The notes under the pieces were generated by a model. It was not told the DNA's origin and did not search any database. It saw only the letters and a list, made by a program, of their open reading frames with translations. Shown here piece after piece: positions 1 through 64,000 of a stretch of 64,000 bases of DNA; within the stretch, counting starts at the first letter, position 1, and each line of letters opens with the position of its first letter. The DNA comes from Thermodesulfobacteriota bacterium (GTDB lineage: Bacteria; Desulfobacterota_D; UBA1144; Nemesobacterales; JAJCZQ01): contig OZ244044.1 of assembly GCA_965215275.1 (NCBI GenBank), forward strand, positions 800,001 through 864,000, written 5' to 3'. The position numbers were made by a program, and so were the translations under genes.

Positions 1-1
1 A

Positions 2-406
2 GCTAAAGATTATCAAACTAAACTTAATATTCAGTTAAAAGAGCGTAAGAAAACTCAATCAGAGAGAGATTATACTAAATTTATTTTTGAAGAAAACACT
101 TATGCTAAAAATCAATTAGTATTAGCTGTTATACAAAAATATGTTAAAGATAATCCCCCGCCAGATATAAATAATTTGCACAGAACATTTAATCGATCTC
201 CTGATAGAAAGAATTTATTTGCAGAATACGATTCCATGTCTGATCAAACAAAGAAGTCTCACTTTTGTAAAGACAATGAGTTATTAGAAGGGTTTTCCAA
301 TGGCAAAAAATATGCTGTTTATAGACATCATGAAGGTGATATGACTTGGATTAAAGAGATAGCTGAACAATTAGGTTATAACATTGAAACCATAAAAGAG
401 GATTAA
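2..406 (+). CDS. 3' part of a hypothetical protein (open from the window edge), possibly the C-terminal domain of a nuclease-associated protein
   Basis: Frame is open from position 2 (AKDYQTKLNIQLKERKK...RDYTKFIF...) to TAA at 404-406; the listed 76-aa ORF is only its tail. Family resemblance is from memory. Confidence 0.6.
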   Translation, partial: AKDYQTKLNIQLKERKKTQSERDYTKFIFEENTYAKNQLVLAVIQKYVKDNPPPDINNLHRTFNRSPDRKNLFAEYDSMSDQTKKSHFCKDNELLEGFSNGKKYAVYRHHEGDMTWIKEIAEQLGYNIETIKED

Positions 407-789
407 CTATAGGTAGAAAACAAAAATAATAAACATATAACAGAAACTTAAAAAAGATAACAAAATCAGTGTTATCTCCTAATTTTCAATTTATTCAAAT
501 CCAAAAACAAAGAATATAGCTAAAAAGGCAAAAAGAATAGAAATTATATAGGTAACTTTTTTGGGCTTCCTTACCCGAAAAATCGGGGCAAACAAACCCA
601 TTGATCTGTTCTCGGCATTAAGCAAGTGATAACAACACCTGATTTCACGATGATTCGTCCCATGTTGACGGAAGAGTAAACAGATTATCTTTAACCGCCA
701 CTTACTTGTTAGCCTGAGATTTTATCTCTATTCCTTTGCCAATATTCGAGAATTGGTTAAAATGAATTTTTCCACCCTATATGAAGTTT

Positions 790-1240
790 CTTTCATTAAG
801 AATATTGATATTTCTACTTGAATTTATATCCTTGTTTTATAAATAACTACAATACACATACAGTTAAATATTCTCTGATACAGAGGTAATGTGGAATTAA
901 TTCTTCCACAATCAGACCAAGTTCTTGTTGGATAATGAGAATTAACTAAAACTAACTTACCTCCAGCACTCTCATCCTTGTAAGTAAGTTACTCTTTAAT
1001 CTTTCCCCATTGCTGTTCTTTTATGAATTTAGACAGATGCGTGTGTTTTATCATATTTTGAATCTTGAAACCTTCTAACTTTATATGATTACACTTCTTT
1101 ACGATTTCAGAGTAGTTAATCTGTGTATAGAGTTAGTTTCACAATCAGTAGTTCATTCCCATTATGATAAAACCTTCTTCTTTCTGTCATTACTTCCTTT
1201 CTTAACCCTACTTATTACTCTCTGCCTACTTTTTTGGGGA
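790..1240 (-). pseudogene. tnpB: IS200/IS605-family TnpB, C-terminal remnant
   Basis: Manual translation: RQRVISRVKKGSNDRKKK...IVKKCNHIKLEGFKIQNMIKHTHLSKFIKEQQWG..*LTYKDESAGGKLVLVNSHYPTRTWSDCG...DINSSRNINIL. Matches TnpB RuvC-II/Zn-ribbon/RuvC-III; contains stops and frameshifts. Confidence 0.8.
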
Positions 1241-1279
1241 TTATATACAAAAATACAAAAGTCACAAAGCCCTAGACAG

Positions 1280-1480
1280 TTAAGCTTTCTTTGTAGGCTT
1301 AAATGGACGCATAAATGTTTCCCTTACTTGCCTCTTTGTCATACCTGACATATTGATTTTAGCTTCTCGCTCTGTCTTGCTAGGCTGATATTTATGTAGG
1401 TCAGTTTGATGGGCTTTGTTTTTGGTATCTTCTACTTTTTTTAGCTCCCTCTTTCTTGAACTTTGCTTTAAACCACTCAT
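1280..1480 (-). CDS. small basic hypothetical protein
   Basis: 66-aa ORF with AGAGGA upstream; YQPSKTE...MSGMT...FMRPF resembles small ORFs I recall beside IS1595-type elements (unverified). Confidence 0.4.
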   Translation of the reverse strand: MSGLKQSSRKRELKKVEDTKNKAHQTDLHKYQPSKTEREAKINMSGMTKRQVRETFMRPFKPTKKA

Positions 1481-1489
1481 AGGCGGTCC

Positions 1490-1976
1490 TCTGGTTGTTC
1501 TCTTTTGACCCGCGTACCTGCGTCACCAGATATAGTTAGAGGCAGTTCCTGAGCGATGTTATTCGCACCTTGATTACAAGCGCTGCACAAGGTCCGAAGG
1601 TTGTCAACTGAGTCAATATCTCCGTGGTTCCTGTCAACAATATGTGCGACATGTAGCCACGCCGGGCGGGTCCGAGCAACTATCTAAATTACCCGCCGCG
1701 ATGGTGTACATCTTGCAGGTATACCCCGTTTCATTCCAGTACTTGAACCCTAATTTTCTGTCTAACGGAGCGTGAGAATTAGACCGGAGGCTTTTGCTTA
1801 GGCGTAAGCGTAATTGTATAGTAAACAATCATAGCTGATTTTCTCTTAATCCTTCCGCTTCTCATCCAAGGTTCTATAGTCCTGACCATTGGCCTTATGC
1901 GGCTTGCATAACAGGCATCCTGCCCTGCGGTTTTTTGGTCTGCATCGCTTGTGATGCATTTTCTACCCTTCAGCAA
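1490..1976 (-). pseudogene. HNH endonuclease pseudogene
   Basis: Across frameshifts: RQKIRVQVLE*NG/YTCKM.../LHVAHIVDRNHGDIDSVDNLRTLCSACNQGANNI (HNH core); lies directly downstream of the REase. Confidence 0.75.
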
Positions 1977-1979
1977 TAG

Positions 1980-3200
1980 TTATGCTGTTTGTTGCTCTCG
2001 TACCATACCAATAAAGTCATCAACATTCATGAGCCAAGATCGCTGTGTTTCCTGATAGGTTGCATGTAGTTCTTGTGGAAGCACAAGCTGTAATCGGTGC
2101 ACTTTCATCTCTTTTGTCTGGTTTTCACTTATGCTTGGTTCCAGAGTAATCAGATGTTTATCTGGTATTCGGGCCGCTTCAGACAACACCTGCCGCCACC
2201 GATCCTTACAGGTCGATTTTACACCAAGCATGGCCAGCCGAGATGCAGGAAAACTCTTATTATGGTATTCAACTGCACCGGGGAACAGAAAGTCCGGCTT
2301 GGCGTTGTTTTCCGTTACCACTTGCCTGTCAAAATTCAAATCATGTGCTTTGAACAATTCCGCCAAGTGATGTTCAAATGCGTATCCAACACGCGACTTG
2401 CGTCTGTTCTGTACACTCGACGAAAACTTGATAAAACCATCTACATCAGCGCCCTCATCATTCCAGAAGCCGCTTTTCAGGCGGCTAGCCACGATATGCC
2501 GTTCCATACGGCGAAACAGTTTTTCTTCCTGATTCATCCATGCCAGCAAAACCATGTCCGGGTTGCCTTGCGCTTCGACTTCCGGAATGGTCTCACGTGC
2601 AAACGCCGAAAACTCTGCAGTCGTTGGGAACACACCAGAGTAGCACTCCAGCAAAGCATCAAGCTTGTCGCCCTCCGGCTCCTCGATCTCAATTCCCAGT
2701 TCTTCAAGAATAAAACGAGCAGCAAAATCAATTTGCGTGTCGCTCCCTTTCTCATAATCCCTGTACTCAAACTTTAAGTCGAGTTGAATTGGTACACCAA
2801 ACAACCATAACAGCTGATTTTCAACAGTGCTGTTCTGCGGGACCACAATTACCATCATTTCGTTATTGGGTCTTTTGGCCACAATCAGAAGATCGTCTTC
2901 CCCTGCTATTTCCATCACCGGATTGCTGTGGAAATACAAGCGGTGTTCCGAGCGGGTAAGGTGTTTTTCCCTTGCGTCATACCACGTTACAAATGAGTCC
3001 TCTGACAGCCCTTCATTTTCTTCACCAACCCATACAAACCGGGCCGGGCAGTCTGTCAGCCTTTCTTCTCCAAGAAGTTTTTTAAGAGGAATAACACCGT
3101 TAAACTCATGCTGGTTTGATCGACTCGGACTGGCCTCAACAGCTCTAAGCCGTTTGGCGGCAACACCTTCAAAATAATCGGATAGATACCTCTGTTTCAT
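1980..3200 (-). CDS. EcoRII-family type II(E) restriction endonuclease
   Basis: SNQHEFNG N-terminal effector-type domain; NRRKSR, KPDFLFP, KSTCKDRWRQ motifs of the EcoRII catalytic domain; next to a Dcm-like MTase. Confidence 0.9.
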   Translation of the reverse strand: MKQRYLSDYFEGVAAKRLRAVEASPSRSNQHEFNGVIPLKKLLGEERLTDCPARFVWVGEENEGLSEDSFVTWYDAREKHLTRSEHRLYFHSNPVMEIAGEDDLLIVAKRPNNEMMVIVVPQNSTVENQLLWLFGVPIQLDLKFEYRDYEKGSDTQIDFAARFILEELGIEIEEPEGDKLDALLECYSGVFPTTAEFSAFARETIPEVEAQGNPDMVLLAWMNQEEKLFRRMERHIVASRLKSGFWNDEGADVDGFIKFSSSVQNRRKSRVGYAFEHHLAELFKAHDLNFDRQVVTENNAKPDFLFPGAVEYHNKSFPASRLAMLGVKSTCKDRWRQVLSEAARIPDKHLITLEPSISENQTKEMKVHRLQLVLPQELHATYQETQRSWLMNVDDFIGMVREQQTA

Positions 3201-3210
3201 CTTCTTGCTA

Positions 3211-4821
3211 TTATCCCATTTCCGTTCCTGTTATATCAACTCTGCCTGCTCCGTTTCTTAACCATGTTGCGATTTCATCTATGACGCAATCAAGAGGCTG
3301 TTTTGTTCGCCCTTTCAAGGCACATTCCCAGACCGTCATTACACGCCAATTGTCGTCTTCAAGCGCAACCAGATTTTCCTGATCTCGCCGCAGCGTTCTC
3401 TCTATCTTGTTATGCCAAAATTCCTTTCTTGTCGATGGCAATTTAAAAAGGTGGCAATTGTGCTTGTGCCAGAAGCACCCGTTCACGAGTACAACAGCCT
3501 TGTATTTTGGGAATACCAAATCAGGTTTGCCCGGCAATTTACTGTTATGAAGAACATACCGAAAGCCTAGGGAATGCAGATGTTTTCGTATTAACAATTC
3601 CGGCTTTGTATCTTTTCCCCGTATGCCAGACATCATCTGGCTTCGTTTTTCCGGGGAAACAACATCATGCATAGCTTGCCTTGCCTGTTCCACAAGAACC
3701 TCCTGATCAAATACAAAGTCCAACTCTTTTTGGCCGTCAACACTCCTCATGGCATCTTGAATATGCGGAAGCATGTATTTAGCAACGGCTTCAACCACTG
3801 GAACCACAACAGCGTTTCCAAACTGCTTGTAAGCTTGTGTATCAAAGACTGGAATTTCAAATTTCGGCTTTCCCGGACCATCAAAACCCATCAGTCTTGC
3901 ACATTCACGCGGTGTCAAACGACGAGGACGTTTTCCACGCTGCTTAATTAGAATCTCCGACCCATCCTTGTAATAACGTGCAGACAGTGTTCTCGCTATA
4001 TCATTTGGCCCGACAAGACCGTAGCCGAAACCGTTACCCTTCGCACGATGCTTTGCAGCATAGTTCTGCAGGTACATCCAGAGTTTGTCTGACAATGTGT
4101 ATTTTGGATTAACCTTGCCTTTGGGAACTTCCGTAAATGGCTCCTCAGCCGGTTCACTGCCATCCTGCTTGTGCAGGATAGAAGACATTGTTGGACCATC
4201 TTCTATAGCGGGCAATTCAAGCTTGCTGAAATCAAACCCTGTATCCTTCCGGAACCCGGCGATAAAGATACGCTCCCGGTTTTGCGGGACAAAGCTTTTC
4301 GCGTTAATCACGCGCCAGTCAATGTTATACCCTAAATCCTGTTCAAGGGTCTTACAAATCACTTTGAACGTATTGCCCTTGTCATGACTAACAAGGTTTT
4401 TCACATTTTCCAGCAGGAATGCTGCCGGACGGTGGTGTGCAATAATCCTGGCAACCTCAAAAAACAGTGTTCCCTGTGCTTCACACATAAACCCGTGGGC
4501 ATGGCCCAATGCGTTCTTCTTGGATACACCAGCAATTGAAAACGGCTGACACGGAAAACCGGCTAGAAGGACATCATGCTCCGGAATCTGCTCTTCCGGG
4601 AACCCGATAATATCTCCTTCGACTTGGTGGTCGCAGTCATAATTCGCCTGATAGGTCTTCCGGCAAGCAATATCCCATTCGCTCGTAAAAATACATTGCC
4701 CGCCAATGTTATCGAACCCCACGCGCAGGCCTCCAATCCCTGCGAAGAGATCAATATATCGGAACATAGATTCTCCCTCTGGCTTTTTCGACCCATTAGT
4801 GATCTGAGCCAAAGTATCCAT
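3211..4821 (-). CDS. dcm: C5-cytosine DNA methyltransferase (Dcm/M.EcoRII-like) fused in frame to Vsr very-short-patch repair endonuclease
   Basis: [44 protein letters not shown]; Vsr part 3672-3211 ([41 protein letters not shown]). Likely start is ATG 4821 or 4767 (GGAG SD), not TTG 4935. Confidence 0.92.
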
Positions 4822-4869
4822 TATTGTGGCTAAATGGTATTGCTTCGGGCGGATAATGTCAAGTGAATT

Positions 4870-5179
4870 TGTGACTTTATGTATATAATTTCCATCTTTT
4901 TTACTCTTTAAATATTCTAAATAGATTCTATCCAACCTATCTAAAACACTTCTTTGAACTTCGCAGTTAAACTTATCAAAATCTTTGTTTTTTTCTCTTA
5001 TCTTCCGTTAAGGAATTAAACTGGTCGTATTTAGATATGTTTTTCTTATACCATTTATAAGATTTTAATCTGTGATATAAAGTTCCATCGTATAAATCAG
5101 ATGATTGTCCTAATAACTCGTCTAACTTGTTATGAAAATTCTTACTCGTTTTTACTGTCTTACTTATCGTTCATAACAT
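4870..5179 (-). pseudogene. tnpB: IS200/IS605-family TnpB, N-terminal remnant
   Basis: [90 protein letters not shown], typical of the TnpB HTH/REC region; TGA at codon 3 and one frameshift. Confidence 0.7.
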
Positions 5180-5256
5180 CCTGATAATATTACTATAAAT
5201 CCACAGGTTCTCAAGTGCTTTACTTGCTTTTTTATCAACTTTCCTACATATTTCCT

Positions 5257-6537
5257 TTAAGAAAGAGAAAGTGCAGCCTTCAAATCTTCATGTTCGAAAG
5301 CCGAGGCCATGCGGTCGACCTCAACTTTCGTCAAACCCAGTCGTGCAGCCTCTTCGTGCCAGGTTCTGACGGCCATTCCAACTTCAGCGGCGATTGCATG
5401 CGCTTTGTCCTTATCCAGTTCAAAATATCCCGCCACGCTCATTGCAAGATCCAGAGAGGCCGAACTATCATCAAAATCAATAGCCGTTGTCAGAACACGT
5501 GGTTTGATATCCGCAGGCACTGGATTGAGATCATATGCCGGAGTCAATTGCCAACCGCCCGGACCGGTATAGAGGAAAGCGTGATTACGTAAATGATCAT
5601 CAGTGTTGGAGATCAGAATATTGAAAACGATACGCCGCCAAAGTTCATGCATATCCTGTATCAGTTTGGCACCATACTGGCGCAGTGCATCAACAAATTC
5701 GAGATAACTATGTAACTCGTTGTCGCTTGCCCCAAGCATACTCATGGCTGAAAGAAACGGAATACGTCCGCCTTGCACACGGTCGAAACGACGCAGCAGC
5801 AGTACCGGCTTGTTTAACACATGCTCAATTCGCCAGTCGGGCACGGAGATACCGGACTTTGCCGCAAGACGAAGTGCAACCCCTTCCCAGAGAACCTTAT
5901 TGATCTTATCATCCTTGTGTGGGAACTTAGCGATAGCAAGATGCCCATCCCGGTCCCTAACTGAGACCTTGGGACGTGCGCCACCCAATGACGAACCAGG
6001 AGCCAACAGCAGGTGCAAATCCTCGTCACTATCCGTACCATAAACGACATGTTCTGCTGCCGATAACAGTTGTGGTAAATCAATCAGGAACGGTACGCGT
6101 GATGTTTTATGTCCGGCAAGGAACGGTCCTCCTTCCTGACTGGCAAAGTGCAAGGCACCCTGACTGGCAAAGTGCAAGGCACCCTGACGGGCTTCATCAT
6201 CGACCCCGAGCAAACAGTCTATTTCCATCAAAGTGCGTGGCGTCTCACCCACACGCTCAGCCCGTCTTTGTTCAGTTCGGCACATTAGAACCCGCCCCCA
6301 GCGATCTGGGATGGAGTCGCTAACGGCACCAAACAGAGGTCTATCTGAAGTGGTATAAAATGGAACCGGGTCAAGCGTGAGGGCCGGTTCCAGAGCGAAA
6401 CGGTTTGCATAAGCGAGCCAACTCGTATCATATTCGAAGGTGGCACTTTCTCTGCCTTTGCGTACATGTGCCCACAAGCGTCCAGCCAGATGCAGCGTGC
6501 CACCAATCTCAACATAGACAAATACTTCTGTTTCCAT
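5257..6537 (-). CDS. hipA: HipA-family toxin kinase
   Basis: N-terminal HipA coupling domain; GSSLGGARPK, NTDDHLRNH, PAYDLNP motifs. Confidence 0.92.
   Translation of the reverse strand: METEVFVYVEIGGTLHLAGRLWAHVRKGRESATFEYDTSWLAYANRFALEPALTLDPVPFYTTSDRPLFGAVSDSIPDRWGRVLMCRTEQRRAERVGETPRTLMEIDCLLGVDDEARQGALHFASQGALHFASQEGGPFLAGHKTSRVPFLIDLPQLLSAAEHVVYGTDSDEDLHLLLAPGSSLGGARPKVSVRDRDGHLAIAKFPHKDDKINKVLWEGVALRLAAKSGISVPDWRIEHVLNKPVLLLRRFDRVQGGRIPFLSAMSMLGASDNELHSYLEFVDALRQYGAKLIQDMHELWRRIVFNILISNTDDHLRNHAFLYTGPGGWQLTPAYDLNPVPADIKPRVLTTAIDFDDSSASLDLAMSVAGYFELDKDKAHAIAAEVGMAVRTWHEEAARLGLTKVEVDRMASAFEHEDLKAALSLS
6135..6188. repeat. 24-bp in-frame tandem duplication in hipA
   Basis: cctgactggcaaagtgcaaggcac x2 + cctgac; gives QGALHFAS twice. 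Confidence 0.95.
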
Positions 6538-6777
6538 CAGGTTTTGCTCTTCTGTTCAGACCGGCGCAGGTTACGGATATGTTGAGGTAAACGTTCCCCT
6601 TCCAGTTCCAGAACCATCACATCCGCTCTGGCATTTGTCAGGTTGGCCCAATCGTTCTGCCATAACAACCGTGGGGATGCGCCGTCTTAATATAGCATCA
6701 CGGATATCCTAGCCAAGCTTGCGCAGAACCCGCCTGACCGGGGGCGGCATCATTAAATCCAGCCGAGTTTTGCTCAT
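6537..6777 (-). pseudogene. XRE/HipB-type antitoxin pseudogene
   Basis: MSKTRLDLMMPPPVRRVLRKLG*DIRDAILRRRIPTVVMAER then jumps to LANLTNARADVMVLELEGERLPQHIR; TAG at 6711-6709, HTH core apparently deleted; its TGA overlaps the hipA ATG. Confidence 0.8.
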
Positions 6778-7045
6778 TATTCCATCCATTATTATGGACA
6801 TATTATACTTTTACATTCAGAATTTTGAACATTTTCAGATTATTGTGAACTCCACATAACCTGATTCAGTTACATTACTCCATCTCACCCAGGTTTTTCA
6901 AAGATACTCTTTGAAAATGCTCACCGCGACCGCCATCACGAACAAGATTGCAAACAGCAAGACGATATAAATAACCTAGGTCGGAACCTAACAGTTGCAT
7001 TTCCAGATGATTAGCAAATAAATCATCAATTAATATATCTACACA

Positions 7046-8938
7046 CTACCTATTATCAGAAGAATCAGATCTGCCCCGACCTTCCGCATAATTTTTCATA
7101 CCGTCGCGCAAAATTTCCAAGAAGGTATGATTTCTGCTTTCAGCATCTGCCACAATGGCATCAAATGACACAACAAAAGTCGGGGTCGGAACAATTTTTA
7201 TTCCATCCGGATGTGGAGTTTCATATTCCTGATAAAAAACTATTCCTTTCGAAAAAAGGGGAGCCCATTTTAGTTGTCGAAGACGCAAATCCAAATTGTC
7301 ATTTATTTGCATTACTGCGTAATACCAAATTCTTTGGATATTTGGGCAGTGCTTCACCAGTTTTACAGCGCGGTCGAGTAACTGATTGATGGCAAATATA
7401 TTTTCTTTCTCATCATCTGTTTTTTTCTTGATTTCAACAACCACAACATCTACCACATTAGCATTAGACGGGTCTGCAGAGAATATCATAGCGATATCCG
7501 GCCTTCCTGTATCGCCTACTCTTTCATCATCAAGACGTATGGCCTTGATAATGGTATCCATTCGTTTCTCACTGAGGATGGTCTGGAACACCATAAACTT
7601 GTCATCAAGCAACCACGCGTTGTTCTGATATATTTCCGCCGGCATTAAGCCCTGTGCAAACTCCTTGTAACGAGGAACAATTAGGTTGTGAATATCCGAC
7701 TCAGCATTGCCTTCCGTCATGGTTTTCATGCGACTGATAATCTTGTCACGATACAAGATGTACTCCGTTAACGTACGAGATGACAGTTCAAGTGACTTAT
7801 CGTAGGTCGCCTCACTGAGCGTTTCGCATTGAAGTACTTCTTTCTGCTCTCGAAAAAATTCTTGTTGGGCAATGGTCAAAGCGTCGTCCCGATCAATTAG
7901 CCCAACGGTATCCTTTTCAAAGTATCCCAGCAAATGCGGGAATTTTTCTTCGAATTGTACTTTAGTCTGTTCGTTTTTCTCAGTAATCTGAGGAATGTTC
8001 TCTGACAATACCTTGCCTAATTCACGTATCAGTAAACGTTTTAGAGAATCTTCCTGTAATCCATCAGGCAGTACTAACTTTTGGCGAGCACTATCGGTAT
8101 TGGAGTGAAATGCTTCTGACTCAAACAGAAAAAAACACAAATAACCTATTGGAAATGAGGAAGTGGGAATTAGTTTAACTGGAACTGTTCGTCCATCAAT
8201 ACTGAAAGCGGTAAAAAAATCTCCTCCATCTTCCACCTGTTCGACATGAAAAAACATATCAATGGACAAAAAGATATCTAGGTTTTCATCCTTGATCGTT
8301 ACCTTGTTCATTGACGGTAAATCGTCTGATGTAATCGTGACGTCTTTAGAAAAAAAATCCTTTTGTTTGTTGCTTTCGCTGGGCACCAAGTTTAATACAA
8401 TTTTAAATATCACATCTTCACGCTTAAGGGCGTCAAGCGTAGGCAACAATTGTCTAATTATCATTGGCTTGAGAGTATTTGGATTCAAATCGTCATAAGC
8501 TTTAACTCGCTCTTTGGAAAAACCAGTAAATACCAACGATGTTCTGTTCTGCTGCTCGCCTTGAACATCAAGAACAGGCGCGTTGCCATCGAAACCTTCC
8601 TTAAATATAAAATTTCTCTTTTTCTGATCCCAAACACTGGAGATTTCGACCCGCTCAAAGTAGTTGAGAAAGACAAGACGACCTACCCCTTTATGAAGTT
8701 CGTCTCTGGGTTTCAACAGCGTTTTAAAACGGTCAAAGTTCTCATCGGTAAAACCTTCGCCATTGTCCGTCACAGTGACTTTCAATGTATTGGGTTTGTC
8801 AAATGCCTGTATCTCAATATCGATAGATACTTCAGTTGCACCGGCATCAAAAGCATTAGCCAAGGCCTCAAAATAGACCAAGGTTAAAGATGTATTGGGA
8901 AAAAACAGCTTGATAGCACCGGAGGTTTCAATATCCAT
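7046..8938 (-). CDS. GHKL (HATPase_c) ATPase with C-terminal PD-(D/E)XK-like nuclease domain, probably defence-associated
   Basis: EALANAFDA, DNGEGF, KGVGR (GHKL motifs); C-terminal RPDI...VVVEIKK. Confidence 0.75.
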   Translation of the reverse strand: MDIETSGAIKLFFPNTSLTLVYFEALANAFDAGATEVSIDIEIQAFDKPNTLKVTVTDNGEGFTDENFDRFKTLLKPRDELHKGVGRLVFLNYFERVEISSVWDQKKRNFIFKEGFDGNAPVLDVQGEQQNRTSLVFTGFSKERVKAYDDLNPNTLKPMIIRQLLPTLDALKREDVIFKIVLNLVPSESNKQKDFFSKDVTITSDDLPSMNKVTIKDENLDIFLSIDMFFHVEQVEDGGDFFTAFSIDGRTVPVKLIPTSSFPIGYLCFFLFESEAFHSNTDSARQKLVLPDGLQEDSLKRLLIRELGKVLSENIPQITEKNEQTKVQFEEKFPHLLGYFEKDTVGLIDRDDALTIAQQEFFREQKEVLQCETLSEATYDKSLELSSRTLTEYILYRDKIISRMKTMTEGNAESDIHNLIVPRYKEFAQGLMPAEIYQNNAWLLDDKFMVFQTILSEKRMDTIIKAIRLDDERVGDTGRPDIAMIFSADPSNANVVDVVVVEIKKKTDDEKENIFAINQLLDRAVKLVKHCPNIQRIWYYAVMQINDNLDLRLRQLKWAPLFSKGIVFYQEYETPHPDGIKIVPTPTFVVSFDAIVADAESRNHTFLEILRDGMKNYAEGRGRSDSSDNR

Positions 8939-9289
8939 AATTACTCCACTACTAACCGCACTTCTGCTGGGTCATGACATTGCGCTTGATGATCTTGCCC
9001 ACCGCTTGCTGTAGGTTCTGCATTGGTTCTTCCTTGCTAGGATGTTGTGCAATTAAACGACCATTGATCGGATAGAATCGGACAAGGTCTCCGTATTTAA
9101 TGCTTGTTCTGCATCTCTATTGTTTGGCATGGTCCAACTTTTTTGCCAATCCAGTTAAGCGTGTTTCTTTGCCATAACATATATTTTAGCTTACCTGAAC
9201 ATCTGTTCCAGTCAACTTGAACACCCGATGTCCAACTTTGCATTGTCTCACCGGTTTATTTTCCACATCTTCATATTCAGTCAATTGCC

Positions 9290-9700
9290 TGTGTCGGTCC
9301 AAGATAACACCGACCAGTGAGTTATTACAAATGGCAGCGTACCATTAATCGTTAGGTAGCTGACTTAATCATCAGCGTGGAGGAGCACCATGGCAGTCTT
9401 CCATAACCTTCATCAGATCGTCGCACTGGACCACGTTATGTAGTTTTAGGTCCCAAGCATCAATCAGTAACAGTTATCTATTTTAGCAAGTTGTGCCAAC
9501 AGTTCTCGGCAATTACTGTCCGTTTGGCCTCAGTGCCAAAATCAACCGGGACAGGTGGGTAATAACACACGCTGTAACCCTGCAAGAAGGCATTGTACCA
9601 TAGTGCACAAACAATGTAAGTCTTGTCGCTGCCACAAGGATTAGTAATTAGCATATTTCTAGGCACACTCAATATATTCCGACCCGACCTAGAACAACTT
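9290..9700 (-). pseudogene. istB: IS21-family IstB helper ATPase remnant
   Basis: NMLITNPCGSDKTYIVCAL (degenerate Walker A), LLLIDAWD, DDLMKVMED, SQLPND*WY...VILDR across frameshifts. Confidence 0.75.
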
Positions 9701-9892
9701 AGGCAATCTGGTTAACTGATGTTATGTGGATGCTGGAGTCAATATTTTACATAATAGTAGAGCGCAGTTTGAAGAATATCAGGCGGATGAGGCATATCGT
9801 GCTTCTGCAGTTGGTATCACCGTCACATAGAAACCATTGCGGTTGTTCAATTGAAAAATACTTGGAGGCACCTGCCAGTGCCAGACGCGTAA

Positions 9893-11425
9893 TCACTCCC
9901 ACTCGATCGTGCCCGGTGGCTTGGTCGATACGTCGTATACCACTCTGTTGACCCCTTCCACTTCATTGATTATCCGGACTGAAACTTTCTCAAGGACTTC
10001 ATAGGGTATCTTTGCCCAACTTGCCGTCATGCCGTCCAGACTCGTGACCGCCCTGAGGGCTATAACGTTATCATAAGTCCTTTTATCACCCATAACACCA
10101 ACGGTCTTGACGGGAAGAAAAACACAGAACGCCTGCCATATTGAATCGTACAGGTTGGACTTTTTTAACTCTTCAATAAATATACTGTCGGCAAGCCTCA
10201 GTATTTTTAAGTTCCCTTCATTGATCTCTCCAATAACCCTGATGGCAAGTCCAGGTCCCGGAAACGGATGTCTGCCAATAAGTTCCTCAGAGACCCCAAT
10301 TGCCCTGCCGACCTCCCTGACCTCATCTTTAAAGAGTTCCCTCAGTGGCTCAATAAGTTTAAGTTTCATCTTATCAGGTAATCCCCCAACGTTATGATGG
10401 GATTTTATGGTCGCTGAAGGACCCTTTACGTTCACGCTTTCTATCACGTCCGGATACAGGGTTCCCTGAGCCAGGTACTTAACGTCCGAGATACTTCCGG
10501 CTTCTTCTTCAAACATTTTTATAAACTCTTCACCTATTATCTTTCTTTTTTTCTCCGGATCGGTAACTCCCTGCAACTTTTTGATAAACCGCTTTCCTGA
10601 ATCAACCGCGATAAGGTTAAGTCCTAACTGGTTGAACCTGCTTACGACCTCGCTGCTTTCATTGAGCCTCATTAAGCCGGTATCAACGTAAATACAGGTC
10701 AGCCGATCGCCGATCGCCTCCTTGAGTATTACTGCGGTCACGGTTGAATCCACTCCTCCTGACAGTGCACAGATGACCTTGGAGTCCCCAACCTCTTCTC
10801 TTATTTTCCGTATCGCACGTTCAATGAAGAACTCATGGTTCCAGTGTTTTGTTAGCCTGCATATCAGATACAGAAAATTCCCGAGAAGCTTTCTTCCCTT
10901 CAGAGTATGAACGACTTCCGGATGGAACTGCAAACCGTAGATCTGCTTCGTTCGGTGCCTTATGGCAGCAATGGGTGAATTATCGGTCCTTGCAAGGGAT
11001 ATAAAACCTTCCGGAAGCTGCAGTATCTTATCACCGTGAGACATCCAGACCTTGGTCTTATCTTCAATTTCAGAGAAGATGTCATCGTCTTTCAGTATCT
11101 CAATATAAGCGGGACCGAACTCCCGCTTGCTGGATACCTTGACCTCACCACCAAACGTCTGAACTATAAGCTGCATTCCGTAACAGACGCCAAGTATGGG
11201 AATACCCATCTCAAAAAGTCCTTTATCGATCTCCGGAGCGTTCTTATCCCACACGCTCGACGGTCCGCCGGAAAGTATGACCGCTCCGGGAGAGAGCTTT
11301 TTTATTTCCTCTGCCTTTGTATGGAACGGTTTGATCTCCGAGTATATTCCCAGTTCGCGTACCCTTCTGGCTATGAGCTGGGTGTATTGGGAACCAAAGT
11401 CCAGTACTAATACGGTTTTAGACAT
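9893..11425 (-). CDS. guaA: GMP synthase (glutamine-hydrolysing)
   Basis: [46 protein letters not shown]. Confidence 0.99.
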
Positions 11426-11449
11426 TAAAGATCAAAGAGCACAAGCGGA

Positions 11450-12922
11450 TCACTCGATCCTGTAATTGGGAGCCTCTTTTGTAATGATCACGTCGTGCAC
11501 GTGTCCCTCCCTGAGCCCGGCGTTCGTAACTTTTATGAACCTGGCATTTCTTCTGAGAGATCTCAGGTCCTTGCAGCCCGTGTAGCCCATCCCTGACTTC
11601 AGACCACCAACAAGCTGATAGACGATGCCCCCTAAAGACCCCTTGTAAGGTACCCGCCCTTCTATACCTTCTGGCACCAGTTTACTGGACTCGAGCATTT
11701 CATCCTGGGCATAACGGTCCCTGCTGCCCTTTCTCATTGCCTCTATGGACCCCATACCCCTGTATACCTTATAGGTCCTTCCCTGAAATAACACGGTTTC
11801 ACCGGGAGATTCGCTTGCACCCGCAAACAGATTACCGATCATTACAGAATAAGCACCCGACGCAAGCGCCTTTGTAACGTCACCGGAGTATTTTATTCCA
11901 CCGTCCGCTATTACGGGAACCCCTTTCTTCTCACTGACCCTGAATACCTCTTTAATGGCAGTGATCTGCGGAACCCCTATACCGGCGATCACCCTCGTAG
12001 TGCATATCGAACCGGGTCCCACTCCTACCTTGATCGCGTCCGCTCCGGCCTTAATGAGCATCTTCGCTGCTTCCGAGGTGGCGATATTACCCGCTATTAC
12101 CTCAATGTCCTTATAGCTTTTCTTTATATCCTTAATGCTTTCCACGATCCTTGCAGAATGTGCATGTGCCGTGTCGACCACGATAACGTCGCATCCTACT
12201 CCGATCAGTCTTTCGACCCTTTCCTCCCTGTCCGGACCTACTCCGATGGCACCGCCGCACCTGAGCCTGCCCATCCCGTCCTTGGAAGCGGTGGGATATT
12301 TCTCTATTTTTTCAATATCCTTCATGGTTATCAGACCACGAAGTTTGAACTCCGAATCCACCACTGGAAGTTTTTCTATCTTGTATTTATGAAGCAGTTC
12401 CTTTGCACTGTCGAGGGTCCTGCCTTCCTTTACGGTTATCAGTTTTTCCTGTGGTGTCATTACCTGACGTATTTCAGAATCGAGGTTCTTTTCAAACCTC
12501 AGGTCCCTGTTCGTGATTATCCCATGAAGGGTCCCATCCTCGTCCGTAACGGGAAGTCCCGTGATATTGTAACCGACCATGATGTCAAGGGCCTCACGTA
12601 CCAGCTGATCCGCCCTTACGGTAAGGGGACTGACTATCATGCCGCTCTCGAACTTCTTTACCTTTTCCACCTCGGCGGCCTGGCTCTTCACGCTCATATT
12701 GCGGTGGATTATCCCTATACCACCCTCCTGCGCCATGGCAATGGCGGTACGAGACTCCGTCACGGTGTCCATTGCAGCACTTACGAGCGGGATATTTAAC
12801 TTTATCCTGGGGGTCAGTTTCGTGGATACGTCCACGTCATTCGGCAGAACATCGGAGTAGGAAGGAACAAGTAAAACGTCATCGAACGTCAGAGCTTCTT
12901 CGATCTTACCATCATGGTCCAT
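11450..12922 (-). CDS. guaB: IMP dehydrogenase
   Basis: [11 protein letters not shown] pair, [22 protein letters not shown]. Confidence 0.99.
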
Positions 12923-13380
12923 TACTTCTTACCTTTTGCCTTTGGTTTAGCCGGTTTTTTCGCTCCCGGTGCCGCTGATTTCTTGGCCATGGAAAACCTG
13001 CCTTTTTTTGCAGCAGTATCCTTTGCCGGGGACTTTTCAGGTTCAGCTTTGGCCTTCGTGGATTTCGAAACGGTCTTTTTTACCGTTGCCGGTTCCTCTG
13101 CGTCCATTCTGGATATTGGCGACTGAAACAGCTTCATCACCTTTTTTCTCATTTCAGACTGACTGATCCTGAGTTCAAGTTCTATTTCCTGATTTTTCCC
13201 CTGAAGATGAAAGGATATGGGCAGAACCCCCACGTACGTGTTTGCGTCCACCCTTTCGAATTCCAGTGATTTAAGGAACCCTTTGTGAAAGGTCGGGAAT
13301 TTCAGAGTGGCGATATCCAGGGTCTTCTGAGGCAGCAGTCCATCCTGGCTTATGCTTATTTTTATCTTAGTTGGTTTCAT
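12922..13380 (-). CDS. hypothetical protein with Lys/Ala-rich (histone H1-like) C-terminal tail
   Basis: 152-aa ORF, GGAGG upstream, stop overlaps the guaB start. Confidence 0.75.
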
Positions 13381-13513
13381 AGACGATCAATAACCTCCAC
13401 TGTGGCACTTGCTCGAGTCTGGCCTTTTTGATCCATATATACCTTACGCCGCTTAATTAAAAGGGATTAATAATACAGGTAAGTTCGGCAGTTTGCAATA
13501 ACAGGGTCATTAT

Positions 13514-14266
13514 TTATCTTTCGGACAGTTCGTAACCCGTGATCTCTACCCTGTATTTAAGTCCCAGGACCTTATCTCCGTCCGGAGGTCTGTAGACGGA
13601 AACAAAGGGCACCTCTTCGTCCGGAGTTATATTGACGTTCATTCCGCTTATGGCGGCACGTTTCTCTCCAAAACCGATCTGCCCTTTCCTGTTCTGCATC
13701 CTTGCCTTGATCCTGCTCCACGACCTGTTCCTTATCTCCCAGTCCGAGAATGAATTCCCGGCCCAGACTTCCCGCGAATGGATCGCCAGGTCTTCCAGCG
13801 TGTAGGTTACCCTTAACTTAATAAAACTGACCAGGTCGTTCGAGTTGTTTCTGACCTTTCCGGACACCAGATAGATCTGTCCGTACCTTGAACTTATCCA
13901 TCTGCCGGTCTGACGCGTGATCTTAACCTTGTTTATGGAAAACGGAGTGTAATCATCTATCAGACCAATTGCTCCTGTTTTTATCCGGTCATAAGGATTA
14001 TCCGGATAAATATCATGCTCGTTCAGTAAGAACGACGTCCCTTCCAGCAACGTTATAATTAAAACAACGACGGCCGATACCTTGATAAAACGGAGGACTT
14101 CCGGATATTTTTCATTAAACTCCCTTATCTCTTTGGACGGAAAAAGGCCTTTGATCTCAGATATACAGTTACGCCTGGCGGGAGGGGGATCTTTTTTAAC
14201 CATTGGATTATGAAGAGTTTCAGTTCCGGCCCATCTGACCTTACTTACAAAAACATATCCGAACAA
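13514..14266 (-). CDS. single-TM hypothetical protein (DUF3426-like periplasmic domain)
   Basis: One TM helix, then YLVSGKVRNN...FIKLRV...VPFVSV beta-rich domain; start may be the ATG near 14203. Confidence 0.65.
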   Translation of the reverse strand: MFGYVFVSKVRWAGTETLHNPMVKKDPPPARRNCISEIKGLFPSKEIREFNEKYPEVLRFIKVSAVVVLIITLLEGTSFLLNEHDIYPDNPYDRIKTGAIGLIDDYTPFSINKVKITRQTGRWISSRYGQIYLVSGKVRNNSNDLVSFIKLRVTYTLEDLAIHSREVWAGNSFSDWEIRNRSWSRIKARMQNRKGQIGFGEKRAAISGMNVNITPDEEVPFVSVYRPPDGDKVLGLKYRVEITGYELSER

Positions 14267-14530
14267 CTAATATACAAAATGCATTCAGCCTGTGTGCAGA
14301 CTTATACAGATACAGGAAATATCTGAACATTGCAAGCATTTGTTGAAACGGCCATGACCGGAAAAGTCGTTTTTCAAAGCTCAGGTCTTCCCGTGTCGGC
14401 ACCGCAGAACGTCCGAAAAGCGGACGGGAAAACACAATGCAGAACCTTTCATATACAAAATGATTGCAAACGGGTTTTTTTTGATGTAGAATTCATTACA
14501 GTATGAATTAAGACGGTTGGGATCGCAGAT

Positions 14531-15484
14531 ATGGACAGTAACGTTCCAATAAAAGCGCTGAAGCAGGAGATGGACAGACACGTTGTCGGTCACGACGACG
14601 TGAAGATGGCCCTGCTTCTTGGGATTATCTCAAGGGAGCACATTTACATCGAAGGACCTCCCGGAACTGCAAAGACGATGCTGTCCGAGATAATCTCCGC
14701 CGCTGCTCAGCTGAACTTCTTCTTTTATCAGCTGCACAGGGACACCCGGCTTTCCGAACTGGTCGGAGACCTTGTAATTTCCAAGGAACGGACCGAAGAA
14801 GGTGAGATAATAAAGCAGAAGATCGTTGAAGGAGGAATCCTCAAGTCCGAGATATGCCTTCTGGACGATATTTCAAGGGCTCCTGGAGAATCCCTCAACA
14901 TTCTTCTCAGGGTCCTTAACGAGAGGAAGTTCTTTAATGAAACGATCCCGCTCCTTACCGCGATCGCCACAAGCAATCCCACGGCGGATGAATACTACAA
15001 TGAACCCCTTGACCCTGCCAACCTGGACAGGTTCGTGCTTCAGATCAGATCGCACGGCATTTCCTACGGAAGGAACTGGGACGACGCAAAAAAGGTGATA
15101 GACCTCTACTCGGGTAAGGTCCCGGACGAGGAAATACCCGTTATAATGAGCAGGGATTCACTTGACGGCTGTTACGAGAATATCGGACAGATAAACATAC
15201 CCGCAAAGGTCAGGGACGGACTTACCAACTTCGTTACGCTGCTGATCGAGGACTATAAACTGGATGAATCCAATTCCCTTATCTCCGACAGGACGTTCTT
15301 TGTAAAGTCACTGAAGATCATAAGATCCCACGCACTTATATCAAGCAGGGAATCCTGCACCATGGAGGACCTGAACGCTCTGAAGTATATAACGGCTTTC
15401 AGGATCCCGGAGGATATATACAACCTGCTGGACGATATACTGCAAAACCTCGAGCGTAAAAAAAAACTCCAGATGACCAGCTGA
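14531..15484 (+). CDS. MoxR/RavA-type AAA+ ATPase
   Basis: Walker A GPPGTAKT, Walker B LLDDI, ATSNP, LDRF. Confidence 0.9.
   Translation: MDSNVPIKALKQEMDRHVVGHDDVKMALLLGIISREHIYIEGPPGTAKTMLSEIISAAAQLNFFFYQLHRDTRLSELVGDLVISKERTEEGEIIKQKIVEGGILKSEICLLDDISRAPGESLNILLRVLNERKFFNETIPLLTAIATSNPTADEYYNEPLDPANLDRFVLQIRSHGISYGRNWDDAKKVIDLYSGKVPDEEIPVIMSRDSLDGCYENIGQINIPAKVRDGLTNFVTLLIEDYKLDESNSLISDRTFFVKSLKIIRSHALISSRESCTMEDLNALKYITAFRIPEDIYNLLDDILQNLERKKKLQMTS
15458..15466 (+). promoter_or_regulatory. A9 slippery run; candidate -1 frameshift/transcriptional slippage site joining AAA to VWA
   Basis: CGT AAA AAA AAA CTC; the -1 frame opens right after TAA 15457-15459 and runs without a stop to 16641. 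Confidence 0.7.
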
Positions 15485-16641
15485 AAAAAGACCCTGACGA
15501 ACAGCGTTCAGAGTTCGAACGGGCCGAACCTGACGAGGAACTGCCGGAAAGACCTGACGAGGAATCCGAAAAGCAGGCCCAGGAAGATGATATTTCAGAG
15601 GCCAGAAAGGCCTTCTTTCAGGCTCTTAAGGAACTGAAGGACAACGTCGAGCAGGAAAAGCAGATGTCCCCTCCCGAAGACCTGGACGTTCCATCCGACC
15701 CGACCGGACAGCCATTCGACGACGGCAGCGATGAAGGCAAGGACGATCAGACCGATATGATCTTTGCAAGTAAGTCAAAGAACGCGGGCAGGGACGATGA
15801 TCTGAAGACCCCCGGAACAAGGAACACGGAAAGTGCAGACAACATAAAGCTGATAATGAAGGTGCTTGAAGGGAACTTCCAGCGCAATATAGCAAGAAGG
15901 ACGAACCACCCGGGAGGAATTCCCAGAAAGTGGAAAAGAATGACCTCCTTTGAGGACATAGAGGACATTGATCCGCTGGAGGCGTTCATCTGGACGGATT
16001 CCAACTCCCCTCAGCTGCCCAGGATACAGAAAAGGGAAAAAGAAAGCCTGGGAGGAGAAATAGCTATCCTCAGGGATATAAGCACTTCAATGATGGGAGT
16101 TTACAGCGAATGGTCCTCATCGGTAGTTCAGGGGGTCATAGAGCTTGCACGTGCAAAGAACATGAGAGTAGGCTATCTGGAGTTCAACCATAAATCCTTT
16201 AAATACAAAAAGGAACGCAGGTTTTTCACCAGGGACTACAGGTGGATACTGAACCAGTCGTCCGGTACCGGATGCTCGGGAAACACCAACTACGAAGAGG
16301 CACTCAAGGAGGCACTTTCAGAGTTTCGGGGAAGGGGGCTGAGGAACAAGCACATCCTGTTCATCACCGATGGTATTCCAACGTCAGGGGACTGTGAGGT
16401 ACTTACCGAAAGAACGCTCGCTAAAAAGCTCGGGGTGTGCATTCACTCCATCTTTATCGGGTCAAAGAACTATCCCAAGATACTGCAGACCGTCTCCGAG
16501 GAGACCGTGGGCACCCAGTTCGTCGCCTCAAAAGGCAAGAACGGTGGTATTAAGATAGAAAGGAACGATAAGCTGGCAAGAGCAGGAAAAACGTCCAGGC
16601 GATTACAAGTTGATCCTTTCATAAAGGTGTTTACGAACTAG
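15460..16641 (+). CDS. VWA-domain protein with acidic Pro-rich linker (first ATG 15664)
   Basis: MIDAS DISTS, GNTNY, FITDG; 68 extra coding-like acidic codons upstream of the first ATG. Confidence 0.85.
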   Translation, partial: KKTPDDQLKKDPDEQRSEFERAEPDEELPERPDEESEKQAQEDDISEARKAFFQALKELKDNVEQEKQMSPPEDLDVPSDPTGQPFDDGSDEGKDDQTDMIFASKSKNAGRDDDLKTPGTRNTESADNIKLIMKVLEGNFQRNIARRTNHPGGIPRKWKRMTSFEDIEDIDPLEAFIWTDSNSPQLPRIQKREKESLGGEIAILRDISTSMMGVYSEWSSSVVQGVIELARAKNMRVGYLEFNHKSFKYKKERRFFTRDYRWILNQSSGTGCSGNTNYEEALKEALSEFRGRGLRNKHILFITDGIPTSGDCEVLTERTLAKKLGVCIHSIFIGSKNYPKILQTVSEETVGTQFVASKGKNGGIKIERNDKLARAGKTSRRLQVDPFIKVFTN

Positions 16642-17642
16642 TTCCTCTTCTTTTTTATATATTTTTTCACCAGCTTTAAATGTTTTCTGTAACTGTCCGA
16701 GAACTCATGGGTCCCGTCACCTTTTGACACGAAGAACAGATAACCGGCTTCTGACGGGTTCAGTGCCGCCATGATAGACCTCTTTCCGGGATTGGATATG
16801 GGACCCGAAGGCAGACCGTCGAGCACGTAGGTGTTATAAGGAGTATCCGTCCTCAGGTCTTCCTTGGTGACTTCCGCTTTATAAGAAACTCCAAGCCGGT
16901 AAACTGCCGTCGGGTCAGACTCGAGCCTCATTCCCTTCCGAAGCCTGTTATGAAATACCGCGGATATGTCCTTTTTTTCATAGCTGTATCCGGTTTCCTT
17001 TTCTATCATTGACGCCAGTATCACTATCTCGTGAGAAGACAGGCCCGCCGCGTTCAGGCTGCCTATTTCACTGCAGATATCTTTAAACCTGTCCGTCATC
17101 GCTCTGATCACGTGTTCGGCCGGGCTGTTCCTTGCGAACATGTACGTGTCGGGATAGAGGTATCCTTCAAGGCTGTTCACCTCGGTCCCGAGCAGTGAAC
17201 CTGCACGGCCTGCCTCGGTCGCCAGCCTGAGGAACTTCTCACTGTCGGTAATTTCCTGCCTGTCCAGGATCTTCGATATCTCGTACAGGCTCGCTCCCTC
17301 CGGCACGGTGACCTTTATGAGCATGACCCTGCCCGTGGCAAGCATCTTTATGATCTGCCCCATTGTCATACCCGCCTTTATTTCATACTCACCTGACTGC
17401 AGGCCGCCGTCCAGTCCTTCGAACAGTACCGTCATAAGGAAAAGCTTTCTGCTTCGGACAAGGTCCCTGCTTTCAAGCATGGAAGCGATCTCACCCGAGG
17501 TGGTTCCCTGGGGAATTTCCAGCACTGCCGGATCAGATGGATAACCATCCACGAAAACAAGGCAGTACAAGGTCAGAGGGAACAGCAGTATCAGCAAGGT
17601 AAGAGATACCGGCAGCCAGAAATGCAGTCCTTTTTCAGTCAC
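16638..17642 (-). CDS. mltG: endolytic transglycosylase MltG (YceG family)
   Basis: LEGYLYPDTY, LASMIEKE, LESDPT, PYNTY..GLP.GPISNPG. Confidence 0.95.
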   Translation of the reverse strand: MTEKGLHFWLPVSLTLLILLFPLTLYCLVFVDGYPSDPAVLEIPQGTTSGEIASMLESRDLVRSRKLFLMTVLFEGLDGGLQSGEYEIKAGMTMGQIIKMLATGRVMLIKVTVPEGASLYEISKILDRQEITDSEKFLRLATEAGRAGSLLGTEVNSLEGYLYPDTYMFARNSPAEHVIRAMTDRFKDICSEIGSLNAAGLSSHEIVILASMIEKETGYSYEKKDISAVFHNRLRKGMRLESDPTAVYRLGVSYKAEVTKEDLRTDTPYNTYVLDGLPSGPISNPGKRSIMAALNPSEAGYLFFVSKGDGTHEFSDSYRKHLKLVKKYIKKKRN

Positions 17643-18786
17643 TGTCCTTGCTCGTTATTACAAGGTCGTCCCTGTGAATGACCTCATCGCTGTATTTATA
17701 GCCCAGAATACCCTCTATCCTGGATGTCCTGACGCCCGCGATCCTTTCTATCTCCACTGAGTTGTATGAAGTTATTCCCTTGGCGATCTCGCTCCCCTGC
17801 ACATCGCGGCACAGTACCGTGTCCCCTATCCCGAATTTTCCCCTTACCTCCTTTATACCCGAAGGAAGAAGGCTTTTTCCCCTTTGAACGAGAGCGACTT
17901 TCGCACCTTCATCCACTACTATCTCACCCATTGTCTGCAGATTGAAAACTATCCAGTGCTTTCTCGCACTCAGCTTGTCCTTCGACGGAAGTACAAAGGT
18001 GCCCGTGTTCTCACCTTCGAATATCTTTAAAAGGACATCTTTATCCCCGCCATCGGCAATGATCGAAGGTACTCCGAAGGCAGATACTTTCCTTATCGCC
18101 TCGATCTTCGTTACCATCCCGCCGGTAGTGGTGCTGCCCGTGGTACCGCCCGCTATACTTTCAAGGTCTTTATCAACTACCGTAACCAGAGAAATAAGCC
18201 GTGCCGCATGGGCATTTTCATCGGAATAATCCCTGTATATACCGCCAATGTTAGTAAGGAGCACCATAAGGTCCGACTGCGTAAGGGAAGTTACAAGAGA
18301 AGCCAGATTGTCGTTGTCCCCTATCATTATCTCGTCCACCGACACGGAATCATTTTCGTTAACGATCGGTACGATATTCATCTCCAGGAGTTTATGTACG
18401 GTCTTTCTGGCGATCAGAAAGCGCTTTCTGTCCGATAGGCCGTCATGCGTGAGAAGTATCTGTGCAACGTCCGTGTCCAGCTTTGAAAAGGCCTTTTCGT
18501 AATTGCTCATCAGCACGTGCTGTCCGCAGGCGGCGATCGCCTGCTTTACGTGTATCTCCGGGGGCTTTTTCTTCAGATTTAATTTTTTCATTCCCGAGGC
18601 GATAGCACCCGAGGACACGATGATAACCTCGATCCCTCTTCTCTGTAACTTAACGACCTGAGAGGCGATCTGCCCAAACCTCATCTCAAGAACGCCCCCC
18701 TTGCTGCCGGTCAGAACGCTGCTTCCGATCTTGACAACAACTCTTTTAACACCTGATAAAAACTTCTTACGGTCAAATTCATTCAT
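17635..18786 (-). CDS. proB: glutamate 5-kinase
   Basis: VVKIGSS, VSSGAI, PIVNENDSV, GDND, GGMVTK, C-terminal PUA domain. Confidence 0.98.
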   Translation of the reverse strand: MNEFDRKKFLSGVKRVVVKIGSSVLTGSKGGVLEMRFGQIASQVVKLQRRGIEVIIVSSGAIASGMKKLNLKKKPPEIHVKQAIAACGQHVLMSNYEKAFSKLDTDVAQILLTHDGLSDRKRFLIARKTVHKLLEMNIVPIVNENDSVSVDEIMIGDNDNLASLVTSLTQSDLMVLLTNIGGIYRDYSDENAHAARLISLVTVVDKDLESIAGGTTGSTTTGGMVTKIEAIRKVSAFGVPSIIADGGDKDVLLKIFEGENTGTFVLPSKDKLSARKHWIVFNLQTMGEIVVDEGAKVALVQRGKSLLPSGIKEVRGKFGIGDTVLCRDVQGSEIAKGITSYNSVEIERIAGVRTSRIEGILGYKYSDEVIHRDDLVITSKDSD

Positions 18787-18834
18787 CGGTCAGGAATGTT
18801 ATTTTACCAAAAATCAGAACTAAATTGTATCTAT

Positions 18835-18863
18835 TTGACAAACAATGAACCTCAAGCTATCTT
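18835..18863 (+). promoter_or_regulatory. sigma70-type promoter of tRNA-Gly(GCC)
   Basis: TTGACA-17 bp-TATCTT. Confidence 0.7.
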
Positions 18864-18878
18864 TGAAACCCCCTGACA

Positions 18879-18955
18879 GCGGGGATAGCTCAGTTGGCTA
18901 GAGCGTCTGCTTGCCAAGCAGAAGGTCGCGGGTTCGAATCCCGTTCCCCGCTCCA
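18879..18955 (+). tRNA. tRNA-Gly (GCC)
   Basis: Cloverleaf: acceptor GCGGGGA/TTCCCCGC, anticodon arm TCTGC-TTGCCAA-GCAGA, GGTTCGAATCC, encoded CCA. Confidence 0.97.
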
Positions 18956-19031
18956 GACTTTTTCCTGAACATGTTCAGCCGCTATATAAGATATCTTATA
19001 AAAACAGCTTACTTCATCACTAACTGACAGA

Positions 19032-19060
19032 TTGACAAACGGACAGCCTGGAGCTATCTT
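19032..19060 (+). promoter_or_regulatory. sigma70-type promoter of tRNA-Gly(CCC)
   Basis: TTGACA-17 bp-TATCTT; 197 bp downstream of the first promoter. Confidence 0.7.
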
Positions 19061-19075
19061 AACAGCTGCATTACA

Positions 19076-19152
19076 GCGGGGATAGCTCAGCTGGCCAGAG
19101 CATCTGCTTCCCAAGCAGAAAGTCGCGGGTTCGAATCCCGTTCCCCGCTCTA
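19076..19152 (+). tRNA. tRNA-Gly (CCC), 3' end CTA instead of CCA
   Basis: Near-identical to the GCC copy; anticodon loop TTCCCAA. Confidence 0.9.
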
Positions 19153-19242
19153 GATACCTGCTCCTGATCTTAAAAAATATCAGTCTATCTTATAACAGGG
19201 ACGACTATACCCCCCCCCTGCACTGCTGATCCGAACGGGTAC

Positions 19243-20451
19243 TTACTTCTTATCGGGCTGGGTTATAAAAAAAGTAGAGAATGCAGCAATAAAGCATAGC
19301 ACCGCCGCCACGACTATTGACTGATAATGAGAACCGTTGGTGTCGTACAGATAGCCTGCAAGAAGAGGTCCGGTTATGGACGCGAGCGAGAACGCGGTCG
19401 CGGACACTCCGAAGATAGATCCGATAAATCTCGTTCCAAAATAGTTGCTCAGGATCGTGGGGAATATAGGCATGTGTCCACTGTAAAAAAAGCCGAACAG
19501 AAAACCGAACAGATAAAAAGCCCATATCGTCTGACTGTAAATAATGATTATTATTGAAACGGCTTCCAGGAAATAACTTATGAACAGCACTCTTTTATTG
19601 TCAAAGTACTTTGTTAGTACCCCGGAGAAGAAAAGCCTTCCGAATATGCTTCCGAAAGCTATCGCGGCAGGTGCTCCTGAAGCCACGACCGCGGTAACAC
19701 CGGACTCCTTTGCATAATCAAAAAGATTGACCAGTATTATAAGAAAAGTATTCATTCCGAAAAAGAAGATCATGTAAAGTATCCAGAAGGACGAAGTACT
19801 TATCGCCTTTTTTACTCCCCAGTCCGCGTCAGTACCGGGCAGAGGCCTTTTTGAATCCGGAGCAGCTCCGGCAGCCCTTTCCTCCTCGGGTGATCTTCGC
19901 ATTACAAAAGCGCTCAGCAGAAGAAAGGCCAGTATAACGGACAGTGCCATAAGGGACCTTTCTAAACCCACCGTGGAGTTCAGCCAGGCAGTCAGGGGAT
20001 TGATGACCGTGCCGCTGATAGGAACTCCCATAGTTGCAATCCCTATGGCAAGGGCCCTTTTTTCAGTAAACCATCTGCTGATAATAGCTACGCTCGGAAT
20101 GTAGAAGAACCCGTTCCCTATGCCGGGAAGAACGGCGTAGGCAAAGATAAGCTGCCAATCAGTTTTTGCGTAAGCCGTGAGGAACATACCTAAAACCGCG
20201 GTAAATCCCCCAAGGAATATCACCACCTTGGGATTGAACCTGTCTATCAGTCTTCCCGAAACGATCATTGCGAACGCAAAAACAATGTTCCTTACTGAAA
20301 AAAGAGAGGAACTTTCCAGATGGGTTATATCGAACGACTCTTTCATATAAGGCATGTATATGCCGAACGAATACAGCAAAATGCCGTCCAAGGAGATTAT
20401 TATCAAGCCCGCTGCAACTATAAACCAGCCATAGTAGATATTTCTAAACAT
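19243..20451 (-). CDS. MFS transporter (OFA/MCT-like)
   Basis: About 12 TM helices, YYGWFIVAAG, GRLIDRF, WFTEKRALAIG. Confidence 0.92.
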   Translation of the reverse strand: MFRNIYYGWFIVAAGLIIISLDGILLYSFGIYMPYMKESFDITHLESSSLFSVRNIVFAFAMIVSGRLIDRFNPKVVIFLGGFTAVLGMFLTAYAKTDWQLIFAYAVLPGIGNGFFYIPSVAIISRWFTEKRALAIGIATMGVPISGTVINPLTAWLNSTVGLERSLMALSVILAFLLLSAFVMRRSPEEERAAGAAPDSKRPLPGTDADWGVKKAISTSSFWILYMIFFFGMNTFLIILVNLFDYAKESGVTAVVASGAPAAIAFGSIFGRLFFSGVLTKYFDNKRVLFISYFLEAVSIIIIIYSQTIWAFYLFGFLFGFFYSGHMPIFPTILSNYFGTRFIGSIFGVSATAFSLASITGPLLAGYLYDTNGSHYQSIVVAAVLCFIAAFSTFFITQPDKK

Positions 20452-20590
20452 AAGGAACGACCAACTTGAGGTGAATTACAAAACTTGCAGGGAATAATAC
20501 CTGATATTACAAAATAAACCTTGATATTGCTTGTTACTTATTTGATTTTGCCGTTTTGTAGGTAATGATTAACAGGCAAAATCAGCTGTT

Positions 20591-20962
20591 TTGGAGATAA
20601 TGATGTCTGATAACATAGAAAATGAAGATATATTAACAATGATCAAAACCCGTCTGGACAGAGGGATAAGAATTATAAACATAAGATCAAAAGAAGTTTA
20701 CGGCGTGGTCAGGATCAAGAACAAGATCCAGCAAAACAGAAAAAAGATAAAAAAATACACCTCTGAACTGGGTGAGGCTGTTTATAAGATGTATAAACTC
20801 AAAGACGAGTTTGATGTGGAGAGCCTGAAGGCTAAATGCACCGAGATAATAAAGACCGAGCAGGAAATACAGGACCTTGAAGAAGAACTGAAGACCCTGC
20901 ATATAAACGCCCAGACGGAACTTGGAAAACTCAAAGCCATATCAAAGCCTGAAGATGACTGA
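20591..20962 (+). CDS. coiled-coil hypothetical protein
   Basis: 123-aa helical ORF with ELGEAVY motif; start may be ATG near 20600. Confidence 0.7.
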   Translation: MEIMMSDNIENEDILTMIKTRLDRGIRIINIRSKEVYGVVRIKNKIQQNRKKIKKYTSELGEAVYKMYKLKDEFDVESLKAKCTEIIKTEQEIQDLEEELKTLHINAQTELGKLKAISKPEDD

Positions 20963-20994
20963 CAGGACCGGAGAAATCCCTGGATACATGATCA

Positions 20995-23900
20995 ATGACA
21001 ACAAAGTTCTTTACCAATAAAGACGGCAACACCCTGCTGGAAAAGTTTAAAGGGGCTTTCGAGTATAATCCCCATATCAGGGAATTCGATGTCTTGGTCG
21101 CCTATTTCTACTCATCTGGTTATTTCAAGGTCCAGCCTTTCCTGAAAAACGTTCCGAAGGTCCGCATCCTTGTTGGCATTGACTTAGATATCATGACCGT
21201 CAAATACAGAAACCAGGGATTGAAATTCTCAGGTGCCAGTCCAGAAGAAATCGCACAGGATTATCTAAAGGCACTTCGGCAGGAAATAGACGATGCAGAC
21301 TATTCCGAGGAAACTGAAGAAAGCATTCGTCAGTTCATTAAGGGATGCTGCCAGGGGAAAATACAGATCAGGGCACACCCCTCCCGTAAACTGCACGCTA
21401 AGATATATATTCTACGACCTGAAAACTTCAACTCCCACAATATGGGTGAAGTTATCACCGGTTCGTCTAACCTGAGCGAAGCAGGTCTTGGAGTGGCACA
21501 CAATGCAAAAAATTACGAGTTCAACGTCTCACTCAGGGACTACGAAGATGTGAAGTTTGCCACCGAAGAGTTTGAAACGCTCTGGCGGGAGGGTGAGGAA
21601 ATTTCCTCAGACGCAATACAGGAAACCCAGAACAAAACATTCCTTAAAGATGAATTTACCCCATTTGAACTTTATATAAAGATGCTGATCGAATACTTTG
21701 GCAGCGAAATTGAGTTCAACCCGGACAACATTAAAGACCTGCCGGGCAACTTCAAACGGCTTACCTACCAGCTGGATGCAATGAACCAAGGTTATGAAAT
21801 ACTAAAAAAGCACAATGGTCTTTTTCTAGCCGATGTGGTCGGTTTGGGAAAAACCATCGTAGCGATACTGATAGCCAGAAGATATTTTCTTTTCCACCGT
21901 CCACCTGAACGCATACCCCGGATGTTAATCATCATTCCGCCTGCACTCAAAAGCCAATGGAAGGAAACCGTAGAGCAGTTCAGAATGCGCGATCAAGTTC
22001 ATGTGAAAATCATGACCAACGGCAGTCTGCATAAAGTAGAAAATCCCGAAGACTACGATTTGATCATCGTGGATGAGGCACACAAGTTCAGGAACGATTC
22101 CACGATCGGCTATGAAAATTTACAAAAGATATGTAAGACTCCCTGCCAAAGCGGCGAGAAAAATAAAAAGGTTATCCTGATGTCCGCAACACCTCTCAAC
22201 AATCGCCCCGATGACATCTACAATCAGGTACTCCTGTTTCAGGATGCCAACAACAGCACACTGGGCATCCCCCTCGGTGACTTCTTTAGCAGGATAAACA
22301 GACGATACAACGAGATTATAAGTAAAAATGCAAGATATTCTACCTCCGAAAAAACCGCCGAGCTATACACCGAAGTGCGGAACAAGGTAATTGAACCATT
22401 GACCGTCCGCCGCACACGTACCGACCTTATGAACCACGAACTTTACAAAAAAGACTTGGAAAAGCAGGGATTCACGCTCCCAAAGTTAAGCGAACCTCAA
22501 AAACTTCTCTACCCGCTGGAAGGTTCCCTCAACGAACTATACAACAAGACCGTAAAGTTGATCACGAACGACATGCAATACATCCGCTACCGTGCCATAG
22601 AGTTTATTAAAACAGAAGAACACGCACGGAATTACAAGAGACCCGAATTCATATCTGCACAGCTTGTGGGGATTATGAAAACACTATTAATAAAAAGATT
22701 GGATAGCAGTTTTTATGCTTTTCACTGCACATTGAAACGTTTTGTCCGTGCTTCCGAGGCAATGCTCAAGATGATAGATAACGATCGCATTTGCATCGCC
22801 CCCGATCATAAGGTGGAAGAATACATTATGGAAGATAAGGAAGATGAACTGCTGCAAAAACTGGCTGAAGACCAAGATACTGATCCGAGAATCAAAATAC
22901 TGAAAAAATCTGATTTCAAAGATGATTTTACAGAAGAACTGAAAAAGGACCATTACATCCTAACTAATCTGGAAAAAGAGTGGGGAAAGATAATTCAAAT
23001 CGGGATCGACCCTAAACTGCAAAAATTTTTCTCCGTGCTGAATAAAAAACTCCTGCTAAAAAGTTACAATCCAGAACAGAAACTGGTCATCTTTTCAGAA
23101 TCACAGGAAACCACCGAATATCTGAAGGACAAACTAATCAGCGCAGGTCGCCGAGATGTCCTTGCTGTCAGTTCCATAAACAGAGGAGAACTTCAGAAAA
23201 AGATTAGATACAACTTTGACGCTGATGTTTCCATTGGACAACAGCGTTCCGAATACAACATCATTGTAACCACAGAGGTGTTGGCAGAAGGGGTGAATCT
23301 TCATCGCTCTAACGTTATCCTTAACTACGATACCCCTTGGAACGCCACGCGGCTTATGCAGCGCATCGGGCGCATCAATCGTATCAGCACAAAAGCCGAC
23401 GAAATATATGTTTACAATTTTTTTCCAACAGAAAATGTGGAAAACGACATTCAGCTTAAAAAGCGTGCAATAATCAAACTGCAGGCGTTCCACTCTGCCC
23501 TTGGTGAAGACTCTCAGATATATTCAACCGACGAGCAGGTGGAAAGTTTTGGCCTGTTTGACAAAAATCCTCAAGCTGATAATGAAAGTAGTGAACGCCT
23601 GAAATACCTGATGGAGATTCGCAAGTTCAAAGAAGAATCTCCCGACGAGTTCAGGCGTATCAAAAATCTGCCTCCAAAAATTCGCAACGCAGTAAAAAAT
23701 CCTGAAAGACGTGGCGGTACCTTATCCTACCTGCGAGATAAACAGCATCATGCTTTCTACCAAGTAAATCAAAACGAGGAACTTAAGGAACTGAGCTTTC
23801 TGGAAGCAGCACCTATCCTTAAATGCGACCCAAGCACCAAGACACTTCCCTTGCATAAAGAACATCACAAGCAGGTAAAACAAGCGCTAGAGCACTTTAG

Positions 23901-24270
23901 TAAAGCAGGCGAAACAAAAATTGTACTGGAGCAACAGAAACCAAACTTGAGGCCACATCAGAACCGTGCCATAAATTATGTCAAGGCGAAGCAAAATTAT
24001 CAGCACATCAGAGAAGAAGAAAAACAGAAATTGGGGTCTGCTATTGAAATTATTAAAAGAGGAAAATTCCAAGCCCTGCCGCGAGACATAAACAACTTGC
24101 AAAACAGCACTAAAAATCAAAATCTAAAAACCACTGACTTACTGGAACGCCTTTTGAAGATCATTGACAAATACCCATTGGGTTTAGAACTCGAACTTGA
24201 TTCAGAAGAATCCATCAAAAAACCAGCAGAAAATATGCCAAGAGTTATCATCGCACAGTCTTACATATAG
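20995..24270 (+). CDS. PLD-nuclease + SNF2-type SF2 helicase (partner of the type IIG RM gene)
   Basis: LHAKIYI...GSSNLS (HKD nuclease), LADVVGLGKT, DEAH, SATPLNN, EGVNL, QRIGRINR. Confidence 0.9.
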   Translation: MTTKFFTNKDGNTLLEKFKGAFEYNPHIREFDVLVAYFYSSGYFKVQPFLKNVPKVRILVGIDLDIMTVKYRNQGLKFSGASPEEIAQDYLKALRQEIDDADYSEETEESIRQFIKGCCQGKIQIRAHPSRKLHAKIYILRPENFNSHNMGEVITGSSNLSEAGLGVAHNAKNYEFNVSLRDYEDVKFATEEFETLWREGEEISSDAIQETQNKTFLKDEFTPFELYIKMLIEYFGSEIEFNPDNIKDLPGNFKRLTYQLDAMNQGYEILKKHNGLFLADVVGLGKTIVAILIARRYFLFHRPPERIPRMLIIIPPALKSQWKETVEQFRMRDQVHVKIMTNGSLHKVENPEDYDLIIVDEAHKFRNDSTIGYENLQKICKTPCQSGEKNKKVILMSATPLNNRPDDIYNQVLLFQDANNSTLGIPLGDFFSRINRRYNEIISKNARYSTSEKTAELYTEVRNKVIEPLTVRRTRTDLMNHELYKKDLEKQGFTLPKLSEPQKLLYPLEGSLNELYNKTVKLITNDMQYIRYRAIEFIKTEEHARNYKRPEFISAQLVGIMKTLLIKRLDSSFYAFHCTLKRFVRASEAMLKMIDNDRICIAPDHKVEEYIMEDKEDELLQKLAEDQDTDPRIKILKKSDFKDDFTEELKKDHYILTNLEKEWGKIIQIGIDPKLQKFFSVLNKKLLLKSYNPEQKLVIFSESQETTEYLKDKLISAGRRDVLAVSSINRGELQKKIRYNFDADVSIGQQRSEYNIIVTTEVLAEGVNLHRSNVILNYDTPWNATRLMQRIGRINRISTKADEIYVYNFFPTENVENDIQLKKRAIIKLQAFHSALGEDSQIYSTDEQVESFGLFDKNPQADNESSERLKYLMEIRKFKEESPDEFRRIKNLPPKIRNAVKNPERRGGTLSYLRDKQHHAFYQVNQNEELKELSFLEAAPILKCDPSTKTLPLHKEHHKQVKQALEHFSKAGETKIVLEQQKPNLRPHQNRAINYVKAKQNYQHIREEEKQKLGSAIEIIKRGKFQALPRDINNLQNSTKNQNLKTTDLLERLLKIIDKYPLGLELELDSEESIKKPAENMPRVIIAQSYI

Positions 24271-24292
24271 GGGAATTTATAAGTTAAAATCC

Positions 24293-27200
24293 ATGAAAGA
24301 ACAATTCAAAAACCTATTCAAGCAGCCGTACAACCGTAGGCATTGGATAAAAATGCTGCAACAACTATTCACCCCCCCCCGCAGATATTTTCATCACCAT
24401 CTGTCATTGAGAACTATGCTGTCAAAGAATTTCACCAACTTGGAACCATAACTCTTGCCGATAGAAAAAAGCTCGGCATCTACGAAATAAAAACCAAATC
24501 TAAAACGCGCATATCTCGCAACCGCGTTCGGATGCGCCACATAGTCGCAAAGGAGTGTCGTAAGAACTCAGAAGATGGAGCTCTTGCCGTTTATTACCAC
24601 GATGATGAAAACCTTTGGCGCTTCAGTTTCATCAGCATGGAATACAAAATAGATGGTGGAAGAGTCATCAGGGAAGAAAGTTCACCAAAACGATACACTT
24701 ATCTGCTTGGTAAAAGTGCCCGAATCCGCACCGCCATAGATCGTTTCAGTCAACTTGCAGAAGAAAATGCTACATTAGAAAACCTTAAAACTGCCTTTGG
24801 TGTGGAACAACTGAACAAGGAGTTTTACAAAAAGCTGTTTGATTGGTACACAAAGGCAAAGGATAGTGTAGTTTTTCCCAACGATACAGTGGAAGAAGAC
24901 AATCGGTCCATAAGTCTGATACGCCTACTCACCCGGTTATTGTTCATCTGGTTCATCAAGGAAAAGGGGCTGATAAATCCTGATTTTTTTGACGAGAACA
25001 AAGTCCGCCAACTCATTTTTTGGAACAAGGACAGCAGCTACTACAAGGCTATCCTACAAAATCTGTTCTTCGCCACACTCAATCGTGAGATCAATGAACG
25101 GAGATTTTGCGCCACCAACTGTTTTGTTACCAATGCTTACCGCTATAAAAACCTGTTCTCAGAACCGGATGAAAAACGGATAATCAACCTATTCAAGCAA
25201 ACCCCTTTTCTAAACGGTGGACTGTTTGAATGTTTGGATAGAAATGCCACCAATGAGGAACAACACTATGATATGGACAAAATCATTATAGGGGAACGTC
25301 AATTAATATGTATTGACAGCTTTTCGGACAGAGAAGACAATCCCCTTCATGTACCGAATGAACTTTTCTTCAATAATGACGATGAATCTCCGGGACTAAT
25401 AAATCTGCTTAAACAATACCAGTTTACTGTGGAGGAAAGCACTCCAATAGATGTAGCCGTTGCCCTAGACCCTGAACTCCTCGGACTGGTTTTTGAAAAA
25501 CTGCTTGATGATCATAACCTGGAAACTAAAGAGTCTACTCGTAGAGAGACCGGTTCCTACTACACCCCTCGAGAAATAGTCAACTACATGGTAGATGAAA
25601 GTCTTAAAGCATATCTTACCCAAACAGTTCCACCCCACGATAGCGACATTGATTTTTACCGTGAATGTCTGGATGAGTTGTTTGTTGCCTCATCTAAAAC
25701 CGATGAAATTACAGGGGAAAACGGAAGAGATTTAATATATAAAGAAGAAATACCAAAATTGATTGAAGCAATCAAAAAAATAAAAATATTAGACCCCGCT
25801 GTTGGTAGTGGTGCCTTTCCCATGGGCGTATTACATCGTTTGGTGTCTTTGCTTAATTTACTTGATCCTAACAGAGAAAATGACTTCGAACGCAAGCTAT
25901 ATCTGATAGAGAACGCCATTTACGGAGTGGATATTCAACTCATAGCCATTCACATTGTCAAACTGCGTTTCTTTATCTCGCTTGTTATAGAACAGGAGCC
26001 AACGCGTAACCCAGCAGAAAACTACGGAATCAAACCCCTACCAAATCTGGAAACCAAATTCACTTGTGCCGACAGCCTGATAGGTTTATACAAACCCAAG
26101 CAACTTAATTTAGAAAATCCAGATATCTCTCAGCGGAAGAAAGAGCTAAAATACATCCGCCAAAAATACTTCACTGCCAAAACCATAAAAACCAAACAAG
26201 AATATAAAGAAAGAGATAAAACACTGAGGAACAAGCTCGCTGGGTTACTGAGAGAAGATGGCTGGAAAAATGATACAACTGAACTTATAGCCAAATGGGA
26301 TCCTTATGACCAAAACTCCAGTGCCCGCTGGTTCGATGCCGAACACATGTTTGGTATTGAAGACAGTTTTGATTTGGTAATTGGCAATCCACCTTATGTG
26401 CAATTGCAGAAAAACAGTGGTAAACTCGGAAATCTCTACCAAAACGCCGGTTACAAAACCTTCAACCGTACGGGCGACATTTACCAATTGTTTTACGAAA
26501 AGGGATGCAAAATGTTGAAAAACAATGCCCACCTTTGCTATATTACCTCTAACAAGTGGATGGGGACAGTATACGGTAAAAAAACCCGTAACTATTTTGC
26601 AACAGAAACAAACCCTATCAAACTGCTGGACTTTAACGGTTGTCAAGTCTTTGAGAATGCGACCGTGGACACTAACATTCTTCTAATCCAAAAAGCAAAA
26701 CCAAAAAACGAACTTCAGGCAACGAGGTTTAAAAATGATTTTAAAAAAGATGACAGCATTAAGCAGTATGTGGAGAGAAATGCTGTATCAATCACTGTCT
26801 CGGACGATACTTGGGTTATTGGCAGTTCTACAGAGTTGAATATTATAAAAAAGTTAAAACGCATTGGTATTCGTCTGAGTAATTGGGAAATATCTATTAA
26901 GAGCGGCATCAAAACTGGTTACAATGATGCTTTCATCATTAATACTGACACTAAAGATAAACTAGTTGCTGAAGATCCTAACTCCGCCGATATTATTAAA
27001 CCCGTTTTGAGGGGTGAGAACATTAAGAGGTATCGTGTACAATGGACAGGAGAGTGGTTGATTAGTACTCATAACGGTTACAACAACATCCCTGCTGTTA
27101 ATATCAATGATTATCCTGCCGTTAAAAATCACCTAGATAAGTTTTACCATCAACTCGCCAAACGACAAGATAAGGGAAAGACACTTTATAACTTGCGCAA

Positions 27201-27630
27201 TTGCACCTACTACGAAAAATTCACTAAGGAAAAATTATTTTTTCCGGATATAGCTGATAAGGGACGTTTTACCTACGACAATAGTAATTTATATGGTGAT
27301 GTTTCAACGCTTCTGATGACCGGGAATTCTCTTAAGTATCTCTGCGCTGTCTTGAATGCAAAGTTAATAAGTTGGTTTTTCCATAACAACAATCCGGGAC
27401 TGGGTTCAAGTCTTAGGTGGAGAAAAAAGTATATGGAGGACATCCCCATTCCTCAAATCTCCAACTTGGAGCAGCAACCCTTCATAAAACTGGTAGAAAA
27501 AATTCTGAAAACCAAAACTTTCAAACCCGAAGCGGACACCAGCAAACAAGAAGCAGAAATAGACCAGTTGGTTTACAAGTTGTATAAATTAACAGAAGTA
27601 GAAATAAGAACCATTGAGAAGAAAGAATGA
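24293..27630 (+). CDS. type IIG (Eco57I/TaqI-like) restriction-modification enzyme, out of frame at a C9 tract
   Basis: ATG 24293 MKEQFKNLFKQPYNRRHW...FT joins PQIFSS... only with C7 or C10; motifs PFLNGGLF, GSYYTPREIV, LDPAVGSGAF, VIGNPPY, TaqI-C-like TRD. Confidence 0.88.
24372..24380 (+). repeat. poly-C (C9) tract, candidate phase-variation switch (OFF)
   Basis: accccccccc at codon 27 of the type IIG gene. Confidence 0.85.
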
Positions 27631-28119
27631 ACGAAATTGCCATCTGCTCAATTGCCGAGTTTCACAAAAAACTGCAAAAACATAAGAAATTTGACAAAAT
27701 GCTAATGTCTTGCCCTTTCAGGATCCATTTTAGAAAAATTAGCAATTTCTTCTAATGTTTCTTTAGGTCTATAGTAAAACCATCTCTTGCAGTATTAATT
27801 ACTGAAGTTTTAATATAAATATAGGGAACTATATGCTTTGTTCACCAAAGTTATTATTTAGTTTTTTTCTCAAGGATTTCTCCTCGCTTTTTAACAGATT
27901 CAGCATTAGGTATGAATATAGCTTTAGCTACCTAATTTATCGTTGATAGTATATTAGAAATAAATCTATATTGTATAAGTTATCTTTTTTTCCTGTCATT
28001 TTATGTACAGATTGCTGATTTTTTCTTTATGTATAGCTAATTTGGGAATTGTATAACCACCATGTTCAACGCGTTAGCAAAAAATCTCATTTAAATTCCC
28101 CTTTTTCCTTGAGCAAAGT

Positions 28120-28578
28120 TCATAACTCTAAAAATTTCCACTCATCCGTACGCTTATAACTTAAATCTATATCTAATTGATTTGCTGCCCAATTATTAAG
28201 TTTGTTTATAAGATCTGGGTTATAAACAAATTCCTTATGGACTCCTAATTCCTTAAATATTACCTTCGTAATTCGTTCACGCGCCCTTGCACCGTTAAAA
28301 ACCACTCCGTTGCATTTAAATGCTCGACCAGTATAGTTCCTGTAATCCAGTATTTTTCTAAGTTTCCTATAATTCATTTCTTTGTATCCAACAAATTTGC
28401 CAATTCCAAATTGAGAGGTGTCAGTGTCATAAACCCAATTATGTTTTCCTGATTTAAAGTAATTACTTTTCATATATCCCCTAAATTCTAAATTATCTTC
28501 TGCCTCTTCATTTAATGTTACAATATTATCCTTAATATCCTGTATTGTTGACACAAAATATAAATCGGGCTTTTGCAT
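28120..28578 (-). CDS. hypothetical protein (WVYD...FG..KFVGYK), possibly a nuclease-associated DNA-binding domain
   Basis: 152-aa ORF with AAGGAG SD; domain resemblance from memory only. Confidence 0.6.
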   Translation of the reverse strand: MQKPDLYFVSTIQDIKDNIVTLNEEAEDNLEFRGYMKSNYFKSGKHNWVYDTDTSQFGIGKFVGYKEMNYRKLRKILDYRNYTGRAFKCNGVVFNGARARERITKVIFKELGVHKEFVYNPDLINKLNNWAANQLDIDLSYKRTDEWKFLEL

Positions 28579-28710
28579 GTTGTATACTCCTTTACTATTG
28601 AATTTTTTTGTTTTTTACTTTTATAGGTTTGTTGATAAAAATAATTCGGGTTTTGCCCATGTTTATCCTTCGTCGGTTATTGTAACATAAGAAAATTAAA
28701 ATAACTATTC

Positions 28711-28739
28711 TTGACTTAAGTTAGAATAAAGAGTAGTAT
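28711..28739 (+). promoter_or_regulatory. candidate sigma70 promoter for the MTase-Mrr gene (nearly leaderless)
   Basis: TTGACT-17 bp-TAGTAT, 9 bp before ATG 28749, no SD. Confidence 0.45.
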
Positions 28740-28748
28740 TCTATAACG

Positions 28749-30216
28749 ATGCAAGGTTCTATCCCCCCCCCCCCCAGAAAATCGCACACTTTATGCAGAC
28801 GATTGTCTGAATGTCCTGAACGATACGTCAAAATTTCCTGATGAGTGTATAGATTTAATCTATTTAGACCCACCATTTAATTCAAACCAAACTTACAACT
28901 TGCCTTTTAAGAGGAAACTAAAGGAGGTTAAACCAGTTGAAGTATTTAAAGATACTTGGACTTGGGGACAAGAAGAAGATGAGATGTTAGAAGGTTTTAA
29001 AAGCAGTAGTAATCCGAATGTAAAAAAGTTGGCGGATTTGGTCTTTCTTGCTCGGTCAATAAACGATGAAAGAACTAAAACAAGAAGTGCAGCTGCTTAT
29101 TTGTGTAACATGGCTATCAGACTTCTATCAATGAAACGAGTATTAAAAAATACGGGAAGTATTTATCTCCATTGTGACCCTACTATGAGCCATTATTTGA
29201 AATTGTCGTTGGATTTGATATTTGGTAGAAAAAATTTTAGAGATGAGATTGCATGGCATTATCCAAGTATGAGCAAGAGATTGTCTGGCTTTCCTAAAAA
29301 ACATGACACAATATTCCGATACACAATGAGTGATAATTATATTTTTAATTATAAAAATATCTTAATACCTTATGCAAAAAGTACAGTAAATAGATCAAAA
29401 TACGGAGGTGCAGGTTTTAAAAGAAAAGAAGGATATTCTAACTATCTTGTGAGAGAAGGTAAAATACCCGATTCAGTATGGAACATTCCACATATTAAAA
29501 GTAAAAATGAACACTTAGGCTACCCTACACAAAAGCCTCTGAAACTACTTGAACGAATAATCAAGGCAAGTAGTAATGAAGGTGATTTAGTTCTTGATCC
29601 TTTTTGTGGATGTGGAACTGCTGTTCATGCTGCAGAAGATCAAAAGAGAAACTGGATAGGGATAGATATATCAAAGTTCTCTACTGGACTTATAAGTGAG
29701 CGTATCTGTAACAATTTTCCTAAATTGCAGAGTAGTGATATAAGAATTTTTAATGTTCCTGACAATTTACAGAGTGCCAGAAACTTAGCAAAACAAGACC
29801 CGTTTGAGTTCGAGAAATGGGTATGTGGGGAGATCGGTGCTCATGGCATGTTCCGTGAACCAGGAAGGAAAGGATCAGACGGTGGGGTTGACGGCATTAT
29901 TGACTTTGGATTGTTTAAGGGGCTTAATAAACTTAGTAAAGGTTATGCTATCGTTCAAGTTAAAGGTGGAAAAGTAACTCCAGATTCAGTTAGAGCATTA
30001 TATCAGACTGTAAAATTTTTTGGTGCAACAGCAGGGGTTTTTGTTTGTTTTAATGAATATATGAACACAGTTGAAAACAACAGAAACAAAGATACTTACA
30101 ACGACCTGACAGGAATATACCCCTTAATTCAAGGATTCAGTGTAGAAGACTTGCTTGCAAAGAAAAAACCTAATCTACCACCACTTGTGATTAGAGAAAA
30201 CGCATTGTTTACTTGA
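28749..30216 (+). CDS. beta-class m6A DNA methyltransferase fused to an Mrr-like restriction endonuclease, out of frame at a C13 tract
   Basis: ATG 28749 MQGSIPPP; main frame PENRTLYADDCL...IYLDPPFNS lies upstream of the listed ORF; YPTQKP, DPFCGCGT; C-terminal FEFEKW...DGGVDG...QVKGG. In frame with C12 or C15. Confidence 0.88.
28763..28775 (+). repeat. poly-C (C13) tract, candidate phase-variation switch (OFF)
   Basis: atcccccccccccccag just after the start codon. Confidence 0.9.
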
Positions 30217-30222
30217 TAGAGT

Positions 30223-30540
30223 TTACTGTACTAATTCCTTATATGTAATCCTCTTCCCATCTAACCCGTTAACTACATTCTCAATTTGGTTTATTATCGG
30301 TAATGGTCTGCTGTCGTGCCTTCCAACATGCTCATCAACATAGCGTTGCAGGTGCTTTTTGCTCATATAGTGGTATGTTCCAATATATCCTCTTTTTAAC
30401 ATAGACCAAAAACTTTCTATCTCGTTGGCATGAACTTGACCTTTAATGTACTCACCTACTCAATGATTTACAGATTCATGCCTATATAACTTCTTATTCA
30501 ACCCAATATATCCTAAATTCTAATCCGTATAAATTGTGTC
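30223..30540 (-). mobile_element. IS1595-family transposase C-terminal remnant
   Basis: TIYTD*NLGYIGL...HESVNH*VGEYIKGQVHANEIESFWSMLKRGYIGTYHYMSKKHLQRYVDE...GKRITYKELVQ*. Confidence 0.88.
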
Positions 30541-30578
30541 AAGCAATCTTTATAAGTCTCTGAATTTTTTTGAAGTGT

Positions 30579-30988
30579 CTATTCTCCTTCATTATCTTCC
30601 TCTTCTTCCTCCTCATTTTCACCATTCTCTTCCTCTTCTTCTCCAAACAACTCGTCGACTTTGCATTTGGCTTTGCCTTTCACTTCGTCAGTTATACATT
30701 CAACAACTGTTTTGACAGCTAAACCTAAAACCACAAGATCATCTGATAAACCAACAATTGGTATAACATCTGGAACGACATCTACGGGAGAAATGAAGTA
30801 ACCAAGTGCACCAATTATGATAGTTTTTGCCCAACGTGGTGTTACATTGGTCATGGCAGTTTTTGCTTCAGGAGACTGAAGTGCGTAATAAAGTTGAAGA
30901 GCCAATTCTACACACTTTCTTACAATCTTGATTGCGCCTTTTTTTAGCTTACTCAAAAACCTTTTTCGGAGTTATTTTCATCGGTCAT
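30579..30988 (-). pseudogene. YkvA/DUF1232 family copy 1, frameshifted near the 5' end
   Basis: ATG 30988 MTDENNSEKGF then TGA (ggtttttgagt versus ggtttttggagt in the paralogues); GALGYFISPVDVVPD...GLSDD. Confidence 0.8.
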
Positions 30989-31470
30989 AATTATTCTCCA
31001 TTGTGTAAAATATGGAAAATAATATACTTTGAGCAATCAAGAAAAGCCAACAGAGACTTTATCTCTGTATACCCAGCTACCTTGTGTATTCTACTCTTAA
31101 AACTGTATTTCCTTTTCCGCCAGCTTGTCTGGGTTGGATAACAATATTAATATCTTGTCGGTTTCTTGATTAGTTATATTCATTCAATAAATCTTTTAAA
31201 ATTGGATAATCAATTTCCTCTCTGGCATGACCATCACAAGAAGTATTATAGATGTGTTTAAGGTATTTTAAGCACTGGAATTTTTCCATAGATAGTATGT
31301 AAACTAACAAGATAGATTTTTTATTATACCATCTGTCTAAAATATAATACTGCCAAACACAACTTATATTATATAGAAAATGGTTTATGAAAAACCAAGT
31401 TTTGGGCAACATTGTATATAATCCGCAAATCAAAATTTTGATGCCTTGGCCGGCTACTTCCACACCCACT

Positions 31471-31947
31471 TCAACAGAAAAGGAAATAGATAACAACAAC
31501 AAAAAGGCAGCCTATTAGGACAATTAATGAAAGGTAGCCTATTAGAACAATTAATACCTTACCAATGATAACTGCTACAAGGTAAAGAAGAGGGAGAAGA
31601 AATAAAAATTTTAGGAATCTGAAGAGGTTGGAACCATCCATTGATTCATCAGTATTGGACCCAGACGGATCTCTGGGCTCTGCAGTTTGGTTGAAATCAT
31701 CCGTCGATTCATTAGTGTTGGACCCAGAATCAGATCTTGAAAATAAACTATCATATTGAGCACGTTTGTTCTCATCGCTCAATATTTGATAGGCTTCATT
31801 TATCTTTTTGAACCTTTCCAAAGCAGAATCATCGCCGGGATTTCTATCAGGATGGAACTTAAAAGCAAGTCTTATATACTGCTTTCTTACCTCATACAAA
31901 CTGGCACTTCTGTCAATACCGAGAACTTCATAATAATCTCTGGTCAC
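31471..31947 (-). CDS. J-domain (DnaJ N-terminal) protein with C-terminal TM helices
   Basis: DYYEVLG...FHPDRNPGD...[13 protein letters not shown]...RAQYD; duplicated SGSNT(N/D)ES linker; 2 TM. Confidence 0.85.
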
Positions 31948-32439
31948 TATTTAACTCCAGAAGGTTAATTAAAACCATAAATCAGTTTTAGGTTCAGCAA
32001 ATCCAAACGTTCCTTCACTTATTACAGACCCTTCAACTTCGGCAGTACTTAACTTACCTTTTTTAATAACTTGCATACGGATCACATCTCCTCCGCTTTG
32101 TCTTTTTGACCCTTCCTGCTTTTTTGACCTTCTTTTATAACATCATCAGTTCCACTTCTTATTTTATCCGCTTCATCATTGGTCGATACAACTATCATTG
32201 AGGATTTTATTAATCCACCATTTAATGTAAATTATAAAATCATCTCCTAAGTTGAGAACAAATTTAACATTATATTGCTGAATAAGATTAGGAAAGGACA
32301 ACCTTGTGTTGTGTGGACTATACAAGTCCTGAAGGATTTGAGAATTTATCAAATTTAAGTAACAGAACTAGTGCCTACTACCGAAACAATAAAGATTGTG
32401 TAAAGCAATCTTTATAAATCCCTGAATTTTTTGAAGGGT

Positions 32440-32817
32440 CTATTTTCCTTTGTTATCTACCTCTTCTTCTCCAAACCATTCATTGACTTTGTGTTTGGCC
32501 TTGTCTTTCATTTCGTCAGTTATGTATGCAGCAACCGTTGCAACGGCTACAACGATAACCCCGTAATCGTCTATGAGACCACCTGGTAACAAATCTGGAA
32601 CGGCATCTACGGGAGAGATGAAGTAACCAAGCGCACCAGTTATGACACTTTTTGCCCAAATTGGTGTTTCAGGAGACTGAAGTGCATAATAAAGTTGAAG
32701 TGCCAACTCTACACACTCTCTTCCAGCCTTGATTGCGTATTTTTTAGCCTTACTCCAAAAACCTTCTTTGGAATAGTGCTCCGAATAACCAATTTTAACG
32801 TTATCTTTATCGCTCAT
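32440..32817 (-). CDS. YkvA/DUF1232 family copy 2
   Basis: GGAG SD + ATG 32817; FWSK...LYYAL..P.TP..AK..I.GALGYFISPVDAVPD...DD. Confidence 0.88.
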   Translation of the reverse strand: MSDKDNVKIGYSEHYSKEGFWSKAKKYAIKAGRECVELALQLYYALQSPETPIWAKSVITGALGYFISPVDAVPDLLPGGLIDDYGVIVVAVATVAAYITDEMKDKAKHKVNEWFGEEEVDNKGK

Positions 32818-32877
32818 AATTATTCTCCACTTTGTAAAATATGGGAATAATATATTTTGAGTAATTAAGAAAATCAA

Positions 32878-32992
32878 CTGAGGATTTCAACAAAGCAATT
32901 GCATTAAACCGGGACTTTGCATAAACTTACAATAACCGCGGACTGACTTACGCCGTAACAGGAGTCTATGATAAAGCCATTAAGGATTTCAA
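32878..32992 (+). pseudogene. TPR gene fragment (second copy at 33601-33715)
   Basis: EDFNKAIALNRDFA*TYNNRGLTYAVTGVYDKAIKDFN; DNA nearly identical to about 37972-38085 of the TPR gene. Confidence 0.8.
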
Positions 32993-33165
32993 CTTTACTC
33001 TTTACTGGTAAAGCAGCAACATCAAACTGAAAAATTTCTCTGTATGAATCCTGATGGAAAATGAAAATTTATCAAATTTAAGGAACAAAAACAGTTCCTG
33101 CTACCAAAACAATAAAAATTGTGTCAAGCAATCTTTAGAATTTTTGAAGGGTCTATTTTCCTTTA

Positions 33166-33540
33166 TTATTTTCCTTTATTATTTTCCTCTTCTCCAAACA
33201 ACTCGTTGACTTTGTGTTTGGCTTTGTCTTTCATTTCGTCAGTTATGTATGCAGCAACCGTTGCAACGGCTACAACGATAACCCCGTAATCGTCTATGAG
33301 ACCACCTGGTAACAAATCTGGAACGGCATCTACGGGAGAGATGAAGTAACCAAGCGCACCAGTTATGACACTTTTTGCCCAAATTGGTGTTTCAGGAGAC
33401 TGAAGTGCATAATAAAGTTGAAGTGCCAACTCTACACACTCTCTTCCAGCCTTGATTGCGTATTTTTTAGCCTTACTCCAAAAACCTTCTTTGGAATAGT
33501 GCTCCGAATAACCAATTTTAACGTTATCTTTATCGCTCAT
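33166..33540 (-). CDS. YkvA/DUF1232 family copy 3 (chimera of copies 2 and 4)
   Basis: Identical to copy 2 except its 3' end, which equals copy 4 (NELFGEEENNKGK). Confidence 0.88.
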   Translation of the reverse strand: MSDKDNVKIGYSEHYSKEGFWSKAKKYAIKAGRECVELALQLYYALQSPETPIWAKSVITGALGYFISPVDAVPDLLPGGLIDDYGVIVVAVATVAAYITDEMKDKAKHKVNELFGEEENNKGK

Positions 33541-33888
33541 AATTATTCTCCACTTTGTAAAATATGGGAATAATATATTTTGAGTAATTAAGAAAATCAA
33601 CTGAGGATTTCAACAAAGCAATTGCATTAAACCGGGACTTTGCATAAACTTACAATAACCGCGGACTGACTTACGCCGTAACAGGAGTCTATGATAAAGC
33701 CATTAAGGATTTCAACTTTACTCTTTACTGGTAAAGCAGCAACATCAAACTGAAAAATTTCTCTGTATGAATCCTGATGGAAAATGAAAATTTATCAAAT
33801 TTAAGGAACAAAAACAGTTCCTGCTACCAAAACAATAAAAATTGTGTCAAGCAATCTTTAGAATTTTTGAAGGGTCTATTTTCCTTTA

Positions 33889-34338
33889 TTATTTTCCTTT
33901 ATTATTTTCCTCTTCTCCAAACAACTCGTTGACTTTGTGTTTGGCTTTGTCTTTCATTTCGTCAGTTATGCACCCTGCAACCGTTCTAACGGCTAAAACC
34001 AAAACCCCAAAATCATCTGTGAAACCAACAATTGGCGAAAAATCCGGAATGGCATCTAAGGGAAGGATGAAGTAACCAAGTGGACCAGTTATGACAATTT
34101 TTGCCCAATTTGGTGTTTCAGGAGACTGAAGTGCATAATAAAGTTGAAGTGCCAATTCTACACACTTTCTTACAGCTTTGATTGCACATTTTTTTAACTT
34201 ATTCCAAAAACCTTTTTCAGAATAGTGCTTAGAGTAATTTAGCTTACTCCAAAAACTTTTTTCAGAATAGTATTTCGAATAACGTTGAAATGCCCACTTT
34301 ACACATTTTCTTTTAGTAATGTTATCTTCATCGCTCAT
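33889..34338 (-). CDS. YkvA/DUF1232 family copy 4
   Basis: SD + ATG; duplicated YSK.YSEK.FW.KL segment; LGYFILPLDAIPDFSPIVGFTDD. Confidence 0.85.
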   Translation of the reverse strand: MSDEDNITKRKCVKWAFQRYSKYYSEKSFWSKLNYSKHYSEKGFWNKLKKCAIKAVRKCVELALQLYYALQSPETPNWAKIVITGPLGYFILPLDAIPDFSPIVGFTDDFGVLVLAVRTVAGCITDEMKDKAKHKVNELFGEEENNKGK

Positions 34339-34706
34339 CATTATTCTCCATTTTGTAAAATAATATACTTTTAGTAAGCAAGAAAGGTCAACAGGGGCTT
34401 TGCCTCTGTTAATCCAACTACCTTTTGTATCCAACTATTAAATCTGGATTTTTCCATTCGGTCTTTGTAAGAATTACAGTTAGTTGCATACCTCTTTTGT
34501 TTACAGATAAAGCATACTGCTCTAACAGATTTTTCAGAGTAGAATATTATGAAAGGAATTATATACAAAAATACATTAATCTTTACTTTTGATAGAATAA
34601 GTGCTTTAATAAGAAGTTCAGTGGGTAAAAAATCAACTTACTCAGATTTAACGCTATGAAAAAACCTATAACTCTCAGAAAGCATAAACGCTAAAAACAA
34701 GCAACG

Positions 34707-35568
34707 ATGAAAGGTTCTACCCCCCCCCTACAATCACAGGACGCTCTCAAATAGGGATTACATAAATAAAATCACCTGTGGTGATACTTTAAAACTTATC
34801 CATACTATTGAACCGAAAAGTATCAATCTTATCATAACCAGTCCTCCGTATTTCGGATGCAGAATCTACGGAAATGAAACACTTGGAAGGGAAACTGACC
34901 CCAGAGAATATATAAAAAATATATTAACTTTTACGGATGAATTTAAGCGAGTTTTACATAGTGAAGGCTCATTTTATCTGAACATTGGAGATGTTTATTT
35001 TGGTTCAAAGGGATTTATTAGAAATAAAGGGAAATATGCAAGAAAGACAGACAAACATTATAAAGTTCATAAGATAGTTAAACCTGATGGCAGGTATTTA
35101 CAATACAAACAGCTACTCATGATACCTGAGAGAATCGCCATAGGAATGCAAGAGCAAGGCTGGATATTAAGGAATAAAATAATATGGGAAAAACCCAACC
35201 CCGTACCCAGTTATTCACCTGACAGACGTTACCCTGTTTATGAACATTTCTTTCATTTTGTAAAATCCAGAAAGTATTATTTTGATTTAAAGAAAGCACA
35301 GAAGATTAATCACCATAGGGATGTCATTAGAAATGGAATAGAACCTTTTGGCAGCCATCAAGCCACTTATCCTCTATCTCTTATAAAACCATTCATATAT
35401 ACCACTTCAAAAGAAGGAGATATTGTTCTCGATCCTTTTATGGGAAGCGGTACGACCGCAGTTGCCTGTACAGAGCTTAACAGAAAATTTATAGGGTTTG
35501 AGATCAATCCAGAATTTTGTAAAGAAGCTATGGATAGACTGGAAGAAAATGGAAGATTGTTTTCCTAA
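34707..35568 (+). CDS. beta-class m4C DNA methyltransferase, out of frame at a C9 tract
   Basis: ATG 34707 MKGSTPP; main frame YNHRTLSNRDYINKITCGDTL...IITSPPYFG...LNIGDVY continues without a stop into the listed ORF (HQATYP, DPFMGSGTT). In frame with C8 or C11. Confidence 0.88.
34720..34728 (+). repeat. poly-C (C9) tract, candidate phase-variation switch (OFF)
   Basis: ttctacccccccccta. Confidence 0.85.
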
Positions 35569-35580
35569 TTGGAAATATAG

Positions 35581-36726
35581 ATGCCGTTAATTTCCACTCA
35601 AAAATGTGAGATATTTCAAAATTCCAAAAAAATCGATCTATATTCTTCTTATTTACAATCTATGGCGAGTTTATCCAGATTATTTAGTAATAAGGACGTT
35701 CCTTATTTGCCATATAGAGCAGTTGAAAATATTTTCTGTAAAGCATTTAACGTTGATAATCTTTCCAGAGATGATCTTGCTTACGATGCTAAAGTGGGAA
35801 GTATTGCTTGGGGAATAAAAACCTTCGCTTCTGAATATAAAAAATCACAACAAAAAATATCTGAATTTAATGTTAACAATCAAGAGCTTAAAAAACTTAA
35901 AGGTGAAGAATTAGTTGCTCGTATAGCAGAATTGAGAAATGAAAGAATCATTTTTGCCAATAAAAACTACAAAATCGACAAGGCTTATTATCACTGTGTC
36001 GTGAGGCAGAAAAATGTATTGAAGATTTTTGAAGAACCATACGAGTTTATAGATATTAATAAGATCACAAATATAAGAAGTACCAATCCCAGCATATCTT
36101 TTAAAGATAATAACAATGAATATAGCTTTAATTTTTCTAAAAGTACTCTACTTAAAAAATTCTATACACCAGAAAATACATTAGACATAGATGTAGAAAT
36201 AATTGATTCTCCTTTAGAACTACTAGATGAGATTATTCGTCAGCTATCAGAATTCAGAAAACCCGTACAAGAGAATTTTGTCATATTACCTTTATACTCC
36301 ACTCGTAGTAGAGACCAAAAGACAATTCCAGAGAGAAGTGGTTTAAACCAGTGGAATGCCGGTGGTAGAGAAAGAGACTATGGAGAGGTTTATATTCCCA
36401 TTCCGCAGAACATACATAAAAAATATCCCAATTTCTTCCCCAACAGGAATGTATCTTTTAACTTGATAGTGCCAAGTGGGGAAATATTATCTGCAAAGGT
36501 GTGTCAAGACAATAGCAAGGCATTAATGACAAACCCTAATAATGCTTTAAGTGAATGGATGTTGAGAGATGTGCTGAGGCTACAAGAAGGTGAACTTTTA
36601 ACTTATAAAAAATTATTAACTCTGGGAATAGATAGTATGAAAGTAGTAAAAGTGGACAAAGAAAACTATAAAATTAATTTTTCCAAGATAGGAAGTTATG
36701 AAGAGTTTATAAACCATGAGCGTTAG
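35581..36726 (+). CDS. type II restriction endonuclease (NgoFVII-family-like)
   Basis: YRAVENIFC...DLAYDAK...GIKTF...QKISEFN (PD-(D/E)XK-like); SGLNQWNAGGR..EVYIPIP; 12 bp after the MTase. Confidence 0.75.
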   Translation: MPLISTQKCEIFQNSKKIDLYSSYLQSMASLSRLFSNKDVPYLPYRAVENIFCKAFNVDNLSRDDLAYDAKVGSIAWGIKTFASEYKKSQQKISEFNVNNQELKKLKGEELVARIAELRNERIIFANKNYKIDKAYYHCVVRQKNVLKIFEEPYEFIDINKITNIRSTNPSISFKDNNNEYSFNFSKSTLLKKFYTPENTLDIDVEIIDSPLELLDEIIRQLSEFRKPVQENFVILPLYSTRSRDQKTIPERSGLNQWNAGGRERDYGEVYIPIPQNIHKKYPNFFPNRNVSFNLIVPSGEILSAKVCQDNSKALMTNPNNALSEWMLRDVLRLQEGELLTYKKLLTLGIDSMKVVKVDKENYKINFSKIGSYEEFINHER

Positions 36727-36879
36727 TTAACTCCATTAATTTTGTTTCTGAAAAAATTCCCTGTACGAATCCTGATGGAGAATGAAAATTTATCAATTTT
36801 AAGGAACAAAGACAATTCCTGTTACCGAAACAATAAAGATTGTGTCAAGCAATATAAATCCCTGAATTTTTTGAAGAGT

Positions 36880-37212
36880 CTATTCTCCTTTATTATCTTC
36901 CTTTTCTTCTCCAAACCACTCGTTGACTTTGTCTTTGGCTTTGTTTTTCATTTCGTCAGTTATGTATTTAGCAACCGTTCTACGGGCTAAAACGAGAACC
37001 ACATAATCATCTACGAAGCCAATAATTGGTAAAAAATCGGGAATGACATCTAAGGGAAGAATGAAGTAACCAAGTGCACCATATATAACATTTTTTGCCC
37101 AAATTGGTGTTTCAGGAGACTGAAGTGCATAATAAAGTTGAAGTGCCAATTCTACACACTCTCTTCCAGCCTTGATTGCGTATTTTTTAGCAACATTATC
37201 TCCATCACTCAT
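36880..37212 (-). CDS. YkvA/DUF1232 family copy 5 (N-terminally shortened)
   Basis: GALGYFILPLDVIPDFLPIIGFVDD; same SD/leader as the other copies. Confidence 0.85.
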   Translation of the reverse strand: MSDGDNVAKKYAIKAGRECVELALQLYYALQSPETPIWAKNVIYGALGYFILPLDVIPDFLPIIGFVDDYVVLVLARRTVAKYITDEMKNKAKDKVNEWFGEEKEDNKGE

Positions 37213-37668
37213 CATTATTCTCCATTTTGTAAAATATGGAAAATAATATACTTTTAGTAAGGAAGAAAGGTCAACAGGGACTTTGCCTCTGTTGACCCAG
37301 TTACTTTTTTTATCCTACTCTTAAATCTGGATTTCTCCATTCGGTCTTTTTTAAGAATTACAGTTATTTAATACTCTTTTCGTTTACAGATAAAGCATGC
37401 TGCTCTAAAAGATCTTTCAGAGTAGAGTATTATGAATATGTCTAATATAATCTCTAAGCATTTGTAAGATTACAGAGTGAGTACAGACGATACCATGTGT
37501 TTTTTATGTCTACTTCCCTTAAAAACCAAGGGATAGAGTAATTTATTCCATGACCCATATAAAAAACGTCATCAAAATAAGATTAAGATTGAAAATCAGA
37601 CTTTATAAACCATTGGCAATTTTTGTTGTATAATATCCAAGCAAAAACATAACTTCCGGAGAATAAAC

Positions 37669-38379
37669 ATGGACAAACCAAATACTTCGTCAGAACCAAA
37701 AGACGCAGAAGGATACTTTGAACGCGGAAACGATCTTTTGAACAAAGGAGAGGCTTTTAAAGCCATTGATGATTTCAACGAGGCGATCGAATTAAAAAGG
37801 GACTTTGCAGAGGCTTACAACCACTGTGGAATTGCTTACGATAGCGTGGGAAAATACGACAAAGCAGCCGAATACTACGATAAGGCAATTAAAACAAACC
37901 CAGACTATGCCGATGCCTATGCCAACCGCGGGATACTTTACGCAAGGAACAGCAGTCTGAGCAGAGCCGTGGCGGATTTCACCAAGGCAATCGAACTTGA
38001 TCCTGACTTTGCAGAGGCTTACAACAACCGCGGACTGACTTACGCCGTAACGGGAGCCTATGATAAAGCCATTGAGGATTTTAGCAAAACACTCAAATTG
38101 ATACCGGAATATGACGAGGTGTTTAACAACCGAGGGCTTGCGTATCTGGACATGGGTAAACACGATGAAGCCGTTGCAGACTTCACAAGTGCAATCGAAC
38201 TTAAAGCGGACTTCGCCGATGCTTTTTACAATCGAGGTCTGACCTATAAGACCTTGAAGAAGGTCCCACAAGCTCATAACGACCTCCAGGAAGCCTTAAA
38301 ACTGGCAGGCAGGACCGGCAACACTCACCTTGACCAGCTTGCAAGGAGGCAGCTGAGCTCCCTGACCTTATCAGAGTAA
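37669..38379 (+). CDS. TPR-repeat protein
   Basis: About six 34-aa repeats A.AY.NRG..Y...G.Y..AI.DF.KAI.L.P. Confidence 0.93.
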   Translation: MDKPNTSSEPKDAEGYFERGNDLLNKGEAFKAIDDFNEAIELKRDFAEAYNHCGIAYDSVGKYDKAAEYYDKAIKTNPDYADAYANRGILYARNSSLSRAVADFTKAIELDPDFAEAYNNRGLTYAVTGAYDKAIEDFSKTLKLIPEYDEVFNNRGLAYLDMGKHDEAVADFTSAIELKADFADAFYNRGLTYKTLKKVPQAHNDLQEALKLAGRTGNTHLDQLARRQLSSLTLSE

Positions 38380-38434
38380 AGAAAAAAACTCGTAAGCAAG
38401 CTGACCGTATACCGGCTTGAAATATTAAAAAACC

Positions 38435-39550
38435 CTACTGGCCGTTAATTAACTTCTGTTCAAGAAAGCGTTCGCATATCCGGTAGAACGTCACCATGGA
38501 CTCAACGTCGATCCACTCGTCCTTTGCGTGCACGTTCCCTACAACAGGTCTGGAGATAACAACAGGAATGCTGTACTTGGTAATGAACCTTGCATCACTT
38601 GCACCATCTTCATAAACAAAAGAGGCTCTTTCACCCGTTACTTCTTCTATAACGGACTTGAACACATGGTTCGGTTCAAGTTCCAGCGGTTCGGCAGACA
38701 GGATGTTCTCAATTTTAATACTGTCTCCCAGTATAGATGCAGTTTTCGCCTTTATCTGATCGACGGTATAGGGGGCAGGAAAACGTATATCCAGATTGGC
38801 CTTAGCCTTTGCCGGAACGAGATTGATCGTTGTGTTCGGGGTATTCAGGATGGTGAGAGAACAGGTAGGACGCCAGTTGCCACTGCCTGTCTTCAGCGAA
38901 CTGAAATACCGCTTCAGATCCAGGATCTTCTCGATCAAAGTCTCAACTGCATTCGTTCCAAGCCATGGACGTGCCGCATGACTTGAACGCCCGCTGCACG
39001 AAACGTGAAGGTGCATGACGCCCTTTTCCGCCACCGTGATCTCGTTCAGACTGCCGCCGTCGGGATTGATGGCAAGGCCGCATCTCAGTCCGACCTGGTC
39101 GAACAGGTACCCTATTCCCGATTCCCCTCCCTGCTCTTCATCTGAAGTGATCGCAATACCCAAGGACGACCCCGGGTACTTTTTATGAAAATTTGAAAAC
39201 AGTTCAAGCATAACGGACATTGCACCTTTCATATCCCCGCATCCGGAACCAAATATCTTCCCGCTTTTAACTACCGTGTCGTAAGCTCCTATATCGTTGT
39301 GATCAATAACGTCCAGATGAGAGATAAGCAGAATTTCAGGAGCGGTTATACCATAAGGCATGGCTACCAGCGAGGGAACGCCGACCCAGCGGTGTTCCTT
39401 AACCTCTATGCCGTCAGTTCTTTCCACCTGGGACTTAACGAACCCAAAGCACCGTTCAAGGTCGTCAAGCCGGAGAGACGTGCCGGGGATCGAAACAAGT
39501 TCTCTCGTAAGTGCTATCAGCCGTTCTCTTATATCATCAGTCTTGCTCAT
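38435..39550 (-). CDS. M20/M25/M40 metallopeptidase (DapE/ArgE-like)
   Basis: SHLDV, GCGDMKG, DEEQGG, SSHAARPW, GASDARF, HAKDE. Confidence 0.9.
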   Translation of the reverse strand: MSKTDDIRERLIALTRELVSIPGTSLRLDDLERCFGFVKSQVERTDGIEVKEHRWVGVPSLVAMPYGITAPEILLISHLDVIDHNDIGAYDTVVKSGKIFGSGCGDMKGAMSVMLELFSNFHKKYPGSSLGIAITSDEEQGGESGIGYLFDQVGLRCGLAINPDGGSLNEITVAEKGVMHLHVSCSGRSSHAARPWLGTNAVETLIEKILDLKRYFSSLKTGSGNWRPTCSLTILNTPNTTINLVPAKAKANLDIRFPAPYTVDQIKAKTASILGDSIKIENILSAEPLELEPNHVFKSVIEEVTGERASFVYEDGASDARFITKYSIPVVISRPVVGNVHAKDEWIDVESMVTFYRICERFLEQKLINGQ

Positions 39551-40889
39551 AATACCATTTCATGGGTAATTTATCCTGAAGACCATTAAGGGTCTCCAGA
39601 CATATCTGCAGATCCTTTCCCAAAAACAGGAACTGACCTTTTGTGACCTTTCTGCCACTGTCCAGATTAAAGTTTATAGGTAAGAACCCCTGGTCCTTTC
39701 CGGGATAGAACAGCACGTCACATTTATCCATGGTCTCAAGCAGCTGCTCTCCACTTATGTGCCTGTTAGTTTCCAGGTTGCTCATGATCCATGCCCCTTC
39801 GGACATGAAATAACGAGCCAGTATGGACGGATAGGTAGCACCGGTCACTCTGGCGTTCACCTCGCATACAAAGACCTCTTCCAGTCCATCTTTGAAAGTA
39901 ACTATAAAATCAACCCCTGCCATACCTCTGTATCCTTGCGAAAAGAGCCACTTACCGACAACGGCAGACTGACGAAGCATCTCATCCCTCAGGTCGGAAC
40001 GAGGTTCTAGATACGGAGGTGGAGAAAGATTGCCCTGATGGATGCTCTGACTGGACAGTATCTGCTCCGTAACGTCATAGATGAAGACGCTGTCTTCACC
40101 AATAAAGACCTGAACGCTTGGTGAGTAAACTTCCCTGATACCGTTAATGCCCGGTTCAAGCCAGCCCTGCACCATACAGCCTCCTTCCCAGAACATGTAT
40201 CCGGGCAGGTTTATATTACGTTCGGACGTATCCACTTTGACCATGCCTACTCCGGAAGCTCCTATCTGGGACTTTACAACGGCGGTCTTATATCCTTTTT
40301 TCTCAAGCGACCTTATACATGGTACAACGCCGTCGTTAGAGGCTGCTATCTCGGTGTCGCATATCGGCATGCTTTTTTCCTTCAGATAGTTGTAAAGTGC
40401 AAGTTTGTTATTGCACAGGCGGCTGGAATCAGTGGTATTGAAGCAGTTCTTACCCAGCTTCAGGGACCATTTTATCAAAGTCTCATCAGTTACGAACCCA
40501 TCAACGGATCCGGCAGGATGCCGGGACACCTTTTCTGCAAACAGTCTGGCTTTATTACTAACCCTGTCCTTATCGACCGAATAAAAATCCTCATAAGACA
40601 ACAGTTCAACGTGCGGAAGCTGTAATTTCAGGTCCTTGCTGAAGTATTTCTGTATCGACCGGGAAGGTTCATTTGCCAGTACCAGCAGATTTTCCTGGCC
40701 TTTATATACAATGTTTATTATCGGCAGCAGCCTGCCACCGTAAGTCTTAACCCCATGGACCGCTTCCTGAAGATGGTTCAGCTTTGCTTTATTTCCAAAA
40801 AAAAGCGACTTCAGATTAACAAAAAATACGACCGACCTGTCCCAGAAGTTCGGCAGTTTTCCCGGATGTACGTTTACATTCAAAGACAA
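39537..40889 (-). CDS. ATP-grasp ligase (pre-ATP-grasp/PGM1-like peptide ligase)
   Basis: NNKL, VVKSQIGASGVG, SPSVQ, EQIL...HQGN, GVDF, EVNARVTGATY. Confidence 0.75.
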   Translation of the reverse strand: MSLNVNVHPGKLPNFWDRSVVFFVNLKSLFFGNKAKLNHLQEAVHGVKTYGGRLLPIINIVYKGQENLLVLANEPSRSIQKYFSKDLKLQLPHVELLSYEDFYSVDKDRVSNKARLFAEKVSRHPAGSVDGFVTDETLIKWSLKLGKNCFNTTDSSRLCNNKLALYNYLKEKSMPICDTEIAASNDGVVPCIRSLEKKGYKTAVVKSQIGASGVGMVKVDTSERNINLPGYMFWEGGCMVQGWLEPGINGIREVYSPSVQVFIGEDSVFIYDVTEQILSSQSIHQGNLSPPPYLEPRSDLRDEMLRQSAVVGKWLFSQGYRGMAGVDFIVTFKDGLEEVFVCEVNARVTGATYPSILARYFMSEGAWIMSNLETNRHISGEQLLETMDKCDVLFYPGKDQGFLPINFNLDSGRKVTKGQFLFLGKDLQICLETLNGLQDKLPMKWYYEQD

Positions 40890-40931
40890 TTAATGCTCCT
40901 GATCAACGACAGGTCGACTTAATATAGTTCT

Positions 40932-41438
40932 CTATAACTTATTCCCGTAAAGGTTCAGATGAAAGACCTCTTCGGGAGCTTTTCTGTACTTGTGGTGCGT
41001 TATCATCCTTTTGTCAAAATAACCAAAAGGCAGAACGGTTAAAACGTTCCATCTGTCGGGTATGTTAAGAGATCGTTTGAGCCCATCAGTTTCAATTCTG
41101 CCTATCCAGCAGGAACCCAGACCCAAGCTCCATGCGACCAGCACCATGTTCTGAACCGCTCTTGTCGTGTCTATTTCGTGCCATTTTGACCCCGGGTCGG
41201 TCAAAACGACCACTCCAAAAGCAGACTGCGATATGAACCGTCCGCTTATACAGTACGGTTCCATCTCTTTTAACTTCTTCTTATCCGTGATCAGAATAAA
41301 CTCCCAAGGCTGATCATTATGAGCACTGGGAGCCAGTCTTCCTGCTTCAAGCACTTTCTGTATGACCTCTGAACTAACTTCCCTGTCGTGATAACTTCTG
41401 ACCGAACTTAATGTTGAAACACACTCGAGAACTTCCAT
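40932..41438 (-). CDS. nitroreductase family protein
   Basis: SVRSY, APSAHNDQPWEF, QNMVL.AWSLGLGSCWIG. Confidence 0.93.
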   Translation of the reverse strand: MEVLECVSTLSSVRSYHDREVSSEVIQKVLEAGRLAPSAHNDQPWEFILITDKKKLKEMEPYCISGRFISQSAFGVVVLTDPGSKWHEIDTTRAVQNMVLVAWSLGLGSCWIGRIETDGLKRSLNIPDRWNVLTVLPFGYFDKRMITHHKYRKAPEEVFHLNLYGNKL

Positions 41439-41730
41439 TGATGCCCCTCGCGTTTTAAGTTTTGCAGGTATACTATAAATGATTTAACATATTAGTTAAC
41501 CCTGATTTACTTTTTTAATTGTCGTTTTGGGAATTATTAAGAAAAGTTGACAAAATACTATAACTTTCCTTAATCTTGAACTTTTTTAATAGACGGTTTA
41601 CCCTTTGAATTTACAGTTAAAGTAAACCGTTGGTCCAACTGTTCGGTGGAACTGCACTTGTGTCAAGAAGCGACATTACCGCTTTATCTAATTTGTTCCA
41701 CTCTGCTTTTTACTCACTATGTTTCTACTG

Positions 41731-42819
41731 TTATTTTCCTGACTTTCGTCTGTTGCAATCCCTACATAACATCTGACAATTACTCTCTTCTGTCTTTCCG
41801 CCCTCATTCCAAGGAGTTATGTGGTCCCCTTCCATCTGTTTTATATCAAACTTCTTGTTGCACTTAGGACAAACTCCTTCCTGCTTTTGATATACTTTCA
41901 GTTTCATCGAATCTGAAAATGAACGAATATTTAAATACCTCTCATCTCTTGTTAATACATAAGGATATATTCCCTTCTTATTTGTTACATCATCATCTAA
42001 TATCAAATCTTTCATCTCTTCTTCTAATTTATCAGGATCATATTTGTTATTTTTATATGTGTTATAAAGTGTTCCCCAATCCACACCTTTCATTATCGTC
42101 CTCTTTTCTCCTGTAAATGTTGTCTCTATCCAATTTATCACCTTATTAAAATGCTCCCATAATTCTTTAGCATCATTTTTATGTTTAGCCTGATGAGCCA
42201 TATATTCTTCAATTTTGTTATCACTGATCCACTTTATTGCAGTTTGTAGATACTCTTGTCTTATGGGAGATCCGTTCAAGTATTTTCTTCCTATACCATA
42301 AGCAGAACATCCATTTTTACTGAAATATCTTTTAGCATCTGTAACCCAAGACCCTGAATAAACCGCATTTCTCAACTCTTGTTCTGTTAATTTCTCACCC
42401 GCTATGTTGATCGTTCTAAACCAATCCAACTTCTCAGTGTCCGTTCCGCTACAAAAATAAACCATAAGTTTATAGTTCAATATCTGGTTTTGTTTATCGT
42501 CTTTTAAATTGTCAAAATACATACTGTTAAATGAAAAAGTGCCATTTACATATTGACAGATAGATATTGTCCTTTGTTGTCCATCAATTATCTCAAAGTT
42601 ACCATCTTCTTTGTCCGCCCAATACATAACATTAAGCGGAAAATCTTGAGTTATTGTATTTATAACTGCATCTCTCTCTTTCGTATTGTAAATGAACTCC
42701 CGCTGATACGGAGGTCTTATATCCAACTTTCCACCATATCCAAATACTCCATCATTTCCCTTGTCTGTATATCCTTCAGTTAGTTTACGGACTGTAATTT
42801 CTTTGAGTTTGATTTTCAT
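41731..42819 (-). CDS. DUF262 (GmrS-like) + HNH restriction endonuclease
   Basis: IRPPYQREF, IIDGQQR, FRTIN..G..LT.QELRNA; C-terminal CPKC...DHITPW.EGG.T...NCQMLCRDCN. Confidence 0.88.
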   Translation of the reverse strand: MKIKLKEITVRKLTEGYTDKGNDGVFGYGGKLDIRPPYQREFIYNTKERDAVINTITQDFPLNVMYWADKEDGNFEIIDGQQRTISICQYVNGTFSFNSMYFDNLKDDKQNQILNYKLMVYFCSGTDTEKLDWFRTINIAGEKLTEQELRNAVYSGSWVTDAKRYFSKNGCSAYGIGRKYLNGSPIRQEYLQTAIKWISDNKIEEYMAHQAKHKNDAKELWEHFNKVINWIETTFTGEKRTIMKGVDWGTLYNTYKNNKYDPDKLEEEMKDLILDDDVTNKKGIYPYVLTRDERYLNIRSFSDSMKLKVYQKQEGVCPKCNKKFDIKQMEGDHITPWNEGGKTEESNCQMLCRDCNRRKSGK

Positions 42820-42822
42820 AAT

Positions 42823-43830
42823 TTATAACCTTTTATTCTTGATTAAAATGCGGTGGTAAAGATTTTTACCGTTTATCATTGCAGTTGGATTATTGCCAGT
42901 TAAATAAATCCCAGCAGATTCTTTGCTATTTGTTTTTCCCAGTATATCAAACTGGTCAGGATTATATTTATCCAGAAAAGTAATGGGAACACCCATTACC
43001 CCCCCCCCACCATAATCTATTGGGATTTCTTTAACTTTATTTACATTTATTGCATTGTAATTGTCATATTTAGGATATTCTTCAGGAGTATACTTCTTGT
43101 AGAGTATTAAATCCTCGTGGCGTTTAGATATATCAAGATTAGTAAACCAATTAACTCTACCCATACTAAAATATTTCTTACCATTTTCTATCTTCTTTCT
43201 TGACTCTGTTTTTATATCATAATGTTCTTTAACCCCAAACCATTTTGTTCCACCATTATTAACACCTAACCATAATTTATTTTCTTTTATTAACTTAAAT
43301 ATTTCTTTATAAGTTACTGCATTTTGATCCCCTAATATCACAAATTTTTTGTTATATTTTACCAACTGTACGACATATTCCCTGAACAGAGAAAAAGGGG
43401 GATTTGTTACTACAATATCAGCTTGCTTGAGTAATTCTATACACTCTGGACTACGGAAATCTCCATCACCTTTTAAGTAATTTACTTCAACCTCTTCTAT
43501 ATCAGGCTTCCTGTTATTATTCTTATCGCCTGTATATTCAAGGTAAATGCCTTTGTCAGAATTATTCTGACTAAATAAATCTCTTTCCTGGTTTTTATAG
43601 CAAGTGGTAATGAGTTTCTTTAATCCTAAACTTTCAAACTTATAAGAAAAATAATGAAAGAATTGACTGACTGTCGGATCGTCGCAGTTACAGTAAACTA
43701 TCTTATCCTTAAAATGATCTTTGTAATGCTTCAGTTCCGCTTCAACATCTACAAGTTGCGTATAAAACTCATCTTTCTTAGCATTCTTTGCCCTATGTAA
43801 ATTAGCATTCAAACTTTCTGTAGATTTCAT
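42823..43830 (-). CDS. EcoRI-family adenine DNA methyltransferase, paralogue B (in frame, G10)
   Basis: KKDEFYT, CNCDDP, GDGDFRS, VTNPPFSLFRE, DYGGGGVMGVPITFLDKYNP. Confidence 0.9.
   Translation of the reverse strand: MKSTESLNANLHRAKNAKKDEFYTQLVDVEAELKHYKDHFKDKIVYCNCDDPTVSQFFHYFSYKFESLGLKKLITTCYKNQERDLFSQNNSDKGIYLEYTGDKNNNRKPDIEEVEVNYLKGDGDFRSPECIELLKQADIVVTNPPFSLFREYVVQLVKYNKKFVILGDQNAVTYKEIFKLIKENKLWLGVNNGGTKWFGVKEHYDIKTESRKKIENGKKYFSMGRVNWFTNLDISKRHEDLILYKKYTPEEYPKYDNYNAINVNKVKEIPIDYGGGGVMGVPITFLDKYNPDQFDILGKTNSKESAGIYLTGNNPTAMINGKNLYHRILIKNKRL
42999..43008 (-). repeat. poly-G (G10) tract, candidate phase-variation switch (ON)
   Basis: C10 on the + strand; encodes part of GGGG. Confidence 0.85.
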
Positions 43831-43833
43831 TAT

Positions 43834-44825
43834 TTATACCTTTTTATTTCTAATTAAAATCCTAAAATATGGACACTTCCCTTTAATTGACAAATCTTTT
43901 TCATCATTCCCTTTTCTAAACTTTATTATCTCAAACTGCTCTGGATTATATTTGTCCAAAAAACTGATAGGAACACCGACCCCCCCCCATAATTTTTCGG
44001 AATTTCTTTTATTTTATCCACATTTATAGCATCATAGTTATCATAAGCAGGATATTTCTCAGGGTCATATTTTTCATAAAGAATTAAATCCTCATACCTC
44101 TTGCTATGTTCTAAATTAGTAAACCAAACACCAGATGATCTGCCTTTAACGCTACCATCTATTATTCTATATCCACTACCTTCTTTTTTGGTTGCAACTA
44201 ATTCTTCTGCATATTCTTTAGGAATATCAAATAACATATCGGTTCCCATAGACTTATACCCTAACCACAACTTATTTTCCTTAATTAAAGAAAATATCTC
44301 CTTATAAGTTATAGCGTTCATATTACCAATAATGATAAATTTCTTATTATACTCAATCAACTGTGCAACATATTCCCTGAATAGAGAAAAGGGAGGATTA
44401 GTTACTACAATATCGGCTTGCTTGAGTAATTCTATACACTCTGGACTACGGAAATCACCATCACCTTTTAAATAATTTACTTCAACCTCTTCTATATCAG
44501 GTTTCCTGTTATTATTCTTATCGCCTGTGTATTCAAGATAAATGCCTTTGTCAGAATTATTCTGACTAAATAAATCTCTTTCCTGGTTTTTATAGCAAGT
44601 GGTAATGAGTTTCTTTAATCCTAAACTTTCAAACTTATAAGAAAAATAATGAAAGAATTTACTGACTGTCGGATCGTCGCAGTTACAGTAAACTATCTTG
44701 TTTTTGAAATGCTCTTCATAGTGTCGTAACTCTTCCTCAATATATTCAAGCCGAGTATAAAACTCATCTTTCTTTTCCTTTTTTGCTTTATGCAAATGGA
44801 TATTTGATTGTTTTGTAGACTTCAC
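43834..44825 (-). CDS. EcoRI-family adenine DNA methyltransferase, paralogue A, out of frame at a G9 tract
   Basis: Same motifs; the conserved tail VGVPISFLDKYNPEQFEII...RILIRNKKV* (stop 43836-43834) is in another frame and is restored by G10; likely GTG start 44825. Confidence 0.88.
43980..43988 (-). repeat. poly-G (G9) tract, candidate phase-variation switch (OFF)
   Basis: C9 on the + strand, at the position equivalent to the paralogue's tract. Confidence 0.85.
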
Positions 44826-44904
44826 CGCTATGACTCGTTGAATTAGGTTTTTGTAAAGTAACATTCTTATGTTGAATGTTCAAAATCCACTGTGTCATTT
44901 AGAT

Positions 44905-44978
44905 TCCATAAAATTTACAAATTCCTTTGCTGAATGGTTTATAGTTCCATGCTGAAAATCTTTACCACGTAGAAACCT
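44905..44978 (-). mobile_element. tiny IS1595-family transposase fragment
   Basis: RFLRGKDFQHGTINHSAKEFVN matches the H..VNHS..EYV motif of IS1595 transposases. Confidence 0.5.
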
Positions 44979-45131
44979 TGACATTCTCTCAGACGTCAAA
45001 TGTTCAATGGTAACGTGAACTGCTAACAGATGAGTACCGGTTCAAGTGAGGTGAGCATCACTTGTAGAGGTGATATTCAGAGATAGTATAAGAAAAAAGA
45101 GTAGCTATAAAAAAGCGGATGATGGAGTGGC

Positions 45132-48941
<3,810 letters not shown>

Positions 48942-48964
48942 TCATCGAAGATCGTCGTCAGGTC

Positions 48965-49522
48965 CTAAGAGACTTTCGGAATGGTTATCCCTTTCTGCCC
49001 CTGATACTTTCCCTTCTTGTCCGCGTAAGAAGTTTCACACTCCTGGTCCGACTCAAAGAACAAGACCTGTGCTATGCCTTCGTTGGCATATATCTTGGCC
49101 GGGATCGGAGTGGTATTTGATATTTCAAGGGTCACAAACCCCTCCCATTCAGGCTCGAACGGCGTGACGTTCACGATGATCCCGCACCGTGCGTACGTTG
49201 ACTTACCGACACAGACGGTGATCGTGCTTCTCGGGATCCTGAAATACTCCACGGTCCTTGCAAGAGCGAAAGAGTTCGGAGGCACTATACAGCAGTCATC
49301 TTCGATCTCGACAAAGGATTTTTCATCAAAGTTCTTAGGGTCCACCATTGAATTGAACACGTTCGTAAAAACCTTGAACTCATTGCTTACCCTTATGTCA
49401 TAGCCATAGGAGGACAGTCCGTAGGAGATCACGCCTTTGCTTATCTGACCTTCAACGAATGGCTCTATCATCTTGTGCTCCTTTGCCATTTTACGTATCC
49501 AGTGGTCGGGTTTAATGCTCAT
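48965..49522 (-). CDS. dcd: dCTP deaminase
   Basis: [36 protein letters not shown]. Confidence 0.97.
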
Positions 49523-49632
49523 GATATCAGTTCCTCATAAAAACTCGTTTTTACGTTCGCTGACCTCTGCTCAGAGGGTCAGAAAGAACGATCATATTGT
49601 AACCAGATCCGAGTTAAATTCCAAATTAACTT

Positions 49633-50676
49633 TTAAGTGTAACTGCCGACGACCTTGTCAATGGACGCTTTGCTGTTTTCCACTTCTTTATAAAAGTTCA
49701 TCAGGTCTATGGCCTTTAAGGTATTCTGCTCATTAAGGTTCGTGTACTTCCTTCTGTCCAGCTTGAAATACTTCTCCTCATACGCATCAGTAACGTACCT
49801 GGCGGACAGCTTAAGGGTCACGACTTTAATACCGTCGTTAATTGCAAGCTTTTCATCATCCGTTAAAAACTTTGCAGTCGATACATACCCTCTGATTATG
49901 GTCCTGAACAACTTGAGGTCGAAAGACATCACACCACCTCTGGATACCATGCACCAGCTTCTCACCATGTCGCCTATGTCATGAACGATCTTGTTCTTCC
50001 CCATTGTATCCAGATCAAGAAGACACAATGCCCTGTGGCAGGTCTCCTCAAACCGTATGTTACTGGCTTTCAGATCACCGTGTATCACCCGGTCGGGAAG
50101 TTCCCTTATCGTCTTTTCCACTTTTTTATATTTGTCCACAATACTCTCGGTCAGCCTGTTCAGCAGTTCGTGCTTGGCGGACACCTTGTTCTTTTTATTG
50201 ACCTTCTCAAGCTGTGCAATTACCTCTCTGGTCCTGTGAACCCTTGGAAGGCTGAACTTGAAATCATAATCCAGTTCTGTAAGAAGATAGTGGAACCTGC
50301 CTATCATAGAGGCGGCCTCATAGGCCTGTTTTGGGTCAAAGCTCTCAAGGGACCTGCCGGGTATATAGGTAAACACCCTCCATATCTCGTCCCCTTCTTC
50401 ATAACCGGACCTTCCATTTTTTGCAGGCAGCAGTTTAGGGGTGAGCTGATCCTTCCCTTCAAGGAATTCCGTAACTTTTTCAATATCTTCAAGAAGTTCA
50501 AAAGGGAACTCGTTATGGAGCCTTTGAACTATGTACCTGTCGTTATTGGTGCGGACCAGATACGTATCGTTGATCAGTCCTTCGTCAATACATTCGACCA
50601 TGGCGAGGTCCTCAAGGCCGAAGTTCTTACAGATCGATGCAAGGCGGTTTTTAGTATTCAGGTCAGCTTGTCTCAT
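49633..50676 (-). CDS. aminoglycoside phosphotransferase-like kinase (APH/N-acetylhexosamine kinase family)
   Basis: GLINDTY, IHGDLKASN, LLDLDT, DIGDMVRS. Confidence 0.85.
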   Translation of the reverse strand: MRQADLNTKNRLASICKNFGLEDLAMVECIDEGLINDTYLVRTNNDRYIVQRLHNEFPFELLEDIEKVTEFLEGKDQLTPKLLPAKNGRSGYEEGDEIWRVFTYIPGRSLESFDPKQAYEAASMIGRFHYLLTELDYDFKFSLPRVHRTREVIAQLEKVNKKNKVSAKHELLNRLTESIVDKYKKVEKTIRELPDRVIHGDLKASNIRFEETCHRALCLLDLDTMGKNKIVHDIGDMVRSWCMVSRGGVMSFDLKLFRTIIRGYVSTAKFLTDDEKLAINDGIKVVTLKLSARYVTDAYEEKYFKLDRRKYTNLNEQNTLKAIDLMNFYKEVENSKASIDKVVGSYT

Positions 50677-50780
50677 CAGAGTCCGGATCGTTGATCATTT
50701 ATTAAATGTATCAGTATAGCACATATTTCTGTAAATGTCAGACAGGAGCGGGAATGTGGTATACTTGGACCTGTCCTGAT

Positions 50781-51398
50781 ATGCCTGAAAATATTTCATA
50801 CCTAGTTCCCTCTGAGACCGTAAGGGCCGAGCAGACGATCAGAAAAAGCAGATTTATAGCGACCGTCGGCCGGGTAAGTACGAAAAAAGAAGCGGAAAGG
50901 TTCATTGACGGCGTTCGCAAGGAATATCCCGATGCTTCACATAACTGCTATGCTTTCATAGTGGGAGACCCTCACGGCTCGGCGGACATAGGGATGGGAG
51001 ATGATGGAGAAGTGCCGGGTACCGCGGCAAAACCGATGATGAACGTCCTGAGGCACAGGAACCTGGGAAACACGGCAGCCGTGGTAACAAGGTACTTCGG
51101 TAAGATAAAGCTCGGTCACGGGGGACTGATAAGGGCTTACACCGGTTCCCTGCAGTTTGCCCTGGATAAGGTCCGGCTTGAAAAAAGAGTCCCTGAGCTC
51201 TCAATAACCATTTCTATAAGCTACGCATATGAAAGCTCCGTAAGGACGGTGCTGAAAAAAATGAACGCTGTCATATCCGAGGTAGCATACGGAGACGACC
51301 TCCTGCTGCACGTAAAGGTCCGGGAACAAAGCTTCCCTGAGATCCAAGAGCAGATCATGAACCTGACGCACGGACGGGCAAAGATCAGAATAAGCTGA
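50781..51398 (+). CDS. YigZ/IMPACT family protein
   Basis: RKSRFI, ASHNCYA, DDGE..GTA.KP, VTRYFG.IKLG.GGLIRAY; likely start ATG 50781. Confidence 0.92.
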   Translation: MPENISYLVPSETVRAEQTIRKSRFIATVGRVSTKKEAERFIDGVRKEYPDASHNCYAFIVGDPHGSADIGMGDDGEVPGTAAKPMMNVLRHRNLGNTAAVVTRYFGKIKLGHGGLIRAYTGSLQFALDKVRLEKRVPELSITISISYAYESSVRTVLKKMNAVISEVAYGDDLLLHVKVREQSFPEIQEQIMNLTHGRAKIRIS

Positions 51399-51428
51399 AA
51401 ATAATTTGAGATCAGCCCCATCAAAGAC

Positions 51429-51474
51429 TTGACAACATTTTATGCATAATTATAATTGATAAAAATTCTCAATT
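51429..51474 (+). promoter_or_regulatory. sigma70 promoter overlapped by a Fur-family operator
   Basis: TTGACA 51429, TATAAT 51451; inverted repeat AATTGATAAAAATTCTCAATT 51454-51474 resembling the 7-1-7 Fur box. Confidence 0.65.
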
Positions 51475-51490
51475 AGGAACCGTTATAACA

Positions 51491-51937
51491 ATGACAGAAT
51501 TTCCATGTGCAAGGGAGCAGAGGGCAAAGGCGCTTTTAAAGGAAAAAGGGCTGAAGTCCACTCCTCAGAGACTTGCAGTTCTGCACGTTCTGCACGAGAG
51601 CACCGGTTATCTGTCCATAAACGATATACTGGAAAAGACAAAGCACTTAACCCCCAGGACCGGACTTGCAACGATATACAGAACGCTTGATATTTTCGTT
51701 GAGATAGGCCTTGCGACCCGGGTTCATTTTCAAAGCGGTTCGAGTTTCTACGTTCATTCGGACCATACACATAACCATCAGATCATATGCACGATATGCA
51801 ACAAGACAATGGACTTTTCTGAATGTCCGTTCGAGGACTACCTTGAGGACCTGTCGTCCAGGAACGGGTTTAAAATGCATAAACATCTTTTTCAGATATA
51901 TGGAGAATGTAACGACTGCGTCGGGGACCAGTGCTGA
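51491..51937 (+). CDS. Fur-family transcriptional repressor (probably Zur)
   Basis: TPQR, GLATIYRTL, HTHNHQIICTIC, YGECNDC; heads the metal-uptake cluster. Confidence 0.88.
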   Translation: MTEFPCAREQRAKALLKEKGLKSTPQRLAVLHVLHESTGYLSINDILEKTKHLTPRTGLATIYRTLDIFVEIGLATRVHFQSGSSFYVHSDHTHNHQIICTICNKTMDFSECPFEDYLEDLSSRNGFKMHKHLFQIYGECNDCVGDQC

Positions 51938-52698
51938 ACATGAGCGAAATTTTCATAACATCTTCCAGAGAGCTGTATATAATGGGGAGCGTGCTGATAG
52001 TGAGCCTTGCCTCCGTCATCATGATACTCACGCTGTTTGCAAAAGAGAGTAAAAGTTACAACACCATTGTGATCTTAATGGTAAGTCTCGCGGTGGGCGG
52101 AATACTCGGAGAGATATTCATCCATATACTGCCGGAGTCCATGGCTGAACAAGGTACACTTAAGACCGCCGTACTGGTCCTGTTCGGTATTATATCCTTT
52201 TTCGTTCTTGAAAAGTGCTTCCTCTGGAGAAATATGAAAAACAGGACCAAAGTAAAAACGGTTGGACAGATGAGCCTGCTCGCCGACAGTATGTGTAACT
52301 TTATGGACGGGTTTATCATAGGTTCCGCCTACCTGGTCAGTATACCTCTCGGGATCGCCACGACGGTTGCCATCTGTATGCATGAACTCCCTCTTGAAAT
52401 AGGTGAGTTCTTTATCCTTATTAAATCCGGTTTTTCCAAAACACAGGCAATACTGTTCAATCTCGCTTCTGCCTCTACCGCCGTACTGGGTGCCTTTACG
52501 GCAATGTACATCGGACTCAGTCTGAACAAGGCCTCAGATCTGATATTCGCCTTTGTCGCGGGAGCGTACATATACATAGTTGTGTTCGGACTGCTCCCTT
52601 TACTGAAAAACGAATTGAGATTCTCCCGCGTTACCGTGCACTTTCTGGCAATGTGTACCGGTATCGGCATCATGTTCTTAATACAGGAGTTTAAGTAA
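51931..52698 (+). CDS. ZIP family metal transporter
   Basis: FIHILPE, DSMCNFMDG, HELPLEIGEF, AGAYIYI. Confidence 0.9.
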   Translation: MLNMSEIFITSSRELYIMGSVLIVSLASVIMILTLFAKESKSYNTIVILMVSLAVGGILGEIFIHILPESMAEQGTLKTAVLVLFGIISFFVLEKCFLWRNMKNRTKVKTVGQMSLLADSMCNFMDGFIIGSAYLVSIPLGIATTVAICMHELPLEIGEFFILIKSGFSKTQAILFNLASASTAVLGAFTAMYIGLSLNKASDLIFAFVAGAYIYIVVFGLLPLLKNELRFSRVTVHFLAMCTGIGIMFLIQEFK

Positions 52699-52701
52699 GT
52701 T

Positions 52702-53007
52702 ATGATAAGGATATTTTTACCCGTACTGGTCACGGTCTTCATTTTTGCCCAAGGTATCCATACCCACGGCCTTTTTCATACTGACAACCAGGAAGTCCAT
52801 ACGTATATAATTACCCAGGACGGTCATGAGCAGGAGCACAGGTTATGCCTGAGCTGCTTATCGAGCGTCCACAGAATCCCTGATAACAGGTCTTCTGAAC
52901 TGCTGCCCGGGAATTTTACTCATTTAAGATACAGTCCAGGGGACTTTATCTGTAACGGCTCCCTTATTTACCAGAATACTGCAACCCGTGCACCTCCGAT
53001 GGTTTAG
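52702..53007 (+). CDS. small His/Cys metal-binding protein (DUF2946-like)
   Basis: Signal-like N-terminus, HTH, CLSC, terminal RAPP motif. Confidence 0.7.
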   Translation: MIRIFLPVLVTVFIFAQGIHTHGLFHTDNQEVHTYIITQDGHEQEHRLCLSCLSSVHRIPDNRSSELLPGNFTHLRYSPGDFICNGSLIYQNTATRAPPMV

Positions 53008-53067
53008 TTTTTAGAAAAAAACGATTTACTGATTTTTTTAAAACTAAATCTTTACCTGGAGGTAAGA

Positions 53068-54540
53068 ATGTCAATACGAAACTTTTTTCCGTATTTTCTG
53101 ATATTTAATTTACTACTGATCCCCCTCTGTGCTCCCTACTCTTTCGCGGGCACTGGCACGATAGAAGCATTAAAGAACCGGCTGGCAGAGATGGAAACAG
53201 AGATGATCATGATGAAGAGAAAAATTGCTGAACTGGAATTCAGCAACAAAAGACTGGAGAGGCAAAGCAAAGGGGTCACGGCAGATACGCAGGTCTTACC
53301 AGAAGACGTGTACACAGGAACGGTACAGCAGCCCGTCGGGCAGACCTTTCTTGGAAGGGCCTTTCAGACCTTAAATCCAGATATAAGCGTTATAGGACTT
53401 TTTGCCGGTGCTTGGTATTCAGAGGATGAACCACAGGTACTTGCGGAAGGAGACCCGGAAAACACGGGATTTAACGTGCAGGAGGTCGAGTTAGGGTTTC
53501 AGTCCGTAGTTGACCCTTATTTCAAATTCGACAGTTTCATTGGCTTTGGCGAGCACGTTGAGCTGGAAGAGGCATATGCCACAACGATCATGTCCCTGCC
53601 CCTGAACTCACAGTTCAGGACCGGGGTAATGAGAAGCAAGTTCGGCAGGATCAACCAGCAGCACCGTCATAACCAGAGTTTTGTCACTCTGCCACTTCCA
53701 GCCGCGGAGTTCCTTGGAGCACATTTCAACCCGGCATCAGTGGAAGCTAATTTTCTGCTCCCTGTTCCCTGGTACATGGAACTCAGTGCCTCCATGGGCA
53801 GCCCGGAAGTCGAAACGGCCTCTTTCGACCGTGATGAAGACGCGAACAGCTTCAGCAAGTTCCTTTACACTTCATACCTCTCTAATTTCTTTGAAATTGG
53901 AGAATCCTTAAGTGTTTTGATCGGTGGCTCGTTTGCTACCGGACCTAATAACACGGAACCCGGGAACGGGAACAGGACCAATCTGTACGGCGTGGATTTC
54001 TTTGCCAAGTACAGGCCGATAAAATCCGACCCGTATAAGGAACTGCGACTTCAGTCCGAGTTCTTTTACAGAGATGCCGAAACAGAAGGAACTGACAGGC
54101 AGGACTGGGGTTTTTACGCAGAGACGGTTTACAGGTTCGCAAAAAGATGGGATATCGGTGCAAGATATGCACTCACCGATACCGACGATCCGGTAATGAT
54201 GGAAGAAGAGCACGAGGAGCACGAGGAAGAACATGAAGAAGGACATGAGGAAGAAGAGCACGAGGAAGGAGAGCATAACCATAACAATGGTGGAGATGGA
54301 GGACACATGCACATGCACGCCGATGAAGATATGCACGACGGTCACGATCACGGAACGGGAATACTCGGACTTTTTGGAAAGCGTCAGAAGATCTCCACAA
54401 TGCTGACGTTCACTCCCACGGAGTTTTCAAAGATAAGGCTTGAGTATAACTATCTGGACCCGGATTTCGATGAAGAGCAGCATGGCGTATTCCTTCAGTT
54501 CCAGTATGCAATAGGTGCACACGGTGCACATCCGTTTTAA
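53068..54540 (+). CDS. zinc-regulated outer-membrane beta-barrel (porin/receptor-like) with His/Glu-rich loop
   Basis: Signal peptide, coiled coil, NPDISVIG, QEVEL..QSVVDPY, FGRINQQHRH, C-terminal GAHGAHPF. Confidence 0.85.
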   Translation: MSIRNFFPYFLIFNLLLIPLCAPYSFAGTGTIEALKNRLAEMETEMIMMKRKIAELEFSNKRLERQSKGVTADTQVLPEDVYTGTVQQPVGQTFLGRAFQTLNPDISVIGLFAGAWYSEDEPQVLAEGDPENTGFNVQEVELGFQSVVDPYFKFDSFIGFGEHVELEEAYATTIMSLPLNSQFRTGVMRSKFGRINQQHRHNQSFVTLPLPAAEFLGAHFNPASVEANFLLPVPWYMELSASMGSPEVETASFDRDEDANSFSKFLYTSYLSNFFEIGESLSVLIGGSFATGPNNTEPGNGNRTNLYGVDFFAKYRPIKSDPYKELRLQSEFFYRDAETEGTDRQDWGFYAETVYRFAKRWDIGARYALTDTDDPVMMEEEHEEHEEEHEEGHEEEEHEEGEHNHNNGGDGGHMHMHADEDMHDGHDHGTGILGLFGKRQKISTMLTFTPTEFSKIRLEYNYLDPDFDEEQHGVFLQFQYAIGAHGAHPF

Positions 54541-54556
54541 TAAAATTTAAACAGAG

Positions 54557-55498
54557 GTGAATAACATGAAAACAATTCAGCTTAAATTAATAACAACCAT
54601 ATTAACCATAGGGATCTTTATATCCGCCTTTGGAAACTCGGCTTTTGCAACCATAAAAGTCGTGGCGTCCGTCCCTGACCTCGCTTCGATCGCCAAGGAG
54701 ATAGGGGGAGACAAAGTGAGCGTAAAGAGCATTGCAAAAGGTTATCAGAACCCTCACTACGTTGATGCAAAACCAAGTTACATTCTGGACCTCAACAAGG
54801 CGGACCTGCTGATCTACATGGGACTTGATCTTGAGGTCGGATGGCTTCCCATTCTGGTAACAGGGGCAAGGAACTCGAAGATCAGCTCATCCAATTCAAA
54901 CGGTAACTTTGACACTTCCACCCTTATACCCGTAAAGCTGGACGTTCCAAAGGTCAGGATCGACAGATCGATGGGAGACATACACCCGGGGGGAAATCCA
55001 CACTTTATGCTGGATCCCAGATACGCGATCACAGTGGCCAGGGGTATTGCCGACAGGCTCTCATGGATAGACCCTGAAAACAGTGCGATTTATCGATCAA
55101 ACTGGGTTAATTTCACGAACAGAATGGAAACCAAGATCAAAGAATGGAGATACATGCTCGCTCCTTACCAGGGAACAAAGGTCCTTACCTATCATAAGAC
55201 ATGGACGTACTTTATAGACTGGGCAGGACTTCAGGAAGCCGGGACCATAGAACAAAAACCCGGTATAGCTCCCTCTCCCAAGCACTTGGCATACATAATA
55301 AAACTGGCCAGGTCGTCGGACATAAAGCTGGTGATAAGTTCCTTATATGATCCTAAAAGATCCTCAAAGATCGTTGCGGATAAAGTCGGTATACCATTTA
55401 TACCTCTTCCTTCGCAGGTCGGAGCGGAAAAGAACATAACGGTCTACACGGAACTTATAGACTCCATAGTAAGCAGGCTGATCTCTGCTCTGAAATAA
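54557..55498 (+). CDS. metal ABC transporter substrate-binding protein (ZnuA-like)
   Basis: QNPHYV, GLDLE.GWL, GNPHF.LDP, TYH, PS.KH. Confidence 0.92.
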   Translation: MNNMKTIQLKLITTILTIGIFISAFGNSAFATIKVVASVPDLASIAKEIGGDKVSVKSIAKGYQNPHYVDAKPSYILDLNKADLLIYMGLDLEVGWLPILVTGARNSKISSSNSNGNFDTSTLIPVKLDVPKVRIDRSMGDIHPGGNPHFMLDPRYAITVARGIADRLSWIDPENSAIYRSNWVNFTNRMETKIKEWRYMLAPYQGTKVLTYHKTWTYFIDWAGLQEAGTIEQKPGIAPSPKHLAYIIKLARSSDIKLVISSLYDPKRSSKIVADKVGIPFIPLPSQVGAEKNITVYTELIDSIVSRLISALK

Positions 55499-55621
55499 AA
55501 ATGGAAAGGCACTGTAAACAGAGATCCGAAAGACGATATTGAAAGAGGATAGTGATATGATCAGATCATTCATACTCTGTGCTTTCTGCATGGTCGACCT
55601 GTACATTGAGCATGGTTTATA

Positions 55622-56347
55622 ATGAGCGGGCTCATCAAACTTGAGAACGTATCCATAGGTTTTAACAACGTACCGATAATAGGCGGGATCAACCTCTCTG
55701 TCAGCAGCGGGGATTCGTGGGGGATCATCGGACCCAATGGAGGGGGAAAAACGACACTTCTTAAAACTCTGATCGGCTTTATAAAGCCGGTCAAGGGAAC
55801 CTGCTCGGCCTTAAGCAGTATAAGGTTCGGGTACGTTCCTCAGAAAGAAGAGTTCGACAGTATTTTTCCCCTCTCGGTCAGGGAGTTCATCGCAATGGGC
55901 AGGTACTCACGTGTTCCGTTCGGAAAAATGATAACAAGGCAGGACTGGAAAAAAATAGACGAAGCTATTGACCGGACGGGGGTCTCGCACCTGAAAAAGA
56001 ACATATTCTCCTCCCTTTCCGGAGGTGAATCGCGGCGAGTGCTTATCGCTCGTGCCATAGCAGGCGAGCCCGACGTGCTCGTTCTTGACGAACCCACAGC
56101 ATCGACCGACGGCAAAGGACAGCATCAGATCATGGACCTGATAGAAGATATAAAAAAGAAAAGCAACCTTACGGTGATCATGGTAAACCACCATACCGAA
56201 TCCATCAAGAACCTCGCTCATAAGTTCCTGTTCGTAAACAAGGATGAGAACCTCGTCAGACAATACAGCAGGGATGATCTTCTCAAAGGCAGTACCTTTG
56301 AGGATCTGATGCATGATCAGTCAGACCATGGAGCGATACGAACATGA
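55622..56347 (+). CDS. metal ABC transporter ATP-binding protein (ZnuC-like)
   Basis: GPNGGGKTT, YVPQ, LSGGE, LDEP. Confidence 0.93.
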   Translation: MSGLIKLENVSIGFNNVPIIGGINLSVSSGDSWGIIGPNGGGKTTLLKTLIGFIKPVKGTCSALSSIRFGYVPQKEEFDSIFPLSVREFIAMGRYSRVPFGKMITRQDWKKIDEAIDRTGVSHLKKNIFSSLSGGESRRVLIARAIAGEPDVLVLDEPTASTDGKGQHQIMDLIEDIKKKSNLTVIMVNHHTESIKNLAHKFLFVNKDENLVRQYSRDDLLKGSTFEDLMHDQSDHGAIRT

Positions 56348-56448
56348 CAGAACACGTTGGGCAAAAAACATCGTACATATGCGTGCTGCCTGTCGGGAAC
56401 ATGCCTTCATCACTTCATCATGCACGGTAAAAGAGCGCGGGGTGTCCT

Positions 56449-57297
56449 ATGTCGATATTAGCTGAATTCTTTAGCAGTTATTTTCTCTGGCGTGACCCGG
56501 TGATGGTCGCCGCGGTCTCAGGACTGATATGCGGACTGCTTGGCGTTTACGTGGTCTTAAGGCGCATTGTGTTCATAAGTGCCGCACTGGCACAGATATC
56601 CGGTTTCGGGGTAGTACTTATGTTCTTCCTTCAGTCGCTGCTTATCAGTGACCTGACGACTTTCCTGGACCCGTTCATATTCTCCGTGCTTATCACGGTC
56701 CTCTCGGCGATTTTCTTCTCCCTGCAAAGGGATTTTCATCCGGTGTCAATAGAGGGTATCACGGGATTTGTGTTCCTTATATCTTCATCTCTGATAATCG
56801 TTCTCTCGGATAAAATAGTTCACGACAGCCATGAGATCAACGGCATTATTTTTGGAAATGCAGTTGCGGTTTACCCGATGGAGGTCCTGGTGATACTCGG
56901 ACTATCCACCCTGTCACTTATCATAAACGTTGTTTTCTACAAGGATTTCATGTTCATCTCATACGACCCTGAAACGGCAAGGTTGTACAAGTATCCGGTC
57001 AGGATCATCAATCTGCTTTTCTTTACCATGCTTGCGGTCATCATCACGGTCACGACAAAAGCACTGGGTTCGCTTACCGTGTTCTCCCTGCTCGTACTGC
57101 CCGGGCTCTCGGCACTTTACTTAAGCAGGAACATCAAAACCATCTTACTTATTTCCTCGGTCCTCGGGATGCTTTCAGGAGTGCTCGGATACTTCTTTTC
57201 CTTTGTTCTTTCCCTGCCCACAGGAGCCACTATAACCCTTACGGCATCGATCATCTTCATCATTTCTCTGATCAGGAACAAGATCAACGGATGCTGA
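56449..57297 (+). CDS. metal ABC transporter permease (ZnuB-like)
   Basis: Multi-TM ABC-3 pattern GVYVVLRR, IIFGN, SYDPE.A, LPTGATI. Confidence 0.92.
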   Translation: MSILAEFFSSYFLWRDPVMVAAVSGLICGLLGVYVVLRRIVFISAALAQISGFGVVLMFFLQSLLISDLTTFLDPFIFSVLITVLSAIFFSLQRDFHPVSIEGITGFVFLISSSLIIVLSDKIVHDSHEINGIIFGNAVAVYPMEVLVILGLSTLSLIINVVFYKDFMFISYDPETARLYKYPVRIINLLFFTMLAVIITVTTKALGSLTVFSLLVLPGLSALYLSRNIKTILLISSVLGMLSGVLGYFFSFVLSLPTGATITLTASIIFIISLIRNKINGC

Positions 57298-57490
57298 AAA
57301 TAACAGATTGACTGAAGGTTTTGAGGTATTTCCCGGACTGATAAATCAGATATTATCAGATAACCTGACATCATCTCTATTGACATTACCGCTCATTTTG
57401 ATGAAAATCATATGAAGTTTTCGTCAAGATGGATAACCATTTCTGATGGACCTGATCGGCTGTAGAAATTAACATTGGGAACTTATAAAG

Positions 57491-58309
57491 ATGAGTATAA
57501 ATAACGTCGGATCGACCGCACTTGTAACCGCCTGCCTGAGGGCAATAGCGAAAAAACGTGACCTTAAATTATTCAATGACCCTTACGCTGAGTGGTTCGT
57601 CAATGATGAGATAAGATCGAAGGTACAGCTGTTCATGACGCTTTTTCCAGAAAGCAGTGAGACGGTGTGTTACAGATCTTACAAAATGAGCGAGGTCGTT
57701 GACCGCGAGATCAAAAGCGGTATGAAGCAGATCGTTTTACTGGGAGCGGGATTTGATATGAGGGCCGAAATATTTGCAGGCGAAGGTGCCACGTTTTACG
57801 AAGTAGATCAGCCTTCGGTACTGCAGTTCAAACACGAAGTACTCAAAGAACATGGCATTACCCCTTGTGCATCAGTGGCATGTAACTATCTGGAAGTCGA
57901 TCTGAGCGCTGAACTCACAGAGGTCGGTTTTGATGCTGACAAACCGGCACTGTTTATCTGGGAAGGTAACTCCATGTACCTGCCGGCAGATATGATACAT
58001 GACTTCCTGAACCGGCTGCGTGAGCAGGTCCCGAACTTTACCATAGCTTTCGATTATTTTTCCGATAAGTTCGTTGATCGTAAGTCAGGTAACAAACGGC
58101 TGGAGACCCTGGCGGACCTGTTCGAGGAAAAACTCGGCGTTAAATGGTCAACCGGCTTTAGTGATCTGCAGGCATTTAAAGACAAGAACGGTCTCGTGAT
58201 AATTGAAAGCGGAGATATAATGGACGTCGGTAAGCAGATAGCAAAGCCTCTGGCATCTCTTTCCGAAGCCAGAGGGCTGTGGTTTTACTGCGTGCTTAAA
58301 ACACCTTGA
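57491..58309 (+). CDS. SAM-dependent methyltransferase (leucine-carboxyl-methyltransferase-like)
   Basis: TAL..A..RA, DPYA, QIVLLGAGFDMRA, YEVDQP, WEG..MYL. Confidence 0.88.
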   Translation: MSINNVGSTALVTACLRAIAKKRDLKLFNDPYAEWFVNDEIRSKVQLFMTLFPESSETVCYRSYKMSEVVDREIKSGMKQIVLLGAGFDMRAEIFAGEGATFYEVDQPSVLQFKHEVLKEHGITPCASVACNYLEVDLSAELTEVGFDADKPALFIWEGNSMYLPADMIHDFLNRLREQVPNFTIAFDYFSDKFVDRKSGNKRLETLADLFEEKLGVKWSTGFSDLQAFKDKNGLVIIESGDIMDVGKQIAKPLASLSEARGLWFYCVLKTP

Positions 58310-58449
58310 TCTCCATCTTGAACGGGTATACGGAACTTCACTGACGCATATACCGAGGTAACTACAACTCAGGAATTTTCGGCAGGGACTTGAATTCCGT
58401 TCATATTTCAGGATATTATCATATTTTGAACTGTTTTACGGAGTTTAAA

Positions 58450-58611
58450 ATGGGAAAATCAGACAGCAGAGTACTTATAAAATTAAAGAGCACCGAAAGC
58501 CCTTATATCTATCACACTGATAAGAATAAAAAAAATACCGAGGAAAGACTGGAACTTAAAAAATACGACCCCGTGGTAAAAAAGCACGTGCTTTTTAAGG
58601 AATCCAAGTAA
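58450..58611 (+). CDS. rpmG: 50S ribosomal protein L33 (Cys-free form)
   Basis: GGAG SD, ATG 58450; IKLKST...Y.T.KNKKN...LELKKYDP....HVLFKE. Confidence 0.95.
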
Positions 58612-58628
58612 TACGGAGAGGTACGCAG

Positions 58629-58871
58629 ATGGCAAAGGTATGCGACTTGACAGGAAAAAAACCACTTGTGGGAAACCATGTTTCACATGCCAATAATAAG
58701 GTGAAACGCCGCCAAAACCCGAATTTACACACAAAGAGGTTCTATATTCCCGAAATCGACAGAACGGTAAAACTAAAGCTATCGAACCGGGCTTTAAGGA
58801 CTATCAATAAAAAAGGTCTTCTGAGCTTCTTAAAGGACGAAGGCATCAGATTAAAGAACATTGCCAGATAA
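58629..58871 (+). CDS. rpmB: 50S ribosomal protein L28 (no CxxC)
   Basis: MAKVCDLTGKK...GNHVSHANNK.KRR..PNL. Confidence 0.96.
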   Translation: MAKVCDLTGKKPLVGNHVSHANNKVKRRQNPNLHTKRFYIPEIDRTVKLKLSNRALRTINKKGLLSFLKDEGIRLKNIAR

Positions 58872-59093
58872 AAACTCTTTGGTAGTAATATATTTTATTA
58901 GATGGCAGCAGGCCATTACCTGCTATGAACCAGATTGAGAATGGTGTTGATGAATCAGATGGTAGGCAATAGGTGTAAAATACAAGGCATTGATCAGTTA
59001 AAAAGTTTACTGATCATTCAGGGTTTGATATAAGGTTATGCATATGGGGAAGGAGGGTCTTATTATAATTGGTATATATATCAATTAACAACA

Positions 59094-59582
59094 ATGGAAA
59101 AAAAGAATATGAAAAAAAATAAACAACTCAATAAAAAAAGTAAGTTAAATTCTATTGATGTTGCTAACTATTTTTTAACTAAAATAGATGAAACTTCTGG
59201 GGATTTAATCTCTAACTTAAAGCTACAAAAATTAGTTTACTATGCACAAGGATTCAATTTAGCAATGTTCGGTAAACCTTTATTTCACGATACTATTGAA
59301 GCGTGGATGTACGGACCTGTAGTTCCTGTTTTATATGATGAATATAAAAAAAATGGTGATGGTGCGTTACCCTTTCCAAATAATGTAAACCTTGATAAGT
59401 ATAGCTCTCAAACAAAAGAATTATTAGATGAAGTTTATGATGTATATGGTCAGTATTCTGCCTGGGTTCTTAGCGGTTTTACTCATAACGAACCTCCATA
59501 TAAAAATGCCCGGAAAAGAAAAGACAAGACCATTGTTCACAAAGAATTAAAAAACTACTTTATCACACAATTACACGACTAA
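59094..59582 (+). CDS. Panacea (DUF4065/GepA/SocA-like) antitoxin
   Basis: DVANYF, ISNLKLQKLVYYAQG, EAWMYGPV, YSAW.L...TH.EPP. Confidence 0.9.
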   Translation: MEKKNMKKNKQLNKKSKLNSIDVANYFLTKIDETSGDLISNLKLQKLVYYAQGFNLAMFGKPLFHDTIEAWMYGPVVPVLYDEYKKNGDGALPFPNNVNLDKYSSQTKELLDEVYDVYGQYSAWVLSGFTHNEPPYKNARKRKDKTIVHKELKNYFITQLHD

Positions 59583-59609
59583 TAATCGATCCACCGTAAT
59601 ATACAGTTA

Positions 59610-60023
59610 ATGCCTAAACGGATTTCCAAAAAAAGCGGACAAGCATCAAGAGATATAAAACCGTCTGCAAGTTCGGTTACTAATTATAATGAACGTGAAG
59701 TAGTTTTCTCATTTAAATATCTAAACAATGAATTTAATAATAAATTACAGGATGATGATAGAAAAGCATTATTAAAAACATTACATAAAATTAGCCAATT
59801 AAAATGGAAAGAGGTTCACGGATCACATAGACATGGTTTAGGTTCTGAACTAATAAAAGAAAAGAATGATGAAATAAAAGAGATCGTTCGCAAAAAAGAT
59901 AATATTAAAGATGATTTAAAAGCTATAGCGTTTAGATATAAGGGAAAAAAGAAACCAATGCTTGGATTTAGAAAAGACAATATATTTTTTATTGTTTGTC
60001 TTAACTGTACTTATAAACACTAG
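59610..60023 (+). CDS. putative toxin partner of the Panacea antitoxin (RelE-like fold suspected)
   Basis: FSFKYL, L.W.EV....RHGLGSE.I, AFRY....PMLGFR....FFIV; AT-rich two-gene unit. Confidence 0.6.
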   Translation: MPKRISKKSGQASRDIKPSASSVTNYNEREVVFSFKYLNNEFNNKLQDDDRKALLKTLHKISQLKWKEVHGSHRHGLGSELIKEKNDEIKEIVRKKDNIKDDLKAIAFRYKGKKKPMLGFRKDNIFFIVCLNCTYKH

Positions 60024-60063
60024 ACAACTATTTAAACAAAGTACGAGATGATGTGTCGGCAGT

Positions 60064-60660
60064 TTATTCATCTTTAATGATCTTGTCTTTAATACTTTCC
60101 AGGTCGGAAGGTTTTCCATCTGATTCTCTGATATGAGTTATTACTTTTTTACCTTCTTCGATAAACCGTTCCCGCGTCTGATCGTACCCTGTCTTTAAAC
60201 CGTCCGGGATCAGGTCCATGGTCGTGTCATAGATTATCTTAACGTGCGGAAATACCTTCGATTCCTTAAAGGTCGATTCAACGGAAATATTCAGCCAGGA
60301 AATAAGAAGAAAGGCACAGACGGTTCCGATTGCAATTCCCAGCACGCCACCCGCCAGCCTGTTCATCCACCCTAGGCTCAGCTTCCCGACCAGACGAGCT
60401 GCAAACCAGCCAAGCAACTGAACGACAATAAAAACACTGATCGTTAGCGATATAAATCCGACCAGCAGAGCACTTGACATGGTTTCGATGATCTCCTTTT
60501 CCATCAGTATCCTGCCCACTGCGTCGTAGAAAAGTATCCCGCTTGCTATTCCCACGACCACCGCCGCAAGGGAGAAAACCTGATTTATCAGACCACGGCC
60601 AAACCCCAGCAGAAAGAAAAATATCAAAACAGTTAAAATTAAAATATCAAGCCAGTTCAC
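60064..60660 (-). CDS. cvpA: CvpA family membrane protein
   Basis: MNWLDI...GFGRGLI..V, NRLAGG.LG. Confidence 0.9.
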   Translation of the reverse strand: MNWLDILILTVLIFFFLLGFGRGLINQVFSLAAVVVGIASGILFYDAVGRILMEKEIIETMSSALLVGFISLTISVFIVVQLLGWFAARLVGKLSLGWMNRLAGGVLGIAIGTVCAFLLISWLNISVESTFKESKVFPHVKIIYDTTMDLIPDGLKTGYDQTRERFIEEGKKVITHIRESDGKPSDLESIKDKIIKDE

Positions 60661-60873
60661 ATACGCTCCGTATCACTTTCACTCGGAATAATATTACCAC
60701 TTTAAAGATAACTTTTAAACATAAATGTCATTTAGCCGCCATGTTCGTCAGACGGGTCAGAAACCGTAAAAAAGATACTTTGATAACCGGTCAGGAGATA
60801 TCCTCTCCGCTGCCGTTCAGTAAAAGCAAACTTTGACTATATGTGAATGTTTGTATAGTTTAAGGACCATCCT

Positions 60874-61854
60874 ATGAAGTATGAAGAAGTTTTTGAACTT
60901 ATCTCATCCGATCTGGAAGAAGTTGAACGTGAGATACAAGAAAACATAAAGTCCCCCGTGCCTCTGGTAAACAAGATCTCCAGACATCTGCTTGGAAGCG
61001 GTGGAAAGCGCCTGAGGCCTTCGGTCCTTCTGCTGTCCAGCGGGGCATGCGGGTATTCAAACGGCAGAAAGAGGATCAAGTCCGCAGCTGCCATTGAGCT
61101 CATTCACACGGCCACGCTCCTTCACGATGACGTTGTTGATGAAGCAGAAATGCGCAGAGGAAAAGCCTCATCAAACGTTTTATGGCAGAATAAACCGACC
61201 GTGCTCGTGGGAGATTTCATGCTTTCAAAAGCCTTGGGACTAATACAGTCCTGCGGGAACATGGACCTTATCAAGGCCGTCACCGATGCTTCCGCAAAAC
61301 TTGCAGAAGGACAGGTGCTCGAGGTAATGAGCGAAAGCAGGATGATCGACGTTTCCGAAGAGATATGCTTTTCAATAATAGAGATGAAGACTGCCTCACT
61401 GATCGAAAGCTGCAGCAGGATAGGAGGGATACTGGCAGGGTCCGAAAGCAGTTCCATTGAGGCACTGTCGAGTTATGGTATTAATATCGGTACTGCTTTT
61501 CAGCTAATTGACGACGCGTTCGACTACTCATCATCAGAAGAGGTCTGCGGCAAGCAGGTCGGTCAGGACATTCTCGGATATAAAATGACCCTTCCTCTTT
61601 ATTACTCGGTGCAGAAAGCCACAACGGCGGAAAAAAGCAGAGTAGAGGAAGTACTTACAAAAAGCGACCCTGACGAATCTGAAATTAACAAGCTGCGCGA
61701 CCTAGTGAAAAAATACAAAGGCGTTGAAACAACCAAAAAACTGGCGGTAAAGTACGTTGACAAAGCCAAAAGCTCTATCAGCGGTATATCGGACAGCAGG
61801 TATAAAAGCTCTCTTAACTCACTTGCGGATTTCGTTGTAAACAGGGTGCACTAA
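60874..61854 (+). CDS. ispB: polyprenyl (octaprenyl-like) diphosphate synthase
   Basis: GGKRLRP, LLHDDVVD, RRG, KTA, AFQLIDD. Confidence 0.9.
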   Translation: MKYEEVFELISSDLEEVEREIQENIKSPVPLVNKISRHLLGSGGKRLRPSVLLLSSGACGYSNGRKRIKSAAAIELIHTATLLHDDVVDEAEMRRGKASSNVLWQNKPTVLVGDFMLSKALGLIQSCGNMDLIKAVTDASAKLAEGQVLEVMSESRMIDVSEEICFSIIEMKTASLIESCSRIGGILAGSESSSIEALSSYGINIGTAFQLIDDAFDYSSSEEVCGKQVGQDILGYKMTLPLYYSVQKATTAEKSRVEEVLTKSDPDESEINKLRDLVKKYKGVETTKKLAVKYVDKAKSSISGISDSRYKSSLNSLADFVVNRVH

Positions 61855-61944
61855 TCCCCGTGAAACTGTTCGGATGGAGTAATTAAGGGAATTTTCCGCT
61901 CAGCTGCCCAGGATCAGAAAACGCTGACCGTAAAAAGCGGCCTC

Positions 61945-62112
61945 TCATTTAATATTGTATATCCAATGCCCGGCAAGTGCTATCATGGACAGGAACATAC
62001 AGAGATAGAAAACGGCCCCACCCCAGCTGGGTTTTGAAAAAAAATAAGCACCTCCCGTGGTGGAGATCAGGATAAGGAGCATTAACAGAACAAAGTAGGT
62101 TCTTCCTTTCAC
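61945..62112 (-). CDS. small 2-TM membrane protein (55 aa, below the ORF-track cutoff)
   Basis: VKGRTYFVLLMLLILISTTGGAYFFSKPSWGGAVFYLCMFLSMIALAGHWIYNIK*, directly downstream of pcm. Confidence 0.5.
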   Translation of the reverse strand: MKGRTYFVLLMLLILISTTGGAYFFSKPSWGGAVFYLCMFLSMIALAGHWIYNIK

Positions 62113-62143
62113 TTTCAACTACCGCAGATGTTATAAAACTTCA

Positions 62144-62791
62144 TTAAACCAGCCGGACGAACTGCACCAGGATCAACATCTGTTTCTCTGTGCTCTTTCC
62201 CTTCTTTTTAACCAGTGCCAGTTGCTGCGACTGTTTGCCGACCGGTATGATAAGGGAACTTCCGGAACTCTTGAGCTGATCCGTTAAAGCATCCGGTATA
62301 TTTTCCGAAGCCGCGGACACGACTATTGCATCATAAGGGGCACCTTCTGAAAAGCCGCAGCGGCCGTCCCCCGTTTTGAACTCTATATCCCTGTATCCAG
62401 CCAGAGAAAGTGTCTTCCTGGCCTGTTGGGCCAGTTCCTCTATCAGCTCTACCGTATAGACGTCACACCCCATCTCACAGAGAACGGCGGTCTGATAACC
62501 TGAACCAGTTCCGATCTCAAGCACCCTGTCGCCTTTCTTCAGATCCAGCTTCTGAAGCATATAGGCAATTACAAAAGGCTGGGATATCGTCTGTGAATGA
62601 CCTATAGGCAGAGGAACGTCTTTATATGCACTGTCTTTATACCGCTCGGGTACAAAACGGTGTCTTGGCACGGCTGAAAAAGCAGACAGTATACTTTGCT
62701 GAACTATCTCCCTGGCGATCAGCTGCTCATTGACCATCTTTTCTCTCTCTGATCTGAAACTATCAGAGGCGGAACTATCCATAACGTTCAA
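62144..62791 (-). CDS. pcm: protein-L-isoaspartate O-methyltransferase
   Basis: VPRHRFV, QTISQP, VLEIGTGSGYQTA, APYDAI. Confidence 0.96.
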   Translation of the reverse strand: MNVMDSSASDSFRSEREKMVNEQLIAREIVQQSILSAFSAVPRHRFVPERYKDSAYKDVPLPIGHSQTISQPFVIAYMLQKLDLKKGDRVLEIGTGSGYQTAVLCEMGCDVYTVELIEELAQQARKTLSLAGYRDIEFKTGDGRCGFSEGAPYDAIVVSAASENIPDALTDQLKSSGSSLIIPVGKQSQQLALVKKKGKSTEKQMLILVQFVRLV

Positions 62792-63602
62792 CGATGATCA
62801 TAGCAAGCTTTCTTTCCCTGCCCCATCTGTAATTATGGAATTCCCCGTTCTTTCTTATCACTCTGTGGCAGGGTATCAGAAAAGAGATTGGATTGCCGGC
62901 AACGGCGTTTGCAACGGCCCGAACGGCCTTTGGACGTTTTATATGATCAGCCAGGTCGCTGTAAGTTACAAGCGACCCACGCGGGATCATCATCAAGGCG
63001 TTCCATACTTTCAACTGAAAAACCGTTCCTTTCAGATGCAGATCAATGCGGGGGGATTTATCGCTGCTTTCAAATATCCTGTTAACGGGCTCCGAGGTAA
63101 CCTTCGTCTGATCCTGCCTGACAGGAGAATTTTTCCATCTGCTCTTAAGATCATCCAGACCTGAAGTCACGTCTTCACCCGAAGCAAAGCTCAGATGGCA
63201 TATACCTTTTTCAGTGATACCGATCAGACACTTGCCAAACCTGGTCGGATGAACTCCATAATATACATCCGGTCCGTTCTTTGACCCGCTGGGTTCACAG
63301 ACAAGGTTAAGTTCATAATCCCGTTCCCTGCCCGGCGACCCTGATTTAAACGGTTCATGAAAGCATCTTCTGGAATCCAGCAGTGTTTTCTGCAGTCTTT
63401 CTCTGGAGACGAGTTTAATGATGCTCTCCGGATCTATATCAGGCAGCACAGAAGACAGTTCATCCGGGTGGTCTTTATCCGTTCCGGTCCTGCATGCCGC
63501 ACTGCTGACCTTGCAAGGGTTTATACGATTACTTATAAGATACGGTATAGCTTTCCTAACTGCTTCGTAATTATCCATCGGTATTACTAAGATAAAGAAC
63601 AA
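62775..63602 (-). CDS. ogt: methylated-DNA-[protein]-cysteine S-methyltransferase (Ogt/Ada-like, degenerate N-terminal region)
   Basis: GTVFQ..VW..L..IP.G...TY, AVRAVANA...NP....IPCHRV; start probably ATG near 63578. Confidence 0.9.
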   Translation of the reverse strand: MFFILVIPMDNYEAVRKAIPYLISNRINPCKVSSAACRTGTDKDHPDELSSVLPDIDPESIIKLVSRERLQKTLLDSRRCFHEPFKSGSPGRERDYELNLVCEPSGSKNGPDVYYGVHPTRFGKCLIGITEKGICHLSFASGEDVTSGLDDLKSRWKNSPVRQDQTKVTSEPVNRIFESSDKSPRIDLHLKGTVFQLKVWNALMMIPRGSLVTYSDLADHIKRPKAVRAVANAVAGNPISFLIPCHRVIRKNGEFHNYRWGRERKLAMIIVERYG

Positions 63603-63772
63603 CAGATAATTTTACAAACCTCTGCCCAAAAAACATATGATCTGTCCACAATGGTCATCCCGGAGGCTTTATTCTTCAGGCACGTCTTCACCCTGCCCGT
63701 TATAAATATTTCTGTTAATCGAATTTTCACGTATAATATAAATCTAATCTAATATCTGAAGCCCAAAACATT

Positions 63773-64000
63773 ATGAAGTATAAAGCCGTTGTTTTTGATC
63801 TGGATGGAACGTTAATTGACTCTGTAGCAGACCTTGGAAACGCAGTCAACAGAACGCTCGTTACCCATGATTTTCCTCCGCACGATATAGCCAGATACAG
63901 GGAATTCATAGGCGATGGAGCAGAAACGATGATAAGACGTGCCCTGCCTGAAAACTGCAAGGGGCATGAAACCGTGCAGCAGTGCCTTGCAGAGTTCCTC
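63773..64000 (+). CDS. HAD-family hydrolase (phosphoglycolate-phosphatase-like), 5' part; runs off the window
   Basis: MKYKAVVFDLDGTLIDS...FIGDG. Confidence 0.88.
   Translation, partial: MKYKAVVFDLDGTLIDSVADLGNAVNRTLVTHDFPPHDIARYREFIGDGAETMIRRALPENCKGHETVQQCLAEFL

Follow-up and report, generated by a model that had tools for sequence, protein, structure and literature searches.

The switching of restriction-modification (RM) genes at homopolymeric tracts is a design known from pathogens such as Helicobacter pylori and Campylobacter jejuni. The phase-variable methyltransferases (MTases) described for H. pylori include JHP1272/HP1353-54 (type IIG), the BcgI-like S subunit HP1471, and the type III mod, and frame repair gave back activity in four of seven cases (PMC3936762). 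For the C. jejuni type IIG gene cj0031, the on/off state is reported to alter both methylation and phage restriction (PMC4889913). Mycoplasma agalactiae has tandem type III MTases with (GA)n repeats along with a CpG MTase carrying a poly-G tract (PMC9465063). According to a 2026 review, on/off switching is only sparsely represented in type II systems (PMC13076061).

Here, we analyzed a window of 64,000 nucleotides from the small, complete genome (G000) of an uncultured lineage, Ca. Dadabacteria. As the first-pass annotation had proposed, five MTase/RM genes in this window each carry a poly-C/G tract (9-13 nt), for which slipped-strand phase variation of defence genes is the most likely explanation. 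The arrangement recalls H. pylori in that a single genome holds RM genes of several types, all frameshifted at C/G homopolymers and mostly off (PMC3936762). Unlike in H. pylori, the host belongs to a different bacterial class, and the set comprises EcoRI-family MTases with a GmrSD-HNH protein, an MTase-Mrr fusion, and a stand-alone m4C MTase next to an intact nuclease, all of them known here from sequence. The features are as follows.

20995..24270, + strand: PLD(HKD)-SNF2 helicase, intact and without a tract (Pfam PLDc_2, SNF2, Helicase_C; PADLOC HKD+Snf2)
24293..27630, + strand: Eco57I-like m6A MTase-TRD gene, frame lost at codon 27 (PADLOC REase_MTase_IIG)
24372..24380, + strand: C9 tract of the Eco57I-like gene, off; C9 in all four deep runs of study P1
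28711..28775, + strand: leader with a promoter-like TTGACT-17-TAGTAT (read from the sequence, function putative), ATG 28749, and C13 tract 28763-28775
28749..30216, + strand: beta-class MTase (DPPF) fused to an Mrr-type nuclease domain, frame lost after codon 5 (Pfam N6_N4_Mtase and Mrr_cat)
34679..34728, + strand: leader with ATG 34707 and C9 tract 34720-34728
34707..35568, + strand: stand-alone beta-class MTase with TSPPY motif (m4C predicted), frame lost after codon 5
35581..36726, + strand: NgoFVII-like type II restriction endonuclease, intact (Pfam RE_NgoFVII_C; PADLOC REase_II 21-378)
41731..42819, - strand: GmrSD_N-HNH endonuclease, intact
42823..43830, - strand: EcoRI-family MTase B, G10 tract 42999-43008, in frame
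43834..44825, - strand: EcoRI-family MTase A, G9 tract 43980-43988, out of frame

The last two tracts read C10 and C9 on the + strand, and G10 and G9 on the coding strand.

In all five genes, the length of the tract determines whether the product is truncated or complete. Thus, the Eco57I-like gene (ATG 24293) gives 52 aa at C9 against 1112 aa at C10, the MTase-Mrr fusion (ATG 28749) 30 aa at C13 against 488 aa at C12, the m4C MTase (ATG 34707) 15 aa at C9 against 286 aa at C8, and the upstream EcoRI-family MTase A (GTG 44825) 299 aa at G9 against 330 aa at G10, with the downstream MTase B in frame at G10 (335 aa). These product lengths bear out the earlier description of four genes out of frame and one in frame, each otherwise intact and restored by a 1-nt change; a second lesion is absent from all five. 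Mononucleotide tracts inside coding sequence far exceed what composition predicts, and C/G runs of at least 9 number six in the window, where an i.i.d. model predicts 0.08 per 64 kb. As had also been noted for runs of 9 or more, and here with the cut-off lowered to 7, the only other long C/G run is an intergenic C9 at 19210, which sits between tRNA-Gly genes and the end of an MFS gene.

Tract lengths were compared in contigs assembled from the four deep P1 runs, all from one study with library type not on record and possibly including the source of the assembly; their long contigs equal the window letter for letter except at the tracts. At three of the five tracts, samples of one strain differ in length, here given for the + strand: 28763 (C13 in three P1 runs, C14 in one), 34720 (C9 in two, C10 in one, both in one), and 42999 (C10 in three of the four and in run X5, C11 in X1). 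The tract at 43980 is G9 on the coding strand in all four. Among the shallow runs from other studies (X5, X6, X7, and X9), only X5 bridges a tract among the rows listed, and the lack of cover elsewhere carries no weight either way. At 28763 and 34720, one off length gives way to another, every length seen at either tract being off, and the sole on-to-off change is the G11 of X1, at depth 13. Both on and off alleles were seen for MTase B, and for the Eco57I-like gene only across orthologues, while the search for in-frame alleles of the MTase-Mrr fusion, the m4C gene, and MTase A returned off alleles exclusively.

That all genes are really in frame, with homopolymer miscalls in sequencing or assembly creating the frameshifts and the between-run differences alike, is highly improbable. 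What speaks for it is that all three differences are +1, aside from the single-study origin and unrecorded library types noted above. Against this, out-of-frame lengths recur at four loci in all four runs, at depths of up to about 600, and two C9 tracts stay constant while a third varies. Run X4 has three C9 tracts, and a second allele appears at just one of them (depth 208, against 577-669 in the flanks). Moreover, miscalls could not yield the 133 long runs and the gap at length 7 found genome-wide (see below), and the MTase-Mrr orthologue of G001, a congener whose assembly is independent, has lost its frame at that very site. Assembly error is thus an unlikely source of the tracts and frameshifts; the refuting case of miscalls hiding one in-frame length, as anticipated in the first-pass annotation, is largely refuted for the frameshifts and less settled for the length variation.

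Since the tracts set the reading frame and their lengths differ between samples at three of five, we regard them as likely (about 70%) to be reversible slipped-strand on/off switches of otherwise intact MTase genes that give the population mixed RM defences. Replication slippage would gain or lose one base, so that most genes would be off in most cells and rare cells would turn one on; the switched-on gene would alter the methylation pattern and restrict phage or other DNA bearing the majority pattern. The single-chain MTase-Mrr and Eco57I-like genes would be safe when off. At the two loci with a separate nuclease (34707-36726 and 44825-41731), early termination would putatively silence the nuclease by polarity or lost translational coupling. 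Rho is present in the genome. These two loci, in which a switched MTase is paired with a separate intact nuclease, offer a test of how self-restriction is avoided.

The Eco57I-like protein has Eco57I and TaqI_C domains, an NPPY motif, and a PADLOC REase_MTase_IIG match (E 1e-142), all of which place it as a gamma-class m6A MTase with a C-terminal TRD. Its earlier type IIG label is borne by the PADLOC match; in the N-terminal domain, a conserved PD-(D/E)xK nuclease pattern is not evident in the first 330 aa upon alignment with 60 homologues. The PLD-SNF2 helicase ending 22 nt upstream is its likely partner; this helicase bears an HKD nuclease motif. The pre-tract N-terminus matches homologues, and an orthologue (P0002, protein sequence, 90% identical) reads through the tract site in frame; a search of five genomes did not locate P0002. 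An alternative in-frame start at TTG 24343 was ruled out, as homologues and P0002 start at the position of ATG 24293. As in Cj0031, a homopolymer switch lies in a large MTase-TRD gene (PMC4889913); unlike there, the poly-C is near the 5' end, the gene follows a PLD-SNF2 helicase, and an N-terminal nuclease motif is not evident.

The G001 orthologue of the MTase-Mrr fusion carries C9 at the identical site and is likewise off, after 24% protein divergence. Over 470 codons, the dN/dS between the two is 0.19, which indicates purifying selection downstream of the off tract.

Both EcoRI-family MTases (PF13651) are full-length family matches with an NPPF motif (E 2.7e-137 and 5.8e-114), and they differ from one another in a variable region. 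Downstream of the tract, conservation reaches 90% or more in 15 of 57 columns, all of which a truncated product lacks. The in-frame allele of MTase B has two extra Gly relative to 117 of 119 homologues, within a fixed-length segment, and might on this basis be inactive. The GmrSD_N-HNH endonuclease lies 3 nt downstream of MTase B, and the one switched gene of the five that is in frame is the neighbour of its presumed nuclease, which favours the switch reading. The same MTase/nuclease pairing is found in three other genomes (G011, G015, and G009), with a tract at the same site in G011. The tandem of repeat-switched MTases ahead of one nuclease (44825-41731) and the poly-G in a type II MTase resemble M. 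agalactiae (PMC9465063). However, the tandem system described there is type III, with restriction that needs Mod, whereas the nuclease here is a separate GmrSD-HNH protein.

Across G000, we counted 139 C/G runs of at least 8 nt, with a peak at 9 and none of 7, and among 101 genomes of the order 7-runs are absent from this one only. Runs of at least 9 number 133 against 0.08 expected by geometric extrapolation from 5- and 6-runs. Genome-wide G/C tracts in surface-modifying and RM genes, peaking at 9-10, are likewise described for Campylobacter using PhasomeIt (PMC6321876), the range of which the G000 phasome exceeds. Open frames for MutS (868 aa) and MutL (617 aa) are intact, so a mutator background cannot explain a high rate and was ruled out. 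Subtilase-like surface-protein genes (about 56) hold 85 of the 139 tracts, and MTase genes, intact or interrupted, hold 12. Of 30 MTase genes, 11 bear a tract, and of the 1477 other non-subtilase genes about 33 do, which gives an odds ratio of 25 (p 1e-10), or 9.5 once subtilase-like genes are counted. Hence, the suggested concentration of long tracts in RM genes is true of the window and, as enrichment, of MTase genes, but not of the genome, where RM genes make up one class among others in a general system of contingency loci. With the (CAGAG)32 repeat of one gene included, 12 MTase genes have a frame-setting repeat, so the figure of 2^5 states counted too few loci. It also goes beyond what was observed: the assembly has just one of the 12 in frame (P 0.054 against one third), and no in-frame allele was found for three window genes. 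Among subtilase-like genes, 9 of 51 are in frame (P 0.01).

This strong off bias and the presence of seven decayed poly-C MTase stubs are what decay would predict and count against switching; one further copy is IS-interrupted. As mutational hot spots, C runs might expand once longer than 7-8 nt, be weeded out of essential genes, and survive where a gene is dispensable, as a first step of pseudogenization in place of an adaptive switch, a reading that would also cover some intergenic tracts with nothing obvious to switch (19210). We consider it quite unlikely, given the lack of second lesions in the window genes, the selection on the MTase-Mrr fusion despite an orthologue off at the same site, the clustering of tracts a few codons past start codons, and the 19 of 30 dispensable MTase loci without a C/G tract.

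It is unlikely, too, that the switches are kept mainly as a phasevarion, with methylation reprogramming the expression of genes such as the surface-protein family, and defence being secondary. Phasevarions have precedents in type I and type III systems, transcript changes are reported for cj0031 (PMC4889913), and a type III mod gene in G000 bears two tracts. On the other hand, all five window genes contain or adjoin intact nuclease domains, pointing to defence, and the surface genes carry tracts of their own. A 2025 review regards phasevarions versus phage resistance as the driver of such systems as unclear (PMC11868660). Under switching for defence, gene-expression effects would be a by-product. 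Because public runs already show the tracts to vary, the question is testable using existing reads and kinetic methylome data; in practice, such genes would end up annotated as pseudogenes or with wrong starts.

More tentatively, and with some doubt, a portable promoter-ATG-poly-C cassette may have been copied by recombination onto unrelated genes, making them contingency loci. It would be common to MTase stubs and surface-protein genes, would have been grafted onto the m4C methylase (whose homologues have no switch), and would let both genes of a classical type II system be switched together as one operon, free of self-restriction; the lineage is not one of pathogens, and its homopolymer phasome would rank among the largest known. 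The leader at 34679 is identical at 33 of 41 nt to that of a distant MTase-HNH gene (G000:1814694) and looks grafted from another gene. In the m4C MTase, as in 120 of 120 homologues, TSPPY stands ahead of the SAM-binding motif, which predicts an N4-cytosine beta-class enzyme. The NgoFVII-like nuclease starts 12 nt downstream and keeps 52 of 54 highly conserved columns; no close relative was found in 100 other genomes of the order, and no solved structure was found to match either it or the EcoRI-family MTases. An unusual point is that this stand-alone m4C methylase, off in each of the four runs, adjoins an intact nuclease. A role for the 34720 tract as a promoter spacer (ATGAAA-16-TACAAT) was rejected, since promoter-like sites are at chance level (10 found, 10.5 expected) and in-frame ATG, GTG, and TTG are absent before 35119. 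An ACG occupies the homologues' start position, as a putative start only.

Among the RM genes of the window, five poly-C/G tracts were located where the first-pass annotation had claimed them. Products worked out for every tract length bore out that four of the genes are out of frame and one is in frame, and that each of the four broken genes sits one base from its full-length product and is thus restorable by a 1-nt change. These tracts, in window coordinates and with the genes assigned by Pfam and PADLOC, are as follows.

Poly-C/G tracts in RM genes of the window
24372, + strand, C9: Eco57I-like methyltransferase (MTase)-TRD gene, type IIG by PADLOC; out of frame
28763, + strand, C13: fusion of a beta-class MTase with an Mrr domain; out of frame
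34720, + strand, C9: stand-alone beta-class MTase with TSPPY (predicted m4C MTase); out of frame
42999, + strand, C10 (G run on the coding strand): EcoRI-family MTase B; in frame
43980, + strand, C9 (G run on the coding strand): EcoRI-family MTase A; out of frame

The only other C/G run of at least 7 nt in the window is an intergenic C9 (19210-19218) with two tRNA-Gly genes (18879-18955 and 19076-19150) on one side and an MFS gene end on the other, for which no target to switch is evident. Altogether, six runs of at least 9 nt are present in 64 kb, against 0.08 expected under an i.i.d. model. Judged by sequence, the five tracts would class as contingency loci, and we put the probability that they are working switches at about 0.85. 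An EcoRII-like nuclease and a C5 MTase-Vsr fusion (1980-4935, minus strand) have no tract and represent an internal control, an unswitched RM system.

Tract lengths were compared among four deep sequencing runs from one study, which supply 99% of the sampled words; the lengths are those of assembled contigs, in which rare alleles are lost, with library types unrecorded and one run possibly the assembly's own source. Long contigs bridge all five tracts in each of the four runs and differ from the window at no other letter. Here, C9 is constant at 24372 and 43980, while 28763 is C13 in three runs and C14 in run X3 (depth 69). At 34720, two runs have C9, X3 has C10 (depth 68), and run X4 has both alleles, with its C10 contig at a depth of 208 and flanks at 577 and 669. 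Site 42999 is C10 in three runs and C11 in run X1 (depth 13), and X5, among four shallow runs of other studies, bridges it with C10. The remaining indel rows (31993 and 37734) both fall in repeated DNA, and we attribute the substitution rows to cross-mapping between repeated or paralogous sequences. None of the 13 A/T runs elsewhere is listed as changed, these being of 7-8 nt and hence shorter than the tracts. An in-frame length was seen at the four off loci in no run, so the objection that all reads share one in-frame length and the tracts are assembly miscalls does not hold.

Comparison with relatives revealed that a protein 90% identical to the Eco57I-like product is read through in frame at the tract site with three prolines, a stretch absent from all 118 other homologues. 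Moreover, the MTase-Mrr orthologue of a congener (G001) has C9 at the same site and is also off, the two being 76% identical downstream of the tract with a dN/dS of 0.19 over 470 codons; the homologue in G002, another genome of the order, has no tract. Tract length controls frame, the lengths are polymorphic, and the genes are intact and under purifying selection. Among homologous loci in other genomes of the order, 4 of 22 have a C/G run of at least 8 nt within the gene or where it begins, in a survey that examined one source-genome locus besides and omitted three. The full EcoRI-family gene occurs in five other genomes, with G9 in frame at the same codons in G011. In 117 of 119 homologues the tract segment is 7 residues long, and in the in-frame allele B it is 9, so in-frame need not equal active. 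Genes A and B share one stretch of identical sequence and differ in the variable region; B agrees with the consensus of the family and A departs from it, making another specificity likely for A.

Slipped-strand mispairing at G/C runs of at least 8 nt leads to reversible switching (PMC3936762, PMC6321876), and the window switches would work like phase-variable RM genes of H. pylori (PMC3936762) and M. agalactiae (PMC9465063) and like C. jejuni cj0031 (PMC4889913). With RM genes mostly off, rare on cells would diversify restriction barriers, a reading that we consider probable as stated. Its safety problem lies in nucleases behind off MTases. The m4C MTase is off in all four runs, and an NgoFVII-like nuclease that retains 52 of 54 highly conserved columns (125 homologues) starts 12 nt downstream; in X1, MTases A and B are both off, and the GmrSD-HNH gene behind them is intact. 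Since Rho is present in the genome, we prefer that such a nuclease would be silenced by polarity or lost coupling; alternatively, cross-protection by another of the genome's 30 MTases or leaky initiation might keep the cell safe.

The source genome (G000), of which the window is 800001-864000, is a single contig of 1.99 Mb, 99.9% complete, with intact mutS and mutL ORFs. Among the 80 loci listed for its GMP synthase, those named Ca. Dadabacteria score 64-72%; the top match, at 83%, bears the label Spirochaetia, and several of 63-73% carry Deltaproteobacteria or Thermodesulfobacteriota as theirs. We read the genome as belonging to the class Ca. Dadabacteria. Its C/G runs number 787 (5 nt), 78 (6), 0 (7), 6 (8), 68 (9), 32 (10), 18 (11), and 15 longer, giving 133 of at least 9 nt against 0.08 expected by geometric extrapolation; no A/T run exceeds 9. 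It alone among 101 genomes of its order lacks 7-runs, and it ranks second in exact 9-runs to G011 (87, versus 15 of 7). Long C/G runs are patchy over these genomes, being many also in G011, G025, G001, G044, G052, and G005, some inside RM genes. All 139 runs of at least 8 nt in G000, of which 109 are C on the + strand on either side of GC-skew switches, were classed by hand. Subtilase-like surface-protein genes account for 85 of them and TPR genes for 8; MTases have 12 within their coding regions, 7 in decayed stubs, and 1 upstream; a further 12 are in genes that modify glycans or neighbour such genes, and 14 are other or intergenic. A coding-region tract occurs in 11 of 30 MTase loci (31 rows minus one weak 33-residue match) versus about 33 of 1477 other genes by a crude tally (odds ratio 25, p 1.3e-10). 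Once subtilase-like genes are counted, the comparison group becomes 88 of 1537 (odds ratio 9.5, p 7e-7); both p values are too strong because paralogues are not independent. The first-pass interpretation is supported in part: the proposed concentration of long tracts in RM genes stands as an enrichment in MTase genes, but most tracts lie elsewhere. Campylobacter strains have 5-81 phase-variable genes each (PMC6321876), and a paper title gives 115 for N. meningitidis (PMC5084427), so the scale in G000 is high but no record. Among mostly open-access papers, none relevant to phase variation was found for Dadabacteria or for symbionts of sponges.

Entotheonellaceae, Poribacteria, and Ca. Mycalebacterium inhabit sponges; homologues named from them, with the many TPR and surface-protein paralogues, suggest host association. 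Other loci of G000 are as follows.

Further tract-bearing loci in G000
342688: type ISP gene; frame-setting tract, out of frame
567315: second type IIG-like gene; same
1048690 and 1049819: type III mod, two tracts; same
1306215, 1814694, 1001504: three beta-class MTases; same
384592, 496990, 570916, 734754, 899109, 1401695, 1490289: decayed remnants of MTase N termini, short stubs in which ATG and poly-C leader are kept
Genome-wide, e.g. L009:16225-19431 and L012:11500-13983: 58 subtilase-like ORFs (S8 and P domain; Ig repeats and a C-terminal membrane anchor in most)

The type ISP tract sits within the specificity domain and is possibly a specificity switch. A twelfth repeat-bearing MTase, an MTase-HNH gene (675469-676890), has (CAGAG)32 four bases past its ATG; these 32 copies leave it off, and 31 or 34 would bring it into frame. 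In-frame counts fall below one third for repeat-bearing MTase genes (1/12, P 0.054) and subtilase-like genes (9/51, P 0.010), as expected if the on state is costly or if the genes are decaying. Several stubs are candidate switchable leaders for the defence-like genes that follow them (ZacA/ZacB, an HmaA-like helicase, Nmad2/3, an MTase). A tract is in or just upstream of 54 of the 58 subtilase-like ORFs, about 30 having a pair of tracts spaced by 70 nt. The catalytic triad pattern is missing from most of these ORFs, and the four without a tract retain more of the triad.

As for the origin of the leaders, the N-terminal proline run of the m4C MTase is missing in all 120 homologues, whose catalytic motif sits at residue 31 in the median, about 12 residues before that of the window's full-length product. 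The leader of the m4C gene matches that of another MTase-HNH gene, at 1814694, in 33 of 41 nt (score 62; maximum 33.5 among 704 other gene starts), the proteins being only about 30% identical, and the MTase-Mrr leader resembles decayed stubs (39/58 nt identical with 496990). A 13-mer, TATTCTTGAC[AT]TT, around the -35 box has 10 copies in G000, of which 8 belong to subtilase-like genes and 2 to MTase stubs; in every case a poly-C leader comes next. Scores between subtilase-like and MTase leaders reach 50, only moderately above the background maximum of 42, and owe something to promoter consensus. The leaders suggest that a switch leader may have been grafted onto genes.

The m4C RM pair is flanked by two copies of a DUF1232 unit, in a region (window 30579-37215) that holds a DnaJ-domain gene, TPR remnants, and five DUF1232 genes, the last arranged as near-tandem units of about 723 bp. 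Beyond the EcoRI-family genes, a 1251-aa ORF (45132-48887, minus strand) joins TPR repeats, over about 440 aa, in frame to a complete GyrB.
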